From a virus, in the IMG/VR virus record IMGVR_UViG_3300045988_012220, positions 1 through 64,000 of that record: DNA of 64,000 nt; one strand, 5' to 3'. Numbering within the stretch: the stretch's first letter is position 1; each line of letters begins with the position of its first letter. The position numbers were made by a program, and so were the translations under genes. The notes under the pieces are model-generated. The model had not been told where the DNA came from. It saw only the letters and a program-made list of their open reading frames with translations, and did not search any database. This document shows, one piece after another, positions 1-64,000 of the stretch.

Positions 1-1074
1 CTTGTATAGAGCGTTGTACACATTCCAAAAATCTTCTCCTAAGTGAACTGGAAGCCAACGGTTTATAATGGCTAACGAAGGATACATAGACGTAACGTCC
101 GAGTGTCCTATAAATTGTTCAGCTGTAGGTTTGTAGACTCTAGGCTCATTGATGGTGTGTATACCACCTTCGCCTATAGAGTAGCAAATGTTTGAGAGAA
201 CGAACTTCTTCTCATAGTTTTCTTGTTTCTTATCAGACTTACTTGCGTTGCAAGTAGCATTCTTTACGTCCAATAAGACTTCTTTCAACTTTGGGTTAGA
301 ATATTGTATGAATGGGAGTATAATGTCACCTAAACGAATGTCTCCGACTTTTCGAGTACGAGTTTTTAACTCGTCTTTTGTTGTGTTGGTAATATCTAAA
401 GTCTTTCGCAAGAGTATTTCCTCTCCAAATCGTACACCACTCATTGACAGTGCATCAAACCCCCATTCTTTTTCAACTTCAAGACGTAGTTCTACATCTT
501 CTTTTACTTTGTTAAGCAAAGTTTCAGTAGCATCTACGTCGTTCACATTATACTCTATCATAGCGTCGATATCGCATTCTTCTATCTGCGTATCAAAGTT
601 ACCTTCGTACTCTTGCACATTTGGCATATGTAAAAGTATTTCGATTTCTTTTAAGCTTTTCTGTTGCTTAGCGCTATAGAGCATCAACATAAGGTCAAAC
701 GAATAGAAGTAATTTGCATACTTATACTGTTTAATCTTATCAATATTGTCTGTTTTTTCCGAACTTATTATCTCTTTACTAAGATAGTACAGAGAGCTAC
801 AAATTCTCGAGTATCCTAGTCGCTTCATTCTATTACAGAAATGTATGATGTAGTTTATAACTATATCATCATAATGTTTGTTGTTATAACCACACATTAT
901 GTGATCAGTTCTGTTTGTATAGAAGAAGTCAACTAGTTCTTCTAGTTGATTTTTTCGACAGGATATCTCGAATTTATATAGGTTATGATTCTCTGAATCT
1001 TTACAAGTACAATGAAAACAGTTTGGAAAAACTTCTATGTCATATAGAACTACTGGTCTTTCCTTTACTATCAT
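1..1074 (-). CDS. DNA polymerase family B, N-terminal 358 codons (gene continues past left edge)
   Basis: Own translation from ATG at 1074: YDIEVFPN (ExoI), GYNNKHYDD (ExoII), EYNVNDVDAT (ExoIII), SDVTSMYPS (PolB motif A DxxSLYPS). No stop down to position 1. Absent from the ORF track because it is open-ended. Confidence 0.85.
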   Translation of the reverse strand, partial: MIVKERPVVLYDIEVFPNCFHCTCKDSENHNLYKFEISCRKNQLEELVDFFYTNRTDHIMCGYNNKHYDDIVINYIIHFCNRMKRLGYSRICSSLYYLSKEIISSEKTDNIDKIKQYKYANYFYSFDLMLMLYSAKQQKSLKEIEILLHMPNVQEYEGNFDTQIEECDIDAMIEYNVNDVDATETLLNKVKEDVELRLEVEKEWGFDALSMSGVRFGEEILLRKTLDITNTTKDELKTRTRKVGDIRLGDIILPFIQYSNPKLKEVLLDVKNATCNASKSDKKQENYEKKFVLSNICYSIGEGGIHTINEPRVYKPTAEQFIGHSDVTSMYPSLAIINRWLPVHLGEDFWNVYNALYK

Positions 1075-1076
1075 AG

Positions 1077-1150
1077 TTGTACCAACCGGATTCGAACCGA
1101 TGACCCCCAGGCAGTCTGCCTGGTGCTCTAGACCACTGAGCTATAGTACA
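1077..1150 (-). tRNA. tRNA with canonical acceptor/D/T arms but atypical anticodon loop CAGACUG (nominal anticodon GAC, A33 instead of U33)
   Basis: Minus strand TGTACTA-TA-GCTC-AGTGGTCTA-GAGC-A-CCAGG-CAGACTG-CCTGG-GGGTC-ATCGG-TTCGAAT-CCGGT-TGGTACA-A. The 7-bp acceptor and the D and T loops are canonical. Confidence 0.6.
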
Positions 1151-1253
1151 CGTCTCGTCAGACTATATAATATACGTAAAACAGCGGACATGACGGTTTA
1201 ATTCTATGTCTTCTGAGCGCTTTTCACTGCCATGTTTTATTTCTATCATATTG

Positions 1254-1306
1254 TCCCTAGTGAGGGTTTGCACCTCGCAGTCATATCCTTTCGGAGCACA
1301 CTAGGG
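1254..1306 (-). ncRNA. tRNA-like minihelix (acceptor-like 8-bp stem plus T-arm-like hairpin, no anticodon arm)
   Basis: Minus strand CCCTAGTG-(22 nt with a TCC-GAAA-GGA hairpin)-GAGG-TGCAAAC-CCTC-CACTAGGG-A. Lies between the stop of 1347..2009 and the tRNA at 1077. Confidence 0.35.
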
Positions 1307-1346
1307 TGACCAGTGGTATCCTGGTCAATTTTGAAGAGGATGCACC

Positions 1347-2009
1347 TTAAGCTGCCATTCGCATATTATTTGCGTTTGGCAACAGGATTCGTCCCGTCTT
1401 CTTGCGATGGTCTTTAAGGTTTGTACAAATAAGATTACTGCGCTTTGCTTTTACCTTATTTGTCTCCTTACGAGCCATCTTGATGACTTTACTGCTCTCT
1501 GGAAGATTGTTTACTCCTCCATGTTTAGCAGTTTCGCCATTGTCTTTTATCTGAGCAATTTCTTGCTCGTGGAACAGCTCGTTAGCAGAAGAAAATCTAC
1601 CAATAAGCTGTAATTTGTCATATTTAGCGACAACTAAGTCTCTAATATGTTCTTCTGCGGCATTCTTTTCAGCCTCCCAAACCGGGAACTGCTGCGCGTA
1701 GAACAAATCGTCTTTCTTGACTGGGCATGGGTGCTTTCGCTCCCACTTCTGCAGCTTGTGTTGAACATATCCTTCCATGAGCTCGATGCGGTTAAGCTTC
1801 GTAACCTTTCTGCGAGATTCAATCTTAACTGAATTACGCTTGAGCAGTATGAACCAAGGTTTCTTTCGAGAAAGACCGTGGATACCATGTTCTTTACAGA
1901 ACTTAGAAGTAGTTCCGTGAGACTTGTTAAAGTCCTTAAGCCACTTCTCTTTAGTGTCACGATAAGTTTCAACATAATCGTCCAAATATTGATTATTCTG
2001 GGTATTCAT
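1347..2009 (-). CDS. hypothetical protein
   Basis: ORF track, 220 aa, TAA stop, co-directional minus-strand block. Confidence 0.7.
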   Translation of the reverse strand: MNTQNNQYLDDYVETYRDTKEKWLKDFNKSHGTTSKFCKEHGIHGLSRKKPWFILLKRNSVKIESRRKVTKLNRIELMEGYVQHKLQKWERKHPCPVKKDDLFYAQQFPVWEAEKNAAEEHIRDLVVAKYDKLQLIGRFSSANELFHEQEIAQIKDNGETAKHGGVNNLPESSKVIKMARKETNKVKAKRSNLICTNLKDHRKKTGRILLPNANNMRMAA

Positions 2010-2026
2010 AACGTTGTCTCCTATAA

Positions 2027-3016
2027 TTAAGCTGCCTGTTTAACTGACTTTTGTTTAACTTCCTTAACCTGTGTAGGCTTCTTGTTTACAGCCTTAGCCT
2101 TAACCTTAAGCCCACGACGAAGCTTACGTCCCTCAGCCTTAGAGCCGTGACGGAAGTTGTACGTGTTCTTCTCAAGTGTCTCCTTAGCCTTTTTCTTAGC
2201 TCTACGGAGATTATAGAAGTTAACACTAGCATTCTTAGAACACTCGATGGTATGAGGATCGCCTCCCTTCTTGTGCTTGTTGTGGTTACTTGCAGATACT
2301 TCAATACCAGCCTCCTCGAATGGAGACTTGTTATCAGAACGATACTGATAGAACGTAGCGTTACCTACAAGGTCACGCAGCTTCTCTACTACGTTTGCTG
2401 GTACATCCTTAAAGAATGCTGTAGAATTGGTGATGCACGCGGACTTAATTCCGCAGTCTTTGACCAACTTCTCGAGCTCTCCCTTCTTCTTCAGAACGGA
2501 GTCGCACACAACTGTTATATTGTATACAGTAGCGTTGTCCCACTGTTTCTTCGCGATGTCTACCACCTTCTTGGTGTCAGCATCATTGAGATGCATTCGC
2601 TTGCATCGACGGGTAATTGATGCAATATGACGAGCCTGAGCGACATTGCGACGCTCTTCCTGCTTCTTCAAACGCTCCTCCAGAGTGATTTTAACAGGCC
2701 CTGAAGCCTTTGTCTTCTTGGAGTCGATCAACTTATCCATGATGCTCTTCTTACGCGCCTGACGAGCCTCTGCGCGAGCCTTAGAGGCAGCATACTTAGC
2801 CTCTTCCTTCTCGGCCTTAGCCTTCTTTTTAGCTGCCTTGAGTTCAGCATGCTTCTTAGCCTTCTCTGCATCAGCAGCACGACGCTTCTTGATGTTCTCT
2901 ATTGTCTTATTAGCAGCCTTAGACTCTTCCTTCTTAGCTGCCTCAGCCTTAACTGGTGTAGTTCCTATCTTAGCCTGAACCTTCTTGAGGTTCTTCTTAT
3001 TATTTTTCTTAGACAT
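2027..3016 (-). CDS. hypothetical protein with Lys/Ala/Glu-rich basic N-terminal half
   Basis: ORF track, 329 aa. The first ~100 residues are KKAKAEKEEAK-type low complexity. TAA stop. Confidence 0.75.
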   Translation of the reverse strand: MSKKNNKKNLKKVQAKIGTTPVKAEAAKKEESKAANKTIENIKKRRAADAEKAKKHAELKAAKKKAKAEKEEAKYAASKARAEARQARKKSIMDKLIDSKKTKASGPVKITLEERLKKQEERRNVAQARHIASITRRCKRMHLNDADTKKVVDIAKKQWDNATVYNITVVCDSVLKKKGELEKLVKDCGIKSACITNSTAFFKDVPANVVEKLRDLVGNATFYQYRSDNKSPFEEAGIEVSASNHNKHKKGGDPHTIECSKNASVNFYNLRRAKKKAKETLEKNTYNFRHGSKAEGRKLRRGLKVKAKAVNKKPTQVKEVKQKSVKQAA

Positions 3017-3141
3017 AATCTTGATAATTTAATGTGTTAATAATGTTGTTTTTAAGGCAAGGGATTCCTTATTTGTGGTTCGTGTAAGCCTCGATCTTAC
3101 TCCTTTCGGCGACCCTTATATTTGTCTCGAACCTATAGTAT

Positions 3142-3690
3142 TTAAACTGCTAGATCCATCTCGAACTTATCTGCAATAGCATCCTTAATCTCGATAGAAG
3201 TCTCATTGTTAAACTTCTCAAGATTAGCGTCAAACTTATTTGCTAGTAGCTGCTGCTCGTGAATAAGCTGTGCAATCTTAGCTGATGAGAATACCTCACG
3301 CTTAGGCATAGCCTTCAATCCCTTCTTTGCCTTAGTTGATGGATCAAGTGTCTTGATCATCTTGAGCTGAGCTATAGCCTCCTTTGCCTCACATGCTGCA
3401 AAAATACTATAGTTATTTGTCTTCTTAAAATCCTCGTAAAAGAATGTTGTAGTACCTGTGTTAAGAGCTACCAAAATGCCCTTAATCATAATACGCTTCT
3501 CACTAAGCTGTATAATCTGGTTATACAAGCTCTTGAGATCTAAGCCAGAACCCTGCTTTGCTGCAATTGCCTTCTTAGACATCAGGTTCTCTGCTCGAAT
3601 AATTCGCCAATACTTATTGATAGTAATATCAATGTTCTTACGAATTGTAATAATGTTTGCTGAGTTCAATTTAATTGATTTCTTATTCAT
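3142..3690 (-). CDS. hypothetical protein
   Basis: ORF track, 182 aa, TAA stop. Confidence 0.7.
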   Translation of the reverse strand: MNKKSIKLNSANIITIRKNIDITINKYWRIIRAENLMSKKAIAAKQGSGLDLKSLYNQIIQLSEKRIMIKGILVALNTGTTTFFYEDFKKTNNYSIFAACEAKEAIAQLKMIKTLDPSTKAKKGLKAMPKREVFSSAKIAQLIHEQQLLANKFDANLEKFNNETSIEIKDAIADKFEMDLAV

Positions 3691-3786
3691 ATAGTTTGAT
3701 TAAAATTAAACAATTTACTTGAATCAGCCATTTACCTAGTTCCTATACTACATATTACTGTAATAAAGGATAAAAGGGTATCCATT

Positions 3787-3815
3787 GGTAATCCTACCCC
3801 GCAGGGTGGATTACC
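3787..3815 (-). terminator. intergenic GC-rich hairpin (terminator candidate)
   Basis: GGTAATCC(T)ACCC-CGCA-GGGTGGATTACC, 12 bp, between the stop of 3968..4552 and the start of 3142..3690. No clear U-tract. Confidence 0.4.
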
Positions 3816-3967
3816 TATTCTCCGCAGAGAACTTTTAAGGATGCCCTTTAATATAAACTAATAATATTGTTATTATATTTTCTTGCAAACAATAACGGTA
3901 ACGTCATACATGAATGTGTACTCTTCTGCGCACAGATCGTACACCATTCCCGCAGGAATGTTTCTGT

Positions 3968-4552
3968 TTATGGCATTACTCGTTTAGCGTTTACAATTCC
4001 ATACTCCAACTCAATCATTGGTTTACCAATGCAGTCTTTCACCTGCAAAACTTCTTTACGTCCGTTGATATTGATAACAATTTTATCAGGATACTCTTGC
4101 TGAGCGTTAAGCCTTGGCCCTGACACCCGGGACCCCGCAGGGTCCGCTCCTACGCCATCAGCAATGCTAGAATTCTGACATACTTTTGTCGCAACATCAT
4201 ACAGTCGTTCTACGACCCAGTTAAAGTTTTTATCTTTAACTCCTTTCATCACAATTTCTTGTGATAGTCCTTCCATAATAGCTTTTTGGTTAAGCCCTGT
4301 GGAAAGACTCACTAGTGCATCCCATACCTTAAGAGCGAAGCTCTCGAATGGCAAGGTTTGCTCACAGCCGATTATCTTGTTCCAAAAATGGAATCTAGTT
4401 GAACCCAGAGTAATACTACCATCATCGTTAATGGTATAGATTTTGTACTTCTCTGTATGGTCCAACTTTTCATAAACGGCTGCCTTAATTTTCGGTTCTG
4501 AGAGCATTACTGCTATAAGCTTAACGCTCTTTTCTGTTAAAACAGCCTCCAT
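3968..4552 (-). CDS. hypothetical protein (carries an in-frame GC-rich palindromic insert)
   Basis: ORF track, 194 aa, TAA stop. Confidence 0.7.
   Translation of the reverse strand: MEAVLTEKSVKLIAVMLSEPKIKAAVYEKLDHTEKYKIYTINDDGSITLGSTRFHFWNKIIGCEQTLPFESFALKVWDALVSLSTGLNQKAIMEGLSQEIVMKGVKDKNFNWVVERLYDVATKVCQNSSIADGVGADPAGSRVSGPRLNAQQEYPDKIVININGRKEVLQVKDCIGKPMIELEYGIVNAKRVMP
4111..4155. repeat. GC-rich palindromic segment inside a CDS, sharing the 12-mer ACCCCGCAGGGT with the hairpin at 3796-3807
   Basis: gccttggccctgacacccgggaccccgcagggtccgctcctacgcc in an otherwise AT-rich gene. Contains a GGACCC-CGCA-GGGTCC hairpin and encodes GVGADPAGSRVSGPRL. Confidence 0.5.
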
Positions 4553-4556
4553 GAAC

Positions 4557-5150
4557 TTATGCTATCTTATCAGCTGGTTTAGAATCTGCCTTCTGACGCT
4601 CGTAGTCGGCAACGATCTTCTCGTTTGCTGCAATGGCAGACAAACACTGAGCCTTAGCCTTCTGAGCCTGCTCAATGATTGCGTCAAGGCGAGCAATCTC
4701 ACCACGGTTAAGATCGTTAAGAATGCCACTCAAATCCTTAGGATCTGAGAACACAGCCTTAGAGTTCTTGTCCTTAAGAGCGTTCTGAACAGCCTCCTCT
4801 GTGGTCTCACCAAACTTGGTGCTGTTCTCACCGAGAGGGATATCGATCTGATGGTCGGTGCCCTCATTGAGACGGCAAACGACATCACCGATCGCATTCT
4901 GCTTGGTTGCCATAGACTCAATCGTAATATAGCCGATCGCAAAACGGCGAGGAGAACGATTGAGGACGAGATTTACATTAGAGCCCTGTTTAGCCTGCTC
5001 CAAAATCTTGTCATGATCTGGGTTGAACATACGGGTCTGAGGAGTAAATACGTCCTGACCAAACATTTTCGCACCGAGCAAGCTCAGTGGGGTACGATTT
5101 GACTTAATAGTTGTTTCCACGATGTTTACATTAATTTCTGACATAATCAT
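4557..5150 (-). CDS. hypothetical protein
   Basis: ORF track, 197 aa, TAA stop. Confidence 0.75.
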   Translation of the reverse strand: MIMSEINVNIVETTIKSNRTPLSLLGAKMFGQDVFTPQTRMFNPDHDKILEQAKQGSNVNLVLNRSPRRFAIGYITIESMATKQNAIGDVVCRLNEGTDHQIDIPLGENSTKFGETTEEAVQNALKDKNSKAVFSDPKDLSGILNDLNRGEIARLDAIIEQAQKAKAQCLSAIAANEKIVADYERQKADSKPADKIA

Positions 5151-5245
5151 ATCCTTTTTGATATCGTTATTGATTAACTAACGATATGATTGAAAAATAT
5201 GGTGTATTTTGGCTACACCTTCGCCGTTGTTTATTGAATAAAGCA

Positions 5246-5268
5246 ACGCTGATACGAAGATACTCGGT
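5246..5268. repeat. conserved-loop hairpin, family 1 (loop TGATACGAAGATACT), copy 4
   Basis: 15-mer at 5250-5264 identical to copies at 11909, 12083 and 12183. The flanking stem is weaker here (AACG/CGGTT with a bulge). Confidence 0.45.
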
Positions 5269-5416
5269 TACTACTTTGCTTACTTAGTTTTCTAAAGAAA
5301 GTTCTACTATTGTAGACGCTTTTCATAGACTTAGCCACACTATTTCTACTACAACAATAGGGTAGTAGACTTGTAGCAGGAATTACGTACGTATGACGTA
5401 ATTAACATTTACTGGA

Positions 5417-5650
5417 TTATCCAGGCCCGTCGTCTAAAGCTTTGAATGCTTTCTTTGCATAATCAAATGCTGAACTATTTTCTGCTATTTTGTTCACGTT
5501 TTTTCTAACTTGACTATTCTAATCTTCGTTGGTGAAATTTTGCAGAGCAACTAACACTCGTAGAATCTTAGAATTCTTATAACCCACGAAAATATGTAGA
5601 ATCTCGGTCGTATTTCCCTTACTATACTTACAAGATATTCCTACACGATT
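5417..5650 (-). CDS. exon-like coding fragment without a start codon (3-prime exon candidate), contains in-frame TAG
   Basis: Own translation: the TAA/TGA-free frame 5420-5725 ends at TAA 5417-5419. Protein-like sequence ...GISCKYSKGNTTEILHIFVGYKNSKILRVLVALQNFTNEDQNSQVRKNVNKIAENSSAFDYAKKAFKALDDGPG. No ATG in the frame. The upstream boundary is unknown. Confidence 0.3.
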
Positions 5651-5687
5651 GTTATTAAAGCAGATGGTCTCTACTGCTAACTTAAAA

Positions 5688-6081
5688 GCGACTGTCAGCT
5701 AGGTCTCCTTACTGCGGTATTCGGCTTATGGCATATACCCAGCGGTTGGTTATCGGAATGTCTCAGGATCAAACCCATCACAGACTTTACGGCTTTTTAC
5801 ATCTTTGCTGATGTTTGTAATTTTTCTGTACCGGTATTACTACCTCCTATTTATAGTGCACGAATATTGGGAATTCAACCCATACATTTCATTTTGTCAC
5901 CCACTTATAAACGTAATATACATGTATAGAGACAGTATACACATATAATATACACAGTCGTTTTACAACATAGAATATAAGCTGCCCATCAACTTCCTGT
6001 ATTGCTTCGAACCTTTATGTTTACATATACTGTTGCGCAGTATACTTTAGCATGGTTGGCATATCGGTTGGCACTCGATTT
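5688..6081 (-). ncRNA. group I intron-like core signature (candidate)
   Basis: Minus strand has a Q-like AAATCGAGTGCC (6070-6081), an R-like GTAAAACGACTGTGTA (5951-5966) and an S-like GCTGACAGTCGC (5688-5699). CGACTGT and ACAGTCG are perfectly complementary (P7-like). Confidence 0.35.
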
Positions 6082-6235
6082 CTTTACCTCAAGTCCTTAC
6101 TTACAACGTAAGATGCACTCTATAAAGGGACATCAATTTTTGTTAAACATGTTATCTTTTAAACTTTCTAGATTTTCATAATCTATATCTTTTGCATACA
6201 ATATACGCATATATAATATACCAGCTTACTACTCT

Positions 6236-6566
6236 GTAGAGACTATATAATATTGCATATCATAATACAAATAGACTATTGGTCTAAATTGTTTTGGATG
6301 AAAGTGGAGGTCAAATGATCCTGGCTGGATATATCTCGAATCAACTTTCTACCTATTTTGCTATTTCTTATTCTAGGATAGCTTTCCATCAATTTTCTTT
6401 GACTGTAACGGAGTCATCGATCATAGTCTCATGAACGATTTAATTTTCATGGAAATTGGCTGTAAGTTCGGATTGCCTAACATCCTAATTACAACTGGAA
6501 TAGATTTTCACCGCGATCTTCACCCGCGTACGATACTCCCGTAGAGCTTCGATTAAGGGACTGCCC
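6236..6566 (-). ncRNA. group I intron-like core (candidate self-splicing intron)
   Basis: Minus strand order is GGGCAGTCCC hairpin (6557-6566), TTAATCGAAGC (6546-6556), CGTTCATGAGACTATGA (6421-6437), ATTATATAGTCTCTAC (6236-6251). These parallel the MCP intron elements TAATCAGAAGC, CGTTCAACGACTAT and AGATATAGTCTGATC. GAGACTA/TAGTCTC gives 7-bp complementarity. Confidence 0.5.
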
Positions 6567-6659
6567 AACCCTTGTGCTTGTTTTACTTTTATATACCGCA
6601 TAAACAAGAAAAGCCTGGCGGTCACAATCAGACACTTCTACCCCATCCCTGGCACCCCT

Positions 6660-6968
6660 TCAACGGAGTTGTACTGAATCGAACAGTAAGGTTTTGGTAT
6701 AGTCAGCAAACTCATTCAGTTTACTCTGTGTGGTATTACTCCCACAGTATTGATGTAGTTTTTCGGCCTTTATACTAGCTTTGGACACTAGAAACACTAC
6801 CTACGGCTAATAATACTTCTATATTGTTTGGGATATCCTCGGTTCTTCCAGCACCATGCACCATACCATGTATGCAATTCTGTTCACCTACTGGGGACCA
6901 ATATAGTTCATCTCGTGTAACGTTCGTGTATGCTTAGTATTATCACATACAATTCCGATACGGTTCAT
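6660..6968 (-). CDS. TAG-containing ORF (possible first exon of an intron-split gene)
   Basis: Own translation: ATG at 6968, TGA at 6660-6662, 102 codons with 4 in-frame TAG. MNRIGIVCDNTKHTRTLHEMNYIGPQQVNRIAYMVWCMVLEEPRISQTIQKYYQPQVVFLVSK... An alternative ATG lies at 7010. Confidence 0.35.
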
Positions 6969-7318
6969 TATGCCCTTCTTGGGACTTATGCGTTTATAAT
7001 TACACTACATCTTTTTAAGGTGTATTCAGCCTCATCCAGCTTGTCTCCAGACGGTTCTCACAAGTCCAGCTGTGCAATTATAGGAGTTGATACAACGCTT
7101 CTCCTACTTATATCAAACTTTTTCAATGTTTGATACATTTCATCCTACCTTTTGAGTAATCTCGCCCTGCAAGACAGGGTTAACATATTCTCGGATCAAG
7201 TTTAATTTAATTGAGTTTTTCTTCTAGTTCCTTCGCGAGGGATATTCCAGAATAGTACGTAGACTAATGGGATCTACTATATGTACTTACCTAATTATAG
7301 TGTGTAGGGTTCTTATGT

Positions 7319-7720
7319 TTACTTACGCACATTAGAGGCGATTTGGATATAATCACGGAGCTCTCCCTTACGAATGGTAGAGTTGTGATTAGTGGAGTCG
7401 ACCTTTTCTCCAAGTTCCATAATATACAGAAGTGGTACATACGACGTATCTGTCTTCTTAATTACGGTGCGTTTAACAATTGTCTTTGCAGGCAACTGTT
7501 TATGATTACAAGGTACAGGCACTTTTACCTTAACGGTATCATGCACTGTATCAGGATTAGCACGATTCATCTGACCAAGCAAATGGTCCATTGGTTGCGA
7601 TACAGTAGATGCTGCTACTGTTTGCACTGTCGTTGGAAGGGGCACATTCTTGAGGTCTGCAATATTCATTCCGATCGCAAGAAACGCTGCACCTAACAAC
7701 GTTGTTACTAATTTTTTCAT
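7319..7720 (-). CDS. hypothetical secreted protein (N-terminal signal-like segment)
   Basis: ORF track, 133 aa. MKKLVTTLLGAAFLAIGMN hydrophobic N-terminus. TAA stop. Confidence 0.7.
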   Translation of the reverse strand: MKKLVTTLLGAAFLAIGMNIADLKNVPLPTTVQTVAASTVSQPMDHLLGQMNRANPDTVHDTVKVKVPVPCNHKQLPAKTIVKRTVIKKTDTSYVPLLYIMELGEKVDSTNHNSTIRKGELRDYIQIASNVRK

Positions 7721-7821
7721 ACTTTGATAGTTAAATTATTTACGTTCACTTTGCCATTGGATATCAAAGGCTTTTCTAACGCGACCAACTAGTTGTGAAC
7801 CAGCTTTCTTAATTGGTCGTA

Positions 7822-9333
7822 TTATTTTTTTACCTGAGCCTTAGCCTTACCCTTGGCTTCCTTCTTCTTATTTTCTGCTGCCTTTTTATCAGCTGCTTCC
7901 TTAGCAGCCTTGGCAACAGCCTCTTCCTCAGCCTTGATCTCCTCATCGGTCTTGAATGCCAAGTCGATAATATTCTCCTTAGCATAACCAGCGAGTGGAT
8001 CAGAAGGATTGCGGAACAGGTTAGAGATGATACCAGCATACTGAGTAGCATTATCCAGCATAGAATCAGGCTTAACCTTAGCCATCATCTCTGGAGCTAC
8101 ATCGCGATAGTACGCACGCTTAATAGAGATAACAGTCTTCTTAGCGAAGTTGTTACCATCCAAGAAGTTCTTCTTCAAGTTCTCAACAAACTCACCTGGA
8201 GCTGCAAGAACGGCTGCAGTGGCCTTGTCGGCAAACGCGATGTTCTTGTTAGCTGTATCGATATGGGCCTGAACACGCTCCTTCTCAGGAAGTTTGTTCT
8301 CTTCCTCAAGCAGAGTTTCGCCCTTAGAGCGAACTTCATCAGCACTGATGAGAACCAGGCATCTTACAGCGTCTGCAATCTGATCGTCGGTATACTTACA
8401 TACACCGGTATCCTTGTTTGTAGAATGATCCTTGAGCTCACAGAACGCAGATACAGGAGATCCTGACGTAGCGGTAACGTTGAAGAGGTGAGCGCCAATT
8501 CCATAAGTGAGAGTTCCGACACGACCCGTAAGGCTAACAACCTCACGAAACACATCATGGAAGCTCATGTTATTGATACGCTCAAGATTGCTCTTTGCAG
8601 AAGCAAGAGCCTTCTCAGCGTTAGCCTTGTACTTCTTGTCCTTTGTGTCCTTGAGAGTCTTCTCAGCAGACTCAATAGCGCGCTTAGCTTCGATAGAGCG
8701 ATATGCCTTATAGAAGTTTACGCACTGCATAATGCTGTCCATAAGCTTAGAATCACGATTCATAGCCAGGAAGCCAGATAGAGCCTTCTTAAACTCTTCT
8801 TCATCCTTGATCTTGGTAGGATCGAAGACCTTGCCTGCTGTTTCAGCACGGGCCTGAGCATCCTCTTCGAGCTTCTTAGAAGTCTCTTCTGAAACCTGCA
8901 CAGCTGCACCTGTAACCTCAACTGCTTCAGCGTCTTCGGTCGAAGGCAAGAGTTTGGTCTCATCAAATTTTACACCAATCTCATTCAAAGCTTCAGTAAG
9001 CTCTGGAAGTGCAGACTTGCGGATTACAACCGCAAAATCGCTTGAGCCATACTTAACTTCATTGCATACGCACACAGCGATACCGAGAGCGTTAATGTGG
9101 TTGATCTTGTCGATAGCTCCCTGTGGGAAACCAGTATGCTCAGCAGCCTTCTCATCCAAGAAGAAGCGCTCGTGAGTCATCTTTAACAAATCTACCTGGT
9201 GATTACGGTCCATACTTGACCCACCCGTTGTTGTGAGCATAGCTGCAGCCTCAATAGCTGCGTTTGCACCGTTATCACCATTGTTGTTATTCTGGGCAAC
9301 CTTAACGTTACCCTTGTTCTTTTTGTTAGCCAT
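7822..9333 (-). CDS. hypothetical protein (503 aa)
   Basis: ORF track, long clean ORF. Preceded by the conserved leader ...ATTATCAAAATG. Confidence 0.85.
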   Translation of the reverse strand: MANKKNKGNVKVAQNNNNGDNGANAAIEAAAMLTTTGGSSMDRNHQVDLLKMTHERFFLDEKAAEHTGFPQGAIDKINHINALGIAVCVCNEVKYGSSDFAVVIRKSALPELTEALNEIGVKFDETKLLPSTEDAEAVEVTGAAVQVSEETSKKLEEDAQARAETAGKVFDPTKIKDEEEFKKALSGFLAMNRDSKLMDSIMQCVNFYKAYRSIEAKRAIESAEKTLKDTKDKKYKANAEKALASAKSNLERINNMSFHDVFREVVSLTGRVGTLTYGIGAHLFNVTATSGSPVSAFCELKDHSTNKDTGVCKYTDDQIADAVRCLVLISADEVRSKGETLLEEENKLPEKERVQAHIDTANKNIAFADKATAAVLAAPGEFVENLKKNFLDGNNFAKKTVISIKRAYYRDVAPEMMAKVKPDSMLDNATQYAGIISNLFRNPSDPLAGYAKENIIDLAFKTDEEIKAEEEAVAKAAKEAADKKAAENKKKEAKGKAKAQVKK

Positions 9334-9400
9334 TTTGATAATGTTTAAAAACGTTTATAAATAAAATTAATTAATACTTTTCTGGGCAACTAACTTAGAT

Positions 9401-9796
9401 TCAACTTGTGTCGAATATAAAGTTCGTTTTTAACCAATCTTGTGGAGGCTTAGTGAGCACTTTAATATGCCCATCTTCACCCAAGTTAAGCGCAGCGACA
9501 GTATCTACTACAACTGTATCCTTACCTGCTGGTTTTGTCTCATCACATGTACCGGCGCCCTCTGAGGGTTCCAAAGCCTGAAGTGAGCACGTCGGTGCCA
9601 GCATGGGAGTTGCAGAAGATTTAACTGTGCTGGCTTCACTTTTATGGTCAACAAAGGCACTGTTGACCATGCTCTTACCAGTAAAACCAAGCAAGAGGCT
9701 CACAAGAATGATCCAGAACAACTTGTTGCTCTTATTGTATCTTGCGAAACCAAGAGCGATAAAAATTGAGAGAATCAATAATAAAAGTGAAGTCAT
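9401..9796 (-). CDS. membrane protein immediately downstream of the sigma factor (anti-sigma candidate, speculative)
   Basis: ORF track, 131 aa. Two hydrophobic segments in the first 45 residues. A 4-nt gap separates it from 9801..10358. TGA stop. Confidence 0.65.
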   Translation of the reverse strand: MTSLLLLILSIFIALGFARYNKSNKLFWIILVSLLLGFTGKSMVNSAFVDHKSEASTVKSSATPMLAPTCSLQALEPSEGAGTCDETKPAGKDTVVVDTVAALNLGEDGHIKVLTKPPQDWLKTNFIFDTS

Positions 9797-9800
9797 TTTG

Positions 9801-10358
9801 TTAAACTTTTAAATTGTTTTTAATTTTCCTACGAGTGCGGCTTAACGCAGCTTTTATAGTGCCTGTAGGAGTTTTTAGCACTTTGCTAATTTCATCAACT
9901 GACAGATCCTCTACGTAAAACAAATTAAAAATCTTCTGTGTCTTTTTAGGGAGCTTTTCAAACTCCTTTAAAAGAAATTCATGTTCAAGAAGATTGACAA
10001 GATCTTCTTCTTCCGAAGAACTAGTTAATTCTACGGGTAGTCGGCCCATATCTTCTCCTAATTCCATAGATTTTTCCTTTATCTTTCGCAAATAATCTAT
10101 AGCCGTTCTATTAGCTATAATTCTCAGCCATCCGCCAAAAGACGAATAATCTGTGAATGTCGAGAGTTTCTGGTGAACCTTAAGAAATACAACATTTGTA
10201 AGATCTTTAGCTTCATCCATATCATTCACGTAATGAAAGAGTACGTTGTCAACGAACTCTTTATAACGGTTAAACAATTTATTAAACGCAAGCTCATTTC
10301 CCTTTTGAGCTTCTTTTATGGTCTCAATCTCAGATTGAGTGATACGCTGATGCTCCAT
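9801..10358 (-). CDS. RNA polymerase sigma factor, ECF (sigma-70 group 4) type
   Basis: Region 2-like FNKLFNRYKEFV...DLTNVVFLKV...FGGWLRIIANRTAIDYLRK and region 4.2-like LSVDEISKVLKTPTGTIKAALSRTRRKIK. 185 aa, typical ECF size. Confidence 0.85.
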   Translation of the reverse strand: MEHQRITQSEIETIKEAQKGNELAFNKLFNRYKEFVDNVLFHYVNDMDEAKDLTNVVFLKVHQKLSTFTDYSSFGGWLRIIANRTAIDYLRKIKEKSMELGEDMGRLPVELTSSSEEEDLVNLLEHEFLLKEFEKLPKKTQKIFNLFYVEDLSVDEISKVLKTPTGTIKAALSRTRRKIKNNLKV

Positions 10359-10387
10359 ATTGTGGAGTAGGGGAGATCTCTCTCACC

Positions 10388-10804
10388 CTACCCCTGATAA
10401 AACGGAAGATCATATACCATCTTTTGACGATATAATGACCAAACGTTGTTGACGAAATTGTTGAAGAGGATCAATTTTAGATCCTTTCCTCCGGTTTTAA
10501 TTTCTACTTTTTCAAGCAGACCGGAACCAATACGCATACGAGTTGTAAGCGTTTTAAGCTTTTTCGTATCGCCAAAGATTATGACTTTCATAATCCAATC
10601 TCCAACTCTACGCAAGTGCTCGTTACACGCATATTCATACAAACAATTTTCGTCTAGGCTATCTCCAGCACAGAATATGTGCGGCTCACAAACAAAGCCT
10701 TTTTTGAGGCGGTTGTGGAACCAGTTGATCACATTTTCTATACTTTCATCTTTGTAGCCTAACAGACTAGCTCTGTAAATTAGCATTTTAGGGAAATACT
10801 CCAT
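10388..10804 (-). CDS. hypothetical protein (terminates at TAG)
   Basis: ORF track, 138 aa. The stop codon is TAG (plus-strand cta at 10388-10390). Read-through would add 24 codons. Confidence 0.7.
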   Translation of the reverse strand: MEYFPKMLIYRASLLGYKDESIENVINWFHNRLKKGFVCEPHIFCAGDSLDENCLYEYACNEHLRRVGDWIMKVIIFGDTKKLKTLTTRMRIGSGLLEKVEIKTGGKDLKLILFNNFVNNVWSLYRQKMVYDLPFYQG

Positions 10805-10816
10805 TTTTTATTTTGT

Positions 10817-11338
10817 TTAATTAAATGTTTTCTTAATAAACTTAGAAAAATCTTCAAGATAATCATCCAAAAAACCTGCTTTTTCTGACAAAAAGTTGTC
10901 AAATAGTTTCATATTACCGCATTTGCACGATATTTGGTAATAGTTTTCCAGAAACTTATAATTATTCTGAAACCATACTACCCAACTATTAACCCATGTC
11001 CAAAATGCATATTCTCCAGCGTTGAAAGTCTTGTTAATACATTCTAAATTTATAGAGTCTGCAAAATTAAAATTCTGAGACCCCTCGTGTATTCCAAGAG
11101 CTTTTCTTATTGATGCATCCTTTTCATCTGTTCTAGGTTTTCCCCTTCCAGTATTGTAGATTGCAACATTCTCTTGATATACTCGGTCTATCCATCGCGT
11201 CTTAACGGCATACTTAATTCTTTCGTGTGGCTTTTTACCAATATTTGATAATCTACCAAATTCTGTACACCATTTAAATGCGAGGTTGACGACATAAGGA
11301 CATCTATCCTTTATCATCGCTTTGTATCCCTTTGTCAT
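10817..11338 (-). CDS. hypothetical protein
   Basis: ORF track, 173 aa, TAA stop. Confidence 0.7.
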   Translation of the reverse strand: MTKGYKAMIKDRCPYVVNLAFKWCTEFGRLSNIGKKPHERIKYAVKTRWIDRVYQENVAIYNTGRGKPRTDEKDASIRKALGIHEGSQNFNFADSINLECINKTFNAGEYAFWTWVNSWVVWFQNNYKFLENYYQISCKCGNMKLFDNFLSEKAGFLDDYLEDFSKFIKKTFN

Positions 11339-11347
11339 AACTAATAG

Positions 11348-11406
11348 GAAGAAGCTGGGGAATCGAACCCCAGACCCAAACCAAAAGGCGACGGTACCAA
11401 CTTCTT
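11348..11406 (-). ncRNA. tRNA-like element: 7-bp acceptor stem plus canonical T arm, with a 27-nt linker instead of D and anticodon arms
   Basis: Minus strand AAGAAGT-(TGGTACCGTCGCCTTTTGGTTTGGGTC)-TGGGG-TTCGATT-CCCCA-GCTTCTT-C. Too short (58 nt) for a cloverleaf. Confidence 0.45.
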
Positions 11407-11559
11407 TCTTCTCTCCACTTAGGTAGGAACCACCTAGACTAAACTTACGCTACGCAAGTATAGTCTACAATGTTATTTACATTGTCGTTTAATTTATAGT
11501 ATAGTGCTTAATGTATTTATCTCCTCTGTCTGTCAAAACCAAACACGCCCGTGTAGGCA

Positions 11560-11663
11560 GTTTTACAACATGCCTAGGTTGCCCACGGTCTATTCGCGAA
11601 CGAATCCGTGCTCTGGGATACGTCAACATAGATAGTTTTACAACATATCCAGGTTGCCAAAAC
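11560..11663. repeat. two copies of a hairpin with conserved 11-nt loop GTTTTACAACA followed by AGGTTGCC
   Basis: GGCA-GTTTTACAACA-TGCC-TAGGTTGCC (about 11566-11585) and GATA-GTTTTACAACA-TATC-CAGGTTGCC (about 11632-11658). The stems co-vary. A third loop-like copy lies at 5960-5970. Confidence 0.5.
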
Positions 11664-11690
11664 GAAATCTAAGCGTAGTGGGGAGGAACG

Positions 11691-11719
11691 TGGACGTGAG
11701 CGGAGTCGAACCGCTGTCC
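11691..11719 (-). ncRNA. T-arm minihelix (tRNA 3-prime-half-like)
   Basis: Minus strand GGAC-AGCGG-TTCGACT-CCGCT-CAC-GTCC-A. I found no matching 5-prime acceptor, D or anticodon arms upstream. Confidence 0.4.
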
Positions 11720-11903
11720 AAACAGATTGTTTCATACACACTGTACATTCTTTGTAAATGTTCCGATGATCAGTCAGAACATTCGATTTAAGCCACTTTA
11801 GAGTCGTTCTAAGGCGCTTTCAGCAGCATCGCGGTTAATTACTCCACTTATCTCCTACGGCGCCTCAGAACGCATTAAAACATGGCTAAAAATATATAGG
11901 AAT

Positions 11904-11929
11904 CCTCATGATACGAAGATACTTAGAGG
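11904..11929. repeat. conserved-loop hairpin, family 1, copy 1
   Basis: CCTC(A)-TGATACGAAGATACT-T(A)GAGG. Confidence 0.55.
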
Positions 11930-12075
11930 GCTATATTCAGCATTTTTGATATATTTTGCAGGGTTCTGGTAAATACTTCTCTTCTTTATCTAAGTCTCCC
12001 CGATACAACGATACGCACAAAACATATTGTTTGATCTACTGTCCCAATTTACTGTGTGGGTTCACATCTCTTCCT

Positions 12076-12104
12076 CTCATCGTGATACGAAGATACTTGA
12101 TGAG
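12076..12104. repeat. conserved-loop hairpin, family 1, copy 2
   Basis: CTCATCG-TGATACGAAGATACT-TGATGAG, 7-bp stem including a G.T pair. Confidence 0.6.
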
Positions 12105-12177
12105 AATGTTAATTCATTCTAAGATTCTTTCACTGCCTCGCCTAAATCAGGGCCTCCTGTAGTACCTGGGAATCTAT

Positions 12178-12202
12178 GTACGTGATACGAAGATACTTGT
12201 AC
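12178..12202. repeat. conserved-loop hairpin, family 1, copy 3
   Basis: GTACG-TGATACGAAGATACT-TGTAC. Lies 12 nt beyond the stop of 12214..12708. Confidence 0.55.
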
Positions 12203-12213
12203 CAGAAGAAGAA

Positions 12214-12708
12214 TTAGAAACGATCGAACTGATAGTTGGCATAATACCAGCTGTTCGGATACTTGGTGCGCAACTCACTGTCGTGCTTCTCGTATTCGTT
12301 GTTCAGATCGGTCATCTGCTTACGCTGATCCTCATCGATCTTCTTCGAAAGATCGCGGAACATATTTGGCGTGATCTTCTGGTCGTCAGGAACGGCGGTA
12401 CCATTCTCGTCCTTGCCCAGAAGACGGGCCAACAGTTCTGTACGCTTCTTCAGAATATCGAGCGTGATCTTTGCCTTCGCACGGTCCTTACGGACATTGA
12501 GAAGCTCCTTAATACGGAGATAGTCAGCACACTTAACGATCTCTTTGACCTGGGAGATCTTACGCTTCTCCTCATCCTGGCGGATCTCTTCAGCCGCCTT
12601 GTCTGCGATGTCGGTTACGAGGTTACCCTTAACCAACTTCTCTACAACGTTGTCTACTGACGCATTCTGCTGCTCTTTAGCAGCACCCTTTGTTTCTGCT
12701 TTTGCCAT
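12214..12708 (-). CDS. hypothetical protein
   Basis: ORF track, 164 aa. Its conserved leader closely matches that of 7822..9333. Confidence 0.8.
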   Translation of the reverse strand: MAKAETKGAAKEQQNASVDNVVEKLVKGNLVTDIADKAAEEIRQDEEKRKISQVKEIVKCADYLRIKELLNVRKDRAKAKITLDILKKRTELLARLLGKDENGTAVPDDQKITPNMFRDLSKKIDEDQRKQMTDLNNEYEKHDSELRTKYPNSWYYANYQFDRF

Positions 12709-12741
12709 TTTGATAATGATTTAAAATGTTTGTAAATAAAA

Positions 12742-12975
12742 TTAATTAACATATGTTACTTCGCCTATGCTCCAAGACGGATTCTGAATGAGCTGAGCTC
12801 CTTCTGAATTTATTGTTATGTCGCATGGAGCCTTATGGGCGCAGTTAGCCAAATGAATAAGTGCGAATCTAGCCTTTTTGGCTTGACCCTCATCAGGATA
12901 CTTAGACTCGAATGCCAATGTCTTGACAATCTTGCCTTTCACCTTCTTAGTCGTATACACTGGAATCTTCCACAT
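12742..12975 (-). CDS. hypothetical protein
   Basis: ORF track, 77 aa, TAA stop. Confidence 0.6.
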   Translation of the reverse strand: MWKIPVYTTKKVKGKIVKTLAFESKYPDEGQAKKARFALIHLANCAHKAPCDITINSEGAQLIQNPSWSIGEVTYVN

Positions 12976-13087
12976 AATCGAGAGGATTTAATTTGTTATG
13001 AAACTTGTCACGCTTATAAGCCTTTGCTTTAGCTTCTGCATGACGTTGACGATACACTTTCTTTGTATTACGTTGTGTTCTACACAT
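12947..13087 (-). CDS. small basic protein (46 aa)
   Basis: Own translation: MCRTQRNTKKVYRQRHAEAKAKAYKRDKFHNKLNPLDYVEDSSVYD. Fills the gap between 12975 and 13090. Below the ORF-track size cut-off. Confidence 0.4.
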   Translation of the reverse strand: MCRTQRNTKKVYRQRHAEAKAKAYKRDKFHNKLNPLDYVEDSSVYD

Positions 13088-13089
13088 AG

Positions 13090-13509
13090 TTACATATTGT
13101 TTTGAACCGTTTTGAATACACAAACAACATCGGTAGAAATACCGTAAGAATCACGCATTCTCTTACTTACACCACAAGATATAACCTTGATAGCATTTGT
13201 AAGAGACTCGTTGTTAGGCTCGTCATTTACAGCCTCGACCAATGCAAGCATCAACTTCATTTTTGAGTTGAAGAACTTGCCAAACTTCTCTTTTACGTAG
13301 ATACACGCAGATTCTACGACAGACAATTCTGTAGCATTCTTGTTTTCTGCGTGACGGATAACAATGGAATTGACTTCAGTCTCATCCATTGTAGATGCAT
13401 GTACATCACCAACATCAGGTTTAGCGACCTTCAGCTGTGAAGCTATTGACATAACTTCAGATGGACTCAAACTCGAGCCTTCGTAAGAGATAATGATATA
13501 CCGCTTCAT
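13090..13509 (-). CDS. hypothetical protein
   Basis: ORF track, 139 aa. Confidence 0.7.
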   Translation of the reverse strand: MKRYIIISYEGSSLSPSEVMSIASQLKVAKPDVGDVHASTMDETEVNSIVIRHAENKNATELSVVESACIYVKEKFGKFFNSKMKLMLALVEAVNDEPNNESLTNAIKVISCGVSKRMRDSYGISTDVVCVFKTVQNNM

Positions 13510-13511
13510 AG

Positions 13512-14003
13512 CTAATCCTCCTTTGGCATTATGTTAGTACTGGAGGACTGCACAATCTGCACATGCTTACCATCAATAATGGTATCAATTGTTTCCGTGT
13601 TAGGAATGTCTGGCGGAGTCAAGATATTGTATTGGTCCGATTTGTCCGGCAGGTTCATATATACATGCTTGTTAACCTCAAACTCATGGGATATGCTTCC
13701 CTTAGTTATTGGTTCCCCAGACTTCGAAAGAACTGATACAACATCACGCATAACTTTTTCAGGTATGCTGAAGAATACAGAATCCTGATGTCTCCACTGG
13801 CCTTCTGTCTTCTGATATGTCAACGCATCAGAATAGTCGGCGAATGTAGGATTGTCAATTTCCTGCATCATCTTTGATACCATGAGCGAATCATCGTGTC
13901 TGATTTCGCTCTTTGTCTGCTTTACGTAGTCACATGATGACACCGTAGCAGCTACAATAAGCATGATTAAGCACATGCTAAGCTTTTCAAATAATCTCTT
14001 CAT
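13512..14003 (-). CDS. putative lipoprotein (terminates at TAG)
   Basis: ORF track, 163 aa. Signal plus lipobox-like MLIVAATVSSC. The stop is TAG (cta at 13512-13514), followed two codons later by TGA. Confidence 0.7.
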   Translation of the reverse strand: MKRLFEKLSMCLIMLIVAATVSSCDYVKQTKSEIRHDDSLMVSKMMQEIDNPTFADYSDALTYQKTEGQWRHQDSVFFSIPEKVMRDVVSVLSKSGEPITKGSISHEFEVNKHVYMNLPDKSDQYNILTPPDIPNTETIDTIIDGKHVQIVQSSSTNIMPKED

Positions 14004-14074
14004 TTTGATAATTTATTAGAGATTTAACAAATGTTAACTATCCGGGTTTTAAAGATTCACGGAATCATCTATTG

Positions 14075-14147
14075 TGATACATATGGGACTCGAACCCATG
14101 ACCCATAGATTAAAAATCTATTGCTCTACCTACTGAGCTAATGTATC
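14075..14147 (-). tRNA. tRNA-Lys (anticodon UUU)
   Basis: GATACAT-TA-GCTC-AGTAGGTA-GAGC-A-ATAGA-TTTTTAA-TCTAT-GGGTC-ATGGG-TTCGAGT-CCCAT-ATGTATC-A. Fully canonical cloverleaf. Confidence 0.9.
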
Positions 14148-14150
14148 GAA

Positions 14151-14242
14151 TTAGGAGAGAATACTTGGACACCCTGGATTTTCGTGTCCCCACCACCAGC
14201 GACGTGAACACCAGAAAGAACACATCTCCTCTTTTCTCCTAA
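14151..14242 (-). ncRNA. about 92-nt structured RNA element A (closing stem plus two hairpins), homologous in architecture to 14785..14879
   Basis: Closing stem TTAGGAGA/TCTCCTAA. Minus-strand hairpins GATGTG..CACGTC and GGACAC-GAAAATCCAGG-GTGTCC. G/T-rich spacer GCTGGTGGTGG. Confidence 0.4.
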
Positions 14243-14293
14243 TATTGTGGACCAGCTAGGGCTTGAACCTAGGACCTCCAGATTGTTTTATTA

Positions 14294-14692
14294 TTACCAA
14301 TTAGATTTTATGCCACCACATTTTCTAGAACAACAAGGATTAGGATGTGTATTTAAATTTCTTTTTTCATATAAGAATTTTCTTCCACAAACAGGACATG
14401 TTAATTCTACAAATTCTTTTCTAGTATGAGATTTGTGAATGTTGTTTCTCTTAGAAATTACTTGTAAATTTTCTATCCTATCATCCATTTTGTCTCCATT
14501 AATATGGTCGACTTCGTCTCCTTTTGCTACGTCACATTTATAATAACTTGTATAAAGATATTTTGCATAACTCATACTAGTATTATAATTTGTTTTATGT
14601 AAAGTAGCAACTCTTCTTGGCTCTTTATTTGTATTTATGTAAACGCAAATAAAGCCTTTCTTTTTGTAATAATCAGATATTGCTTTTTTCAT
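14294..14692 (-). CDS. HNH homing endonuclease
   Basis: ORF track, 132 aa. DEVDHINGDKMDDRIENLQVISKRNN is an HNH core, and the C-terminal CPVCG...CCSRKCG is a zinc-binding-like motif. Confidence 0.85.
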   Translation of the reverse strand: MKKAISDYYKKKGFICVYINTNKEPRRVATLHKTNYNTSMSYAKYLYTSYYKCDVAKGDEVDHINGDKMDDRIENLQVISKRNNIHKSHTRKEFVELTCPVCGRKFLYEKRNLNTHPNPCCSRKCGGIKSNW

Positions 14693-14694
14693 AG

Positions 14695-14739
14695 TGGCGG
14701 TAGTAGGAATTAAACCTACTATATATTAGTATTACCGCC
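14695..14739 (-). ncRNA. tRNA-like minihelix (7-bp acceptor stem plus T-arm-like hairpin, 13-nt linker)
   Basis: Minus strand GGCGGTA-ATACTAATATATA-GTAGG-TTTAATT-CCTAC-TACCGCC-A. Sits between the tRNA 5-prime half and the HNH start codon. Confidence 0.4.
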
Positions 14740-14784
14740 ATATAAACAATCTGTTGCTCTAACCAACTGAGCTACAAGTCCTGA

Positions 14785-14879
14785 TTGCATAGATAACTTG
14801 TAAGAAAGGAATTTTATCTTACCGCCCAACACCTGCATTTTGGTACCCATGTCCAAAACGACTTAACCTCTCTATGCAA
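14785..14879 (-). ncRNA. about 95-nt structured RNA element B (paralog of element A)
   Basis: Closing stem TTGCATAGA/TCTATGCAA. Minus-strand hairpins CGTTTTGG-ACATGGGTA-CCAAAATG and GTAAGA-TAAAATTCCTT-TCTTAC. Spacer CAGGTGTTGGGCG. Confidence 0.4.
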
Positions 14880-14984
14880 TTGTGATTTTATGCAGACTCG
14901 AACTGCTATGTAGGCCTAAACAAACTTTAGTTTGCTCTCCTAATAAATCTCGGGGACAGTATAAACTGCCCCCTTGAAATGCAA

Positions 14985-15209
14985 CTAATCATATTTTTCT
15001 TCTTCTTCGTCTATTATATCTTGCCATGTAAAATAGAATAATAATAAACCAAAGATCAAAGCAATCACAAGCCATATCAGTACAAGCCCAAGTGTCAATA
15101 TGCTTATACTATGTTCTACATCACCACACGAATGTATAATATCGAGCAGCGGATAGAATGAAGCTATCATAATTATCAAGCTTCCACCTAAACTTACTAA
15201 TTTACCCAT
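14985..15209 (-). CDS. small membrane protein (terminates at TAG)
   Basis: ORF track frame. Start moved to the internal ATG at 15209, which overlaps the upstream stop as ATGGGTAA. The stop is TAG (cta at 14985-14987). Confidence 0.6.
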   Translation of the reverse strand: MGKLVSLGGSLIIMIASFYPLLDIIHSCGDVEHSISILTLGLVLIWLVIALIFGLLLFYFTWQDIIDEEEEKYD

Positions 15210-15474
15210 GATCAAACAATTGTTGAGTTCTACTAAAATCTGAATCATGCACAAAGTAGCTCTCTAGACTATTGCTAAGATATTCTTTTGCAGATCCAAT
15301 CTCATACTCACTTCGAGACAATATGCATACATCATCATTAAGAGCTTCATCAAACTCTAACAATGCAATGTTATTATCTCTGCACACTTTTTTGAGTTTT
15401 CTTACATCGCTATGAAAACGACGTAACTCAAGTTCAGATTCGGACATTTGTCCATTTCTTTTTCTTTTTGCCAT
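15202..15474 (-). CDS. hypothetical protein
   Basis: ORF track, 90 aa. Confidence 0.65.
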   Translation of the reverse strand: MAKRKRNGQMSESELELRRFHSDVRKLKKVCRDNNIALLEFDEALNDDVCILSRSEYEIGSAKEYLSNSLESYFVHDSDFSRTQQLFDHG

Positions 15475-15476
15475 AA

Positions 15477-15671
15477 TTAAGGACTAATAAAAATAATTCC
15501 GTCTTCAATGCAAGATGGTTGCTCTTTATCGTCCAGATTCTTTGAATCGCTTACCCTTGGACAAGAAAAAGGATTATTAAAGATACATCCTTTGCAGTTG
15601 TACTGACGTTTAGCCCTAACAATGACATTGTTTATTTTGTAAATCCTGCCAGGACTAAGTTTTTTACTCAT
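15477..15671 (-). CDS. small Cys-containing protein
   Basis: ORF track, 64 aa. CKGC...CP...C pattern. Confidence 0.55.
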   Translation of the reverse strand: MSKKLSPGRIYKINNVIVRAKRQYNCKGCIFNNPFSCPRVSDSKNLDDKEQPSCIEDGIIFISP

Positions 15672-16120
15672 AGTTCACCAATCAATTGTAGTTTATACAT
15701 TGGCTTTTTAACTGGAACGGTTTGATAACCTTTAATGGTTTCGCCAACTTTTCGTAGTACTCTAGATACTTCTCCAAGATGAAATGTTCTATGTATAGTT
15801 TCTCCGTTCTTAGCTAGAATGAAGCATACAAATTTTGTAGGATTTGCGTATAATTTATCATACACATATGATACTTCGTGATAGAACGAACCAACTCCTT
15901 TCGTAGCGTCAATTTTATTCATATCACTTTCCCCAACCATAATTTTTGTAGTTTCTAGCTTTTCCAGACTGCTTGACTTATATATACAACATTTTCCAGT
16001 TGATACATCTCTAACAGCTGTGCATTTACCGCCAGCTCCAGTGATTACCACCATCAAACCACCAACCATTGTTCCGCTTGGTAGAACTCGGCGAACTACA
16101 TCGTTCTTCTGAAACTTCAT
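15668..16120 (-). CDS. hypothetical protein
   Basis: ORF track, 150 aa. Its 4-nt overlaps with both neighbours suggest translational coupling. Confidence 0.7.
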   Translation of the reverse strand: MKFQKNDVVRRVLPSGTMVGGLMVVITGAGGKCTAVRDVSTGKCCIYKSSSLEKLETTKIMVGESDMNKIDATKGVGSFYHEVSYVYDKLYANPTKFVCFILAKNGETIHRTFHLGEVSRVLRKVGETIKGYQTVPVKKPMYKLQLIGEL

Positions 16121-16497
16121 TTGTGTACAAATTTAATTTTATAACGAACAATAGATGTAATCACACCGTTTCTTAATCTAATACCAAGTGTTGGCTCAAT
16201 AGAGAATTGCTTGCACGTATTGATGTAATCAACAACACTCTTTGAGATTGGGATAATCTCTGAGAATCCTGCTGACTTATCAACATATACAGCCATATAC
16301 TTAACGGTTTTACCGTTAGAACTAGGTCGTTGCACTATTTGTTTAATACATTCAACCTTACAAACCATAGTGTCAATCGCTGCTTTTTGCTGCGCATGAC
16401 ACTTCGATGTCATGAGTAATAACATTACTATTATGACAATTGCTATCAATGGGCCAGGATTATATTTATCCGGCTTCTCGTATAATTTTACAGCCAT
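16117..16497 (-). CDS. hypothetical protein with N-terminal TM/signal segment
   Basis: ORF track frame. Start moved to the ATG at 16497 (MAVKLYEKPDKYNPGPLIAIVIIVMLLLM...), just after the upstream TAA at 16499. Confidence 0.6.
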   Translation of the reverse strand: MAVKLYEKPDKYNPGPLIAIVIIVMLLLMTSKCHAQQKAAIDTMVCKVECIKQIVQRPSSNGKTVKYMAVYVDKSAGFSEIIPISKSVVDYINTCKQFSIEPTLGIRLRNGVITSIVRYKIKFVHK

Positions 16498-16498
16498 A

Positions 16499-16900
16499 TT
16501 ACATACCGCTAGTGATTCTACAAATACATCCTGCAGATTCGAGAGCATTTCTAACATTGTTAATGAAATCAAGATCAACAGATGAAGCCACTAATATATT
16601 ATGCTTATCATCTACAGCTCTATCCACAATAGCTTTTGCTTCTCTTAAAGAAATATTCATCTGTTTTGACAATGCACTCACGGTACTTAATTTATTATTA
16701 TCTTCTACTTTATCTAAATATAGATAATTGATCGATTGTGCCGGAATACCATTAGCCTCTTTGTTGGCTGCTGCTTCTTCCATCTCCATAGATGATACAA
16801 CTGCTAACAACAAGTTAACATTAGATCTCATCTCTTTTGTGCTTGAACACTCTGACTGGATCTTGATCTTTCCATCGTTCTGGATAGTAACATTCAACAT
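16499..16900 (-). CDS. hypothetical protein
   Basis: ORF track, 133 aa. Confidence 0.7.
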   Translation of the reverse strand: MLNVTIQNDGKIKIQSECSSTKEMRSNVNLLLAVVSSMEMEEAAANKEANGIPAQSINYLYLDKVEDNNKLSTVSALSKQMNISLREAKAIVDRAVDDKHNILVASSVDLDFINNVRNALESAGCICRITSGM

Positions 16901-16901
16901 A

Positions 16902-17159
16902 TTAATGAATCGTTAAGAATTTGACACTTGTCTTGCCAGCTCCTGGAACATTTGAATGCTTGTTATTAATATAACTGCTCAAAGTGTTTTCAAGAGACTT
17001 AGCATTGACCTTGCTTAACCCAGAAGAGAGGATCATTGTAGATCCTCCCTCTTTAGCAACTACCTTGTAGTTAAGATATTCAGCATCAGGTTTCCCTTTT
17101 GCTGACTGTGGCTTAACTGCTTGGTTATGCGTCTTCGTGATTTTCTTCTTCTGATTCAT
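16902..17159 (-). CDS. hypothetical basic protein
   Basis: ORF track frame. The likely start is the internal ATG at 17159 (MNQKKKITKTHNQ...). Overlaps the end of 17125..17544 by 35 nt. Confidence 0.5.
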   Translation of the reverse strand: MNQKKKITKTHNQAVKPQSAKGKPDAEYLNYKVVAKEGGSTMILSSGLSKVNAKSLENTLSSYINNKHSNVPGAGKTSVKFLTIH

Positions 17160-17544
17160 TGCACAAATGAATGAATGGTTTGCAATCCAGGCCGATGTTC
17201 TTGATGCATTCAGGCTCACTGAGTCTGTCCTCTACAATCTCGCTGATAGCAGCAGCGATATGTACAAGGTGTGTCAGATGGGTAATACCATTAAACGCAC
17301 CGCCGACCTCAACGGTTACATTAATGCTCTGCTCATCAGTCTCCTTGTTCTTTGTAACACTGATAGATGTCAAGATAGGAACAAGCTTTTTGAACTTGTT
17401 CTCAATATAACCTGGAGAATCCAAGTCAACGTTATCAGGAGACAATGTGCGAGACACTGTTACAATTGTCTTGCTACCATCAGCATAAATTGCTGATTCA
17501 AACTTTGGGTAATCTTTGCCCATCAATTTCTCTAAAATGTTCAT
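17125..17544 (-). CDS. hypothetical protein
   Basis: ORF track, 139 aa. TTTGATAAT-type leader. Confidence 0.7.
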   Translation of the reverse strand: MNILEKLMGKDYPKFESAIYADGSKTIVTVSRTLSPDNVDLDSPGYIENKFKKLVPILTSISVTKNKETDEQSINVTVEVGGAFNGITHLTHLVHIAAAISEIVEDRLSEPECIKNIGLDCKPFIHLCNESEEENHEDA

Positions 17545-17687
17545 AATTTTGATAATTTAAACATTATTTACTTGTATAGGACTACTCCTCACCTATACTT
17601 GAGCTTTGTGTTCCATCTGTAATTCGGTTTCCCTTTGGAGGCTTTGGACTCCCTACGGCTACATTAAACACTTAGGGTTGATGCAAC

Positions 17688-17921
17688 TCAACCCTTATGT
17701 TTTACTAGTTTGAAATAATAACCTTGTAGATTATCTTGCAAATTACTATGCAATATACAATGGTCGCAATATTTTCTTACTTGGTACAAATCTAGATCGC
17801 ATACATAACAGTCTGGTAAACCAGATCTATTCTTTGCAATTCTAAATACACAATTACATATTGTAACTAATTGCCCTGGTTTGTATCTCTTACGAGTACC
17901 AGATGTCGTTTGTAATTTCAT
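17688..17921 (-). CDS. small Cys-rich protein
   Basis: ORF track, 77 aa. CNC...CYVC...CDHC pattern suggests zinc binding. Confidence 0.55.
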   Translation of the reverse strand: MKLQTTSGTRKRYKPGQLVTICNCVFRIAKNRSGLPDCYVCDLDLYQVRKYCDHCILHSNLQDNLQGYYFKLVKHKG

Positions 17922-18145
17922 ACTTTACCATGATGTTCTACTTTTAAACATAATACAATAATTGCAATACCAACTGCTATTGCTATAATACCATACAATA
18001 ACAATAATAGTACTACATTCACTTTGAATAATAGATATCCTAATGTCGATATTGTCACAATTATACCTATTGCAGACAATATTAAACCACATCCCAACAT
18101 TGGATCTGGTCCTGGTACACCTGTAACATCAATACTTTCTTCCAT
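17918..18145 (-). CDS. small membrane protein
   Basis: ORF track, 75 aa, two hydrophobic helices. Confidence 0.6.
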   Translation of the reverse strand: MEESIDVTGVPGPDPMLGCGLILSAIGIIVTISTLGYLLFKVNVVLLLLLYGIIAIAVGIAIIVLCLKVEHHGKV

Positions 18146-18438
18146 TATTTGGCTTCCAGCATATCAACTTTGGATTTTGCTTCCAAGTAATCACTACCAT
18201 AGTCTGTAGCAAGATCTGTATCCATAAGATCAAGATCATGCGTACCATCAAGAGAGTCTAAAAGCGTCTCAGTGCATTTATAGTACTGTTCGTACGCTTC
18301 AATCTTTTTCTCTGCTTTTTTGCCCTTACCTGTATGGTAATTCGACATAAAGCAGGCACCAACAAAACAACCTAATACAGCTCCTACTAATAAGAGATTA
18401 AGATTGTCCATAAAACTGTGTACTTTATTCTTTTCCAT
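18145..18438 (-). CDS. small membrane-anchored protein
   Basis: ORF track, 97 aa, one TM segment. Confidence 0.65.
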   Translation of the reverse strand: MEKNKVHSFMDNLNLLLVGAVLGCFVGACFMSNYHTGKGKKAEKKIEAYEQYYKCTETLLDSLDGTHDLDLMDTDLATDYGSDYLEAKSKVDMLEAK

Positions 18439-18471
18439 ATATATAGTTATTGATTAATATACATAATAAAA

Positions 18472-18497
18472 CGTGCCTATCTTCACAGACCAGCACG
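18472..18497. repeat. conserved-loop hairpin, family 2 (15-mer CTATCTTCACAGACC), copy a
   Basis: CGTGC-CTATCTTCACAGACCA-GCACG. Lies about 35 nt upstream (minus sense) of the ATG at 18438. Confidence 0.55.
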
Positions 18498-18997
18498 CTG
18501 AGCATCAAATAAACTTATGTCACTAATTTTAGAAGATGCAATAAAATTGGGTGAGTAAAAACAGTTGAAGTGGTTACTGGACTCGAACCGTCGCTATTTT
18601 GCGCTTTATATAGCCAAGTACAATATCCATATAATGCATTTGTACATAGTATACCCTCTTGCTTCAGCAAGTGTATAATAACCACTATCCGTCTCTCCGG
18701 ATTGTCATAGAGATTAGGTCTACATTTGACAGTTTGCACCTTTTGCAAATAGGCTGTAGTTACCATATCTCAGTTTTACATGTAAACCCATTAATACGGA
18801 CTTTTGGCCTAGGTCTCCGCTAACCTACTTTACCCTCTGTGTACCACAATCGACAATCTAATAGCTTTGCAAGTGCTATTAGCACGTGTTGTAGTGTGTG
18901 GGCTTGGGACCACGAATGCCACATTACTGTCTACGATTTATCACGTTAGCGTAGACGCTCCGTCATCCTAGTTTATATACCGCATGAGATAACGGTT

Positions 18998-19029
18998 AAA
19001 CACAACTATCTTCACAGACCATTATGTTT
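18998..19029. repeat. conserved-loop hairpin, family 2, copy b
   Basis: AAACACAA-CTATCTTCACAGACC-(A)TTATGTTT. 7 bp plus one mismatch. Confidence 0.5.
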
Positions 19030-19107
19030 TAGGGTTCAAAAGAATCTATTTCCGAGTAATGAATCAGACTACACATTGATGCAAGTGTAGTTTCGTCTAG
19101 GTCTCAT

Positions 19108-19276
19108 CAGTGACTATATTATACACTCCCTAGCTGTGTTTAAAATGCCTGTCTTTCCAGGCTGCCAGTTGTTTATCCAACAGTCAACACTTATGGGACG
19201 ACTTACTGCCCACTATCAGCTAACTATATCTTATATGCATCAGTTGTATCGCTCATTTCTTCGAGTCGGGCTGATT
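19108..19276 (-). ncRNA. group I intron-like core signature (weaker candidate)
   Basis: Minus strand has hairpin GGGCAGTAAGTCGTCCC (compare the MCP intron CCC..TTTAAGTCGTGGG), R-like GTGTTGACTGTTGG and S-like TAATATAGTCACTG, with TGACTG/TAGTCA pairing. The element order differs from the MCP intron. Confidence 0.3.
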
Positions 19277-19331
19277 GTTCATACGTACACTACATATAGT
19301 TATCTCGTCTTAATTTGTCTTACATTAAAAG

Positions 19332-19361
19332 CATACCACTATCTTCACAGACCGTGATATG
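19332..19361. repeat. conserved-loop hairpin, family 2, copy c
   Basis: CATACCA-CTATCTTCACAGACC-(G)TGATATG. 6 bp plus one mismatch. Confidence 0.5.
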
Positions 19362-19464
19362 TATAAACTTATTGTTGTTACACTTAACAACTACAACCTA
19401 CATTCACTAAAAACCTGACATTTACATTTATATGGAACCTTACGTCTTTATTTGTCTTTCCAAA

Positions 19465-19707
19465 TTAGAATGGCAACATTCTCTCAATAAACTGACTATT
19501 ATCAAAATACTTGTCGTATACTCCGAATGACACATTTCGTGAATCATGCTCATCTAGAGCGTTTATGAATGCACGCACAAGAAAATTAACGCGTGACTCA
19601 TTCTCACGATACCTATCAATTTTATCGATTACCTCAATAACTGAGCAATCAGCCATATAATGCTGCATAGCGTACAGCATAATAGCCACAAAACAGAATC
19701 TATCCAT
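19465..19707 (-). CDS. hypothetical protein
   Basis: ORF track, 80 aa. Confidence 0.6.
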   Translation of the reverse strand: MDRFCFVAIMLYAMQHYMADCSVIEVIDKIDRYRENESRVNFLVRAFINALDEHDSRNVSFGVYDKYFDNSQFIERMLPF

Positions 19708-19761
19708 ATTAATTATTATTTTTTACGCGTACTATAACAATTTCGCTATATTGGTCCCAAG

Positions 19762-19789
19762 CACAAAGTCTCCCTAAGGAGACAATGTG
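19762..19789 (-). terminator. conserved hairpin CUCC-UUAG-GGAG with internal U.U mismatches (terminator or processing element)
   Basis: Minus strand CACATTGTCTCC-TTAG-GGAGACTTTGTG, directly after the stop of 19791..20534. Same design as 21312..21339. Confidence 0.45.
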
Positions 19790-19790
19790 T

Positions 19791-20534
19791 TTAGTACGCT
19801 GGAGCGCCTGTTGGTGCGCCTGGAGCACCTGGAGCTGGAGGAACTGGCGATGCTGCCATACCTGGCTGAGCTACATTAGGCTGAGCTGGAGCAGGCTGCT
19901 GTGCTGTAGGCTGCTGACTACTTCCCATCAGTGATGTTGGGTCAAATGCAGGCTGCTGTGTAGTTGTTCCTTCAACAGGGTTGCGGAAGAATCTCTGCTC
20001 CATACGAGCACCTTGTGCATTCTTGCTATATGGCTCAATGTAGTGAGTAACTCCGTTAGCATCAATGAAATCAATCTGTACAAAGACTGAGATGCTGCTG
20101 CGAATTACAGGCTGATTGTTACCATCAACAGTTGGAGTTCCGTCAACGTTGTTTGCATAGCACGGTCCTTTAGCGAACTCGTATTCCTCAAAGCATCCAC
20201 CAGGAAACTCGAGCAACTGACCCCAAGTATCTGGGTCTTGTGCGAACTCTGGTCCAGCTTTGAAGTTTGCAAGGTTGACATCAAATCCTCCCTGATGATT
20301 AGGGTCGGTTGATGGAGTAGCATACTTCTGGAGAACAGTGAAGATATCTGGACTTAAATCATCGTCAAACAGGATGACGTTCTGCTTCTTGCCCAAGAGA
20401 GACTTCTTGTTCTTCATACCAATTACCAAGAATTTACTAATTTTGCCGTCTCTGTTCGCTTTCTTGGCTTGACCGATAGAGAGACTAATTGTACGAAATG
20501 CGCCAATTGCGCTACCTGGAATAATTGTATTCAT
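19791..20534 (-). CDS. hypothetical protein with Gln/Pro/Ala-rich disordered C-terminus
   Basis: ORF track, 247 aa. The last ~55 residues are QQPTAQQPAPAQPNVAQPGMAASPVPPAPGAPGAPTGAPAY. Confidence 0.8.
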   Translation of the reverse strand: MNTIIPGSAIGAFRTISLSIGQAKKANRDGKISKFLVIGMKNKKSLLGKKQNVILFDDDLSPDIFTVLQKYATPSTDPNHQGGFDVNLANFKAGPEFAQDPDTWGQLLEFPGGCFEEYEFAKGPCYANNVDGTPTVDGNNQPVIRSSISVFVQIDFIDANGVTHYIEPYSKNAQGARMEQRFFRNPVEGTTTQQPAFDPTSLMGSSQQPTAQQPAPAQPNVAQPGMAASPVPPAPGAPGAPTGAPAY

Positions 20535-20610
20535 AATACTGCAGTTTTAGATACCTAAAACATTACGCTTGCTACGCAACGCTCCAAGTAATTGTTATTT
20601 ACGCTATATA

Positions 20611-20691
20611 TTAACGAGGCATAAACAAAAGATATTGAGTAAAAGGAGCAATAGTGTATCGGGAGAGATAGTCACACTCATCTATACACAT
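20611..20691 (-). CDS. tiny ORF (26 aa) placed 43 nt downstream of promoter-like motif copy 1
   Basis: MCIDECDYLSRYTIAPFTQYLLFMPR. Supported only by having the same spacing to the motif as the other four motif-gene pairs. Confidence 0.25.
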   Translation of the reverse strand: MCIDECDYLSRYTIAPFTQYLLFMPR

Positions 20692-20733
20692 TGTCCTCAA
20701 TTCTCAACTTAATTTGTTTAATCTCGTCTTTTA

Positions 20734-20759
20734 GGAGAATTTGTTTATTAGTTGCTAAG
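20734..20759 (-). promoter_or_regulatory. repeated promoter-like motif, copy 1
   Basis: Plus strand GGAGAATTTGTTTATTAGTTGCTAAG. Minus-strand consensus CTTAGCAnCTAATAAAyAnnTTCTCC. Confidence 0.5.
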
Positions 20760-20805
20760 CAAGAGTGTGTATTGAGCAAGAGTGTGAATTGTGGGAGGAA
20801 GGAGT

Positions 20806-20997
20806 TTATTTCAACTCCCTCCATAGTCCTACTAGTCCTAATATTGCCAGAAATAAAAAGACTGTCAATCTTATTACGTCCAGCATTACATCTCCTACAG
20901 GCATATCATACTTTACAAGTATATATGCTTCACATAATGCCATAATGACACTTACTATAAGCGCTGCTGCCCAATTAATAATTTGACTATCATTCAT
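20806..20997 (-). CDS. small membrane protein
   Basis: ORF track, 63 aa, two hydrophobic segments. Confidence 0.6.
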   Translation of the reverse strand: MNDSQIINWAAALIVSVIMALCEAYILVKYDMPVGDVMLDVIRLTVFLFLAILGLVGLWRELK

Positions 20998-21038
20998 ATT
21001 CTACTTACTAATTAGTTAATATTGATTATCGTTAGTAA

Positions 21039-21064
21039 GGAGCAGATGTTTATTAGTTGCTAAG
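21039..21064 (-). promoter_or_regulatory. repeated promoter-like motif, copy 2
   Basis: GGAGCAGATGTTTATTAGTTGCTAAG, 42 nt upstream of the ATG at 20997. Confidence 0.5.
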
Positions 21065-21311
21065 GGAGAATGTGAATGCCCCAAGTACAACGTGTACAAC
21101 AGTATGCCCTCAGACGCATTCTAAGGCACCCACAGCGCGTTCTAATAGCTTACCTGGACAATTCCCAGCGTGTACTAAGATCGTGTCTTAGAGAGCGATT
21201 ATAAGATTAATCGAGAGATAGCCCGAGTCATATGACCACAATATCTGTAGTTCATAGTATTCTCTACTATCTCTCTCGAATGGAAGAAGAATTTATTTCT
21301 TAGATGTTAAG

Positions 21312-21339
21312 CTAACAAGCTCCCTAAGGAGCAAGTTAG
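21312..21339 (-). terminator. conserved hairpin CUCC-UUAG-GGAG (second copy)
   Basis: Minus strand CTAACTTGCTCC-TTAG-GGAGCTTGTTAG, overlapping the stop codon of 21336..21596. The outer stem co-varies with the copy at 19762. Confidence 0.45.
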
Positions 21340-21596
21340 TCTGATATCATACGAGCTGGAATGCGGATTTTCTTCTTACGAACTACACTATTAGTTCTCT
21401 GGCACTCTTGTACCCCAATTACGACATACTTATCACCTAACATCATTGAAAGTGTTGATGATTTAATGTCACTTCCAAATGGATTGTGATACTTACTAAG
21501 TATATTGACAGCTTGTATGAATGAGTCTGTATATACTTTGACTACATAATCACCATTTGTACCACTATGCTTTTCTATGATTTCATACTTTTTCAT
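21336..21596 (-). CDS. hypothetical protein
   Basis: ORF track frame 21336..21632. Start moved to the ATG at 21596 (MKKYEIIEKHSG...), because the longer version runs into the hairpin at 21624-21642. Confidence 0.6.
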   Translation of the reverse strand: MKKYEIIEKHSGTNGDYVVKVYTDSFIQAVNILSKYHNPFGSDIKSSTLSMMLGDKYVVIGVQECQRTNSVVRKKKIRIPARMISD

Positions 21597-21623
21597 AATA
21601 ATTGTGTTATTGGTTAAACATAA

Positions 21624-21642
21624 GGGCAGCAATAAGCTGCCC
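21624..21642 (-). terminator. intergenic hairpin GGGCAGC-loop-GCTGCCC
   Basis: Perfect 7-bp GC-rich stem between the stop at 21651 and the start at 21596. Confidence 0.45.
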
Positions 21643-21650
21643 TATATAAC

Positions 21651-21797
21651 TTAGATAAGCTTTGCGACACGGTATTCTCCTCCGTCACGCAACTTGCACA
21701 AATCGGCATATTGTCTTGCTTTGTCCTCATCATCAAATGATGCATCAACAACCGGACTCATAATCTTGTAACTCTTGATAACTAAAAACTCTTTCAT
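21651..21797 (-). CDS. small protein (48 aa)
   Basis: Own translation: MKEFLVIKSYKIMSPVVDASFDDEDKARQYADLCKLRDGGEYRVAKLI. Below the ORF-track cut-off. Confidence 0.45.
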   Translation of the reverse strand: MKEFLVIKSYKIMSPVVDASFDDEDKARQYADLCKLRDGGEYRVAKLI

Positions 21798-21866
21798 AAC
21801 TGTAAATATTTATTGATTAAACATTGTTGATTAACAAACTTTCTAAGTTTGTTGTGTCATCTGTAT

Positions 21867-21892
21867 GGAGAACTTATTTATTAGATGCTAAG
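21867..21892 (-). promoter_or_regulatory. repeated promoter-like motif, copy 3
   Basis: GGAGAACTTATTTATTAGATGCTAAG, 70 nt upstream of the ATG at 21797. Confidence 0.5.
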
Positions 21893-21909
21893 AGGCTAAG
21901 AGCCAGGCA

Positions 21910-22098
21910 TTAAGCCTGACCATTAGTCTCTGGAATAATAACTTGCTCTTGGAAGAAGTGAACTGTGCAGTCCTTGTTGGCTGCTATCCAAGGTATCATA
22001 ACTGCCATCATATCTTCCATACTTGCATACTGTGGGCTTGCTACCCAATAGTTCTTTCCCTGCTTAATAGAGCAGCGATAAACAGTCTTTGTGTTCAT
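21910..22098 (-). CDS. hypothetical protein
   Basis: ORF track, 62 aa. Confidence 0.55.
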   Translation of the reverse strand: MNTKTVYRCSIKQGKNYWVASPQYASMEDMMAVMIPWIAANKDCTVHFFQEQVIIPETNGQA

Positions 22099-22141
22099 AA
22101 TTGTATATGTTTAAATTGTTATTAATATTATCATCACGAAT

Positions 22142-22166
22142 GAGAATGTGTTTGTTAGTTGTTTAG
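22142..22166 (-). promoter_or_regulatory. repeated promoter-like motif, copy 4 (diverged)
   Basis: GAGAATGTGTTTGTTAGTTGTTTAG, 44 nt upstream of the ATG at 22098. Confidence 0.4.
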
Positions 22167-22183
22167 CTAAATGGGAGCAAGGC

Positions 22184-22375
22184 TTATAAAGCCCTGCAAT
22201 CCCACGCACCGTACGCCATACAACCAAGCAATACATCCCACACTGCGCAAAGGAGGATACGATCACTCATAGTGAGTAACATTGTTGGTGAATATGACGC
22301 AATAAGAAATACATTGATAGCGATAGCAAAAGCAATGATAGCTATTGCTATAATTGTGCAAAGAGTTCTATTCAT
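22184..22375 (-). CDS. small membrane protein
   Basis: ORF track, 63 aa, hydrophobic. Confidence 0.6.
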   Translation of the reverse strand: MNRTLCTIIAIAIIAFAIAINVFLIASYSPTMLLTMSDRILLCAVWDVLLGCMAYGAWDCRAL

Positions 22376-22410
22376 AATGATTATGTTTTAAATGTTAATA
22401 TCGTTTGAAA

Positions 22411-22437
22411 GGTGTAGATGATTTATTAGATGCTCAG
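22411..22437 (-). promoter_or_regulatory. repeated promoter-like motif, copy 5
   Basis: GGTGTAGATGATTTATTAGATGCTCAG, 36 nt upstream of the ATG at 22375. Confidence 0.45.
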
Positions 22438-22624
22438 AATCTTTGACGGGGGTATTCCGGATCGCGTACTTGGGCGGGGGAGCACTATTACACTGTTTCC
22501 CCTCTTTACGCTCATAAAATAAAAAATTTTGTTTCGAGCTTGCCGAGTATGTTTCTCCTCTTTGCACACACAACACTGTATCAAAAATAAAAAAAATAAA
22601 AATAAAATATTCGGCAAACTCAAT

Positions 22625-22651
22625 AAAAAAGCCGAGGCGTTAACCCCGGCT
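22625..22651 (-). terminator. rho-independent terminator
   Basis: Minus strand GCCGGGG-TTAACG-CCTCGGC followed by TTTTTTATTG, 14 nt after the TAA at 22665. Confidence 0.7.
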
Positions 22652-22664
22652 ATTCTCATGTTTA

Positions 22665-22991
22665 TTATGCAAATTTTGAAGTGTTATTATGCATTTTTAT
22701 CTATCTTTGGAAGTACTATTCAGTTTGTTTTTGATTACATTCAACTTTGTCTGGCTCAGTATCAGGAGTACACCCATGACCAATAATATCTCCGATTCTA
22801 TCAAGTGTAGTGGATCTATCGGGTTCTGCGAGCTTTATAAACTCAGGTGCTTCCATCATTTTGTATACTCCTCTTTCTTTGTAGAGTATAGCATCTACCC
22901 ATTTCCCAGAAGCTAACTAAAACTGACCAGTACCAATATATATTACTTTTGCATCGCTGTTTTTATTCAATATGAATCTATCGTTCTCCAT
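22665..22991 (-). CDS. hypothetical protein with 3 in-frame TAG (paralog of 23321..23581)
   Basis: Own translation with TAG as sense: MENDRFILNKNSDAKVIYIGTGQF[TAG]LASGKWVDAILYKERGVYKMMEAPEFIKL... It aligns with VGKFKDSTGKWIDAIIYERDNHMYMREVTDFIDKF of the neighbouring gene across the first TAG. Ends at TAA. Confidence 0.6.
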
Positions 22992-22996
22992 GTGCG

Positions 22997-23317
22997 TTAT
23001 TTTTCTAGATTAGCAATCTTTAACCTAATCGACAACAGCTTCTTACTGATATTCTTGTCATTCTTAATCAATTTTCTTGCTACAGTTATGTATTTAATGA
23101 GCTTTGCTACAGGTATTGCAAGCTTTATTCCAATAAGTGAAATAGCGGCCCATAGAGGAAGAATTGTAAAACATACGTACAACAATATCACTGCAAAAGC
23201 TAAATTTAATATCTTTGCTGTAACGCTTTTGGTATTCATGGCTTTGCACACCTTGTCGAATATTTCCTTCTCCTCTTTATTTAATTCATTTCTAATCCCA
23301 GATATATCTACTAACAT
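22997..23317 (-). CDS. membrane protein
   Basis: ORF track, 106 aa, central hydrophobic region. Confidence 0.65.
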   Translation of the reverse strand: MLVDISGIRNELNKEEKEIFDKVCKAMNTKSVTAKILNLAFAVILLYVCFTILPLWAAISLIGIKLAIPVAKLIKYITVARKLIKNDKNISKKLLSIRLKIANLEK

Positions 23318-23320
23318 ATT

Positions 23321-23581
23321 TTAATCTCCTATTTTTAAATCTGCATCGTTATTTGACGATACAACTTTCTTAAACTTATCTATAAAGTCTGTTACTTCTC
23401 TCATGTACATATGGTTATCACGCTCGTATATTATGGCGTCAATCCATTTGCCTGTAGAGTCTTTAAACTTTCCTACCCCTACATAGTTATAGATGTTTTC
23501 TTTATATTCGTATTTCATCTCTTTTATAATGTAATGTAGTATTATTTTCCTTCGTGATATGGTACTGTAAGAAACGCCCAT
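23321..23581 (-). CDS. hypothetical protein (start may be the internal ATG at 23518)
   Basis: ORF track, 86 aa. The paralog alignment begins near MKYEYKENIYNYVG. Confidence 0.6.
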   Translation of the reverse strand: MGVSYSTISRRKIILHYIIKEMKYEYKENIYNYVGVGKFKDSTGKWIDAIIYERDNHMYMREVTDFIDKFKKVVSSNNDADLKIGD

Positions 23582-23600
23582 ATAAACTTTAATATTTTCT

Positions 23601-23867
23601 TTAGAATCTCCACCATCTCGTAGTCTCCTTTTTTAGCTTATTAAGACACTCTTCGTACTTATCCTTCCAGTAGGTTGTACATTCTTCTTGACGTGCTAAC
23701 TGTCTCTGTAACAGTGTTATTTGGGCATCTCTAGCCTCTAAAGCACTTTCGTTACACTCTGTTGGCTTACTATTCTGTACGAGTTTTTCGTAATCTTTTC
23801 TGTCTAGAATTACGTAATCTCTAAGTTGTCTAATCAATTGAACTAAGTCTAATTCCTTCGTCTCCAT
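23601..23867 (-). CDS. hypothetical coiled-coil protein
   Basis: ORF track, 88 aa. Confidence 0.6.
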   Translation of the reverse strand: METKELDLVQLIRQLRDYVILDRKDYEKLVQNSKPTECNESALEARDAQITLLQRQLARQEECTTYWKDKYEECLNKLKKETTRWWRF

Positions 23868-23887
23868 ATATAATATCCAATAATATT

Positions 23888-24106
23888 TTAGTTACTTCCG
23901 GACAATCCGAGAACATCTTTATCATCTATTCTGCTATCCCCGAATACTTCTTTGAATTTGTAGAATTCTCCTTTTTCATCAAGCTGCAGTGCTAATTGTA
24001 GTATCTGTCTCGTTGGTTCTGCTTCTTCCCCTAAGTTCTCTAACTCTTTCAGGAGTATCTGATATGCATCCCTCTGCCCTGGATCCATCTTCTCTTGTCT
24101 CTTCAT
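23888..24106 (-). CDS. hypothetical protein (overlaps the out-of-frame tail of 23979..24377)
   Basis: ORF track, 72 aa. Protein-like sequence MKRQEKMDPGQRDAYQILLKELENLGEE... Confidence 0.5.
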   Translation of the reverse strand: MKRQEKMDPGQRDAYQILLKELENLGEEAEPTRQILQLALQLDEKGEFYKFKEVFGDSRIDDKDVLGLSGSN

Positions 24107-24377
24107 CTTTTATATCGTTTAAAGCGTTTACAACCTCAGCTTTGGTAGTCTTTGTTTTAGACTGCGCAATAAGCTTTTGTACAAGTTCGTCCTTATGAGG
24201 ATTACCTTTTTGTTCGTACATGTGCATAAGGATTGCTGTGACATTCGCAAACTCTCTAGAGTTTTTGTCAAGTGTGTCTACAAGCTCCTCAAGTTCTTCA
24301 ATTGTATATTTTCCTGGCTTGTGCAAGAACTTTCCATCTTTATCGTACAGGTTACTATATTTACTAATTTTTCCCAT
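23979..24377 (-). CDS. hypothetical protein (the last ~40 codons look like out-of-frame read of 23888..24106)
   Basis: ORF track, 132 aa. The N-terminal 90 residues are protein-like. The tail TREDGSRAEGCISDTPERVRELRGRSRTNE is Arg/Thr-rich. Confidence 0.55.
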   Translation of the reverse strand: MGKISKYSNLYDKDGKFLHKPGKYTIEELEELVDTLDKNSREFANVTAILMHMYEQKGNPHKDELVQKLIAQSKTKTTKAEVVNALNDIKDEETREDGSRAEGCISDTPERVRELRGRSRTNETDTTISTAA

Positions 24378-24467
24378 TACTATTTGCTCCTTTAAGTATT
24401 ACCCAACCAGCCGTAACAGCTATAATTGGAATGATTAAAAATATGGTTATTATATCAAATGGACTCA
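24360..24467 (-). CDS. tiny membrane ORF (about 35 codons)
   Basis: Own translation: MSPFDIITIFLIIPIIAVTAGWVILKGANSNGKN, then TAG and TAA. Overlaps the start of 23979..24377. Confidence 0.3.
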
Positions 24468-24548
24468 TCTTTTTCTGGTTCGTAAAATCCTAATCTTCTA
24501 CCGTTTTTCTCGGCTCTTTGTATTATTTCTGCAGCTCTTAAATAGTCT

Positions 24549-25004
24549 TTATCTTTTGCTATCTTGCTCAGCATGGGCTATGTATTTTGTGCACTCTTCC
24601 TCTATAATTTCACCATCGTCGTTACGTGTTAAATGCGTATATTTCTTCTTTGATCTATTGAATTTAAACGCTCTAAACGCTTTATCTCGCTCCTATTTGT
24701 CATCGTATCTGTGAATATATTTCATCATTTGTGTAGCGTTTACAGACCCTGCTACGCCAAGATTACATAGGTTTTTAATAAAGCTCATAGCCCCATCTTC
24801 GCCAAACTTATGCTTTAGCATACTGTACTCTTTAAGGCTCTTCTAAAACCATTGGTTGTCTACATCATATACTGGATCTTGCTCAACAATGTATGCTATA
24901 TTTATAGGCACACCGTGCACAAAGAAGTATTTGCACTACTATGTACAGGGTTTGTTTTGATATTGTAGAGATAAGAAGTCAGCGTAATATAGTACGGCGC
25001 TCAT
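24549..25004 (-). CDS. hypothetical protein with 4 in-frame TAG
   Basis: Own translation with TAG as sense, 151 aa: MSAVLYYADFLSLQYQNKPCT[TAG][TAG]CKYFFVHGVPINIAYIVEQDPVYDVDNQWF[TAG]KSLKEY...DDK[TAG]ERDKAF...AEQDSKR. Ends at TAA. The standard code leaves this 460-nt stretch ORF-less. Confidence 0.65.
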
Positions 25005-25015
25005 CTCAAACTAGT

Positions 25016-25411
25016 TCATCGTTTACTTGCTGTTTTATTTACACACTCTGTAAAGTACCCAATTAAGTATGCGAATACCTCATTTGTATCATCAGAGAGC
25101 TTAATGTGACACGCTTCAAGTATATCTACAGCTGCATGAAATGATTCGTGAGCAAATGTGTTTATATCATTATCATCATTCCAGATCTTGTTTACTACTA
25201 TGATTTCGCAATCTTCGTCCGTTGATTTATCATATGCTCCATTTACTGTATAAGCCGTATATTTAGACCATTCGCCATCATATATAGATGATTCATCTTG
25301 TCTAAACGCAAATCTTTTATCCATTACAGACTTATCAGGGTTAAGTATAACGAATAAGTTAAACCCATATACTGTATTATATTTATCTATTATGCACTTC
25401 TTTTTATCCAT
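25016..25411 (-). CDS. hypothetical protein (first gene of the minus-strand block)
   Basis: ORF track, 131 aa, TGA stop. Confidence 0.7.
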   Translation of the reverse strand: MDKKKCIIDKYNTVYGFNLFVILNPDKSVMDKRFAFRQDESSIYDGEWSKYTAYTVNGAYDKSTDEDCEIIVVNKIWNDDNDINTFAHESFHAAVDILEACHIKLSDDTNEVFAYLIGYFTECVNKTASKR

Positions 25412-25422
25412 ACTATTCTTAT

Positions 25423-25502
25423 TAGTCTTACTATTATTACTAAGCTTATATATAGCTCTACTATACTTATATAGTCCTACTATAGTTGTATAGTCTTACT
25501 AT
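25423..25502. repeat. iteron-like array, 4 copies of TAG(T/C)(C/T)(T/C)TACTAT
   Basis: TAGTCTTACTAT at 25423, TAGCTCTACTAT at 25453, TAGTCCTACTAT at 25472, TAGTCTTACTAT at 25491 (spacing 30/19/19). Located in the divergent intergenic region. Confidence 0.6.
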
Positions 25503-25657
25503 ACTGTAATAACTGTACTACTAAAGTAGATCTCCTAAAGAGAATATATAAGAGAAAGGGTTCTTAGCCTGACTAACCCCTACTATCCCCCTAACGTAAA
25601 AAAGCTAAAAAAGTTGCATATCGAACAGAAAAGTGCAATTTATATAAAATTTTTATG

Positions 25658-25664
25658 TAGTTTG
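25658..25664 (+). promoter_or_regulatory. Bacteroidota-type -7 promoter box candidate (TAnnTTTG)
   Basis: TAGTTTG, 53 nt upstream of the first plus-strand ATG (25717). The match to the known Bacteroides -7 consensus is motif-level only. Confidence 0.3.
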
Positions 25665-25716
25665 CAACCATTTTAACAAAAGTTTACGTTATGGCGGCGT
25701 AAAACAATTAAATTTA

Positions 25717-26142
25717 ATGGATATGACAAAGATTTTAAAGGTTATTAAGCCTTTCTTCGTAATGGAAGTTGGCGATACATTTGAGTACAACTACAAAACA
25801 AAGGAGTACAAGAGTGTATATAACGAAGAGCATAATAGCTCAAATGAAGAGAATTCTACAGTTGTTTCCTCATACAATTCTGTTTACACTATTTCTGAAG
25901 ACTATGCAAAGATGCTGGTTGAGAACGGTTACCTTGAAGAGGTTATGCAGAACACAAGTGCTGATAAGCAGTTTGTAAACATCTTCGACGAGATCGATCA
26001 TTTGCTTATTCAGTATAATACAGATCTGAATATCCTCTTAAACTCTGACGATGATACTCCTCAGTGTTTGAAGGTTGAAAAGGAAACAGTTCTTCGCAAT
26101 ATGATTAAATTACTTAAACATCTCAAGTCGTTGAAAAAGTAA
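25717..26142 (+). CDS. hypothetical protein
   Basis: ORF track, 141 aa, TAA stop. Confidence 0.75.
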   Translation: MDMTKILKVIKPFFVMEVGDTFEYNYKTKEYKSVYNEEHNSSNEENSTVVSSYNSVYTISEDYAKMLVENGYLEEVMQNTSADKQFVNIFDEIDHLLIQYNTDLNILLNSDDDTPQCLKVEKETVLRNMIKLLKHLKSLKK

Positions 26143-26143
26143 T

Positions 26144-26575
26144 ATGGAAGAAGAGAAGATGATAGATCAGACACAGTTGGCAGAGGACTTAAGCTCAAAG
26201 ATAAAGTATGAGTTTAGGTAGATGTTCTTAGTAAAGCCGCTTGAGTCTGTTAAAGTTAAAAAGAAGATCTCCGAACCTGTGGCTAAGGATACTAAGCCAA
26301 AGAAGGATAAGGATGGGATCGAGGCAGTTGATTATGATGAAGTAAAGACAGAGATTAAGGAAGTTGATTCAGATTTCTCTAGAGCTGTTGTACTTAAGTT
26401 GCCATATGAGTACACACACCCATATGTTGATGAAAAGATTCAGCAGATGCCTATCAAGGTTGGTGATATTGTTATATACAGATCTGCTAGAGGAGCTATG
26501 TATTTCGACTTACTTAAAGATTCTCAACTTGTATCTCTTTACGATATTGTAGCAACAGAGACAGTAGAGAAGTGA
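26144..26575 (+). CDS. hypothetical protein (1 in-frame TAG at 26219)
   Basis: The ATG at 26144 is in frame with track ORF 26222..26575 across one TAG: MEEEKMIDQTQLAEDLSSKIKYEFR[TAG]MFLVKPLE... Confidence 0.65.
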
Positions 26576-26805
26576 TGAATATAGATAAAGTTTGTAAATA
26601 GATCGGACAGAAATTAAATGAAGATCCAGAACTAGTAAAGCAAATAGTAATGCATTAGTTCTAGTTTGTAGTTGATGTTATGAAAGACACAGATGACACT
26701 AGAGATGTGTTATTAAACAAACTATTTAGATTCAAGCTTAAGAATAGATTTAAAGACAATAAGAATAAACCATTAAGTCCATATGAAGAAGATAATAAAC
26801 ATTGA
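26575..26805 (+). CDS. hypothetical protein (3 in-frame TAG)
   Basis: Own translation: MNIDKVCK[TAG]IGQKLNEDPELVKQIVMH[TAG]F[TAG]FVVDVMKDTDDTRDVLLNKLFRFKLKNRF... TGATG start overlap, TGA stop at 26803. Confidence 0.6.
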
Positions 26806-27151
26806 TCGCAAGCCTATTATAGTTGACACAGAGACTGCTTTTGTAACATCGATAGATAGATCCACAAGAGGCATTGATGATGTATACGTTGTTCCAGAAG
26901 ACGCTCACATTGAATGGAGATCAAGAATGTTTCCAGATAAAACCATTGAAGCAGATGTAAACAAAGATGACATTCTTGTTACATTCTACGACAAAGATCT
27001 CGGTACAGACTTTGTGATAATCAAGTCTAATGATTGGTTGAAAGCTCTTAATAATGCAGCAGATGCTGATCAAAAGAGAAAGGAAGAGTGGGCAGCTAAA
27101 CAGAGAGAAAACAAATCTGAAGATTTAGTTTGTGGAGACGCTTGTTGCTAA
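26783..27151 (+). CDS. hypothetical protein
   Basis: ORF track, 122 aa. Confidence 0.7.
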   Translation: MKKIINIDRKPIIVDTETAFVTSIDRSTRGIDDVYVVPEDAHIEWRSRMFPDKTIEADVNKDDILVTFYDKDLGTDFVIIKSNDWLKALNNAADADQKRKEEWAAKQRENKSEDLVCGDACC

Positions 27152-27170
27152 TCATGTTAATATTTAAGTT

Positions 27171-27494
27171 ATGAAGAAAGTTGTTAAAAAGACAGTTAAG
27201 GTAGTAAAGCCAAAGTACACAATTTCTATGATCGATGTAGCTAATGTAAGTGATATTACAGCATACTTTATTGGCCAGAAGATTTTAAATGGCATGAAGC
27301 TCACTGATTCAGATATTAGTACAATCGTATCAATTGTTACAGATATTGTACTTGAGGATCTTATGCCAGAGGATTGTTCGGCTATCGTAAATGACGGCGG
27401 TGTATATAGAAAGTGTACAGCCGTTAGAGTTGAGAACAAGGTTAAGAAGCCTTGGTATAAGAGAGTATGGAATTGGATTACTCGTACTAAGTAA
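27171..27494 (+). CDS. hypothetical protein
   Basis: ORF track, 107 aa. Confidence 0.7.
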   Translation: MKKVVKKTVKVVKPKYTISMIDVANVSDITAYFIGQKILNGMKLTDSDISTIVSIVTDIVLEDLMPEDCSAIVNDGGVYRKCTAVRVENKVKKPWYKRVWNWITRTK

Positions 27495-27504
27495 TCACCT
27501 TTAG

Positions 27505-27578
27505 AGTCTATTAGTCAAACGGTAAAGACAGCCCGATATAAAGGGAATAGTTAGCAGGTTCGACTCCTGCATAGACTC
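27505..27578 (+). tRNA. tRNA-like gene with canonical acceptor and T arm but a 3-bp anticodon stem and 8-nt loop GATATAAA (anticodon unresolved)
   Basis: AGTCTAT-TA-GTC(A)-..GG..-GAC-A-(G)CCC-GATATAAA-GGG(A)-..-GCAGG-TTCGACT-CCTGC-ATAGACT-C. Confidence 0.5.
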
Positions 27579-27728
27579 CAATTATTTTTCATTGTAAAAG
27601 TTTTTTAAATTTAATTTATCAAAGTGGCATCCATGTGTGTACACTATAAATAAAAGGCTACCATGGTAAGCTGACACATGGACCCAATACTGGTTCTGCG
27701 TAACTCCAGCTAAAGGTTACGTGCTTAT

Positions 27729-27799
27729 CGCGGGATGGTGAAATGGTATCACGTGTGGCTCATAACCATAGATTGCTAGTTCGACTCTAGCTCCCGCAA
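27729..27799 (+). tRNA. tRNA-Met (anticodon CAU) with C1.A72 mismatch
   Basis: CGCGGGA-TG-GTGA-AATGGTA-TCAC-G-TGTGG-CTCATAA-CCATA-GATT-GCTAG-TTCGACT-CTAGC-TCCCGCA-A. Initiator, elongator or Ile2 identity is not resolvable by eye. Confidence 0.85.
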
Positions 27800-27952
27800 C
27801 ACTGAGCTTCGATAGTGTGGTGTTCTACATATTTGGCCACCAGAAGCGAAATTGATATCAGAAAAATATGTCGGCTACAATGGTTTGAAGTGTAGCAATG
27901 TAGTTTTAGGCAGATAAAAAGCTCGATAGCCTAAGGTGAGCTTCTACAATAT

Positions 27953-28025
27953 TGCCCTATGGTGTACCGCCTGTGCACAACTGTCCCTAAAACAGTAGGT
28001 CTCCGATGGACACGGAGTGGGGCTA
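27953..28025 (+). tRNA. amber suppressor tRNA (anticodon CUA), non-canonical D and T loops
   Basis: TGCCCTA-TG-GTGT-ACCGCCTGT-GCAC-A-ACTGT-CCCTAAA-ACAGT-AGGT-CTCCG-ATGGACA-CGGAG-TGGGGCT-A. Perfect 5-bp anticodon stem with CTA at 27987-27989. C33 replaces U33. The D loop lacks GG and the T loop lacks TTC. Confidence 0.75.
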
Positions 28026-28069
28026 CTAATAAATACGTAGGTTAGAGGTGCGTATTAAATATATTCTAT

Positions 28070-28477
28070 ATGAAAACTAAAATATGCACTAAATGCGGTA
28101 TAGAAAAACCGCTTGATCAGTTTGTGAAGAATAGTAGCAAACCTGATGGCCTATCTCCCCAATGCAAGGAGTGTAAACATAAATATTATGAAGAGTATTA
28201 TAAGAAACATAAGAAAGAAATATATAAAAAGCATAAAGAGCGTAAGAATTTTTTAACACAGTATATGAGACAATTAAAATCAGAAGGCTGTATTATATGC
28301 GGAGAAAAAGATCAAGCGTGCTTGGACTTTCATCATCTTCATGATAAATCTTTTAACATAGGTAATCAATGTAGAGACAGAGGTGTCAACTCTATAAAGA
28401 AAGAAGTTGATAAATGTGTTGTATTGTGCGCGAATTGCCACAGAAAACTTCATTTTTACAATTTTACAATTGATTAG
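28070..28477 (+). CDS. HNH endonuclease
   Basis: ORF track, 135 aa. CTKCG...CKEC zinc knuckle, DFHHLHDKSFN...VVLCANCHRKLH HNH core. Confidence 0.85.
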   Translation: MKTKICTKCGIEKPLDQFVKNSSKPDGLSPQCKECKHKYYEEYYKKHKKEIYKKHKERKNFLTQYMRQLKSEGCIICGEKDQACLDFHHLHDKSFNIGNQCRDRGVNSIKKEVDKCVVLCANCHRKLHFYNFTID

Positions 28478-28497
28478 CTAAAAGATTATGTTTAGTC

Positions 28498-28522
28498 TGG
28501 GTTCGAATCCTAGTGGGGTAAC
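28498..28522 (+). other. orphan canonical T arm plus acceptor 3-prime strand (duplicate of the suppressor tRNA 3-prime half)
   Basis: CTGGG-TTCGAAT-CCTAG-TGGGGTA-A. The acceptor strand pairs with the suppressor 5-prime strand TGCCCTA (7 bp, 2 G.U). Lies 20 nt after the HNH stop. Confidence 0.5.
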
Positions 28523-28547
28523 AATAACAAACAATATTATAAATACT

Positions 28548-29093
28548 ATGGAGTTAAAATTTAAGAGACTTGAGGACGAAGCGGTCCTCCCTATTCGTAG
28601 CACAGAAGGTGCTGCAGGAATTGATTTGACATGCATTAAGATTGATACAGCTCTTAATGAAGCAAATCAGCTAATGTTGGTTTACCATACAGGATTGGCA
28701 GTTGAGATTCCTGCCGGATATGTTGGTTTACTTATACCACGCTCTAGTATTTGGAAGAAATCATTATGGCTTACTGATAATGTTGGAGTGATTGACGCTG
28801 ATTATAGAGGAGAGATTATAGCTATAATGAAAGCCACAACAGATGTGGTTCCTGCTATTTATAAGCAGGGCGAGCGCTTCTGTCAGTTGGTCATAGTTCC
28901 GGTGCCAGAATACGAGGTTACAGAAGTGTCTGAGCTTTCTGATACAAAACGAGGCGAGAATGGTTTTGGTTCAACTGGTACCGATAATAAGGAAGTTAGC
29001 GCAGCTGCGGGAACTGAGGCACAGGCTAGCGAACAGCCACAGTCCGTACCAGAGCAAGCGGCGGCACAAGATGGTGCTGAGGTAGGTGAGTGA
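28548..29093 (+). CDS. dut: dUTP diphosphatase (dUTPase) with Ala/Gln/Glu-rich C-terminal tail
   Basis: MELKFKRL...AAGIDL...PRSS...GVIDADYRGEI...RFCQLVI...RGENGFGSTG are the classic trimeric dUTPase motifs. Start set at the ATG at 28548, in frame with track ORF 28488..29093. Confidence 0.9.
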   Translation: MELKFKRLEDEAVLPIRSTEGAAGIDLTCIKIDTALNEANQLMLVYHTGLAVEIPAGYVGLLIPRSSIWKKSLWLTDNVGVIDADYRGEIIAIMKATTDVVPAIYKQGERFCQLVIVPVPEYEVTEVSELSDTKRGENGFGSTGTDNKEVSAAAGTEAQASEQPQSVPEQAAAQDGAEVGE

Positions 29094-29116
29094 CAAGCTT
29101 GACGATCCTACATAAA

Positions 29117-29144
29117 GGGGATTACCGAAAGGTAGTTCCCTTTT
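29117..29144 (+). terminator. rho-independent terminator
   Basis: GGGGATTACC-GAAA-GGTAGTTCCC followed by TTTT. Confidence 0.7.
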
Positions 29145-29179
29145 ACTGTTTATATATAAACAATATAGTATTAAATAAT

Positions 29180-31048
29180 ATGAATTTTAAGAAACAACCA
29201 TTAAAAGGTGTAGAAATACATGGCGCTCCACAAGTTGGTACGCGTACAGTAAATATCTTAATGGGCGAACACGCAAACGAATTTGTCCGTGGTGATATTA
29301 TGGATGCTAATGCAGTATTGCAGGCATTTGATGAGCTTAAGGGTAATGTTGATACAGATCACGATACTCTTGAAGAGCTTGTTAATGAAATCCATAAAAA
29401 TGCTAATAACATTAGCAATAATAGCACATAGATACAAAAAGTTGATGCAGCATCAAAGGCTAGAGACGAAAAGGAGAAAAACGATAGAACTGAAGCTGAC
29501 AACGCTCTCGGTCATAGAATTGATTAGGAGGCAGCTGCTCGTAAAGCAGCAGATGCAGCAGAGTTATCTAGAGCAACATAGGAAGAGGCTAGACTTGACG
29601 CAGCAATTAAAGCTGAGGCTAATACTAGAAAGCTTAACGATGATACTATTACAAGTGCGTTAAATGCAGAGATTGCCCGTGCAAAGGCTGCTGAGAAAGA
29701 TAACAGTAACTCAATCACAGCTGAGGCTGCTACAAGAAAGTCAGAAGATGATGCTATTAAGGGTCTTCTTCAGAACGAAGTTACTAGAGCTACAACCGCA
29801 GAAGCAACGCTTCAGAGTAATATAGATAGAGAAGCTGAAGAAAGAAAGGCAAGCGATAGCACCATAACAACTAACCTTGACAATGAAATAGCAAGGGCAA
29901 AGGCTGCCGAAAGAGACAACAATAACTCGATTACAGCAGAAGCCGCTACAAGAAAATCTGAGGATGATGCTATTAAGAATTCACTTCATAATGAGGTAAC
30001 TAGAGCCACTGCTGCAGAGGCAACCCTTTAGGGAAATATAGATAGAGAGGCTACAGAAAGAAAGAATAGTGATAAAACCATTACAACTAATCTGAATAAT
30101 GAAATAGCAAGAGCTAAAGCTGCTGAAAAAGATAACAAAGACAGAATTGATGTACTTGATGGAGATTCTAACACGGAAGGATCTTATAGAAAAGCTATTA
30201 AAGATCTTATCAACGGTGCCCCAGAAGCATATGATACCCTTAAAGAAATTGCTGACAAGCTTGAAGAAAATGATGATCTTAATCAGGCGATTAATGAAGC
30301 TATTGCCACAAAAGCATCTAAGGAAGAACTTAAAGCAGAGTCTGACAGAGCTAAAGGAGCAGAAGCTGATAATGCTGCTGCAATAACGGCAGAGAAGACT
30401 AGAGCTGAACAGGCAGAAAGTGATATCACTTCAAACCTCAACAAAGAGATAGATAGAGCTAAGAAGGCAGAGCAGGCTAACACCGCAGCTATTACAAGTG
30501 AGGTAACAAGGGCAACCGCTAAAGAGGAAGAGTTGGCTAATTCTATTACTGCAGAATCAAATAGAGCAAAGGCTGCTGAAGCTGATAATGCTACCGCAAT
30601 AACAGCCGAAAAAAACAGAGCTACATAGGCGGAGAGCGATATTGTCTCAAACCTTAATAAAGAGATAGATAGGGCAAAGAAGGCGGAACAGGCTAACTCT
30701 ACTGCTATAACAAGCGAGGTAACCAGAGCTACAGCTAAAGAGGAAGAACTGTCTAATTCTATTACCGCTGAAGCTAATACGGCTAGAGCTGCAGAAAAGG
30801 CAAACACAGATAAGATTAATACAGAAATTCAGGATAGAAAGAATGCCGATGCAACTCTTAATAGCGCAATTAATAAGGAGATAACAGATAGAACTGCTGC
30901 TATTTCTAATACAACAACAACTCTGAATAATAGTATTAATGAGGTTAGTACAAATCTTACAAACCTCACAACTACCGTAAACAACATTAGCGCAACTGTA
31001 TCGAATATTACAGCAATTACTACAGATTATATTAACGAATTAAGCTAA
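29180..31048 (+). CDS. tail fibre / coiled-coil repeat protein, 622 aa, at least 5 in-frame TAG
   Basis: Own reconstruction from the ATG at 29180 to the TAA at 31046. Contains two pairs of 72-aa (216-nt) repeats (..ITAEAATRKSEDDAIK..EVTRAT.AEATLQ.NIDREA.. and ..AITAEK.RA.QAESDI.SNLNKEIDRAKKAEQAN..). Confidence 0.8.
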
Positions 31049-31054
31049 TAAGAT

Positions 31055-32632
31055 ATGGGAAAGAATACTGAAGTAAAAGACGTACAGAAAACCGAGTATC
31101 TTGACAAGAATGGTCTTGATATGTTGTGGGCAAAGGTTAAGGAGAATACACGCAATCAGGTTGAAGCAGAAAGCAACAGAGCTGTAAAACAAGAGACTAG
31201 AATAATTGAGACAAAAGCTGATAAATCTGAATTTAGTAATTATGTTCCTTTCGCGACTTTTACAGCGCTCGAGAAGAAAGTTTCTGCTAATACTACAGCC
31301 ATTAGTAATAAATAGAACGCTGGTAACTATCTTCATTATGAAACTCTTAATAATGACGGATATTATGAAATACCGAGTGTTTGTATTTCTGGTAGCAGCG
31401 GCAATACTAAAACAAACATAAGTTCATAGAGTATATCGATTAATGATGATAGCGCTAGTTGTACGACCATAACTCCTGATAGTATTGTTAACCGGAATAA
31501 TGATAGTGGTGATTTTAGCTTTGTTTTAGACAGAGATGGCCTGAAACTAGAAGGTGGAGATAATTTCAGCGTATTGACGTCTAACGGCTCTACTATAGAT
31601 ATAACTCAATACGCTAAGAAAACAGAAGTTAGTGATTTTATAAGTAAAACTACTACTAATGATTAGTCTATCAAATCTAGACTTAACATATCTAATGCAT
31701 TAAAAATTAATGGTGATAATAATGAGTCTTATGCCGTGTTCTTGCCGTCTAGTGATGACATATAGCTTCAAATGATTGGTGCGGATAGAAGTGCTAAAAC
31801 TTATTTGGATCCATCTTCACTTTAGATAAGCAAATCTATTTATAACATTACCATTACGGCTAATGGTATTCGTAAATCTGATGGTAGTGCTAACTACGTT
31901 TATGCCACAGATGGCTCTATAGCCGATTTGACACAGTATGCTAAGAAGAGTGAGATTACCACAGGCGGCAATGTTGGTGATGTGCAAGTTAATGGCGTAA
32001 GTGTTGTAGAAAACAAGATAGCTAATATTAAGCCTGCTACTAAAGAAGAGCTTGGTGCAGTAAAGGTTGGTGATGGTCTTAATGTTACTGATGGTACTAT
32101 AAGTGTTGATACTACTGCTATAGGTGCTGGCAACTATGTTCCTTATGAAGCTTTTTCAAACAACACTTACTATTTACAGAATGGCATTGGTTTTGGCTAC
32201 TAGAGGGCAGAATGTACATCCATAACTAATAGAGAGATATTTGTCAGAAGTAGTACTAAAAATCATATAAAAATTAATGGTAACTATCTGCTTTTTTCGA
32301 ATGATGATGGCTCCACAATGAGTTTTAATAGCCAACGTGGTGAAATTGAAATAAACCGTAGTACTTCTAATGGAATCGAAAGTGCACTTAATATAAGCAA
32401 ATCTGGTATATATATGTATGGTGTCGGAAAGAACCGTGTATTAACTGCCGATGCTAAAACTATAGATATAACCCAATATGCATTGAAGTCAGAACTCCCT
32501 ACTGTTCCTACAAAGATTAGTCAGCTCTAGAATGATAGCGAGTTTATTGCTAAGTCAGTGTATGATGAAAAGATTGCAGCACTTGAAGCTCGTATTGCGG
32601 CACTTGAAGCTAAACATGCAGAAGCTGTTTAA
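31055..32632 (+). CDS. tail fibre protein, 525 aa, multiple in-frame TAG
   Basis: Track ORFs 31055.., 31928.. and 32318.. share one frame and join across TAG. N-terminal LDMLWAKVKE motif. C-terminal coiled coil IAALEARIAALEAKHAEAV. TAA at 32630. Confidence 0.8.
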
Positions 32633-32645
32633 TAAAATAAAAACT

Positions 32646-32669
32646 AACGTTAAAAAAGATTTTAACGTT
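32646..32669 (+). terminator. perfect 10-bp hairpin after the tail fibre gene
   Basis: AACGTTAAAA-AAGA-TTTTAACGTT. AT-rich with no U-tract. Confidence 0.4.
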
Positions 32670-32884
32670 TAAGCTAGGTCTTAATGGAAGCATGACGGGG
32701 CTCGCTGCCCCGCCTAGCACAACAGATTCTACCACGCCTCCTTCCAAATGCGTACCAGGGTAGGACTTTTATCACTCCTAGGTGGAATATACTAGGACAC
32801 GCGTAGCAATACGCTTATATTTAACGGGACTAGGATTAATCCAGTCCTAGTTCCATATTGTTTTACTTTTAAAACTTAAAGACT

Positions 32885-33697
32885 GTGGATACAATAGAGA
32901 AAGTTTATTGTACAGGACACGACAATAACGACGCTTTAGTAGCCGCTTTGGCTTCTAAGAATAACTGTGATCCAATGGCTATGGCAGCCATGATGAATCA
33001 GAATGATTACATGAATAACCCATTTGCTTACCTTATCTGGATGATCTTCGCTATGCGTATGTGGAACAACCAGGATGGTAACAACCAGGGCAATACAATT
33101 CAGAGTCAGCTTGACGCAATGCGTTCGCAGATCGCTGATAATCAGAATAGTTCATTAGTAATGGATGCCATAAGAGGCAACGCTAACGCAATTACCCAGT
33201 TAGCCTCTAACCTGAATTGTGATTTCAACGCATTGAATAGTGCTATTTGCTGCGTTAAGTCTGGAATTCAGGAAGTAGCAGGTAATGTTAACTTCTCTGC
33301 AGAACGCGTTATTAACGCTATTAACCTCGGAGATGCTAATCTTACATCTGCATTGCAGAACTGCTGCTGCCAGACGCAATAGAACATTATCAAGATGGGC
33401 TACGAGAATCAACTTGGGCAGAAGGACATCGTTAACCAGATGCAGACAGGTTTCAGCTACACAAACGCAGGTTTGGAGAGAGCTGCAAGTAACCTTGGTT
33501 TCCAGATGAGTTAGATGGCTTGCGATCTTAAGACGAACGCAAACGCAAATACTCAGAGAATTGTAGATGTATTGAATAATCATTGGCAGTCAGATTTGCA
33601 GTAGAGATACAATGATGCACGTCTTGAATTATCACAGTAGAAACAGAATGCTACCCTTATAGCAGCACTTAAGACTACTGCAACAGCTACAGCTTAA
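32885..33697 (+). CDS. hypothetical virion protein, 270 aa, in-frame TAGs (start codon uncertain, GTG at 32885)
   Basis: Track ORF 32885..33382 continues across TAG: ..NCCCQTQ[TAG]NIIKMGYENQLGQKD.. to the TAA at 33695. Asn/Gln-rich. Confidence 0.65.
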
Positions 33698-33719
33698 TTA
33701 AGTTTTAAATTATATGTGA

Positions 33720-33739
33720 GGGCTCCTTCGGGAGCCTTT
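33720..33739 (+). terminator. rho-independent terminator
   Basis: GGCTCC-TTCG-GGAGCC followed by TTTA. Confidence 0.6.
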
Positions 33740-33760
33740 ACATAATAAATATGACATAAT

Positions 33761-34264
33761 ATGGCATTTAAAGATGTAAAACAAAATTATTCAATTTACA
33801 TATTGAATAAACAGGATATATCTATTACCGATGGTAAGGTTATATCAGTTGGCTTTCCTCACATGGATTTGAATAACAAACCAACTATTGGTCAGTCTTA
33901 GATGGTTATCGATGTAACTATAGAGTCCAATGGTAAAACTGCGACATATACAATTCCAGAAAATCTTTCTGTTACATACGCAGGAGACATTGTGCTTTCT
34001 ACAGACAAACAAGGACTTATAGCAGAAGTTGAATCCATGAAGAATACTGCTGAAAAGATTCTTGAATCTGTTCCAAAGCAGAAAGAGGTTGTCGAAAAAG
34101 CAACATCTTTGCTATCTGATCTTAATCCAATATACAAGGAAAAGAAGGAGACTGAGTAGCGATTTGCTAAGATAGAAGAAACTATCAACAGAATGGAATC
34201 AACTGTAACTAACTTTATTAATTCGTTTCACAATGGACAAGGTAATAGTAATACGGCATAGTGA
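33761..34264 (+). CDS. hypothetical protein, 167 aa, in-frame TAGs
   Basis: The ATG at 33761 is in frame with track ORF 33902..34159 across TAG. Ends TAG-TGA at 34259-34264. Confidence 0.7.
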
Positions 34265-34718
34265 TGAAGAATTGCCAAATACAAAGTATACTGCTAATGT
34301 GAAAAAGAACGAAGATGGCAGTTATACAGCTAGCCTAGATATTTCAAAGTAGAGCGATTACAAAGATTATGTAAATAAAAATGGATTACATTTTACAAAG
34401 TCGTTACAAGAATATGCTAGCAAATAGATGGTTAATTCAAATGGGTTAGAACATACATGGACTCCAGAACAGGTTCAAAATGTATGTAATGTTCTCAATT
34501 TAAAGATACCAAGTACATCAACAATATATGATGTTACATATACAGCAAACATGGCTTACGCTGATTTCTATCCAGAGCTGCTTACTGAACACTAGTGCGT
34601 TAAGTATGCAATGGCAGTTGCAAACGATGAAGATGGATATGAAGGAATATAGTTTTGTAGATGGGTTGCTGATGTGATGGCAAAGAATGAAAATATAGAT
34701 TGGGAGAAATTTAAGTAA
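34233..34718 (+). CDS. hypothetical protein, 161 aa, 4 in-frame TAG
   Basis: Own translation: MDKVIVIRHSDEELPNTKYTANVKKNEDGSYTASLDISK[TAG]SDYKDYVNKNGLHFTKSLQEYASK[TAG]MVNSNG... TAA at 34716. Confidence 0.65.
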
Positions 34719-34796
34719 TCTTTAACTGTGGCGTTTTAGACGTAGTCTTCAATGACACCACAGTACTATAATTAATAATAATTTAAACGAATTAAC

Positions 34797-37577
34797 ATGA
34801 CTGAATTACTATCATAGAATGATTAGGTTATCGAGAAGAAACCAAATCCAATCGAAGAGCTTAATACAACGATGGCTTAGTATTATTCTGTATTACATTC
34901 TAAGATTTATAATCACGAGAGTAATACTGATATACACGTAACTTCAGATGATAAAAACACCTGGAATAATAAAGCCAATTAGTCTGATTTAGAATCTGTT
35001 AAAGAATATGCTGATAGTTTAAAGTAGTCTTTAGATAAAGTTAAGCCAGATATAATTAAGGAAGTCGAGACTATGATAGATAATAGTAAAGACATTAATT
35101 TATCTGACTACGCCACAAAGGTTTATGTAGACGCTTAGATTGATGCGCTTAATATAAGTGATGACATTGCTACAAAAACATGGGTGTCAAATAACTTTGT
35201 AAACTCTACAAATTATCAAAGATTTGATTCTACAAAGTATTATACAAAAGATGAAATTGATAATAAAATTGCAGGAGCAAATGTAGATAACTATCAGATA
35301 ACGGAATTTAGTTTGGCTAATAACTATCTTAACCTTACATAGAACAACGGTATATCAACACAGGTAAAACTGTCTGATGTATCTGGTGGAGCAATAACTA
35401 GCGATAATTTGGATAGAAAGCTATAGGACTATTTAAAGATATCTGCTATAGGAAACATTACGTTTACTAGAGGAGGAAGAATAGTTACGACATGGAATCC
35501 TGCTGCAGAAAATGCCACCGTGGAACTTTCTGGAGGAAGTGGATCAGATTCTTAGAGTGGAGGATATTATAAACCATACTTTAAGAATTATCCGTCAGAT
35601 GACAGCTTACCTACATCACAATTACCTGTAGTTGGATAGGATCCAGTAAATGCAGGATGGAGCTCTGTTAACGTAAACCCAGAACAAGGATACTTTACAT
35701 GGGAGATATGGGTATACATTAAAACCGGTGGTGGCTTTGGTGATATCATTGGTCCAGTTTGTATTTCTGGAAAAGACGGAGACAATGGCTCAGATGCTAC
35801 TGGAAAAGAATATATATATCAGCTAAATAATAATCAACCTACAAAGCCAACAATAAAACCAGCGTGGGGCGATGTTCCAGCTGGGTGGACTGATAATCCT
35901 ACAGGTATAGATTCTACTCATCGTGCAGAATGGATGATGTATAGAACATAGGACCCAGATGGAGTTATAAGTGATTGGCTTCCAGCTAAGGGCCCTGTAA
36001 TTTGGGCTCATTGGGGTAAAGATGGAACAGATGGTGATGGTGTGCAATATATATTCTGTGCTTTAAAACCTGGTGAAACAACAGCTGTATTTACAGGCGT
36101 AAATGATCCTACATCGTGGACAAATGATTCTGGCTTTTAGAATGGAAAAGCTGGAGAATACATTAAACCAGGATCTAGATGGACAGATAACCCAATAGAT
36201 ATTAAAACAGCAGTTGGTTATGGTTAGGGATCAAGCTAGTATGTAAGCATAAGAAGATATAGAGGATCTACAGGAAGTGCTGAAGATAATGACGGAAAGT
36301 GGCTGACATATAGCGAGCCTAGCTTGTGGACATACATGGCAAAGGATGGAGAAAGCTCCTCCCAGACATTAAAAGGATCGCCTTTAAGAAATAGAGGTGT
36401 ATGGCAGACTGGTGTACAATATTTTGATGGTACAACCTAGTCTGATGGAGGATTGTTTTATTAGGACTTTGTATCATACACTCATTCTGTAGTAGCTGAT
36501 GGAGCATCTAAGAATGTTACAGATTTCTACGTTTGCAAAAAACAGTGTGCAAGTATTGTCCCTACAAATACTGATTATTGGGATAAGCTTAGTGATATGG
36601 GTCCAATATACACTGACGTCCTTGTCGCTATGAAAGCATACATAAAAGAGCTTACAGCAGAAGAAGTTATAATCACAGATAACGAGAACATCGTAGCTGG
36701 TATGACTTCTGGCAATTCTGACAAAGTTTCATCTCAGGGCAATGTGAGAATATGGGCCGGCACAAATGATAAAAATGCTAGCAATATAGCTGAAGCTCCA
36801 TTTACTGTTACAGATAAAGGTGTATTAACATGTAGAGGAAACTATGGGAATATTATATTAAAAGACGGTACGATTTATTTCATAGTCGGCGGAGTAGAAT
36901 ATAAGTTAGGTATAACTAATGGCAAGCCAGATTGGATTAATAGTGCTGGAGCTGATTCAGTTGAACAATGGTATACTAAGGTTGAAACAGAGCACAACGT
37001 TTCATTTAGCGCTATTGATTCTTTTAGCATTAAAGACAACATTTATTATACAAGTGGTACAATGTCAGATATGGTAAATGGTACATATTATAAACGCGCA
37101 TCAAAAATAACGTGTTTGTACAATATTAGCGAGGGTGTTGTATTTACATTTAAAGACACATTTGGAATAGATATATATATCAAAGCAACATTTTCTAATG
37201 GTATTAAAGCAGTAGAAGGTGCAGTTGCTATCAGTGGATATGCTACTACAACGTCTACACCTACTTAGGACATTCCTGGAAAAATAAATATAGATACAAC
37301 TAGCAAATAGTGGTGTTCTATAGAGAAAGAAAGCAAGGATAGTTTGCCAAGTATGTATTATACAAAGGATACTCCTGTAGGTAAATTACACGAAGCTAGT
37401 TATCGTTCAGTTGATGATAGAAATATTACATATGGAAGTGGTACAGAAGATGGTATATATGTAATAAAGCCAGCGCCAAAAGAAACTGTAAGCACAGATA
37501 GAAAAATATCAATATTTGTCGACGAGTCTTCTGAGTAGAATGTATTTAAACCAACAGTAACAACAGTATCATTATAA
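34797..37577 (+). CDS. large tail fibre / receptor-binding-type protein, 926 aa, at least 19 in-frame TAG
   Basis: Single frame from the ATG at 34797 through track ORFs 36597.. and 37344.. to the TAA at 37575. Repeated GKDG.DG...W.DNP segments are typical of phage fibres. Confidence 0.8.
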
Positions 37578-38086
37578 TGTTTGACATAGTACAGAATAAG
37601 ATACAGTTAAGTACAGAAGATTTAGCTATACCACCATTTAAAGACTTCTATAATAATGCAAAAGATAAGCAAGACGCATTAAAGAAGATAGAATTCATAG
37701 TGTGGAGATATAAATGGAATAGCCCATATGAGGCATACCCAGAGAAAGAGCGCACATGGAGAGTAGCTAAAGATGTACTTAATGATGAGAATTACAAACC
37801 TGATGACGTTGTAAAAGAATTAGCAAAAAGGTTTCAGGAGTTTCAAGAGACTCCTGCTACCCGCCTGCTTAAATCTTCTAAGAGCGCAGCAGAGGGCATT
37901 ATGAACACGATGGATAGCTATGCTGAAGAAGAGCTTGATATAGATACAGCTAAGAAGCTTTCTGCTATATTAAAAGATGTTAGCGGTATTATCAAGTCGT
38001 TAGACATGGCTACGAAGTAGGCAAAAGCAGAACAAGCAGAAACCGGTAGAGTCAAGGGTGGTGGCGTTATTGGTATGTACGAATAA
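37577..38086 (+). CDS. hypothetical protein upstream of TerL (small-terminase position), 169 aa, 1 in-frame TAG
   Basis: Track ORF 37577..38020 extends across TAG to the TAA at 38084. The function is a positional guess only. Confidence 0.7.
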
Positions 38087-38088
38087 TT

Positions 38089-40152
38089 ATGATAGACTTT
38101 AATTAGAAGCTCCATGATACTGATAAATTCAGATAGGCGGCTATCTTCTTTCAGCAACATGGATGTTATACCTTAGCTCCTAGAGGTACTACTGATTATA
38201 ATAAATATTGGGAGCAAGAGACAGATAGATGCCTTAACGGTTATACAGCTCCAGATGGAGAGGGTATAACTGGATACAACTACTTCTATCTAAATTATAG
38301 TCCAATCATGCGACTTAAGGAAGAAGAGTATACTGATAGAGAGGGTAACCTTAGAAAGAGAAGATAGCGTATACTTGAATTCCCTAGTTTTTGGGACTAT
38401 GATTACTATTATTTTTGCGCTATAGAACAAGCAGAGTTAGAAGGTAAACATATGGCTGTGCTTAAGTGTAGACAGAGAGGATACTCATTTAAGGGAGGAT
38501 CGATGCTAGTTAGAAACTATATGCTTATACCAGGCTCGAAGAACTTTGCTATAGCATCAGAGTAGAAATTCCTTATAGGTGATGGTTTGTTAACTAAAGC
38601 CTGGCAAATAATGGACTTCCTTGATAAACATACAGCGTGGGCTAAACAAAGACTTGTGTCTACACGTATGGAAAGAACATCAGGTTATAAGATTACCGAT
38701 GAGTTCGGTAAGTAGACTGAGCAAGGATACTTATCTAGCATAACAGGTATAACACTTAAGAACGACCCAGAGCGTGTGCGTGGTACTCGTGCTAAACTTG
38801 TACTATGGGAGGAGGGAGGTAAATTCCCTAGTCTTCTTGATGCATGGCGTATAGAACAACCTTCAGTAGAAACCGACGATGGTAAAGCGTTCGGATTGAT
38901 GATAGTTTTTGGAACTGGAGGTACCGAGGGATCGTCTTTCGAAGGATTGAAAGAATTGTTTTATAAACCTAAATCTTACAATGTTCTCAGCTTTCCTAAT
39001 ATATGGGATGAAGGTAGAGAGAGTACAGAATGCGGATTCTTTGTTCCAGCTTATTCAAACCTAGAATCATTCGATGATGATGGTAATTAGGTATATATGG
39101 ACAAGGATGGTAATAGCTACAAAGAGAAAGCTATAGAGAACCTTATAGATCAGAGGAATAAAGTAAAGGACGGTGGTGCTAGCTAGCAATCTATAGACCG
39201 TTTTATATCAGAGCGCCCTATAAAGCCAGCAGAGGCTGTATTGGAGCTTGGTAAGAACATATTCCCTAGAAAGTTATTGATGGACCAGCTAACAAGAATA
39301 AGGACCAATAAGAAGCTTCAAAGCATGAAGCATATAGTTGATCTAGAATGGGATGGGAATGGTCAGGTAAAGGCTACAGAAAAGCCTAGTGGGGATATAA
39401 CTAACTATCCTCTTAAGAAGGGCGATAAGCCTCATGGATCTGTAGTTATATGGGAGTACCCAGTAAAGGATCCGCCGCATGGTTTATATATAGGAGGATG
39501 TGACCCATATGACCACGATGATAGCTTCACAAACTCACTTGGTTCTACATTCATATTTAAGCGTGTGAGAGCTGGTGAAGCTTGGACAGATGTAATAGTA
39601 GCAGAATATTCTGGAAGACCAGATACAGCAGAAGAGTACTATGAGAATGTACGCAAGCTACTTACGTTCTACAATGCTAGATTATTATTTGAGAATGAAA
39701 GAAAAGGAATCTACCCTTACTTTACGAATAAACACTGCGATTACCTCCTGGCTGATTAGCCAGATAAAATCATATCTGAAGTCTTTAAAGACAGTAAAGT
39801 ACAAAGAAGAAAAGGATGTCACATGACCAAACAGATTAGGGCATATGGCGAAGGATTGATATTAGAGTGGCTATTAGATGAATTTGAAGAAGGTCACCCT
39901 AATGTAGAAAGAGTATACAGCGAACCTCTAATAGAAGAGCTTATAGAAAACGATGGTGTACGAAACGTAGACCGTGTTATAGCTTTATGTATGGTAATGA
40001 TATACAGAGAGGAGCTCTATTAGGTAAAGGTGTCGTCTGCAAAAGAACAAAACAAATAGGTTGAACTCTTCGAGATGCCGTTATTTAGCAAACAATGGTT
40101 TGAAGAAGATAGCAGCACAAGTGAAGACGGTATGCCGATATTCACATTTTAA
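38089..40152 (+). CDS. terL: terminase large subunit, 687 aa, 10 in-frame TAG
   Basis: One frame joins ATG 38089, track ORFs 38776.., 39241.. and 39823-region to the TAA at 40150. FWDYDYYYFCAIEQAELEGKHMAVLKCRQRGYSFKGG, RGTRAKLVLWEEGGKF and MIVFGTGGTEG resemble crAss-type TerL (from memory, not searched). Confidence 0.85.
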
Positions 40153-40155
40153 TAC

Positions 40156-42639
40156 ATGGAAGATAACTTATACAATTCAGCTTTCCCCAGACAAAAGCTC
40201 CCTCTTTCAAAGAAAGGAAAGAAGTGGCAAGAAGACTGCGTTAACTATATTATAGGTGAAGGTAACGTAACGTCTGGAGGAAATAGTACATCATATTACG
40301 GAGAGCTGTAGACCTATTATAACTTATATAACAGCATCTTCGACGAGAAGGATTTTAAATCAATTACAAACCCATTCAAGGTCGAGGATGGTTTTCCTGC
40401 TACTCCTCACGACTTTAATATCATTAGACCTAAGGTAGATTTGCTTATAGGTGAGGAGACAAAGAGACCTCTTAATTTCAGAGTCATCAGAACTTCATAG
40501 GAGGCTACATCAGAAATGCAGGAGAAAGAGAAGTAGATGATTCTACAATACATAGAAGCAGCTATCACAGCCAGAATGAGTCCAGAAGAGGCCCAATAGT
40601 TTCAGGAGTAGCTACAGTCTGGAGAGGTTATGCCACCAGAGTAGATAGCTAAGTATATGGACAAAGACTATAAAGATATTGTAGAGAATACAGCGTATCA
40701 TACGCTTACATATCTGAGAGAGAAACTTGATCTTGACAATGAGTTTATCAAAGGCTGGAAAGATGGATTGATCTCAGGTAGAGAAATTTATTATGTTGGC
40801 GTACTTAATGCAGAGCCATATGTTGAAAGAGTTAATCCTATATACTTCTCTTATGACAAGAGCCCAGACTTGGAGTTTGTTGAGGATGGCTCATGGTGCT
40901 GTAGAAAGATGCGTATGCCTATTACTGAAGTATACGATAGATACTACGATAAGCTTGAAGAGAAAGATCTTGACAAGCTTGAGGAAATGATTGGTTCTAC
41001 TCCTGGTAGAAATCTTGGAGATAGAAGCCCTGTTGATATGGGTATACAATTACGCATATACGATAACCCTATATTCGAAGGAGCCGGTAAGTCCCTTGTA
41101 AACGTATGGCATTGTTGCTGGAAGTCTTTCAAGAAGATCTTCTACGTAACTACTACAGACGATGCAGGATAGCCTCAGATTAACATAGTTGATGAAACGT
41201 ATCAGCCTGTTGGTAATGAGATTAGTGTAGAACCAGATTGGATTGTAGAGGTATGGGAAGGATATAGAGCTGGTAGTGACTTGTACTTTGGTATACAGCC
41301 TATTGAATACCAGCACGTAAGTATTGATAACCCTAATAGCTAGAAGCTTCCTTATTGTGGAGCTATTTATAGTAACACAAATAGTAAGCCTAGATCATTG
41401 GTTAGTATTCTTAAGCCATTACAGTACATGTACATTGTATTGTGGTATAGACTTGAGTTAGCTATTGCTAGAGACAAGGGCAAGGTTGTTAATATGGATA
41501 TTACATAGATTCCTAAGTCTATGAATATTAGCCCTGCTAAGTGGATGCATTACTTGTCTAGCGTTGGCGTTAACTTCATTAACCCATACGAAGAAGGCTG
41601 GAATATCCCAGGAAGAGAAGGTGGTAAGCCTGCATAGTTCAATCAGATAACAGCTTTGGATCTTACAATGTCTAACGTCATAGCTGAGTATATACAGCTT
41701 ATGGACAAGATAGAGGAACTTGCTGGTACAATCTCTGGTATCACAGCACAGCGTGAAGGAGCTGTAAGTTCATCAGAAATGGTAGGCAATGTAGAGAGAT
41801 CAGTTGTACAGAGCTCCCATATTACAGAGCCATTATTCTGGGTTCACAACCAGTGTAAGCGAAGAGTACTTAACATGCTCCTTAATACAGCTAAGGGTGC
41901 TTGGGAAGAGACTGGCAAAAAGAAGCTCCAGTACATCTTTGACAATGGAGAAAGAGCATTCTTGGACATTACTCCTAAGTTCTACTATGAGGATATGGAT
42001 GTCTTTGTAAGTGATACATCTAAAGATCTTGAGAACATATAGAAGCTTCAGCAGCTTATACAGCCAGCTATGCAGAATGGTGCTAGCTTACTTGAAGCAG
42101 CAGAGATTCTTACAAACGATAACTTTAACATCATTAAGCAGAAGCTTAAGGATATGTAGACTAGACAGGAGCAGATGCAGCAACAGCAGCAAGAGGCAGA
42201 GGCTCAGCAGCAACAGCAGTTGCAGCAGATGCAGAATGAAGCTAAATAGCAGGAGCTTATGTTACAGGAAGCTCAGATGGATCTTCAGAGATATCAGATT
42301 GATCAAGATAATCAGACAAAGATAGCTGTAGCATAGATTAATGCTTATCGTGGAACTGAAGATATGGATCAAAACGATAATGGAGTACCCGACGTTGCAG
42401 AGCTTGGCAAACAGGCTCTTGAGCAGCAAAAGATTAATCAGGAGGCTTATAATAAGCGTTATGAAGCTAAGTAGAAGCGTGAGATAGAAGATTAGAAGAT
42501 CTAGCTTGAGAAGGATAAAATGAAGCATGAGACAGAGCTGTAGTCTCAAAAAGATAAAGCTGCGATGGAAAGGGAATAGCTTAAAGCTAGAACCGCCATC
42601 CGCAATAAAACGAATGCGGAAGCTGCTAGAGGTAAGTGA
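40156..42639 (+). CDS. portal protein, 827 aa, 19 in-frame TAG
   Basis: One frame from the ATG at 40156 through track ORFs 40657.. and 41656.. to the TGA at 42637. Position after TerL, large size, Gln-rich C-terminal coiled coil. Confidence 0.8.
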
Positions 42640-42641
42640 TT

Positions 42642-43664
42642 ATGAAGTTTGATAATAAGACATTTTAGCAGAAGTATGAGGCGTGGAAGAATGGCGCTGA
42701 TTACTGGAAGGATATTAGAGGAATAAACTTGGGTGGAGACGCCCAGGCTGAGGAACCTAGCCCAGAAGAGCAGTAGTAGATTGATTAGAATGTATAGTCT
42801 ATACTTAATGCTTATAATGAAGGTAAAGATGTTAATATAGCTGAAGATATTATTAAACCATTACCTTTTGATACTCCATTAAATGAAGAACATCCAATAC
42901 TGCACAAATACAAAGGAGGTAAAAATGATTCTATTAATACTTTTGTTAACAGAATGGGCCCTCTTGTAGGACAATAGTTAAATAGATACGGATATGGCGA
43001 TACTGCGTTTTACAATGTAATGCGTTAGCTTGCATATGAATCAAACTACGGAAGGTCAAGAGTCGCTAGACAATAGCATAATTATGGAGGAGTAGGATGG
43101 AACGGCAAGACTTACACTACATATAAGAGTGACGCAGATTTTGTTAAGGACTATGTGAGGCTTATGCATAATAGATACGGAGCTGCGCTTAGAGCCAAAT
43201 CTACATAGGATTATGCAAGAGCCCTCAAGCAGAAGGGATATTATACAGATTCTCTAGAGAATTATTCTAGAAACCTTCGAGGAATGGATAGTTTAGTAAA
43301 GGCGGCTCATTACCACAGGAATGCACATAAAGATGCTTACAATTATAATGTTAAGCTTGATGATCTTGTATAGGATTATGAAGACGCAAAGAATACTAGC
43401 CCTATAATTATTAATTCCCCTTCTACAAAGTAGCCTAGTACTGTCAGAGTAGATGTTCCAGCAACTTTACTTGGTCCTACTTAGGAAGAGATTAAGGCTT
43501 AGCAATAGCGCGATCTTGATAAGTATAAACAGTAGATGTATAATAATATAACATAGCCTTCACTTCCGAACATACTTGATCTACTTCCTTAGAATAACTT
43601 TGGTAAAGATTCTTATGGCTAGAAGTTCTGGTAGAGAAGAGGAAATAATCTTAAACTAATGTAA
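42642..43664 (+). CDS. virion protein with glucosaminidase (LytD/FlgJ-like) peptidoglycan hydrolase domain, 340 aa
   Basis: Own translation: ..LAYESNYGRSRVARQQHNYGGVGWNGKTYTTYKSDADFVKDYVRLMHNRY..AKST.DYARALKQKGYYTD, the glucosaminidase-family signature. Many in-frame TAG. TAA at 43662. Confidence 0.7.
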
Positions 43665-43666
43665 TT

Positions 43667-45559
43667 ATGACACAGATGGAAAGTCCTAAGCGAAAGATGC
43701 AGAAGAAGAATGACTATCAGCGTCATAAGCTCTTTCGTAAGATTAAACGTAGAAGAAAAGCATAGGCTGAAGCAGAATAGCAGGTAGCTGAGAAATAGCT
43801 TAGAAAGAAACTTAAACTTCCTAAGTTTGGTGATGGTAAAGAAATAAAATCAGATGCAGGTGCTCCTTTAGAAGTTAAAGACGGAATGCTTTACTACAAG
43901 GAGACAGGGGAGCCATTTTATAATGCTGGGTTACAGTTACCTGAAGTAGAAGTTGTCGGAGATAAATCAAAAGTTAATCCATGGGCTGCTGCTGGTAGGC
44001 ACAATACGTCTTCATATTGGGATCCTAATGGTGTTGTTCATGGTTTTGATAAATCAGTAGAAGCTGCAATAAAATATCCAGCAATGATTGCAGAACAAAA
44101 CGGATACGATACATCTGGATATTACGACAAGGTCAACAAGATCGGGAAAGCCATGACAGTTTTATCGCCGACTAGATGGATTGGAACTTTGCGCGGAACA
44201 GGAATGCCATGGGAAGAGAGCAATTAGGGACTTTATGGCGGTTATGGAGAAACTGGAAGAGCCGCAGATTAGTTGTTTGATATAATGATAGGATCTAAGA
44301 TCGGTGAAAAATTTTCTGATAAAATTTAGAGCACCAAAGAATTGCTTGAATTATCAAAAGAGAATCACAATCCATTTAATAACGCTTTCACTAGATCTGT
44401 GTTATATAGTTATCTTCCTCCTGCTTCTTATTCAGCAAAAAAACTTGTTGCTCCAGCTCTTGCGTGGCCATATTATGTTTTAAAAGGTAGTGCACCAGAT
44501 ATTAATAAAGCGTTTTGGACTTAGAATAATTTTGCTGGCAAAGCTCTTAAAAATGTTTTTGAAAAAGCATATAATGTAGATGGAGATGTTGCTTTATAGG
44601 CAAGAGCTAACGCATATAGGAGGTATTTGAAATTGCCGCAATCTGGAGACTATCGATTTACATAGTCTGCAGCTGATGGAACAAAATTAACCAATATAGA
44701 TGCTTTAAAACAATTAAAAGGAAAAGGCTATGGTGGTGGAGCTAGAGATATAGAAGTAGTTAACGCTGGAACACCATTCGTTGATAAAGACTTTATTACT
44801 AGTGCCGGTGGAAACGTATCTGTTTCAACTAAATTGTTAAATAAAAAGCCAATAGAAGGCATTATAAAAGTAAACGATACTTGGGATTTAATGCCTGGAT
44901 AGAGAATAAATAAAAAGATATCTAATTTCTTTAATGAGTACAGAACTAAGTCTATAAATAAATTTGGCACGAGATTAAAATCCAAATCAAAAGACTTTAT
45001 CGGATATAGAAATTAGGACTTATTTGATAGAATGGATTACCCAGACTGGATGACAATAAGTCAGAAAATAAAGCTATCAGACATCATAGATAAAGGTGGC
45101 GCTACTAGAACGGCTACAAATAATAGTGGGCTAAGAGGAATGCTTGGTAGATCTGGAATAAAACTTGGAGATTATTTGTAGAATTTCAATTATAAAAATA
45201 CAAATCTTTATAATTATTTGAATAATTTGGAGGTTGGTAAATATATTGGCGCAGAACCATTTGATATACAATACGATCTTCCGTTCCATATTTAGGATCA
45301 TAAAATAAACATTGGTCTTGGTAGAACTCCAACTCCACTAGAAAATAAGATATATCCACAGCTTTTGCAATTTCATAATTCCGGTAAAGATATACATATA
45401 AAGAAATCTAAGCGTGGCACATTTACCAAAGCGGCTAAACAACATGGTATGAGTGTATAGAGCTTTGCTAATAAGGTTCTAAAGAATCCAAGTAAGTATA
45501 GTTCAGCTATGAGAAAGAAAGCCAACTTTGCACATAATGCAGCTAGTTGGAAGCATTAA
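43667..45559 (+). CDS. large virion protein, 630 aa, in-frame TAGs
   Basis: One frame through track ORFs 43886.. and 44342.. to the TAA at 45557. Confidence 0.75.
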
Positions 45560-45563
45560 ACAT

Positions 45564-45586
45564 TACACGGGTTCGACTCCCGTGTA
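45564..45586 (+). ncRNA. T-loop hairpin (tRNA T-arm mimic), 5 nt after the stop codon
   Basis: TACACGGG-TTCGACT-CCCGTGTA, an 8-bp stem with a canonical T-loop sequence. No other tRNA arms are present. Confidence 0.45.
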
Positions 45587-45629
45587 GCGTACAACAATTA
45601 AAAATATTAACTTAGTTATAATTTAAATT

Positions 45630-46826
45630 ATGGCAAGAAAGAAGAAAAATCCATTAGGTGATTTTGAGGACGCTTTGAGCTCTCTCGGGTTCGGTGGCCA
45701 GGAAGGTGGCGACAGCGTTACAGACATCGATAACCAGGATGTGGTTAATCAGGTGTTAGATGACCCTAATGATGATGTTGAAAATTTAGACAATCCAGAT
45801 GACGATAAGTCTTCTGAGGATAATAAAGATAATAAGAATGTAACTGACGATCCTAATGCTCATGATGATGAGACACAGATCCCAGATAATATTTTAAACA
45901 ATAATACGTCCGACACAACTACAGTTGACAACGAATAGGATGACGACGATGATGATAATGATCAGCAGACTGACACTGATGTCGTAGATCCTGGAGAGGC
46001 AGAACAGATTGGTGCCTTCTTTGACGCATTCGCTGAAGCTAACGGTTGGAGTGTTGATGCAGACGAGAAACCTAAGTCAGTTGAGGATCTCGTAGAGTAC
46101 ATCAAGGATGTCGTAGATGAGAATTCAACACCACAGTACGCCGATGATCGTATTGCTAAACTTGATCAGTACGTAAAGAATGGTGGTAAGTTTGAAGACT
46201 TCTATCAGATACAGCAGAAATCTATGTCTTATGACAGTATAGATTTGGAGGACGAATCTAATCAGAAAGCAGCTGTTCGTGAGTTCTACAGATTATAGGG
46301 TATGGACGACGAGCAGATTAGTCGCAAGATTGAGCGCTATGAAGATGCTGACATGCTGGAAGATGAAGCAGCTGATGCTGTTAATTATCTTAAGGCGTAC
46401 GAGCAGCAACAGCAAGAGTATATGGCTCAGCAACAGGAAGCTCATAGACAATAGCAGGAGCAGCAAGCTGCACAGTTCATGGACGACCTTACCTCTAGTA
46501 TCAATAGTCTTACTAATATTAGAGGTATTAATATCCCAAAGGAGGATAGAAAAGCGTTGTTCGATTATATTACAAGAACTGATGCAGACGGTTTAACAGA
46601 GTATCAAAAGGCTTTTAATAATAATCTTGTTAACAATTTGATAGAATCAGCCTACTTCACAATGAAGGGTGATGCTCTACTGGGCGAGGCACAGCGCAAT
46701 GGTCAGACATCTGCTGCGAGTAAACTTAGACAAATGCTCAAACATCAAACAAAAAATCATACATCATACAATGTTGGGCATGAAAAACAACCTCAGGCAT
46801 GGGATATCGCGTCAAAATACCTATGA
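45630..46826 (+). CDS. acidic scaffold-like protein, 398 aa, in-frame TAGs
   Basis: Track ORFs 45630.. and 46479.. share a frame and join across TAG. Asp-rich N-terminus, Gln-rich coiled coil, immediately upstream of the MCP. Confidence 0.7.
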
Positions 46827-46844
46827 TGAGACAATTAACATATT

Positions 46845-47864
46845 ATGAATAATTCAAGTTCTTTATTAAATAATCTTCAGCTCTACCGTGGTAAGCGTTT
46901 TGCTGACTTGGTAGACGAAAACATGATTGCTAATGCAATGCTTACAAAGCCTCATGAAGTAGCAGGCTTGTTGTCATTGGTTTTTGGTACAAAGGATGAT
47001 GGTATTTCAACTACCATCGACTTGTTAACTGGTGGTCTTGGTTCAACCATGACTATCGAAAACAGAGAGTATGAGTGGTCTGTAATGATTGATGCTGACC
47101 ACGCTGTTAATATCCGCTACGCTAAGTGGAATGGTAAGGAGATTACTCCTAAGTCAATTACAGATGGTTTGACTCCAGGTATTAACAATACTCCTATTTA
47201 TCTTGGTCTTGAGGAGAAGTTCTTCGGACCTGGAGCAATCCTTGCATTTGATAACATCAACTTCCAGGTACGTGTAAACGGTACTCCATACCAGGATGGT
47301 AGCACATGGGTATATGAGACATATGTAGCAGAAGGCTTCCAGGGTTCTTATATCCCTTGTGAGTATTTGCTTCCAGGTCGTCAGGTAGACCGTATCGGTT
47401 CTGCATACGAGGAGTACAGTGATGAGGCAGATATCATCAACTATCAGACTCCATTTAAGATGCGTAATAGCTTGATGACTATGCGTCTTACTTACGATAT
47501 CACAGGTGATGCTTACTCTACAGTATTGGCTATCGCTTTGACTGATCCTGAGACAGGTAAGAAGTCTTATTTGTGGTCTGACTATCAGTATTGGAAGGCT
47601 CTTCGTGAGTGGAAGAAGAGAGAGGAGAAGCAGTTGCTGTTCGCTCACTCTAACCGTAATGCAGATGGTACTTACAATTTGAAGGGTACTAATGGTCGGT
47701 TCGTTCCAATCTCTGCAGGTTTGTTCGAGCAGATTGCTCCAGCTAATGTACGTTACTACACCAAGCTGACTACAGAGTTGTTCGAGGATTACTTGTTCGA
47801 CCTCTGCTATAACATTATCGGTACTAACGAGCGTAAGTTCGTTGCTTTGACTGGTGAGATGGGT
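46845..47864 (+). CDS. major capsid protein, exon 1 (340 codons, no TAG)
   Basis: Track ORF 46845..47867. The TAA at 47865 is the first intron triplet. Ends ...ALTGEMG. Confidence 0.8.
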
Positions 47865-48135
47865 TAACTTTATAGCTCCCTGTAGCAGTAATGTTACTTG
47901 AAAATCTATTTAATTTCTGGGAAGCCCAAACGTTTAAGTCGTGGGTAATCAGAAGCGAAGTCTCGAAAGAGAAACGTTCAACGACTATCCGAAAGGAGTA
48001 GGGTTCAAGCGAACCCGAAATGATAGACATCCTAATTGGGATGAAGATATAGTCTGATCTCATATGAAAGTATGAGGGCTTTTAATGATCGCAATAAAGC
48101 CAATCTGTAGTAGCGATACAGGTTAAACATAAATG
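47865..48135 (+). ncRNA. group I self-splicing intron (ORF-less, 271 nt) in the MCP gene
   Basis: Classic core elements: Q-like TAATCAGAAGC, R GTTCAACGACTA (47976-47987), S AAGATATAGTC (48044-48054), with GACTA/TAGTC forming P7. GNRA/GAAA hairpins. The 5-prime exon ends in T and the intron ends in G at 48135. Splicing keeps the frame (GEMG|IREFDRILKE). Confidence 0.75.
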
Positions 48136-48648
48136 ATTAGAGAGTTCGATCGTATTTTGAAGGAGAAGGCAGCTAGCTTTAACATGATTGATACACACTT
48201 CATTACAGGTTCTGGTCAGGACTTGAAGTTGGGTGGTCAGTTCACAACTTACACTATGACCAATGGTATTGAGTTGACAGTTAAGCGTTGCGCTATGTTT
48301 GATAACATGGAGATGTTCCGTCAGCTTCATCCATTGACAGGTAAGCCATTGATGTCTTACACATTCTTGTTCGTTGACCTCGGTCGTCGTGACGGTCAGG
48401 CTAACATCGTTAAGGTATGTCGTAAGGGTCGTGAGTTCGTACAGTGGTGCACTGGTGGTTCTGTATTGCCAAATGGTTATGCAAACAACATCAACACTAT
48501 GCGTTCTAACAGCCGTGATGGTTACCAGGTACACTTCCTTGGTGAAGAGGGCATCATGTTGAGAAACCCATTGTCATGCGGTATCTTGTACTGTGATGCT
48601 GAAGACCAGGAGTCTATTGCAGTTGAGAACAGAGCAGCAGAGCTCTAA
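48136..48648 (+). CDS. major capsid protein, exon 2 (170 codons, no TAG)
   Basis: Track ORF 48133..48648. An in-frame TAA lies immediately upstream at 48130. Confidence 0.8.
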   Translation: MREFDRILKEKAASFNMIDTHFITGSGQDLKLGGQFTTYTMTNGIELTVKRCAMFDNMEMFRQLHPLTGKPLMSYTFLFVDLGRRDGQANIVKVCRKGREFVQWCTGGSVLPNGYANNINTMRSNSRDGYQVHFLGEEGIMLRNPLSCGILYCDAEDQESIAVENRAAEL

Positions 48649-48675
48649 TTAATTAAATAATATACAATGTTCAAC

Positions 48676-48695
48676 CCCACCCAATTTAGGGTGGG
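48676..48695 (+). terminator. hairpin after the MCP (terminator candidate)
   Basis: CCCACCC-AATTTA-GGGTGGG, no U-tract. Confidence 0.45.
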
Positions 48696-48727
48696 AGCTT
48701 GGCATTGCAACAACTAATTGAAAAATT

Positions 48728-49480
48728 ATGGTAGTTGAATTAAAAATCAGAAAGAAAAATCCCTGGGCTGGATTGTTAAAGTACAAGCATTGCTTCGATT
48801 ATATTGCACCTTACTTTACCAGATCTGGGTCGATATACACAGGTTTAACACCTGAGGACGAAAAGAAATTTGAAAAGGAGCTTGGCTATCCAGAAGGTCA
48901 TCTCGCTAAAAACTCCCCATTCTGGAATACATTCTGTGTTAAGGTTGGCTCTAAGAGCACAATCCTCGATGACTCATTCCCACGTTAGGCTATGATTATT
49001 AAGTTCCTTGAGGGACATAAGAGAGTAGCTACATCACTTGACAAGCTTAATGCCGGAAAGGATTACCTGCTTATTAATAGACAGGCTGAGGCTATTGAGA
49101 AGAATAAGATTAATAAGCTTCGTAGAGACGCTATTATTGCTTTTGGTAAGCTTTCTCTTGAAGAGATGCGTAAGTGTCTTAGATTGTTCGGCGTTAGCGC
49201 TGATACAATGTCTAATGAGCTTGTAGAGTCTACATTGTTCTCATTGGTTGATAAGCAGCCACAGAACTTCTTTACTAAGTGGGTTAACAACAAGACAAAG
49301 GAAACAGAGTTCTTGATCGAGAGTGCTATTGCTAAGGGTATTATCCGCAAGGATAGAACACAGTACTATTATGGTTCTGAGATGCTTGCAGACTCACTTG
49401 AGGATTGTATTGCATACTTAGACGCAAAGAAGAATCAAGACTTAAAGATCTCAATCATTAATCAGGTTGAGAATAAATAA
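48728..49480 (+). CDS. hypothetical structural-module protein, 250 aa, 1 in-frame TAG
   Basis: Track ORFs 48728.. and 48992.. share a frame and join across the TAG at 48986. Confidence 0.75.
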
Positions 49481-49494
49481 TAAACTAACGACGT

Positions 49495-50211
49495 ATGACG
49501 CACAGTGATATTTATACTAAGTTTATGATTGAATATGACAAGGCAAATATAACTTCGTCATATCCGTCGCTAACTGAATATGAAATTGCAACAATATTAG
49601 ATAAAGCATACTTAGCTTTAATAGCTCAAAAATTAACAGGGAACAACCCAAGAAGATCTGCTTTTGAATCTGATGTTAAAGCAATTGAAGATTTAAGACC
49701 ACTAATAAAACAAGCTTTATTGCATGGAGAACATAGCAATGTTGTTACAAATGAATATATTTATTCATTAAACATACAAGATTATCTGTATTACGTTTCT
49801 AGTACAATATCATTAAATGCTAATAATAGTTCTATAGATGATCAGAAACATATAATTCAGTCAGTAGATCTCATATCTCACGACAATGCAAATAAGTTCA
49901 AGTCTACATCAACTAATTTACCTTGGGTTAAGAATCCTGTATGCTATATAAATGATAAGCTTATACACGTTTTAATTGACCCGTATGACGTTAAAAATAA
50001 CAAAGGTGATATGGTGTTAGGCTTAACATATATAAAGTCTCCTGCTAAATTTGTAAAAGGGACAAGTTTGGTTGATTTTGGAGATACTGAATTAGAGATA
50101 AACGACACCGTGGCTGAAGAGCTTGTTAATTTAGCAATTATAATGTCTACTGAGATTGTCGAATCCAGTAGATTATCTACTAAAACAAATACTAGACCAC
50201 TAGAATCATGA
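49495..50211 (+). CDS. hypothetical structural-module protein (no TAG)
   Basis: ORF track, 238 aa. Confidence 0.8.
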   Translation: MTHSDIYTKFMIEYDKANITSSYPSLTEYEIATILDKAYLALIAQKLTGNNPRRSAFESDVKAIEDLRPLIKQALLHGEHSNVVTNEYIYSLNIQDYLYYVSSTISLNANNSSIDDQKHIIQSVDLISHDNANKFKSTSTNLPWVKNPVCYINDKLIHVLIDPYDVKNNKGDMVLGLTYIKSPAKFVKGTSLVDFGDTELEINDTVAEELVNLAIIMSTEIVESSRLSTKTNTRPLES

Positions 50212-50966
50212 CGCAAGAACAAACTAGAAAGCTTGGTATCGAGTTTGAAAGAAGGATAACAGAAATGTATCCACAGTTCGCAATACAAGACAAACTTGAT
50301 ACCGATACAATATATTCTTTTTTAAGTGAGTATCAATCCTAGTACGTCAAGACTTTATATGTAGCTGAAGGCTAGACACAAAGTGGTACTAGGCAAGATA
50401 ATAAAATTCACGACATACTGTCTAATCTTATTAGGCACGAAGATATCAAACCTTCAAATGAAGTAGATAACTGCTAGTTGGAGTTTAATCTACCTGCAGA
50501 TTATTCAATGTATATTACTTCATACAGTGTCGTAGATAGAACTTACAAAAGTAATAAAACCTTAAGTACGCCATTATATCTTGATAACGTAAATATTAAG
50601 CAGGATTTGGCTGTTAGGTTTTTAGATGTAGCCTATAATCAGAAAGGAGTTCTGTAGAAGCCATTGGTAGTATTAGACTAGAATAATCAAAATACCACAA
50701 TTAGACTTATACATGATACCTATACGCATGTATAGAACATAAACCTTACATACTATTGTTACCCATACGCATTCAATGTGATGAAGTTTAACGACTAGGA
50801 TAAATCAACTGGAGCTGTACATAGTTATTGCGAACTGCCTTATGGCTGTTTTGAAGATATTGTTTCTGGAGCTGTAGACATGTACATAACTTAGTATAAG
50901 TTCAGATTACAATTAGGTAGTAAACAACAATAGTAGAAACCACAACAAGAATAGGAGGATAAGTAA
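50208..50966 (+). CDS. hypothetical protein, 252 aa, many in-frame TAG
   Basis: Own translation from the ATG at 50208 (ATGA overlap) to the TAA at 50964. The C-terminus is Q-rich, with TAG TAG inside ..KQQ[TAG][TAG]KPQQE[TAG]EDK. Confidence 0.65.
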
Positions 50967-51661
50967 TGATATATATAGACATATTGGTAAGTCTCGAAAG
51001 AGAAATTAATAAGTTTGACGACCCAGTACAGAAGCCTTCTACAGATGAATCTTTATTCTGGCTTAATTAGGCTGTAGCCAAGTTTGTTAAAACTAGGTTT
51101 AATGGAGATATCGTTCACGGTACATCATACGAATAGAATGAGAAGCGTAGAAGCGATTTAATTAAGCTGTATCAAACAATTAACTATCAAAGTGATAATA
51201 TGTAGGTAGATGAGTCAGAACCGTCTTACACTTCATATTACGCGCAATATCCTAGCGATTTTATGTTCGCTCTTAACGAAGATGTTGTTATATCTGATTT
51301 GCAAAACCACAATAAGATTAACACGTGTATGTTTGAGTGTACGCAGGATAGTTTTATGTATAGAATCAACAATAGTTTAACAGATTTCCATTATAGATAT
51401 CACAGAGCTAGACCATTAAGAATTCGTGTTAATGATGGATGTAAGCTATTGACTGATAAGCAGTACAAAATATATAAGTATTCTTTAGGTTATTTGCGCA
51501 AGCCTAAAGAGATAACCCTCGAAAAACCATATGATGAGTACAATGATTTCGAGGATATTATAATGCCTGAGATAATCAAAATAGCAGCACAGATGTATCT
51601 TGAAAACAAGAAAGATGAAAGATACAAAACTATTACTCAGGAAGTTAGTACTCAAGAATAA
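50966..51661 (+). CDS. hypothetical protein, 231 aa, 3 in-frame TAG
   Basis: The ATG at 50966 (TAATG overlap) is in frame with track ORF 51263..51661. Confidence 0.7.
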
Positions 51662-51744
51662 GATAAGAATAATTTTAACGTGGAAAGCCCAGCTGGTTAG
51701 GTCCAGTATAATTAATTAGGGTGAGTAGAAAAAATTAATATATT

Positions 51745-52869
51745 ATGATTACATATGTAAATACCGTATTGGTATCAAATAATGGTGGTGATACACTCGC
51801 TACAAAGGAAGAGCTTGCAGGCAAGCAGAAGAAGGGTGATCTCAAAGAGTTGGTTGGTAAGCTCGTATTTATGAATTGCGACCCAGCTGCTCAGGATGGT
51901 TCAAACATTGAGGATATTTATGCAGTTGATGAGAACTGTGATAGATTTAAGATTGGCGTTGTAACTAGTGATAGTTTCCAGAAGGCTGATAAGATGGGTA
52001 ATGTAACATATATTCCTGTTGTTAAGTGGTCAAATATTATTAACGCAGCAGACATTAAGTCTATTACAAAGCTCGACTACAAGGACGATACAGAGGATAC
52101 AATCTCAATTGACTTCTCTACAATTCCTGCAGAGACTTTAGATATCCTTTCAGCAGGTGGTTGCCCTGTAGTACTTCGTCTTACTTTTAAGGATATGCCT
52201 ATGCGCTATCGTAAGTGGACTGAGTCTTATAGCTACGTAACAATGCCTGGTGATGGTATTCAGAAGATTATGCAGGGTCTTGTTAAGGATATTGTACGTG
52301 CTTCAAAGCGTCAGCGTGTATACGCAAAGATCGATGGTACTAAGCTCGTTCTTGAGGCAATGAAGTACGATGATGATGAGCAGGCTGTAACAGAGAATGT
52401 TTATGCAAAGGTTCGCTTTGATGCAAATGCTTATTGGATGAATCCACAGGCTCCAGGTTGGGCAGCTAATAACAAGTATGATCTTGGTGTTAAGTTTGTT
52501 AAGCAGGAAGGTGTAACTTATCCTGCATCAGCAAAGCTTGTACGTGATCGCGAGCGTTCAGCATTTGATTATCAGGGTGTACTTCATCGTTGCTGCTGGT
52601 ATGATCCACAGCCTAACATGGTTACAAATATTGACAACCATTACGGGGGTATTACTATCGAGTTCGAGAACCAGTATCATACAGCTGATGATCTCTGGCG
52701 TAGAACAAAGCAGACAGTAGAAATTTATGCTTCTGACAACGGCACAGAAATTGGTGCCGCAGAGATTGGCAATGGCCTCTTGGCTAAATTGGGCAAGATG
52801 GTTGCTAATCGTCAGAACATCGCTAACCCAGTTAGCAATTCAACTGCGTACGACGGTACAAAGTATTAA
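51745..52869 (+). CDS. abundant-type structural protein (374 aa, no TAG)
   Basis: ORF track. Followed by a strong terminator. Confidence 0.8.
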   Translation: MITYVNTVLVSNNGGDTLATKEELAGKQKKGDLKELVGKLVFMNCDPAAQDGSNIEDIYAVDENCDRFKIGVVTSDSFQKADKMGNVTYIPVVKWSNIINAADIKSITKLDYKDDTEDTISIDFSTIPAETLDILSAGGCPVVLRLTFKDMPMRYRKWTESYSYVTMPGDGIQKIMQGLVKDIVRASKRQRVYAKIDGTKLVLEAMKYDDDEQAVTENVYAKVRFDANAYWMNPQAPGWAANNKYDLGVKFVKQEGVTYPASAKLVRDRERSAFDYQGVLHRCCWYDPQPNMVTNIDNHYGGITIEFENQYHTADDLWRRTKQTVEIYASDNGTEIGAAEIGNGLLAKLGKMVANRQNIANPVSNSTAYDGTKY

Positions 52870-52877
52870 TTTAAATA

Positions 52878-52911
52878 CCGGGGTGGGGTTCTTACCCTAT
52901 CTCGGTTTTTT
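52878..52911 (+). terminator. rho-independent terminator
   Basis: CCGGGGTGGGG..ACCCTATCTCGG (G.U-rich stem) followed by TTTTTTG. Confidence 0.6.
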
Positions 52912-52931
52912 GTTTTTAAACATATTATAAT

Positions 52932-54284
52932 ATGCAAAAGATTAGAATTGGAAACGATATTAGATTAAATCTAACTCTTCGTGGTCCTAGAACATACGAT
53001 TAGGCTAGTATTAAGAAATTAGCTTGTTATTTGATAAACACATCTGTAGCTGACTTTTATACCGGCGAGACATGCTGCAATGATCCACATATGTATGGTC
53101 ATCCTTGCTTTAATAGATGTGGCTGTCCTTCATATCATGTAGAGCCATGTTGTGGTAGACCATATCATCATGATTGCAGATTGAGTGGTAGAGGATGTAA
53201 TCCTTGTGCAGGAGCTCCTTGTATGCCACCTGCTTATTGTAAGCCATTTGATAGGGTGCTTGCTGGTTATGACGATAAGTTCTGTTATACAGCATACTCT
53301 AAGGTTCTTCCTAAGGCTAACAGTATTCAGTGCTATTTCCCTGCTAAAGATCAGCTTTTCTGCGGTGTATACAAGCTTGTAGTTGTAGCTGAGATGTATG
53401 AACCAGGTTGGGGTAAGACAGATCTTCATACATACACAATGGATTATGGTGAGGTACTTATGCTTGTAAATGACAATACTGGAGCAAGTGGCGATATTAC
53501 TCTTGATGTAGATAAGGATGATATTCTTAATAAGAATATTATTGACATAAGAGTAAAGACTCACGACTTGTATTTGTATGGTGGTAATCAGATTAGACTT
53601 GGCGAGCAGGATAAAAAAGACCATTATTATATCATAGAGGTAGAGCTTGAAAATGGTTCTGTACTCGAATACACTCCTGGTAATTGGCCTTACGAGAAAC
53701 TTCAGTTTGTTGCTACAAAGTCTAGTGTTATATCAATCGAGGAAGAGACTGGTATAATTAGAGCTATTAATCAGGAGAACACAAACAGTACTTACGTAAC
53801 TGTAAAAGCTAAGAACAATGATATTACAACTGGATTTAATGTAACTGTAGTTGGTGGAGACTATGATTATATTGGTTATCTCCCAGTTAGACCATTTGCA
53901 GCTAATGTAGAGGATGATACAGAAGTTGGCTTCAACAGAACAGATCAGTCATACGAAGACAAGAGTTAGGAGCATTATACAGCTATAGGCGTAGAGTCTG
54001 TTAATACAGACGATCTTAAGAGAGTTGACGATCTTACAAAACCAGTACAGGTAGAGAACACAAAAGATGGCCAGTACCTTTGGATTGTTACACGTAGACC
54101 TATTGCTTACGCTGCAAACATTACAGACAATGGTACAACTGATCTTAACTCAGCTATATATGTACCTCTTACAAAGTATCAGCAGAAGCTGAATGATAGT
54201 AAGTACTATTATTGCTGCCCTAACCCAATGAGCGCCAATACTAAGTCTGGTGGCGATATTTTCTATATTAAACTTGAAGCTTAA
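52932..54284 (+). CDS. structural protein with Cys/His/Pro-rich segment and Ig-like (Big_2-type) domain, 450 aa
   Basis: The ATG at 52932 is in frame with track ORF 53031..53969 across TAGs. CCNDPHMYGHPCFNRCGCPSYHVEPCCGRPYHHDCRLSGRGCNPCAGAPCMPPAYC. VISIEEETGIIRAINQENTNSTYVTVKAKNNDITTGFNVTVV. Confidence 0.75.
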
Positions 54285-54289
54285 TAATT

Positions 54290-55234
54290 ATGGAAGCAAA
54301 GAAAGAAGATATTAAAATATACGGTAAGCTTGTAAATGTTACCACAGAGAATGTTGTAGCTGATGCTGAGCAAATCTGGGATTCTTATTACAGAAAGAAC
54401 CAGACAGCTGTCAACAGATCTATGCGGGATGACTTTACAAAGTTTGCCAAGAATCCTACATTTGAATCTGCTGTATTTACAGGAGATTCTACATTCTAGG
54501 GCAACATGGCTGTAGAGAAGTCTCTTTCTGTAAAAGGTTCTTCAACATTCTAGAATTAGGCTACATTTAACGGCACTATTAGAGCTCATGGAACCCCTAA
54601 TGGTTTAGTTGTAGATCATAAGATCATTACAAACGATATTGAGGTTATGGGTACATTCCAGGCTCTTAATATTGATACAAACAATCTTGTAGTTCATAAC
54701 TTGTTAAAGGTGGAGAATGGAGGTTCATTCAGAGTTGATGGAGATACCATTCTTAATAACCTTTCAGTTAGTGGTACTCTTGATGTTCCTAATGCCACTA
54801 CAGCTAAATACGGAAGCGTTAGACTTGCTACATCGCCATCAGGTCAGGCTAGTACAGACGTTCTTACAGTAGGTCTTGTAAAGAATATGTTGCAGTATAT
54901 TCTTCCTGTATCATCGGAGAATAATATACTTATCTACAGTAATGGTAAATGGATTACATCTGCTATTGACTAGGTTATAAATAGTAATCCAACTATTAAC
55001 GAACATATTAAAAGCATTACCAAGAATACGTCTTATACAAAACAAGAGGTATATACCAAGGATGATGTTTACAATAAGACTGAAGTTACATAGCTGTTAC
55101 AAGATCTTAAAGAGTAGATCATTAGAGAGTGTAAGAGTAACTGTTTGTGGGAGGCTAGTGGAACAGAATACATTGTTCCTAAGGGTAATAAGAATATTAT
55201 TGTCAAAGCTGCTTATAAAAAAGCAACATCTTAA
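54290..55234 (+). CDS. tail fibre-like protein, 314 aa, in-frame TAGs
   Basis: Track ORFs 54290.. and 54647.. share a frame. TAA at 55232. Confidence 0.7.
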
Positions 55235-55248
55235 TAAAGGAGGTATTT

Positions 55249-57069
55249 ATGGAAGAATCAAGTTATAAACATAATTATGAATACCTCTCTATTGAAGAGG
55301 CCAAGTCTATTGTAAACGGAACTTTTGTACAGGGCACAACAAATATCGGAGGAGAGCTTGTTACTAAATCCGATATTAACAAACTGCTTACTACTGCTGA
55401 TAAAAAATTAACATCTATAGTTCCTTCTACTGTTACAGATAATGAGTTCGTATGCTTCTTTGAATGTATTAGCAACGAATAGTTTCCAGATGATGTGGCA
55501 CACAGATGGATATAGGTTTCTCCAATACAGTTTACATTCCCAGCTGATGGTGGCTCTGTAAAGATAACTGGTTCGTACGGATTGACTGGAACACTTGGTA
55601 CGAGAAAAAAGGTTGGCGATATAAATGATACTATAACTGTTGAAAAGAACACAACAACATAGACTAAATCTGGTAGTAAAACATATTATTATAATAATAC
55701 TCCTGGTACAGCTCCGTCTGCTACAGTAACTTGGACTCAGGATGCACGTAGCGTGATAGCTCCAACTAGCGTTCATGTTACAAATATTATTCTTCAGGTT
55801 GGTTAGAACTAGCAGATACAATATGAAGTAACTCCATCTAATGCCGATGTTGATACATGCATATATGAAGTAACAAGTGGTTCAGACTATATTCATATAA
55901 CAGATGGTGTAGTTTATGCTGATGCTGTTGGAAAGGCAGATTGCAAAATAACTATAAATGGAACAATTGAATCTACATTTTAGGTAAACGTAATTAACGG
56001 TAATGTAGAAAGACATAATGGAGATGTATTTATTGTACAAACTCCTGGTGGTGGTGGTACTGTGCTTGTTGATTTTCATTCTCCAGAATATTGTGTAAAT
56101 CCATATACATATTCGCCTCAAAGTAGTAATTATATGGTATATGATAGTTTTTTTATTTCGGGCATTGATCATGGTGTATTCCATACAAAGTAGAATAGTA
56201 TTATAGATATTGACCAAATACGCAAAACATACAAATATATAAAAGATAGACCTTCATTAATAAAAGGTAAAACTATAGAGCAAGCATGTTCTATTAATGG
56301 TGGCCATTATGTATATATTTATCTGTACGCTGATTCGTGGTGGCTTGGTAAAATTAATACTGTACAAACTTTAAAATGTAGAGGTTATAAAAAATCTAGC
56401 AATTCTAGTATATCACTTGATGGCAATTGGCTAAAATTAAACGGATATACAGCTACTGGCGATATTAAAGATATAAATTATTTAGTATACGGAACAAATA
56501 TTGATTTTTTAACTTATAGTAATGTTAGCTATTCACCAACTTATGCTGACTCGAATCGTAATATTATATGTGATTATTTTAGTAAATGTGGAACATTATA
56601 TTCTTATCTATTGATAGATTTAGATTCTGATGACAAGATATCTGCGTTTGATTTTATATCGACTGATAACGGTTATATTGAAAAAGGATATAATGTAAAT
56701 AAAAACGATTGGGACAATATTAAAGAAATGACAGTTGATTATACTTAGAATAGTTTAGATACAACAGGAGATTATATAAAATTGAATATCACTATAAATA
56801 AAATAAACAATTCTACAGATATATCTAACTTAAGAGGTAATATGGTAGCATGGTGTTTTTCCGATGGATAGAGTAACGCAAAAGCAGCATTTTACGGAAC
56901 GGATTCCAATGGAGCATTCTTTAATATCACAGACGAATAGACACTTCCTTATACTACTCAAATAAATATACCTAAAAAAGATTTTAATAAAGTTTAGCTA
57001 TATTTATCAGCTCTCAATACAAATGATTCTTTAATTTATAGGTCAGCTCCTATAGAAATTACATTATAA
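55249..57069 (+). CDS. large tail/receptor-binding-type protein with Ig-like domain, 606 aa, in-frame TAGs
   Basis: Own codon-by-codon read from track ORF 55249.. to the TAA at 57067. The Big_2-like segment is VHVTNIILQVG.N.QIQYEVTPSNADVDTCIYEVTSGSDYIHITDGVVYADAVGKADCKITING. Confidence 0.7.
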
Positions 57070-57323
57070 TGGAAGTACTTAGTAAAACTGGACTAGATAC
57101 GCTCTGGTCTAAAATAAAAGCTAAATTTGCTCTAATATCCGATCTCAATGCATTAACAACAAGGGTTTCTACCTTGGAGGCGTCATTAAAATCTTTAACA
57201 AAAACAGTTAATAATCTTCCTACAGCAGTAACTAATGATTAGAAGTATCTTCGTAAAGACCAAGATGATTCTACAAGTTATAATATAACAGCAAAAGGTG
57301 TTTATAAAGCTAAAACAGCATGA
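57069..57323 (+). CDS. small fibre-associated protein, 84 aa, 1 in-frame TAG
   Basis: MEVLSKTGLDTLWSKIKAKF shares the LD.LW.K.K N-terminal motif with 31055..32632. TGA at 57321. Confidence 0.6.
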
Positions 57324-57766
57324 AGTTAACATTAAAGAGAATAGCTTTAAAACCAACATATACAATTGGTAAGCTATACATAGACGATAATTATTTCTGT
57401 GATACATTGGAGGATACCGTAAGAGACATTAATAAAGACGGTAAGTTTGATAACGGAGAGAAAAAGATTAAAGGTAAAACTGCTATTCCGTACGGTACGT
57501 ACGAGATAACAACAAATGTTGTTAGTCAGAGATTTAAAAATAGGGTATGGGCGAAGCCATACGGTGGCAAAATACCAAGATTAATAAATGTACCATCGTT
57601 TGATGGTGTACTTTTGCATCCAGGATCGTCATCCGCAGACACAAGCGGTTGCCTTCTTGTTGGGAAAAATACTATAGTTGGTAGATTAACCGACTCGTAG
57701 AAAACGTTTCACATGTTAATGCAAAAGATAAAAGATTAGAAGAATTTAATTATAGAAATAATTTAA
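57320..57766 (+). CDS. putative cell-wall hydrolase (H..G...SxGC-type, DUF-like phage family), 148 aa
   Basis: Track ORF 57320..57700 plus read-through. IPYGTYEIT..VPSFDGVLLHPGSSSADTSGCLLVGKN resembles the YkuD/L,D-peptidase-like catalytic motif. The assignment is tentative. Confidence 0.55.
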
Positions 57767-57768
57767 TT

Positions 57769-58572
57769 ATGGAAAGCGGAGAAAAACTAGAAGAATGGAG
57801 AAAAAGAAAATCCTTATCCGACTTAATAAATAACAACAAATATCTATTTAACTCTTGGAGAGCTTTTAGATATACACAAAAAGGTAAAAGCATAGGTAAT
57901 GATCCTTCGTGGAATTCATTTTAGAATTTTTATAACGATATGCATGATAGTTATAAACCTGGTTTACAATTATCTAGATTAGATAAAACTAAGTGGTTTT
58001 GTAAAGACAATTGCACATGGTTAACTAGCGAAGAGAATAACCTGCTGAAAGGAAATTATATACGCATTAAATATAACGGAAAGTCTTTAACATTTAAAGA
58101 GTGGTCTGCAGAAATAGGTGTTCGCGCCAGTGCTATAAAAAACAGATATTTTAAACACAAAGATTGGTGTGTAAAAGATATTTTGTATGGCAAACGTAGC
58201 AAAAGAGGCGGCAAAAATGTTAAAGATTGGAGGGTGTCGTCTATGACAATTCGACAGAAGGCGTCTAAAATGATTTCTGCGTATAAACACAGAGATATGT
58301 ATAATGGCCTTACAGTGTGTGATATAGATATAGATTGGATGATTGAAAACATTATTAAAAAGCCGTGTGTCTATTGTGGCGACACTCACCGTGTAGGTTG
58401 TGATAGGATTGATAATCATTTTGGGCACACAAAAGATAATGTTGTTCCGTGTTGTTACGAATGCAATTGTGCTAGAAATAATAATTTCACGCATGAAGAA
58501 ATGCTTATTCTTGGTAAAGCTATAAAATAGATTAAAGAGCAACGTGAGCAAAATAACAGGAACATGGCGTGA
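57769..58572 (+). CDS. HNH endonuclease, 267 aa, in-frame TAGs
   Basis: The ATG at 57769 is in frame with track ORF 57940..58530. C-terminal CVYCGDTHRVGCDRIDNHFGHTKDNVVPCCYECNCARN. Confidence 0.75.
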
Positions 58573-58784
58573 GAAAATTTAGTATACAACCGCATGTCTC
58601 GCGTTTTTAAGCGGTTAGGCTCTAACTTGGATATAGTATTTACAATAGGGCGAAATCTCCACAGGAGTACTAGGGTTTGTAGCCCAAACATTAGTTTATT
58701 CTGCTAGTATCTATGGAGTATCTATTTATATACAAGGCAAGTTTGGAGAAATGAGAACATATTTAAAAGAATATTTAACAAACA

Positions 58785-59435
58785 ATGAAGCAGCTAATTC
58801 AAACAATAAAGAAGAACTACAAGCTGCTGCTTAACGCTGTTTTAGGGCTTCTGATGGCCTTTTGTTTAGCGTCTGGTATATTCTACCACAACAAAGCTAA
58901 TAGGCTCTCAGAAGAGCTTAAAATGGCTAATAACAACATCGAAGCCTATTAGGATGCCTTATATGGTGCCTAGTAGGCTTCTGGTGTTTTAAGACTAGAT
59001 GCAAATAAGCTGTCAGAATATAATGATAAGCTTGTATAGTAGATAGACTCTATTAGGAAGATACAGAAAGTCAAAAAGAACGAAATATAGGTAGCAGCAA
59101 CTCAAAAGTAGATATTAAACGTTAATAAAAGTAATGGGGTAGGGGGTGATATTATAACAATTATTAAAGACTCTACTTATAAAGATAGTCTATAGTACAA
59201 CCCTCTAACTAAAGTATACTATACAATCGGTAAAGATAGTGTTAATATTAAGCTTGATGTATAGAATACATAGTACCTCTATATTTATAAGCATAGAGAA
59301 TATAAGAATAAAAAGAACTTCTTTAAGAGACTTATAACATTTGATTGGAAAAAGAAAGATGTATATAAATACAAGATACATAATACAAACGATTTACTTA
59401 AAGAAGATAGTATTAAAATAATAGAAGCGATATGA
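58785..59435 (+). CDS. N-terminally membrane-anchored coiled-coil protein (spanin/lysis-accessory candidate), 216 aa, many TAG
   Basis: Own translation: MKQLIQTIKKNYKLLLNAVLGLLMAFCLASGIFYH.. followed by a coiled coil. TGA at 59433. Confidence 0.55.
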
Positions 59436-60118
59436 ATTACTTTTCACTTAGAACATTAATAGATGATATTCTTCTTATTGTCCGCAATAACAACATAAGT
59501 GAAAGTGAGGATCTTTCAAGGGATTAGATAGCGTCTTGGATAATACAGTATAAGACTTATCTACAAAAGAAGAAAGAGGATCAAGATAAAGAAAACGACG
59601 AAGACGAACCAGATGATTCACTGTAGTCGACTGTTGGTCCTATTGAATTAATTGTAGATAAAACAGAAAAGAATATAGACTGTGAAGATTGTTGCTGTGA
59701 TATAATCAAGCGTACAAAAGATCAAATACATACAGTAAACAAGAGTACTGACGACATAGTTAGTGTATGTGATAAGAATGGTTGTGTTATACAGTATATG
59801 CATAAGCTTAGAAAGCATTATCATAACTTTAGAAGATACACTTATGCAGAACCTGTATGCTGGTTTGATGACGGTTATATTTATGTAGAAGGAGATGTTG
59901 ATTCAATAAACTCTGTATACATTACAGGATATATAGACGAATCTAAAACTGCTAATACAGAAGACGATATAACAATACCAGGTTGGATGATCCCTGACAT
60001 AAAGAAAGCTATACTTACAAATGAGCTTGCGTTTATGATTAAGAGACCTAGTGATGATAGTAATAATTCAACATTAGCTAGTGTAAAACCAAATGGTCCT
60101 CAAGATAAGGAAGAATAA
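59432..60118 (+). CDS. hypothetical structural protein, 228 aa, in-frame TAGs
   Basis: The ATG at 59432 (ATGA overlap) is in frame with track ORF 59798..60118. Confidence 0.65.
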
Positions 60119-60560
60119 AAAGAGTTATACGATCTCAGATATATATAGAGCGTATAATAAAATCAATGAGAACGTGCCATATTTGCGATATAAGCGCATA
60201 TTGGACGAGTTTAATAAAGTTGTAAAGGATGAGATTTTAGAGCGCTCACAGCTGTTTAAAATGCCTTATGGGCTTGGTAGTATATGTATAGTAAAATACA
60301 AGCCAAAGTCATATACACCTAAATCATTATCTGTAGATTACAAAACGTCTAGAGAAGAAGGTAAAAAGATATACCACTTAAACGAGCACTCTAATGGATA
60401 CAAATACAGATTATACTGGACAAAGATACCTAGAACGTTTCCAAAAAGATATATGTATCAGATACAGTTTGTAAGAGATAACAAAAGGCATCTAGCACAA
60501 CTTATATTCAATAAACAAGATTATATAAACATAAATGATATTCAAGTATACAAAATGTGA
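60093..60560 (+). CDS. hypothetical basic protein
   Basis: ORF track, 155 aa, no TAG. Confidence 0.65.
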   Translation: MVLKIRKNKKSYTISDIYRAYNKINENVPYLRYKRILDEFNKVVKDEILERSQLFKMPYGLGSICIVKYKPKSYTPKSLSVDYKTSREEGKKIYHLNEHSNGYKYRLYWTKIPRTFPKRYMYQIQFVRDNKRHLAQLIFNKQDYININDIQVYKM

Positions 60561-60579
60561 ATCTGTTATAGCCAAGATA

Positions 60580-61398
60580 ATGGCTGATGCAGATATGTCG
60601 GAAAAGAATATTCGGGTCACAGATATACGTGAATGGATATTCGAAGCTGTTGAAAAGATAGGTGCACCAGTATAGTATGTATAGAAGGAATCCGGAGATG
60701 ATTGTGTTCCTGTATTTGAGATACATGAAAATCAAATACCTATACCAGATGATCTAGAATCTCTTACATCTGTAGCGTACTCATTAGATGGTACGAATTG
60801 GATGTAGGCAAGAAAGGATGAAAGTTCGTTTAAGCTAAAAGCAAACGCTCATAAGAATCCTAGCTATGATCCACAATAGCCACTTAGATAGCCTTTGATA
60901 ACACATAGATCTTAGTTGCTAGGTATTAATGGTTCAACAGCTGTACTAAACGTATTAAACAACAAAAATATTAATGAGCCAACATATTGGATTAAACCTG
61001 GCTGGATAGTATTTAACAAAGATAAGGGCTTTGTAAAGCTTTCGTATAAAGCAATTGCTACCGACGAAAGAGGTTATCCTCTTATCCCTGATTTAGCCTC
61101 ATATCAAGAAGCAATATACTGGTATGTAATGATGAAGCTTAGTTTTCCTAAGTTCTTAAAAGGATAGCTTGGCGGTAAAGTAAGATTTAGCTAGAATACT
61201 TATTTTTACATACAGCAGCAATGGAACTTCTACAGAAATCAGGCATATGCAGAAGCAATGATGCCTAATGAAAGTGAGATGTCTTCAATAAAGAACGAAT
61301 GGACAAAGCTTATTCCAGATTGGGATTCTGATGACACGCTGTTTAATAACGTTGGAAAGAGATAGTTAAACTTTAATGATTACTGCTATGGCTACTGA
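60580..61398 (+). CDS. hypothetical structural protein, 272 aa, in-frame TAGs
   Basis: The ATG at 60580 is in frame with track ORF 60916..61167. TGA at 61396. Confidence 0.65.
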
Positions 61399-64000
61399 TA
61401 ATAATACATTCGTAAATAGCTTTGTGACAGGAATAGATAGTGATAGCTCTTTAGATAGAGTAAAAAACACTAGTTACCTAGAAGCTAAGAACATTAGAGT
61501 GTTATCCTTTGATTCCGCAAACCAACACGGTTCTATTAAACCTATAAACGGAATAAAGTAGGTTGGATCGATAAAGGATGAAAAGGTAGAGAGAATATTG
61601 GCTACAGGAGCAGTACGAGATAGAGGTGTAATTATATACATATCAGAGAAGAGAGGTAAACCAGAGTTCTGTATATCCTGCTTTGATAATAAAATTGGAC
61701 AAGATAGTGATACAGACAACTCTGTAAATGAGATATAGACTATATCTAACATATTTAGATCAGAGTTGATAGATTGGCCTACAGATAGATCTAAGTGGCC
61801 TAAGAATGTATCTATTACGTTTAAGTATGAAGGTGACGATAATATTAAATTATATGTTGCTACTGGATTTAACCCTATAATGGTGTTTAACATAGCTAAA
61901 TTGTATAGCTACAACAATACATCATTCAATACAGTTTAGTCTTATCCAAAGATTATATTTCAGAAGCCTAAGTTTGTTAAGTATGTAGATGGAACCCTTA
62001 AGACATCTTATGTAAGCTACTCGTACTAGATATACAGTAATCACGGAGTATCTACTGATATTTCCCCAGCTTGTTAGTCTATACCTGTTATTAATGTTCC
62101 TTCAGACAGAACTGATGTGTTAGGAATAAAAACAGATTAGTTTGACAAGAAAACAAACTGCGGTGTTTAGATTCTTATTAAGCCAGAGACTGATTATTCT
62201 TTTCTTAACAGAATAAAGATATATAGAATCTCAGTACAGATTAATGGTTAGTTACCAACTATTGAGGTTATATACGATTCTGCATACGAGCCAAATAGAA
62301 ATGGAGATTTCTTTGTAAACGATACTGGTCAGCAAGCTCTGGATACTATAACAATAGAAGAGTACAACAGTATGTCTGGAGTACATATTATTCCAAAGGT
62401 TATAGAAAGTAAGGATAACATATTGTTCGCTGCAAACATACAAGAAAGATCAACCTTTATAGATACGGAACTTTTTAAGAAGTGGGATGCCAGATCATTT
62501 AGAGCTAATGGACAAGGATAGATAATATTACAAAATACGTCCGGAAATCAAAAGGTAACATACAAATGGTCTGAGCTTAATGAATTATCTATAAGTAATG
62601 GGTACATAGAAAAGGATTCTTATAACCCATACAACGATGTAAACAAACAGTATTATCTTAGTGATTCGTACTGTATATATGACAAAGATAATTTCTACGG
62701 AGGAACAGGAGTAAATGTTTCCTGGAGATTTACGGTTACATATATTCCTATTGATACTTGTAGTACTACTGGATCTAATGAGATTGGAACAATGTGGAAT
62801 GTCCTTAAGGTTAAGAATACGCAGGATAGACCAATTCTTTATTTCATTAACAAGGATGGGCTTTAGAAAGCCGATATCGAGATATCTACAGAAGAGGGTA
62901 GAATTAATAACTCGTGGGTAACAAAGTCCCTTAAACGAAACGAATTGTACAGATATGGTATTATATTGTACGATTCTACTGGAAGTCCTAGTCCTGTTAA
63001 ATGGATAGCAGATATTCGTACACCAAACCTGTATGATAAGTATTTTAATACATTTATATCTCACTACAATAATATGTATGATCTTGCATCTATTCCACTT
63101 GGTATTGCATTCAATGTTAAAAATTTGCCAGAAGGATGTACAGGATATGAGATTGTAAGATGCTAGAGAAGAGAGTAGGATATAGCTTCAATAGCGCAGG
63201 GTGTTATTAGTAAGCCAATAGTTGGATATAGTACACCTGAATGCCATAGGCCAGATAGAACTACATACTTCCCTACAGGATTACTTACAACAGCAATGGT
63301 GGCCCAAGGATCAATATTTAAGTATTTTACAGAGAATTATAATCCTGCTAACGATGGTAAAAAAGTAGATGCGATCCAAGCTGCTGGTAAAGTATGTGCA
63401 TCAAATTTTGGTAATACATAGATATTCTAGTTTGTATCAGCTGAAACAACTTATTAGCCAGAGTCTGTAAAGGTGCTTACAAATAACAAAGATTTCAAGT
63501 TAGAGCCCCTTAGATATATTTTTGGTCAAAGCGGAAAGTTCTAGAAAGAAAAGCATATTGGAAACAAATATTTCATGAGCCCTGGTATTTCAAATACCAA
63601 TATATATACAAAGCCAGATTAGACTAATGATGGTAAATCCTATGAATGGAAATACTATACTAATAAGAGTGGTGGCGGATACACTGATTACCAATACAAG
63701 TCTTCTCCATACATTCTTAAGATGCTTACAGCACATTTGAAAACAATGTACTACAAAGCTGATGTATCAGATAAGATGTGGACATGTTTAAGCCCTGGTA
63801 AGATAGATGAGAATATTAAGTATTCTGGATCTGATATGAACAAAATAGATGATAAGGTTTTTGCTTACATAAAACTGTATGAACAGGGATGTTCGTTAAG
63901 AACAAGGGTATGCGGGACAACTGATCATCTTATTGATTACGGCCCAAGCTCAATGGACGAGCATATTGATAACAATACAAAACTTGCTGATATCGATGAT
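61376..64000 (+). CDS. very large virion/tail protein (partial, runs off the right edge), many in-frame TAG
   Basis: Track ORFs 61376.. and 62945.. share a frame. I read it continuously to position 64000 with only TAG interruptions. Confidence 0.75.

Follow-up and report, generated by a model that had tools for sequence, protein, structure and literature searches.

Amber recoding in a Burzaovirus-like crAss-like phage and a candidate suppressor tRNA gene masked by an inserted homing endonuclease

In the standard code, the plus strand of this phage genome is fragmented from position 26,144 onwards, which raises the question of whether TAG ends its proteins or encodes an amino acid, which amino acid that would be, and what reads the codon. 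The window, meaning the whole stretch of DNA that we analysed, is about 64 kb of an approximately 100-kb gut crAss-like phage genome (Crassvirales, Suoliviridae, delta group, Burzaovirus-like). From TerL to portal it shares about 91% nucleotide identity with the RefSeq genomes cr124_1 (NC_055899) and cr7_1 (NC_055895), both Burzaovirus of the Suoliviridae, or "delta group" crAss-like phages (Yutin et al. 2021, PMC7886860). These two relatives have the same gene order and divergent two-arm layout as the window and the same tmRNA and tRNA-like element; they also carry in-frame TAGs in TerL and portal (8 and 15 in cr124_1) and none in the capsid gene.

TAG as a sense codon in the rightward arm

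The initial annotation proposed that reading TAG as sense fuses the fragments into contiguous genes, and re-prediction bore this out. Between 26144 and 64000 on the plus strand, ORFs of at least 100 aa covered 52% in the standard code and 95% with TAG as sense, and the controls with TGA or TAA as sense reached 54% and 60%. For ORFs of at least 200 aa, the cover was 15% in the standard code, 85% with TAG, 18% with TGA and 22% with TAA as sense. The longest ORF was 376 aa in the standard code, and the three longest with TAG as sense were 931, 877 and 828 aa. This restoration of ORFs is specific to TAG. About 190 in-frame TAGs were distributed over some 11,900 codons of 35 genes, making up roughly one third of the Gln codons. 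The correct frames of these 35 genes contained no TAA or TGA, and all genes of the arm ended in one or the other, as had been claimed; the amber codon is a sense codon here, and TAA and TGA still terminate. The tight packing of starts and stops was likewise recovered, with junctions of -1, -4 and +2/+3 nt (ATGA, TAATG and TGATG types), as was the placement of TAG in Gln-rich runs, such as CAG TAG TAG ATT GAT TAG at 42770–42787 and the C-terminal Q tract of the portal protein.

Were TAG a true terminator, the fragmented genes seen with table 11 would point to a genome that is decayed, defective or mis-assembled. We regard this as having a negligible probability, given that the frames are interrupted by TAG alone, that in-frame homology goes on across every TAG, and that TAG positions are kept in 13 relatives from independent samples. 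Moreover, an independently assembled Logan contig was 100% identical to the window sequence over 12 kb.

The fused genes on the plus strand include TerL (38089–40152, 687 aa; phrog_6681 residues 24–661, E 5.6e-149) with 10 in-frame TAGs, and the TGA-terminated portal gene (40156–42639, 827 aa; phrog_6547 residues 6–794, E 2e-161) with 19. A large protein of 926 aa (34797–37577), which has homologues in cr124_1 and cr115_1, also contains 19. The TAG counts given for these three genes in the initial annotation were exact; its "fibre" label for the third was unsupported, since the product had no family match in Pfam or PHROG. The profile matches of TerL, portal and the ring protein ran full-length across the TAGs. 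Use of TAG was uneven: its share of a gene's Gln codons varied between 0 and 71%, and eight genes contained none, so the idea of a whole recoded module was overstated. The highest recoding was found in a glucosaminidase-domain (lysozyme-type) protein (42642–43664; PF01832, E 4.7e-9; 19 TAGs, 70% of Gln codons), an Rz-like spanin candidate (58785–59435; phrog_739, E 2.9e-5; 10 TAGs, 71%) and tail ring protein 1 (60535–61398; PF24228, E 1.5e-103; 9 TAGs, 56%). A muzzle-type large tail protein (61376–64000) carries at least 17 TAGs up to the window end, and was assigned from its counterpart on a sister contig, which is 1549 aa long with PF25731 crAss_MUZ.

Two ORF breaks in the block were not caused by TAG. 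One is an HNH insertion in a tRNA locus (28001–28496), described below, and the other lies in the major capsid gene, which is among the eight genes without TAG. Its two exons (46845–47864 and 48136–48648) are separated by an ORF-less group I intron of 271 nt (47865–48135; RF00028, 93 bits), whose junction, mapped on the cr124_1 capsid gene, has a 5' exon ending in U and an intron ending in G. The spliced protein covered Crass_capsid 2–495 of 496 (E 2e-207). The capsid gene is thus split by a group I intron and not by TAG, whereas the capsid genes of cr124_1 and cr7_1 have no intron.

On the minus strand, the standard code suffices for the leftward arm (1–24500), which holds replication, transcription and small genes. 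Its 41 ORFs stop at TAA (30), TGA (7) or TAG (4), and two in-frame TAGs occurred in the roughly 5,000 codons of 21 public gene calls, compared with about 79 expected at the rate of the plus-strand arm. Recoding was originally placed on the plus strand from 26144, where it holds, but it is not confined to that block, because a minus-strand gene at 24549–25019 (156 aa) has five in-frame TAGs. Its product gave full-length matches to cr124_1 gp45 (85%), L030 (93%) and cr130_1 (43%). Together with the TAG-bearing genes at 26144–26575 and 26575–26805, this gene stands outside a simple picture of recoding downstream of the tRNA.

TAG recoding is known in crAss-like phages (PMC7886860, PMC9523058), as the initial annotation acknowledged. 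Code-15 crAss-like phages were validated by metaproteomics (Peters et al., PMC9523058), and the phenomenon itself is a published and proteomics-validated finding. The warning that any standard annotation would be badly wrong applies to table 11, but the RefSeq CDSs of cr124_1 and cr7_1 and the public calls on sister contigs already read TAG as sense.

Glutamine as the probable amino acid

Comparison with homologues indicates that TAG most probably encodes Gln here. Each of the 29 TAGs in TerL and portal fell in an internal aligned column of standard-code homologues, every TAG of TerL lying opposite an internal residue of standard-code TerL. The commonest residue opposite these TAGs was Q, in 23 of 96 cells from cr10_1 and cr1_1 against a background of 3.9%. 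These two standard-code genomes use TAG as the stop codon of portal and have no in-frame TAG in TerL, portal or MCP. Since about three quarters of the TAG columns are not Q in these relatives of about 54% identity, the amino-acid call is statistical. In the log-likelihood comparison, Gln was ahead of Lys by 39 units and of Glu by 40.5, and its lead was 250 units in recoded relatives. Opposite TAG in 13 recoded relatives, 841 cells held TAG 484 times, CAG 72 times, CAA 41 times and TAA or TGA never.

Another amino acid, for example Lys or Glu, could be suggested by the frequency of K and E opposite window TAG columns in standard-code relatives (Q 32, K 28, E 22 and gaps 12 among 181 cells), and with three distant relatives only, Glu was just 3 log units behind Gln. 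We nevertheless consider a non-Gln reading very improbable. Besides the overall lead of Gln, TAG in near relatives is swapped for CAG or CAA much more frequently than for a Lys (AAA/AAG) or Glu (GAA/GAG) codon, TAG is located within poly-Q tracts, and proteomics found Gln at TAG in other crAss-like phages (PMC9523058).

A remodelled tRNA(CUA) locus

Neither ARAGORN nor Rfam called a tRNA(CUA) anywhere in the window. In cr124_1, the only tRNA(CUA) is at a site syntenic with the window locus described here; in cr124_1 and cr7_1 it stands intact and canonical upstream of the dUTPase, and neither an HNH gene nor a tRNA(CAU) is present there. At the corresponding place in the window (27953–28522, plus strand), we found a CUA unit (27953–28026), then an HNH homing-endonuclease gene (28070–28477, 135 aa; phrog_2255, E 1.4e-32), then a displaced canonical T arm and acceptor 3' strand (28497–28520, CTGGGTTCGAATCCTAGTGGGGTA) that agree letter for letter with the 3' half of tRNA(CUA) in cr124_1. 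What is new is a candidate amber-suppressor tRNA gene that a homing-endonuclease insertion hides from standard tRNA finders. The arrangement of CUA arm, HNH gene and 3' half is common to 10 alleles, and the "stop" of the HNH gene is TAG, with CAG in some of them. The tRNA cassettes in two slots also differ: one slot holds Met(CAU) in cr124_1 where the window has Lys(UUU), and the second holds Sup(CUA) in cr124_1 where the window has Met(CAU) and the remodelled Sup. The tRNA(CAU) in this second slot (27729–27800, plus strand) has a C1xA72 mismatch and lies directly downstream of a conserved leader. No other tRNA(CUA) was found in the window, its 8.6-kb left flank, the right flanks of sister contigs or the giant-gene region of seven relatives; about 24 kb of this strain's genome lies outside the sequence examined and, judging by relatives, consists mostly of giant genes.

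The 74-nt unit at 27953–28026 folds into a cloverleaf (-24.5 kcal/mol) with a T1xT72 mismatch and G2-C71 in the acceptor stem, a D arm, the anticodon arm ACTGT-CCCTAAA-ACAGT and a non-canonical T arm, CTCCG-ATGGACA-CGGAG. It was not called by ARAGORN and did not match the Rfam tRNA model. U33 is near-universal in tRNA; in this strain the unit has C33, as well as A54 and G56 in place of T54 and C56 in the T loop, and no GG in the D loop. The CUA anticodon arm at the locus is conserved. The unit is a little better than an even bet as the working suppressor.

Alternatively, TAG would still be Gln but the suppressor would be a spliced tRNA, formed from 27953–28000 and 28497–28520 by removal of a 496-nt HNH-bearing intervening sequence. 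Joining 27953–28000 to 28497–28522 in silico gives a canonical tRNA(CUA) that ARAGORN accepts. All complete alleles examined, L047 included, retain the distal half, whose T loop is the canonical TTCGAAT (the L048 sequence stops short of this half). Positions 71/72 of the distal half vary (TA, CG, TG) and always pair with positions 1/2, including a C1...G72 double change in L042. Against this, the distal T loop carries C56T in the L041/L045 allele, and the lack of GG in the D loop would suit a partner with G56, the proximal T loop, better than the distal T loop. Rfam gave no group I intron and no other match at 27900–28560 (E ≤ 10), and the 70 nt 5' and 19 nt 3' of the ORF are too little for a group I core. 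A U at -1 and a terminal intron G are not both possible at the junction. Bacterial tRNA introns sit in the anticodon loop, and this insertion is at the border of variable loop and T stem. In addition, this anticodon arm was never found in an allele lacking the intron. Splicing therefore appears unlikely, and less likely than activity of the upstream unit; 28497–28520 may be either a relic or a second exon.

A third reading keeps TAG as Gln but treats the tRNA-like locus as a dead relic of HNH invasion, with suppression supplied by the host, a co-infecting phage or an undetected factor. The rejection by standard tools and the unusual C33, A54 and G56 would fit a relic, suppressors that are encoded by the host or escape detection are allowed for in the literature (PMC7886860), and a preprint reports an amber-recoded crAss-like genome without a CUA tRNA (10.64898/2026.08.21.746148). 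However, the 5' unit is identical in 10 alleles whose HNH ORF differs by roughly 10% (estimated by eye from the alignment), every allele keeps the CUA anticodon, and the anticodon and T stems differ from those of the cr124_1 tRNA(CUA) by compensatory double changes that leave the pairing perfect. A host amber suppressor would also harm the host's own TAG-terminated genes, and the lineage, which is abundant and assembles as genomes of about 100 kb, is viable. A dead locus is thus improbable, to about the same degree as splicing.

A proposed two-code phage and its relation to known systems

The model we propose, and hold to be highly probable, is a two-code phage, drawn for this strain from sequence evidence. 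The host would translate the leftward arm (replication, a sigma factor and many small genes) as is. In the rightward arm (packaging, capsid, tail and lysis, with giant virion genes beyond the window), TAG would be read as Gln and TAA and TGA as stops. Reading would depend on a phage-encoded amber suppressor tRNA. Its gene, found at the front of the rightward arm and immediately before the dUTPase gene, would have been remodelled in this strain by the HNH cassette; the active form of this tRNA is something we infer. Host GlnRS would presumably charge it with Gln. Since full translation of TAG-rich mRNAs would need accumulated suppressor, recoding would act as a timing gate, which would bear most on the lysis genes and leave the capsid gene, with its very high expression, ungated.

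In the phages of 10.1101/2021.08.26.457843 and PMC9523058, structural and lysis genes are likewise recoded and replication genes use the standard code, and TAG preference peaks in a lysozyme-type enzyme, a spanin and, some 1.1 kb downstream of the latter, a tail protein. We noted no difference in the recoding itself, and the shared pattern fits the suppressor-tRNA model. T4 SegB, a free-standing homing endonuclease in a phage tRNA region (PMC2330249), resembles the present case in its location within a tRNA gene region, in presence/absence polymorphism among close relatives and in co-inheritance of flanking tRNA sequence. SegB, however, is a GIY-YIG enzyme between intact tRNA genes, whereas the putative HNH endonuclease here lies inside the suppressor tRNA gene, with the T arm substituted and the 3' half displaced. 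Theta (minimal HDV-like) ribozymes, which adjoin phage suppressor tRNAs (PMC10879173), are likewise accessories at the RNA level, accompanying suppressor, Met and Leu tRNAs of recoded Bacteroidota phages from the gut; as a difference, Rfam gave no HDV-like family in the window, and by eye the sequence just 3' of the window tRNAs did not fit an HDV-like fold. A suppressor locus disguised in this way may explain "missing" suppressors in such phages.

Phage identity and the TAG-sense rightward arm

A megablast search with the 38-46 kb interval returned cr124_1 (NC_055899) and cr7_1 (NC_055895) as the RefSeq matches, with about 91% nucleotide identity over the terminase large subunit gene (TerL), the portal gene and their neighbours. 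Both belong to the genus Burzaovirus (Crassvirales, Suoliviridae), and a whole-genome comparison showed that positions 23.3-87 kb of cr124_1 are collinear with the window. The crAss-type capsid, TerL, portal and tail ring proteins, together with this close identity to classified members, place the phage in the Suoliviridae of the Crassvirales. A single window protein was detected in 397 blocks of the public collection, often on contigs of ~100 kb, and window positions 1-12009 were 100% identical to a Logan contig from run ERR414273; we therefore regard this as a common human-gut phage. Minus-strand genes, read leftward, extend up to about 25.5 kb, and plus-strand genes, read rightward, begin at about 25.7 kb; the GC skew changes sign near 26 kb.

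The initial annotation had proposed that TAG is a sense codon throughout the plus-strand late block (26144-64000). ORF re-prediction confirmed the observation and supported this interpretation. For ORFs of at least 100 aa, cover of this strand rose from 52% under the standard code to 95% with TAG as sense, the fragments fusing, compared with 54% with TGA and 60% with TAA as sense; for ORFs of at least 200 aa, the corresponding values were 15%, 85%, 18% and 22%. Since the TGA and TAA controls barely raised the cover, the effect is specific to TAG. The 35 genes of the block comprise about 11,900 codons, of which about 190 are in-frame TAG, equal to about one third of the Gln codons. The proposal that only amber is reassigned also held, as all 35 genes terminate in TAA or TGA and neither occurs in frame. 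Many junctions are 1- or 4-nt overlaps, in line with the tight, operon-like packing described initially, and TAG does lie in Gln-rich runs, both in CAG TAG TAG ATT GAT TAG at 42770-42787 and in the poly-Q tail of the portal protein.

We then translated the products with TAG as Q before searching the Pfam and PHROG profiles. TerL (38089-40152, +) and portal (40156-42639, +) carry exactly the 10 and 19 in-frame TAGs first counted, and both gave near full-length PHROG matches running across the TAGs (phrog_6681 over residues 24-661, E 5.6e-149, and phrog_6547 over residues 6-794, E 2e-161, respectively). Pfam matched neither of these two proteins. The gene at 34797-37577 (+), initially called a fibre gene, likewise has the stated 19 TAGs; its product had no family match in Pfam or PHROGs, which leaves the fibre label unsupported. 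Ring protein 1 (60535-61398, +) matched CrAss_Ring_1 (E 1.5e-103).

The break in the major capsid gene is due to an intron and not to TAG. A group I intron of 271 nt without an ORF (Rfam RF00028, 93 bits) occupies 47865-48135 (+); exon 1 ends in U at 47864, the intron ends in G at 48135, and the spliced product is a complete, TAG-free crAss capsid protein (Pfam Crass_capsid over 2-495 of 496 residues, E 2e-207). Introns in the capsid genes of delta-group phages have been described (PMC7886860); the capsid genes of cr124_1 and cr7_1 do not have this one.

Decoded residue and extent of the recoding

Relatives were compared through the sequence around their portal genes. In the Boorivirinae phages cr10_1 and cr1_1, whose portal identity is about 54%, TerL, portal and MCP are free of in-frame TAG and the portal genes terminate at TAG, which shows that these phages use the standard code; their TerL/portal counts are 0/0 against 10/19 in the window. 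The relatives cr124_1, cr7_1, cr130_1, cr4_1, cr115_1 and cr52_1 are recoded. When TerL and portal were aligned with their homologues, all 29 TAGs fell on internal columns rather than at termini or gaps, and the TAG columns are Gln-like positions of the homologues; the refuting outcome named in the initial annotation thus did not occur.

To assign the residue, we searched all plus-strand genes of the window, with TAG as X, by tblastn against five standard-code genomes (cr10_1, cr1_1, crAss001, phi14:2 and Fpv2). The 181 cells aligned with TAG held mainly Q (32), K (28), E (22), A (14), N (13) and R (12), with 12 gaps. In the same alignments the Q background was 3.9%, and canonical Q codons stood opposite Q in 27% of cells. 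A likelihood test with substitution profiles derived from these alignments placed Gln ahead of Lys by 39 and of Glu by 40.5 log-likelihood units, and the margin reached 250 with recoded relatives. Across 13 recoded relatives, the 841 cells opposite a window TAG contained TAG 484 times, CAG 72 times and CAA 41 times, and never TAA or TGA; between 95%-identical strains nearly all changes were exchanges of TAG and CAG. Gln peptides at TAG positions are known from other crAss-like phages (PMC9523058).

The claim that the whole late block is recoded was too strong, as TAG use varies between genes. TAG is absent from eight of them, the capsid gene, the dUTPase gene (28548-29093, +) and 51745-52869 among these. 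At the other end, TAG makes up 70% of the Gln codons of a glucosaminidase-domain protein (42642-43664, +), 71% of those of a spanin candidate resembling Rz-like spanins (58785-59435, +) and 56% of those of ring protein 1. These three appear to correspond to the lysozyme-type amidase, the spanin and the tail tube gene 1.1 kb downstream of the spanin that are preferentially recoded in ~105-kb crAss-like phages (Borges et al., 10.1101/2021.08.26.457843). The giant genes gp01 and gp02 of cr124_1 contain 41 and 53 in-frame TAGs, which indicates that the recoding goes on rightward past the window. Another cr124_1 gene call, gp09, was dropped as a probe, being a spurious antisense ORF.

The leftward arm, with its early and replication genes, is compatible with the standard code, although the boundary is not clean. 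Its 41 ORF stops comprise 30 TAA, 7 TGA and 4 TAG, and 21 public gene calls (about 5,000 codons) contained two in-frame TAGs, against about 79 expected at the rate of the rightward arm. One exception, the gene at 24549-25019 (-), has five in-frame TAGs, and its full length is kept in cr124_1 (85%), a sister strain (93%) and cr130_1 (43%). The other lies upstream of the sigma-factor gene at 10316-10804 (-), where a TAG at codon 139 is followed by a 23-aa tail with an LP[FY] motif; this tail aligns with standard-code homologues, and the same TAG is found in cr124_1 gp63. This TAG may be a sense codon, or a switch between a short and a long product, within an otherwise standard arm.

Several further features lie in this arm. 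About 2.1 kb at 5200-7300 has no minus-strand ORF of at least 50 aa under the standard code and gives only short, TAG-rich ORFs with TAG as sense; the syntenic region of cr124_1 (28218-30381) is likewise unannotated. Among the small leftward genes is a full-length match to the RAGATH-1 hammerhead ribozyme (19062-19140, -; RF03152, 78 bits). A permuted tmRNA is located at 11354-11780 (-; RF04321, 57 bits), with the ARAGORN tag peptide DNVNNIVDYTCVA and annotated homologues in cr124_1, cr115_1, cr10_1 and cr52_1. Such a phage-borne ribosome-rescue RNA may be relevant to the code switch in a phage that recodes a stop codon.

The candidate suppressor locus and its HNH gene

ARAGORN and Rfam called four or five tRNA-like features in the window, namely tRNA-Val(GAC), tRNA-Lys(UUU), tRNA(CAU) and two low-scoring elements; neither ARAGORN nor Rfam (at the gathering threshold and at E<=1) found a canonical tRNA(CUA). 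In cr124_1, a single tRNA(CUA) exists genome-wide, just upstream of the dUTPase gene. The two genomes share a conserved leader, which in the window is directly followed by an initiator-like tRNA(CAU) with a C1xA72 mismatch (27729-27800, +) and in cr124_1 by the tRNA(CUA). They also differ at 14074-14147 (-), where the window has tRNA-Lys(UUU) and cr124_1 has tRNA-Met(CAU), and in the tRNA-Val(GAC) of the window (1076-1150), which is at a different site.

Two weak tRNA matches were rejected as decoders on account of their degenerate anticodon arms. The acceptor, D and T arms of the first (27505-27578, +; Rfam tRNA, 37.9 bits) are well formed, but its anticodon stem has only 3 bp and its anticodon loop is 8 nt long in the window and cr124_1 and 6 nt in L030, the sister-strain contig from ERR4088064; although the position of this element is conserved, it is not a plausible decoder. 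The second (14695-14781, -; 28.4 bits, just below the Rfam threshold) is a tRNA-like fragment whose 5' acceptor strand does not pair with its 3' end, while an internal GGCGGTA does. A conserved element of about 110 nt without an Rfam match (27615-27728, +) stops exactly where the first tRNA of the array begins, no matter which tRNA occupies that place. The element could form the pseudoknotted helices CUGG/CCAG and CGUAAC/GUUACG, and changes in its 5' stem between alleles look compensatory. Between tRNA(CAU) and the suppressor locus, L030 (9387-9461) and L047 (7971-8045), a sister-strain contig with another allele of that locus, have an additional tRNA that is absent from the window; its anticodon loop is 8 nt long (ARAGORN "anticodon tgaa").

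The candidate suppressor locus consists of two tRNA parts around an HNH gene. The proximal unit (27953-28026, +; TGCCCTATGGTGTACCGCCTGTGCACAACTGTCCCTAAAACAGTAGGTCTCCGATGGACACGGAGTGGGGCTA) begins with the first 14 nt of the cr124_1 tRNA(CUA) and continues with a new D loop and a new anticodon stem; its anticodon loop is CCCTAAA (CUA), its T arm is CTCCG-ATGGACA-CGGAG and its 3' end is ...GGAGTGGGGCTA, to which CCA would be added. An HNH endonuclease ORF follows (28070-28477, +; phrog_2255, E 1.4e-32), and then a distal half (28497-28520, +; CTGGGTTCGAATCCTAGTGGGGTA) that has the same sequence as the T arm and the 3' acceptor strand in the cr124_1 tRNA. When 27953-28000 and 28497-28522 were joined in silico, with ...ACAGTAGGT meeting CTGGGTTCGAATCC at the predicted splice junction, the result was a tRNA(CUA) that ARAGORN accepts. 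ARAGORN called neither the 74-nt proximal unit nor the unspliced locus, and Rfam gave no match at 27900-28560 even at E<=10; the proximal and spliced forms both fold as cloverleaves (-24.5 and -22.5 kcal/mol, respectively).

This arrangement is common to 10 alleles from IMG/VR, ENA and Logan contigs. At the same site, six IMG/VR contigs have an HNH-free allele and six the HNH allele, the latter occurring also in four metagenome contigs, L030 and the window, and in no GenBank phage record of the collection searched. ARAGORN called a tRNA(CUA) at 6/6 HNH-free loci and at 0/8 HNH-type loci. The endonuclease domain and the presence/absence polymorphism among close relatives lead us to predict that the HNH gene is a homing endonuclease cassette in the suppressor locus. 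No intron-less allele of the proximal tRNA variant was found in IMG/VR or the metagenome scan, so the insertion point is a predicted one. The HNH ORF would end in a TAG (28475-28477, +) that is CAG in the alleles of contigs L012, L044 and L046, so the C terminus of the endonuclease itself may hinge on suppression.

The candidate that we moderately favour as the working suppressor is the self-contained proximal unit. The sequence of this unit does not vary among the alleles, whereas the HNH ORF shows differences of roughly 10% when the alignment is judged by eye. Compared with cr124_1, both stems keep perfect pairing through double changes, in the anticodon stem at 28:42 (C-G versus G-C) and 29:41 (U-A versus A-U), and in the T stem at 52:62 (C-G versus G-C) and 51:63 (C-G versus G.U). 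The unit keeps G53-C61, U55, R57 and A58, and its T1xT72 mismatch and A73 also occur in the canonical tRNA(CUA) of cr130_1. The D loop has G-C (G18-C19) where GG is usual, and the T loop has A54 and G56, which suggests a swapped 19:56 elbow pair. Position 33 of the anticodon loop is C in the window strain, and the usual U33 is found in L047 and L048.

The distal half raises another reading, that the working suppressor is a tRNA spliced across the 496-nt HNH-bearing insert. That this half is retained speaks for it, as do positions 71 and 72, which vary as TA, CG and TG and always remain compatible with positions 1 and 2, including C1...G72 in the allele of contig L042. We nevertheless consider splicing unlikely, since the insert carries no ribozyme signature, has no more than 70 nt on the 5' side and 19 nt on the 3' side of the HNH ORF and sits at the border of the variable loop and T stem, the junction is incompatible with the group I rules (U(-1) and a terminal G), and one allele has C56T in the distal T loop. 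A group I intron at this site was rejected: a focused Rfam scan gave no RF00028 match at E<=10, the insert is not in the anticodon loop and the splice-site rules cannot be satisfied. Theta/HDV-like ribozymes had no Rfam match in the window and no fit by eye near the tRNAs.

It is similarly doubtful that the whole locus is a dead relic, with suppression supplied from elsewhere. Separate searches for a canonical tRNA(CUA) covered the strain's own 8.6-kb left flank (contig L016, 100% identical), the right flanks of six sister contigs and, in seven related IMG/VR contigs, the region of the giant and replication genes; none was found.

In the recoded relative cr115_1 (7 TAGs in TerL), the 42 kb surrounding the portal gene yielded no tRNA(CUA) with ARAGORN. 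Just upstream of its TerL, where the suppressor sits in cr52_1, the sequence (L004, 16729-17366) is GC-rich and non-coding for about 640 nt. A covariance model of crAss suppressor tRNAs was dropped, its four-sequence alignment being in poor register.

Known recoding and the suppressor-detection gap

As the initial annotation had acknowledged, such recoding is not new. TAG-to-Gln recoding of late genes, with suppressor tRNAs, has been described in beta-, delta- and zeta-group crAss-like phages (Yutin et al., PMC7886860), demonstrated by metaproteomics (Peters et al., PMC9523058) and interpreted as a means of timing the structural and lysis genes (Borges et al., 10.1101/2021.08.26.457843). The nearest RefSeq genomes are annotated with TAG read through, and so are the public gene calls of sister contigs, including products of 1549 aa and more than 5000 aa. 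The TAG recoding of the window is thus correct but already known. The warning that a standard annotation would be badly wrong applies to table-11 gene calling, which halves the coding density of the arm and obscures TerL, portal and the genes for the tail and lysis, but not to the annotations in use for close relatives; the problem is published and solved.

The part of the analysis that may be new is the HNH-remodelled suppressor locus. A mismatch between amber recoding and detectable suppressor tRNAs is a standing discrepancy (PMC7886860; 10.1101/2021.08.26.457843; 10.64898/2026.08.21.746148): a tRNA(CUA) is detectable in only about 40% of TAG-recoded phage genomes (Borges et al., 10.1101/2021.08.26.457843), and no CUA tRNA is present in an amber-recoded crAss-like genome of ~101 kb from a 2026 preprint, which reports tRNAs for Met, Lys and Ile and two low-scoring "pseudo" tRNAs in it (10.64898/2026.08.21.746148). 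Since ARAGORN misses all eight HNH-type loci and Rfam misses that of the window, genomes of this type would be reported as "recoded but lacking a suppressor", for which the remodelled locus is a candidate explanation. We give an even chance to the full proposal that in about half of the sampled Burzaovirus-like genomes the suppressor tRNA gene is HNH-remodelled and works as an atypical tRNA or, less probably, as one spliced across the insert. The window would then provide a specific, abundant and experimentally tractable case in which a mobile-element insertion and a non-canonical elbow conceal a suppressor. If this is true, part of the suppressor-detection gap has a concrete cause, and homing endonucleases drive the turnover of the code-switch tRNA itself.

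Follow-up and report, generated by a model that had tools for sequence, protein, structure and literature searches.

Glutamine is the best assignment for TAG in the late genes of a crAss-like phage with a candidate, endonuclease-linked suppressor tRNA

Genetic code 15, in which TAG is read as glutamine (Gln), was reportedly described by Ivanova in 2014. Amber decoding of this kind is familiar from Escherichia coli, where supE is an amber suppressor of the tRNA-Gln type and GlnRS mischarges tRNAs with a CUA anticodon, U35 and a weak 1–72 pair favouring this enzyme. Phage tRNA clusters are also sites in or near which free-standing homing endonucleases of the T4 segB type spread by intronless homing. 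For crAss-like phages, late genes with TAG as Gln, together with phage suppressor tRNAs, are established (Yutin 2021, PMC7886860), and TAG-recoded late genes and suppressor tRNAs were also described by Borges 2021/2022 (bioRxiv 10.1101/2021.08.26.457843), who raised the problem of the 'missing suppressor'. Peptide mass spectrometry has proven TAG=Gln in two crAss-like phages (Peters 2022, PMC9523058).

The window analysed here, a stretch of 64,000 nucleotides taken as a whole, was identified by megablast as a crAss-like phage with ~90% identity over the aligned parts to cr124_1 and cr7_1 (Burzaovirus, Oafivirinae, Suoliviridae; NC_055899 and NC_055895), and by sequence similarity it is assigned to Crassvirales, Suoliviridae, close to Burzaovirus cr124_1. 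The gene order of these two phages is collinear with that of the window, their tRNA locus likewise lies upstream of the dUTPase gene, and 79–88 TAG codons occupy identical positions. Only 37.4 of the 64 kb could be aligned, however, the fibre gene and the gene after it are largely replaced, and an additional tRNA(CAT), an HNH gene and a modified suppressor set the window apart. In the deposited cr124_1 annotation TAG is read through and the tRNA is named Gln. As in code 15 phages generally, TAG occurs in late structural, packaging and lysis-region genes while the early genes are compatible with the standard code; a phage-encoded tRNA(CUA) (a candidate in the window), the alignment of TAG with Gln, a genome of ~100 kb and the Bacteroidota-phage lineage are also common to both. 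Nothing essential differs, the one departure being a non-canonical suppressor allele with a homing endonuclease linked to it (Table 1). The finding of TAG=Gln in the window is thus correct, and it is already known for crAss-like phages.

Table 1 Features of the suppressor tRNA locus and the late block in the window
Feature	Position	Strand	Remarks
Candidate amber-suppressor tRNA(CUA)	27953–28025	+	contiguous non-canonical cloverleaf; anticodon CTA at 27987–27989
HNH homing-endonuclease ORF, 135 aa, ends in TAG	28070–28477	+	phrog_2255 at 1.4e-32
Canonical suppressor tRNA remnant, 29 nt	28493–28521	+	identical to the 3' end of cr124_1 tRNA(CUA)
dUTPase gene, no in-frame TAG	28548–29093	+	Pfam PF00692 at 1.7e-23
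Fibre-like late gene, 622 codons	29180–31048	+	five in-frame TAGs; TAA stop
Late (virion and packaging) block, TAG as sense	29180–61398	+	167 in-frame TAGs in 9772 codons
Repeat pair 1, two 216-nt (72-codon) units	29669–30100	+	77% identity, no indels
Repeat pair 2, two 216-nt units	30330–30761	+	78% identity, no indels

Recoding in the window is concentrated in the late genes, which were identified by orthology to annotated cr124_1. Across the late block TAG accounted for ~1.7% of codons and for 34% of the TAG, CAG and CAA codons taken together, with TAA (20) and TGA (9) as stops. The portal gene, a 926-codon gene (34797–37577) and a 342-codon gene (42636–43664) had 19 TAGs each, and TerL had 10. 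No TAG was found in the major capsid exons (46845–47867 and 48133–48648; the window capsid gene contains a group I intron that cr124_1 lacks), in a 374-codon gene (51745–52869) or in the long minus-strand early genes (503, 329, 247 and 220 codons). In the mechanism that we propose, which is the 'code 15' timer model already published for late genes, the early and replication genes (minus strand, 1–25.4 kb) would be readable in the standard code of the host, while in the late block (plus strand, from 29.2 kb) TAG would serve as a Gln codon beside CAG and CAA, with TAA and TGA staying stops. A phage tRNA with a CUA anticodon and a putative tRNA-Gln-type body, encoded just upstream of the late block, would presumably be charged by host GlnRS and, having accumulated, may out-compete release factor 1, such that full-length late proteins would appear only after the code switch. 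We put the probability of this account as a whole (TAG as a sense codon, Gln as its best assignment, recoding of late genes and tRNA(CUA) as a late timer) at roughly 0.93, on the basis of comparative sequence analysis.

TAG is a sense codon in the window. When it was read as such, ORFs of ≥100 aa covered 81% of the whole window instead of 48%, a larger gain than that obtained from the same treatment of TGA or TAA. Under code 11, conserved genes are cut by in-frame TAGs; with TAG as sense, TerL, portal and other late genes are full length.

Glutamine is the best assignment for this codon. Database translations that presume Q at TAG were avoided throughout by masking TAG as X and taking codons from the DNA. 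In a codon-level alignment with cr124_1, the partners of window TAGs were TAG (79), CAG (18) and CAA (5), with no other codon exceeding 4; conversely, TAGs of cr124_1 faced CAG 20 times and CAA 6 times in the window. TGG, the other transition neighbour of TAG, accounted for 3 and 1 cases against cr124_1, and Tyr codons were almost never partners. By tblastn against three relatives, again with TAG masked, Gln codons were the top non-TAG partner in each genome: 27 of 71 in cr124_1 (79% protein identity), 22 of 73 in cr130_1 (55%) and 15 of 66 in Bohxovirus (60%). Since CAA (13) outnumbered CAG (9) opposite window TAGs in cr130_1, mutational proximity is no explanation there, and two-step TAG/CAA pairs numbered 28 altogether (8, 13 and 7 in the three genomes). 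When the spectra of substitutions in these alignments served as the model for each candidate amino acid, Gln led the next amino acid by 94, 46 and 44 log-likelihood units; the pooled lead of >200 overstates the independence of these values, because the three relatives share ancestry.

The portal protein gave a second, profile-based view. A full HMMER search returned 150 representatives (50% clusters) at 30–63% identity, of which the 135 full-length ones were aligned with the window TAGs masked; homologues 96–98% identical, which are already translated with TAG=Q, were left unused as circular. At the 15 usable TAG columns Q was the sole residue with positive log-odds (+6.1), compared to −0.9 for E, −1.9 for A, −3.0 for K and below −20 for Y, W and L. 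The control recovered the right residue for Q, E, K, Y, W, L, S, R, N, D, T and A columns. Conservation per portal column was lower for TAG than for ordinary Gln (0.41 versus 1.18 log-odds), and among the relatives TAG-to-Q matches made up 25–42% as against 42–78% for Q-to-Q; such lower conservation is consistent with a spread of TAG at tolerant Gln sites.

The original prediction had drawn the same assignment from internal repeats of the fibre-like gene. Its quoted strings and coordinates proved exact when read from the sequence, and a repeat search returned both 216-nt pairs at the identities listed in Table 1. The putative label 'fibre' rests on the 'tail protein' annotation in cr7_1 and on the resemblance of repeats and motifs; the protein matched phrog_13589 at 5e-34 and has 4587 database homologues, mostly on contigs of ~100 kb, and sequence searches of Pfam and PDB gave no match. 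In-frame TAGs occur at 29429, 29525, 29579, 30029 and 30626. Both pairs are tandem, spaced by exactly 216 nt and in frame with the ORF (29669–29884 and 29885–30100; 30330–30545 and 30546–30761), and the alignment is in register. As had been claimed, codon alignment places CAG29813 in the first unit of pair 1 opposite TAG30029 in the second, and CAG30410 opposite TAG30626 in pair 2, each 216 nt apart. Most of the differences between sister units are at the third position of codons (9/7/34 by position in pair 1, 9/5/34 in pair 2), and the ratio of synonymous to non-synonymous codon changes is 27:12 and 27:11 in the ORF frame, versus 5:38, 2:40, 3:36 and 1:38 in the remaining two plus-strand frames. 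This bias is kept 3' of each TAG (for example, 18:4 past TAG30626), suggesting that selection at the protein level acts on the ORF frame without a break at the TAGs. The bias was discarded as proof of the coding strand: the antisense ORF 30283–30807, which uses the same wobble positions, scores alike (25:13), so that bias alone cannot pick the strand, and the plus frame was chosen because of the 4587 homologues and the direction shared with the late operon. Read with TAG as Gln, the predicted tryptic peptides across the fibre TAGs include EATLQGNIDR and ATQAESDIVSNLNK.

Although the Gln assignment itself is supported by the independent tests described above, the repeat argument carries only moderate weight. 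CAG and TGG are the only sense codons one transition away from TAG, and mutation alone would thus go some way towards giving CAG in both pairs; the internal duplications of the fibre may simply have captured two synonymous CAG/TAG differences, and the argument is only a new view of a known fact. In the homologous fibre genes, to which the prediction had pointed, both TAG columns are variable across the family. In repeat-unit profiles with the Q/TAG column masked (345–353 units from 120 homologous fibre proteins), one column held K/N/A with 6% Q and the other A/Q/L with 22% Q, which makes this test weakly informative; counts based on the top hit per protein were dismissed as meaningless, since alignments lose register in a repeat protein. 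Comparison with the close relatives L153 and L154 gives a mixed picture that Gln can accommodate: all three have TAG at position 84, whereas position 134 holds TAG, TAG and CAG, position 48 has CAG against TAG, and position 116 is TAG in the window and GAA (Glu) in both relatives, which have two more TAGs opposite AAG and AGA of the window.

How do other readings of the codon fare? Were TAG still a stop, the late genes would be made as separate short polypeptides, or the genome would be a decaying, non-viable variant. Code 11 does split the region into many ORFs, and the GenBank relative Bohxovirus PV686213.1 carries just such an annotation, but the downstream fibre pieces would have no start, as there is no in-frame ATG or GTG beyond codon 41, and reading-frame selection runs on across the TAGs, in line with the view in the original prediction that these do not divide the fibre. 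Single-chain TerL and portal align end to end with full-length homologues across their 10 and 19 TAGs, the TAG positions are conserved between phages ~90% identical, and near-identical genomes were found again in many samples. We consider a stop function effectively refuted and give it almost no credence. A sense codon with another meaning (Glu, Lys, Tyr, Trp, Leu, Ser or pyrrolysine) or with ambiguous decoding is scarcely more credible. It could appeal to the GAA at fibre position 116, to the variable TAG columns in which E and K are common partners, and to transition bias, which partly predicts the CAG/TAG pairs; the 'Pyl' that ARAGORN reports is its label for any CUA tRNA. However, E and K are what Gln ordinarily exchanges with too, and in each genome the lead of Gln over His, Glu and Lys amounts to at least 44 to 94 log units. 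Two-step TAG/CAA pairs are common, TGG and Tyr partners are rare, the tRNA body is of the tRNA-Gln type, and Gln was found by mass spectrometry in related phages (PMC9523058). Under a standard-code annotation such as that of PV686213.1 the late genes fall apart, and annotation of the window requires TAG as Gln.

A candidate suppressor tRNA gene with a CUA anticodon is present ahead of the dUTPase gene, the first gene past the tRNA locus and the one directly upstream of the fibre gene. Neither ARAGORN at default settings nor Rfam reported a CUA tRNA in the window, yet a cloverleaf (−24.5 kcal/mol) is predicted for the contiguous 73 nt, which ARAGORN calls tRNA(CUA) only at a relaxed threshold. 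Its first part (27953–27996) comprises the 5' acceptor strand, an altered D arm and the anticodon arm with CTA (loop CCCTAAA), and the second (27997–28025) a differing variable loop, the T arm (loop ATGGACA) and the 3' acceptor strand. Oddities of this molecule are a D loop without GG, C33, the T loop AUGGACA and a U1-U72 mismatch. A conserved hairpin lies between the tRNA and the HNH ORF, and the remnant beyond the ORF corresponds to a variable loop, T arm and 3' acceptor strand; spliced in silico to this canonical 3' part, the tRNA is called as tRNA(CUA) at default settings. In cr124_1 and cr7_1 a canonical tRNA(CUA), annotated as tRNA-Gln, occupies the same locus directly upstream of dUTPase. 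The HNH ORF is absent from both, constituting a presence/absence polymorphism at a conserved site.

The canonical gene resembles those of tRNA-Gln. When the 16-nt D arm of the cr124_1/cr7_1 tRNA(CUA) was scanned against one genome per bacterial species, 90 of the 105 bacterial tRNAs with a match were tRNA-Gln, including those of Prevotellaceae and Bacteroidales, whose tRNA-Gln(UUG) has its overall body in common with the canonical phage tRNA(CUA). The backbone thus appears typical of tRNA-Gln. Like supE-type suppressors, the window tRNA would combine a CUA anticodon with a Gln-type body; in contrast to them it would be phage-encoded and act as a regular decoder for ~1.7% of late codons, not as a leaky one.

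The tRNA/HNH module was also found in 12 other contigs in several flanking contexts, and scans of metagenomes and IMG/VR for further alleles yielded 8 loci without variation in the tRNA part. Over nine alleles, the first ~105 nt (tRNA and hairpin) are invariant save for position 1 and one substitution, whereas the HNH ORF shows variation in ~13% of its columns and, in some copies, is interrupted by a stop or a frameshift. In the remnant a single change, C56T, was seen in lineage L011/L151; this one variable column compares with ~3.5 expected neutrally, a conservation not beyond neutral expectation. An alignment of the cloverleaf with 7 other alleles and tRNA-Gln genes had 97.6% of cells paired and 14 compensated pairs, and the differences between the alternative and the canonical T stem are compensated pairs. 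The suppressor genes L136 and L138 have a native end similar to the alternative acceptor end and trailer (GTGGGGCTACTAATAAAT). Other suppressor genes have the native 3' end and trailer GTGGGGCTACTA(A/G)TAAAT, to which the alternative 3' half and trailer of the window are similar and, across alleles, invariant. Two further arrangements bear on the locus. In the relative L153, another non-canonical tRNA(CUA) is directly followed by a free-standing GIY-YIG endonuclease; in other phages, L136 and L140, tRNA(CUA) is split in the anticodon loop by a ~1-kb HNH ORF, and there is no contiguous alternative.

Which transcript of the tRNA locus acts as the suppressor is something we infer. With moderate confidence, we propose that a homing-endonuclease cassette brought its own tRNA(CUA), overwrote the canonical gene and left a scar. 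The contiguous form is favoured because of the trailer resemblance, the compensated pairs in the T stem and cloverleaf, and the parallel at L153. It is rather unlikely, in our estimate, that the active suppressor is something else, whether a product formed by removal of the insertion 27997–28492 from the transcript or, with the locus dead, a suppressor encoded outside the window or supplied by the host. Splicing draws support from the default ARAGORN call of the joined 27953–27996 and 28493–28521, where the contiguous form needs a relaxed threshold; from a 3' remnant that is nearly intact in all alleles, with acceptor bases that pair with the variants at positions 1–2; and from the split genes L136 and L140. 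Yet the near-intactness of the remnant does not exceed neutral expectation and C56T occurs in one lineage, whereas the alternative 3' half and trailer are invariant, like native suppressor ends, compensated pairs separate the contiguous T stem from the canonical one, and the L153 tRNA adjoins a free-standing endonuclease. Covariation of tRNA position 1 with remnant position 72 was set aside as evidence of splicing, as it would equally result from homing into differing recipient alleles. A group I intron was likewise rejected: RF00028 had no match in 27940–28540 at E-values up to 10, the insertion lies past the anticodon stem and not in the anticodon loop, and the ~75 and 15 non-coding nt around the ORF (~90 nt in all) are too little for a catalytic core. 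Against an outside suppressor, no second suppressor was found elsewhere in the cr124_1 genome. That a functional decoder arises only after removal of the ~0.5-kb HNH insertion by a non-group-I route seems to us improbable; if it did, HNH-split suppressor genes (here, L136 and L140) would stay functional and excision would gate the late-code switch.

On the favoured reading, that of a cassette with its own tRNA, both standard detectors missed the suppressor because the canonical gene had been replaced, which offers a concrete case of a 'missing suppressor'; if this reading is true, aberrant alleles would help to explain why no suppressor is detected in ~60% of TAG-recoded phage genomes. We found no description of endonuclease-interrupted suppressor genes in the literature, nor of a non-canonical, endonuclease-linked suppressor allele in the code 15 papers (PMC7886860, bioRxiv 10.1101/2021.08.26.457843 and PMC9523058); this allele, invisible to the usual tools, is a small addition to what they report. 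To judge by the window locus, turnover of the code-switch tRNA may be driven by mobile endonucleases, and the suppressor could be a battleground for homing endonucleases. As with endonucleases of the segB type, the HNH ORF is present or absent among close relatives, flanking target sequence is co-converted and decayed copies occur; in contrast to that type, its target is the tRNA of a code switch, and the cassette appears to carry a replacement tRNA and to leave the 29-nt scar.

The amber-suppressor tRNA gene of the window is interrupted or replaced. The locus holds a tRNA(CUA) gene, the candidate decoder of TAG as Gln, which was missed by both ARAGORN and Rfam, and the module that it forms with the HNH ORF and the canonical-gene remnant was also found in 12 other contigs.

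RNA features of the window and its suppressor locus
Feature	Position	Strand	Remarks
Permuted tmRNA, phage-encoded	11445-11750	-	Rfam 57 bits; also an ARAGORN tmRNA call
RAGATH-1 hammerhead ribozyme match	19062-19140	-	78 bits (gathering score 56.3); early region
tRNA-like element	27505-27578		Rfam tRNA, 37.9 bits
tRNA(CAT)	27729-27800
Suppressor locus	27953-28521		In order: non-canonical contiguous tRNA(CUA), HNH homing-endonuclease ORF, 29-nt remnant of the canonical gene
Group I intron	47855-48076		Rfam RF00028, 93 bits

Endonuclease genes recur at the suppressor loci of other phages. At two loci from IMG/VR phages, L136 (about 1554-2640, locus reverse strand) and L140 (1421-2500), a putative tRNA(CUA) gene is split within its anticodon loop, after CTCT, by an insertion of ~1 kb that consists almost entirely of an HNH ORF. 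Neither an Rfam group I intron nor a contiguous alternative 3' half was found for this split gene, and the anticodon-stem bases of its two halves still compensate one another. A third allele of tRNA(CUA), again non-canonical, is present in a close relative (L153, 2470-3350); its T loop reads TTTGATT, its D loop lacks GG, and a free-standing GIY-YIG endonuclease gene lies directly 3' of it. Homing endonucleases seem to target the suppressor locus as a hot spot.

The final codon of the HNH ORF in the window is TAG (28475-28477), as it is in most alleles, while three alleles (L010, L150 and L152) carry CAG at the same column. Reading this TAG as Gln would extend the endonuclease by about 28 residues. 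Which product the endonuclease gene yields may therefore vary with the code state.

A tRNA-like element and a tRNA(CAT) gene lie close to the suppressor locus. The tRNA-like element received no ARAGORN call; its acceptor, D and T arms are good, and its anticodon arm has an 8-nt loop on a 3-bp stem (CCC GATATAAA GGG). It is kept in L153 and in the Burzaovirus relatives cr124_1 and cr7_1. The tRNA(CAT) gene is shared by the window and L153, and is missing from the same spot in cr124_1. Around it, ~150 nt (CCAATACTGGTTCTGCGTAACTCCAG...) form a duplicated, conserved motif that is found 5' of each tRNA in the locus and could serve in processing or as a structured element.

The genomes of cr124_1 and of a further relative, cr130_1, have an annotated tmRNA too. 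A ribosome-rescue RNA carried by a phage that recodes a stop codon may have a bearing on the code switch.

The major capsid protein gene of the window is split by an ORF-less group I intron into two parts (46845-47867 and 48133-48648), whereas that of cr124_1 is uninterrupted; relative to the latter, the insertion spans about 47865-48141. The capsid gene and a few other late genes (46845-48648, 49495-50211 and 51745-52869) contain no TAG at all, amid neighbours with up to 5.6 TAG per 100 codons, which suggests that the most highly expressed virion proteins avoid this codon.

The standard code was used to annotate a 2025 GenBank Bohxovirus record (PV686213.1, 20001-70000), in which the late region is broken into dozens of 'hypothetical proteins' of 30-100 codons, a practical result of overlooking the recoding.

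Follow-up and report, generated by a model that had tools for sequence, protein, structure and literature searches.

This study asked whether the major capsid gene on a 64,000-nt stretch of viral DNA (the window) is interrupted by a self-splicing intron or is instead read as two separate proteins. In the list of open reading frames (ORFs), ORF 46845-47867 (340 aa) ends in ..FVALTGEMG and is followed by an in-frame TAA (47865-47867), and ORF 48133-48648 opens with MIREFDRILKE in another phase. The intervening length, 271 nt, equals 3 x 90 + 1, which accounts for the phase shift between the two capsid ORFs. [quoted passage not shown] Public records and gene callers treat the halves as separate proteins, labelling the 340-aa part "hypothetical protein" and the 171-aa part "major capsid protein", and split capsid calls of this type can mislead capsid-based phylogenies and abundance markers.

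The two capsid exons and the intervening RNA

Removal of 47865-48135 had been proposed to join the exons in frame into a protein of approximately 510 aa, and the segments 46845-47864 and 48136-48648 do form an open 510-codon frame. We compared the joined 510-aa protein with Pfam and found that it matched the Crass_capsid family (PF23898) over profile positions 2-495 of 496 (E 2e-207); it also matched PHROG 11589, major head protein. A tblastn search of GenBank phages identified single-piece, uninterrupted capsid genes in cr124_1 and cr7_1 (Burzaovirus, Suoliviridae), both with 98.8% identity over residues 12-510. The DNA alignment to the gene of cr124_1, which is Burzaovirus faecalis (Suoliviridae, Oafivirinae), runs to 47864 and picks up at 48136, thereby placing the 271-nt insertion to the base. 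The empty allele reads GGGT followed by ATCCGTGAG, the window reads GGGT, the 271 nt, and then ATTAGAGAG, and G/IRE is encoded by both (the slash marks the exon junction throughout). The empty target site is GGTGAGATGGGT/ATCCGTGAGTTC, the predicted spliced junction of the capsid mRNA is ..GGUGAGAUGGGU/AUUAGAGAGUUCGAU.., and shifting the boundary by 1 base in either direction fails to give the cr124_1 empty allele.

The solved structure of PhicrAss001 gp32 (7QOF) aligns through the same junction (TGEMG/IREF versus TGERGAIQF). An alignment of the joined protein to uninterrupted Crassvirales major capsid proteins, suggested in the sequence-only reading as a check, was free of gaps, and the relatives have one protein at this locus and not the two separate proteins that would have spoken for another explanation. 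The Pfam and PHROG matches, the uninterrupted cr124_1 and cr7_1 genes, the DNA alignment, and the 7QOF structure together identify ORFs 46845-47867 and 48133-48648 as halves of one crAss-like capsid protein. The phage itself is crAss-like and belongs to the Burzaovirus/Oafivirinae part of the Suoliviridae.

We then compared the intervening RNA with the Rfam model for group I introns (RF00028, Intron_gpI) by using cmscan, another proposed check. The match was full-length and well over the gathering score (47855-48076, plus strand; 93.2 bits versus 50; E 1.1e-22; model positions 1-253 of 253), and no second group I intron was found in the 64-kb window even with a more permissive scan. The core motifs named beforehand, TAATCAGAAGC (47946-47956), GTTCAACGACTA (47976-47987), and AAGATATAGTC (48044-48054), were all located, P7 was confirmed to form from GACTA (47983-47987) and TAGTC (48050-48054), and the claimed GAAA-capped hairpins correspond to UCUC-GAAA-GAGA (47961-47972), UCC-GAAA-GGA (47988-47997), and CUCAUAU-GAAA-GUAUGAG (48059-48076). 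The bases expected at the splice sites were also correct, with U at 47864 and G at 48135. In the model, P1 sets U47864 opposite G47875 and thus puts the 5' splice site after 47864, at the very point at which the reading frame breaks off; G48135 forms the intron end, and all 20 copies extracted from related loci are likewise G-terminal.

The description of the intron as ORF-less held, since the sense strand carries no start codon that opens an ORF long enough for an endonuclease, and reading TAG through did not reveal an endonuclease-sized ORF in the 271 nt either. An antisense ORF of 79 codons (47824-48063) was rejected as a gene because it is broken in the sister lineages described below. These findings strongly suggest that 47865-48135 is a functional group I intron that separates codon 340 of the major capsid gene from codon 341, a reading in which we place high confidence. 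The P7-P7.1 motif GACTATCCGAAAGGAGTAGGG was also tried as a probe of IMG/VR and discarded; its 72 matches were all other phage introns with core identity of at most 80%, and they included neither the window genome nor the 271-nt intron, indicating that the motif is generic to the intron class.

Empty and interrupted alleles at codon 340

Interrupted alleles were obtained by exact look-up of the exon products, and the insert was extracted from 20 loci (L158-L177). The results revealed three homologous intron lineages at one identical site, every copy of which starts with UAA and ends with G. Lineage A (271 nt, no ORF) is represented by identical or near-identical copies in the window, L158, and L168-L177, lineage B (283 or 282 nt, no ORF) by L159 and L167, and lineage C (972 nt) by L160-L166, which carry a gene for an HNH_3 endonuclease. 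This HNH gene, whose protein has 267 aa in L160, starts in the P5 loop and has its body in the P6a loop; at intron positions 95-898, it overlaps the core strands P5', P4', and P6, and given TAG readthrough, it would extend through P7-P8. In L167 (logan SRR8845380, intron 4021-4302), the 5' end spanning P1-P2 is identical to lineage C and the remainder is lineage B, a chimeric makeup that marks L167 as a recombinant and shows that introns at the codon-340 site exchange parts.

The exon products were widespread: of the collection blocks in the index, 107 list the 340-aa product and 114 list the 171-aa product. Many of the contigs with the split gene are approximately 102 kb long, have 140-650x coverage, and come from independent assemblies; ERZ1311601, ERZ652918, and GCA_948254535.1 are among the accessions with this allele. 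The exact 340-aa product was present on 54 contigs versus 688 for the exact uninterrupted cr124_1 protein, which places the interrupted allele in the minority, at roughly one-tenth. The codon-340 site was empty in 82 of the 82 readable capsid loci from INPHARED (L001-L005) and IMG/VR (L006-L085). No interruption at codon 340 was found among the best 80 IMG/VR matches to the capsid protein, and no INPHARED record had an interrupted codon-340 site or carried the 271-nt intron.

Across loci, interruptions of the capsid gene fall at codons ~128, ~285, and 340. Four loci from close relatives (L173-L176, e.g., ERR7365202_247 and ERZ27279256) have two capsid introns, one at codon ~128 (approximately 860-880 nt, HNH/NUMOD4-containing) and the 271-nt ORF-less intron at codon 340.

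Predicted fold and splicing of the capsid RNA

The features of the locus, including the predicted helices, are listed in Table 1. We analyzed covariation in 15 distinct sequences from the three lineages, with the two large loops of lineage C trimmed; the alignment also reached 10 nt into exon 1 and 8 nt into exon 2. Without any prior structure, RNAalifold recovered P1 with its U.G pair, P2, P4, P5, P6, P6a, P7, P7.1, P7.2, P8, P9, and P9.2 with 22 compensatory pairs. After the P3 pseudoknot and P9.1 were added, 99.5% of 1093 pair positions were standard and 25 of the 75 pairs were compensatory, although the covariation comes from three lineages only and thus reflects fewer independent events than these cell counts suggest. 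In controls, sliding the 3' partners by 1-3 columns lowered pairing to 38-45%, and none of 500 shuffles matched the observed values. P3 and P7 are invariant and are therefore supported by pairing and by fit to the model rather than by covariation; J8/7, P7, and J4/5 are invariant across the three intron lineages.

Table 1. Positions of the capsid exons, the intron, and its predicted structural elements in the window.
Feature	Position	Strand	Remarks
Capsid gene exon 1	46845-47864	+	340 codons, ending ..TGEMG; last base U47864; cr124_1 DNA alignment stops exactly at 47864
Group I intron, ORF-less	47865-48135	+	271 nt, IA-type architecture; starts with in-frame TAA, terminal omegaG 48135; RF00028; exact insertion relative to intron-less allele
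P1 hairpin	47861-47878	+	Exon GGGU + intron UA (47861-47866) with internal guide UAGCUC (47873-47878); U47864.G47875 wobble; cmscan, RNAalifold
P2	47882-47897	+	6 bp, GUAA (GNRA) loop; 2 compensatory pairs
P3 5' strand UCUAUU	47905-47910	+	Pairs with GAUAGA 48022-48027; pseudoknot with P7; 100% paired in 15 sequences, nearly invariant
P4	47915-47920 / 47949-47954	+	1 compensatory pair
J4/5 GAAG and J5/4 UAA	within 47915-47954	+	cmscan, RNAalifold
P5	47925-47928 / 47942-47945	+	3 compensatory pairs
P6 (GCG/CGU) and P6a (UCUC-GAAA-GAGA)	47955-47977	+	RNAalifold
P7 5' strand GACUA	47983-47987	+	Pairs with UAGUC 48050-48054; guanosine-binding helix; invariant, 100% paired
P7.1 UCC-GAAA-GGA	47988-47997	+	Between P7 and P3'; insertion relative to Rfam consensus
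P7.2 GGGUUC-AAGC-GAACCC	48001-48016	+	Between P7 and P3'; 3 compensatory pairs; insertion relative to Rfam consensus
P3 3' strand GAUAGA	48022-48027	+	cmscan
P8 short hairpin CAUCC / GGGAUG	48028-48043	+	3 compensatory pairs
J8/7 AAGAUA and P7 3' strand UAGUC	48044-48054	+	Invariant in three lineages
P9	48059-48076	+	7 bp, GAAA loop; 2 compensatory pairs; Rfam model stops here
P9.1	48077-48082 / 48096-48101	+	3 compensatory pairs; beyond the Rfam match but part of the intron
P9.2	48102-48109 / 48117-48124	+	Loop GUAGCGA; 3 compensatory pairs; beyond the Rfam match but part of the intron
AUG at intron 3' end	48133-48135	+	Makes exon 2 resemble a separate 171-aa ORF; ACG in lineages B and C
Capsid gene exon 2	48136-48648	+	170 codons + stop, starting IREFDRILKE

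A single-sequence minimum free energy fold of 47855-48143 gave nearly all of the same helices (z = -2.97 versus 200 shuffles). The 59 nt on the 3' side of the end of the Rfam model (48076) contain the hairpins P9.1 and P9.2, followed by AAACAUAAAUG. P1 is short, with 4 exon pairs and 2 intron pairs, and its U.G wobble at the 5' splice site is kept in all 15 distinct sequences of the three lineages. By inspection, no convincing P10 between the guide and exon 2 was found in the 271-nt lineage, and a 4-bp P10 (UCUA/UAGA) is possible solely in the lineage that carries the HNH gene. Many group I introns can do without P10.

In place of P3, RNAalifold, which cannot draw pseudoknots, paired AAUC (47903-47906) with GAUU (48135-48138). 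Both strands are invariant, so covariation cannot choose between this pairing and P3; P3 was preferred for the main fold because it fits the family model, and the AAUC/GAUU pairing was discarded. The loops of P9.1 (AUCGC) and P9.2 (GCGAU) could form a kissing contact in the window, but this contact was set aside because it is not kept in the other lineages. The 7-nt loop of P9.2, (G/U)UAGCGA at 48110-48116, is kept in the three lineages (L159-L177) while the stem below it changes in a compensatory manner, which suggests that the loop makes a tertiary contact; no conserved partner for it was identified in the three lineages.

The class features of IA introns are P2, P9.1/P9.2, and the helices P7.1/P7.2 placed between P7 and P3' (PMC3984707), and all are present here. 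The predicted architecture is that of subgroup IA, the usual phage type, with the finer label IA2 given by resemblance in architecture alone.

This anatomy is consistent with guanosine-initiated, two-step splicing of the capsid pre-mRNA. In the first step, with the intron folded within the pre-mRNA, P7 would bind an external guanosine that attacks after U47864, held by the U47864.G47875 pair in P1. In the second step, the free 3'-OH of exon 1 would attack after G48135, joining ..GGU to AUU.. and restoring the motif TGEMG/IREF. In RNA that remains unspliced, translation would end at the first intron codon, TAA, and yield a truncated 340-aa product. Since unspliced RNA would give only these 340 aa, the complete capsid protein would need splicing, and we infer that the capsid gene relies on self-splicing of its RNA.

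A true group I intron that needs a protein helper, such as a host or phage RNA chaperone or a maturase, and that is perhaps spliced in a timed or regulated manner rather than constitutively, is an explanation that we regard as unlikely. Proteins assist the splicing of many natural group I introns in vivo, which could not do without them; P1 is short, P10 is not clear, and the sister intron of lineage C encodes a protein. Against a helper, the peripheral stabilizing set is complete (P2, P7.1/7.2, P9.1/9.2, and four GNRA loops), and the correct fold emerges even from plain energy minimization. Moreover, nothing similar to the HNH protein of lineage C occurs in the 64-kb window, where no match was better than E 0.39, and HNH endonucleases are not known to act as maturases.

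A decayed, splicing-dead relic, which would make the capsid gene a pseudogene and the genome defective or helper-rescued, is very improbable. The weak P10 and the lack of an endonuclease gene, a state that late stages of the homing cycle should show, would agree with decay, but the core helices are all intact, compensatory changes have been kept across three lineages, and J8/7, P7, and J4/5 have not varied. The same allele recurs in many independent samples, on ~102-kb contigs at 140-650x, and the exons are under strong purifying selection; the 98.8% aa identity to intron-less genes holds, and the differences adjacent to the site are synonymous.

That the capsid is built without splicing from two separately translated polypeptides, one of 340 aa and one of 171 aa that begins at the ATG at 48133, is scarcely credible: this ATG (48133-48135) is in frame with exon 2, and gene callers and GenBank TPA records do enter the 171-aa part as a "major capsid protein" of its own, but the ATG consists of the last three bases of the intron and is found in lineage A only, the ACG in both sister lineages leads callers to a 154-aa ORF that loses conserved residues, the break falls inside the conserved TGEMG/IREF of a single HK97-type chain that is continuous in 7QOF, and the intervening 271 nt form a ribozyme with covariation that a simple intergenic spacer would not need. 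The AUG ending in lineage A alone, with ACG in B and C, indicates that the start codon of the 171-aa ORF is accidental. The preferred reading thus remains that of one capsid gene interrupted by a group I intron that is probably spliced as described above.

Probable past mobility of the intron, known introns, and other features of the genome

We investigated synonymous divergence near the insertion site. Divergence peaks over the opening 30 nt of exon 2, where intron-carrying and empty alleles differ by 18-21% at synonymous positions, compared with approximately 4.5% gene-wide, and pairs of empty alleles differ by 5.9% in the same 30 nt. The coexistence of alleles with and without the intron, the homologue that carries an HNH gene, the chimeric intron of L167, and the peak of divergence in exon 2 are suggestive of a mobile past and of homing. 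The intron most likely arrived by homing or recombination at the DNA level. The 271-nt intron would now be kept passively or through endonucleases supplied in trans.

Group I introns in the major capsid genes of Delta-group and Zeta-group crAss-like phages were reported in 2021 by Yutin et al. (PMC7886860), who detected introns through endonuclease domains (PMC7886860). A 2023 review identifies the Delta group with the Suoliviridae and repeats the report of capsid-gene introns (PMC10136315). The intron described here shares the phage family, the host gene, and the intron class with these known Suoliviridae cases, and the GenBank genomes cr131_1, cr50_1, cr118_1, and Dulem virus 42 have split capsid genes. 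The position is different: the known interruptions are at codon ~128 (cr131_1, cr50_1, and cr118_1) and codon ~285 (Dulem virus 42), whereas the present intron lies at codon 340, which becomes the third intron site in the Suoliviridae capsid gene. The known crAss-like capsid introns were found by an endonuclease domain, an approach that a 271-nt ORF-less intron would escape, and endonuclease-based catalogues of crAss-like introns will therefore miss ORF-less introns.

Full-text literature searches returned no description of an ORF-less intron at the codon-340 capsid site. Because capsid-gene introns in crAss-like phages have already been reported, what is new here is the insertion site and the ORF-less form. 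A specialist would be only moderately surprised by a codon-340 intron, and the finding leaves general knowledge of group I introns and of crAss-like phages unchanged.

Among GenBank phages, the closest DNA matches to the intron were introns of Bacillus and Staphylococcus phages, with 70-74% identity in the core. With phage IA2 introns (T4 td, nrdB, and nrdD; the Bacillus SPO1-type DNA polymerase introns; and those of Staphylococcus phages Twort and K), the intron shares the core, P7.1/P7.2 between P7 and P3', and P9.1/P9.2 on the 3' side, as well as the in-frame stop at the intron start and a location in an essential gene, within a motif that is highly conserved. Unlike these, it resides in the capsid gene of a crAss-like phage that infects Bacteroidota, is compact at 271 nt, and has no ORF; its subgroup is taken from architecture only.

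In "collaborative homing", ORF-less introns are mobilized by a free-standing endonuclease (PMC3984707). The codon-340 site resembles that system in that it harbors an ORF-less intron and is at the same time the target of an endonuclease-carrying relative, with empty, ORF-less, and endonuclease alleles all present. It differs in that the endonuclease lies inside the homologous intron of other genomes and is not free-standing beside the target. The 271-nt intron may likewise be mobilized in trans, or it may simply be maintained.

The coexistence of empty, ORF-less, and endonuclease alleles in human-gut populations offers a handy natural system for the study of intron spread and loss. We also put forward, tentatively and as a doubtful possibility, that the four allele states (empty, two ORF-less, and HNH-carrying) and at least one chimera, all at one capsid-gene site of an abundant gut-phage lineage, capture the homing cycle in nature. 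The 271-nt intron would then be no dead end but would either keep the HNH endonucleases of rival phages from cleaving the capsid gene or move in trans at co-infection. If true, intron status would be a factor in the competition among crAss-like phages.

Several other features of this genome and its relatives were observed. The genes that flank the capsid gene on the plus strand (45630-46826 and 48728-49480) are broken by in-frame TAG codons (e.g., 46452-46454 and 48986-48988) and are single 398-aa and 250-aa calls in relatives, which suggests that TAG is a sense codon, probably for Gln. The capsid exons have no TAG, and ARAGORN found no tRNA with a CUA anticodon in the 64 kb. In the HNH gene of lineage C, a codon in mid-gene is CAG in L160 and TAG in L161, L162, and L164 (the members that were translated), and the fifth codon is also TAG. 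The CAG/TAG swap lends direct support to the assignment of TAG to Gln in this phage group.

A permuted (two-piece) tmRNA gene was identified on the minus strand at 11354-11780 by ARAGORN, with the tag peptide DNVNNIVDYTCVA*, and by Rfam (RF04321, tmRNA_permuted; 57.3 bits versus a threshold of 47). A RAGATH-1 hammerhead ribozyme was found on the same strand at 19062-19140 (78 bits versus a threshold of 56.3; E 1.6e-11), in a gap that has no ORF of at least 90 aa and is flanked by two minus-strand ORFs, of which one ends at 18438 and the other starts at 19791. A weak tRNA-like match on the plus strand (27505-27578; Rfam tRNA, 37.9 bits, E 2e-4), for which ARAGORN made no call, has an anticodon arm that looks irregular by eye (stem of 3 bp, loop of 8 nt) and is located 150 nt upstream of tRNA-Met (27729-27800).
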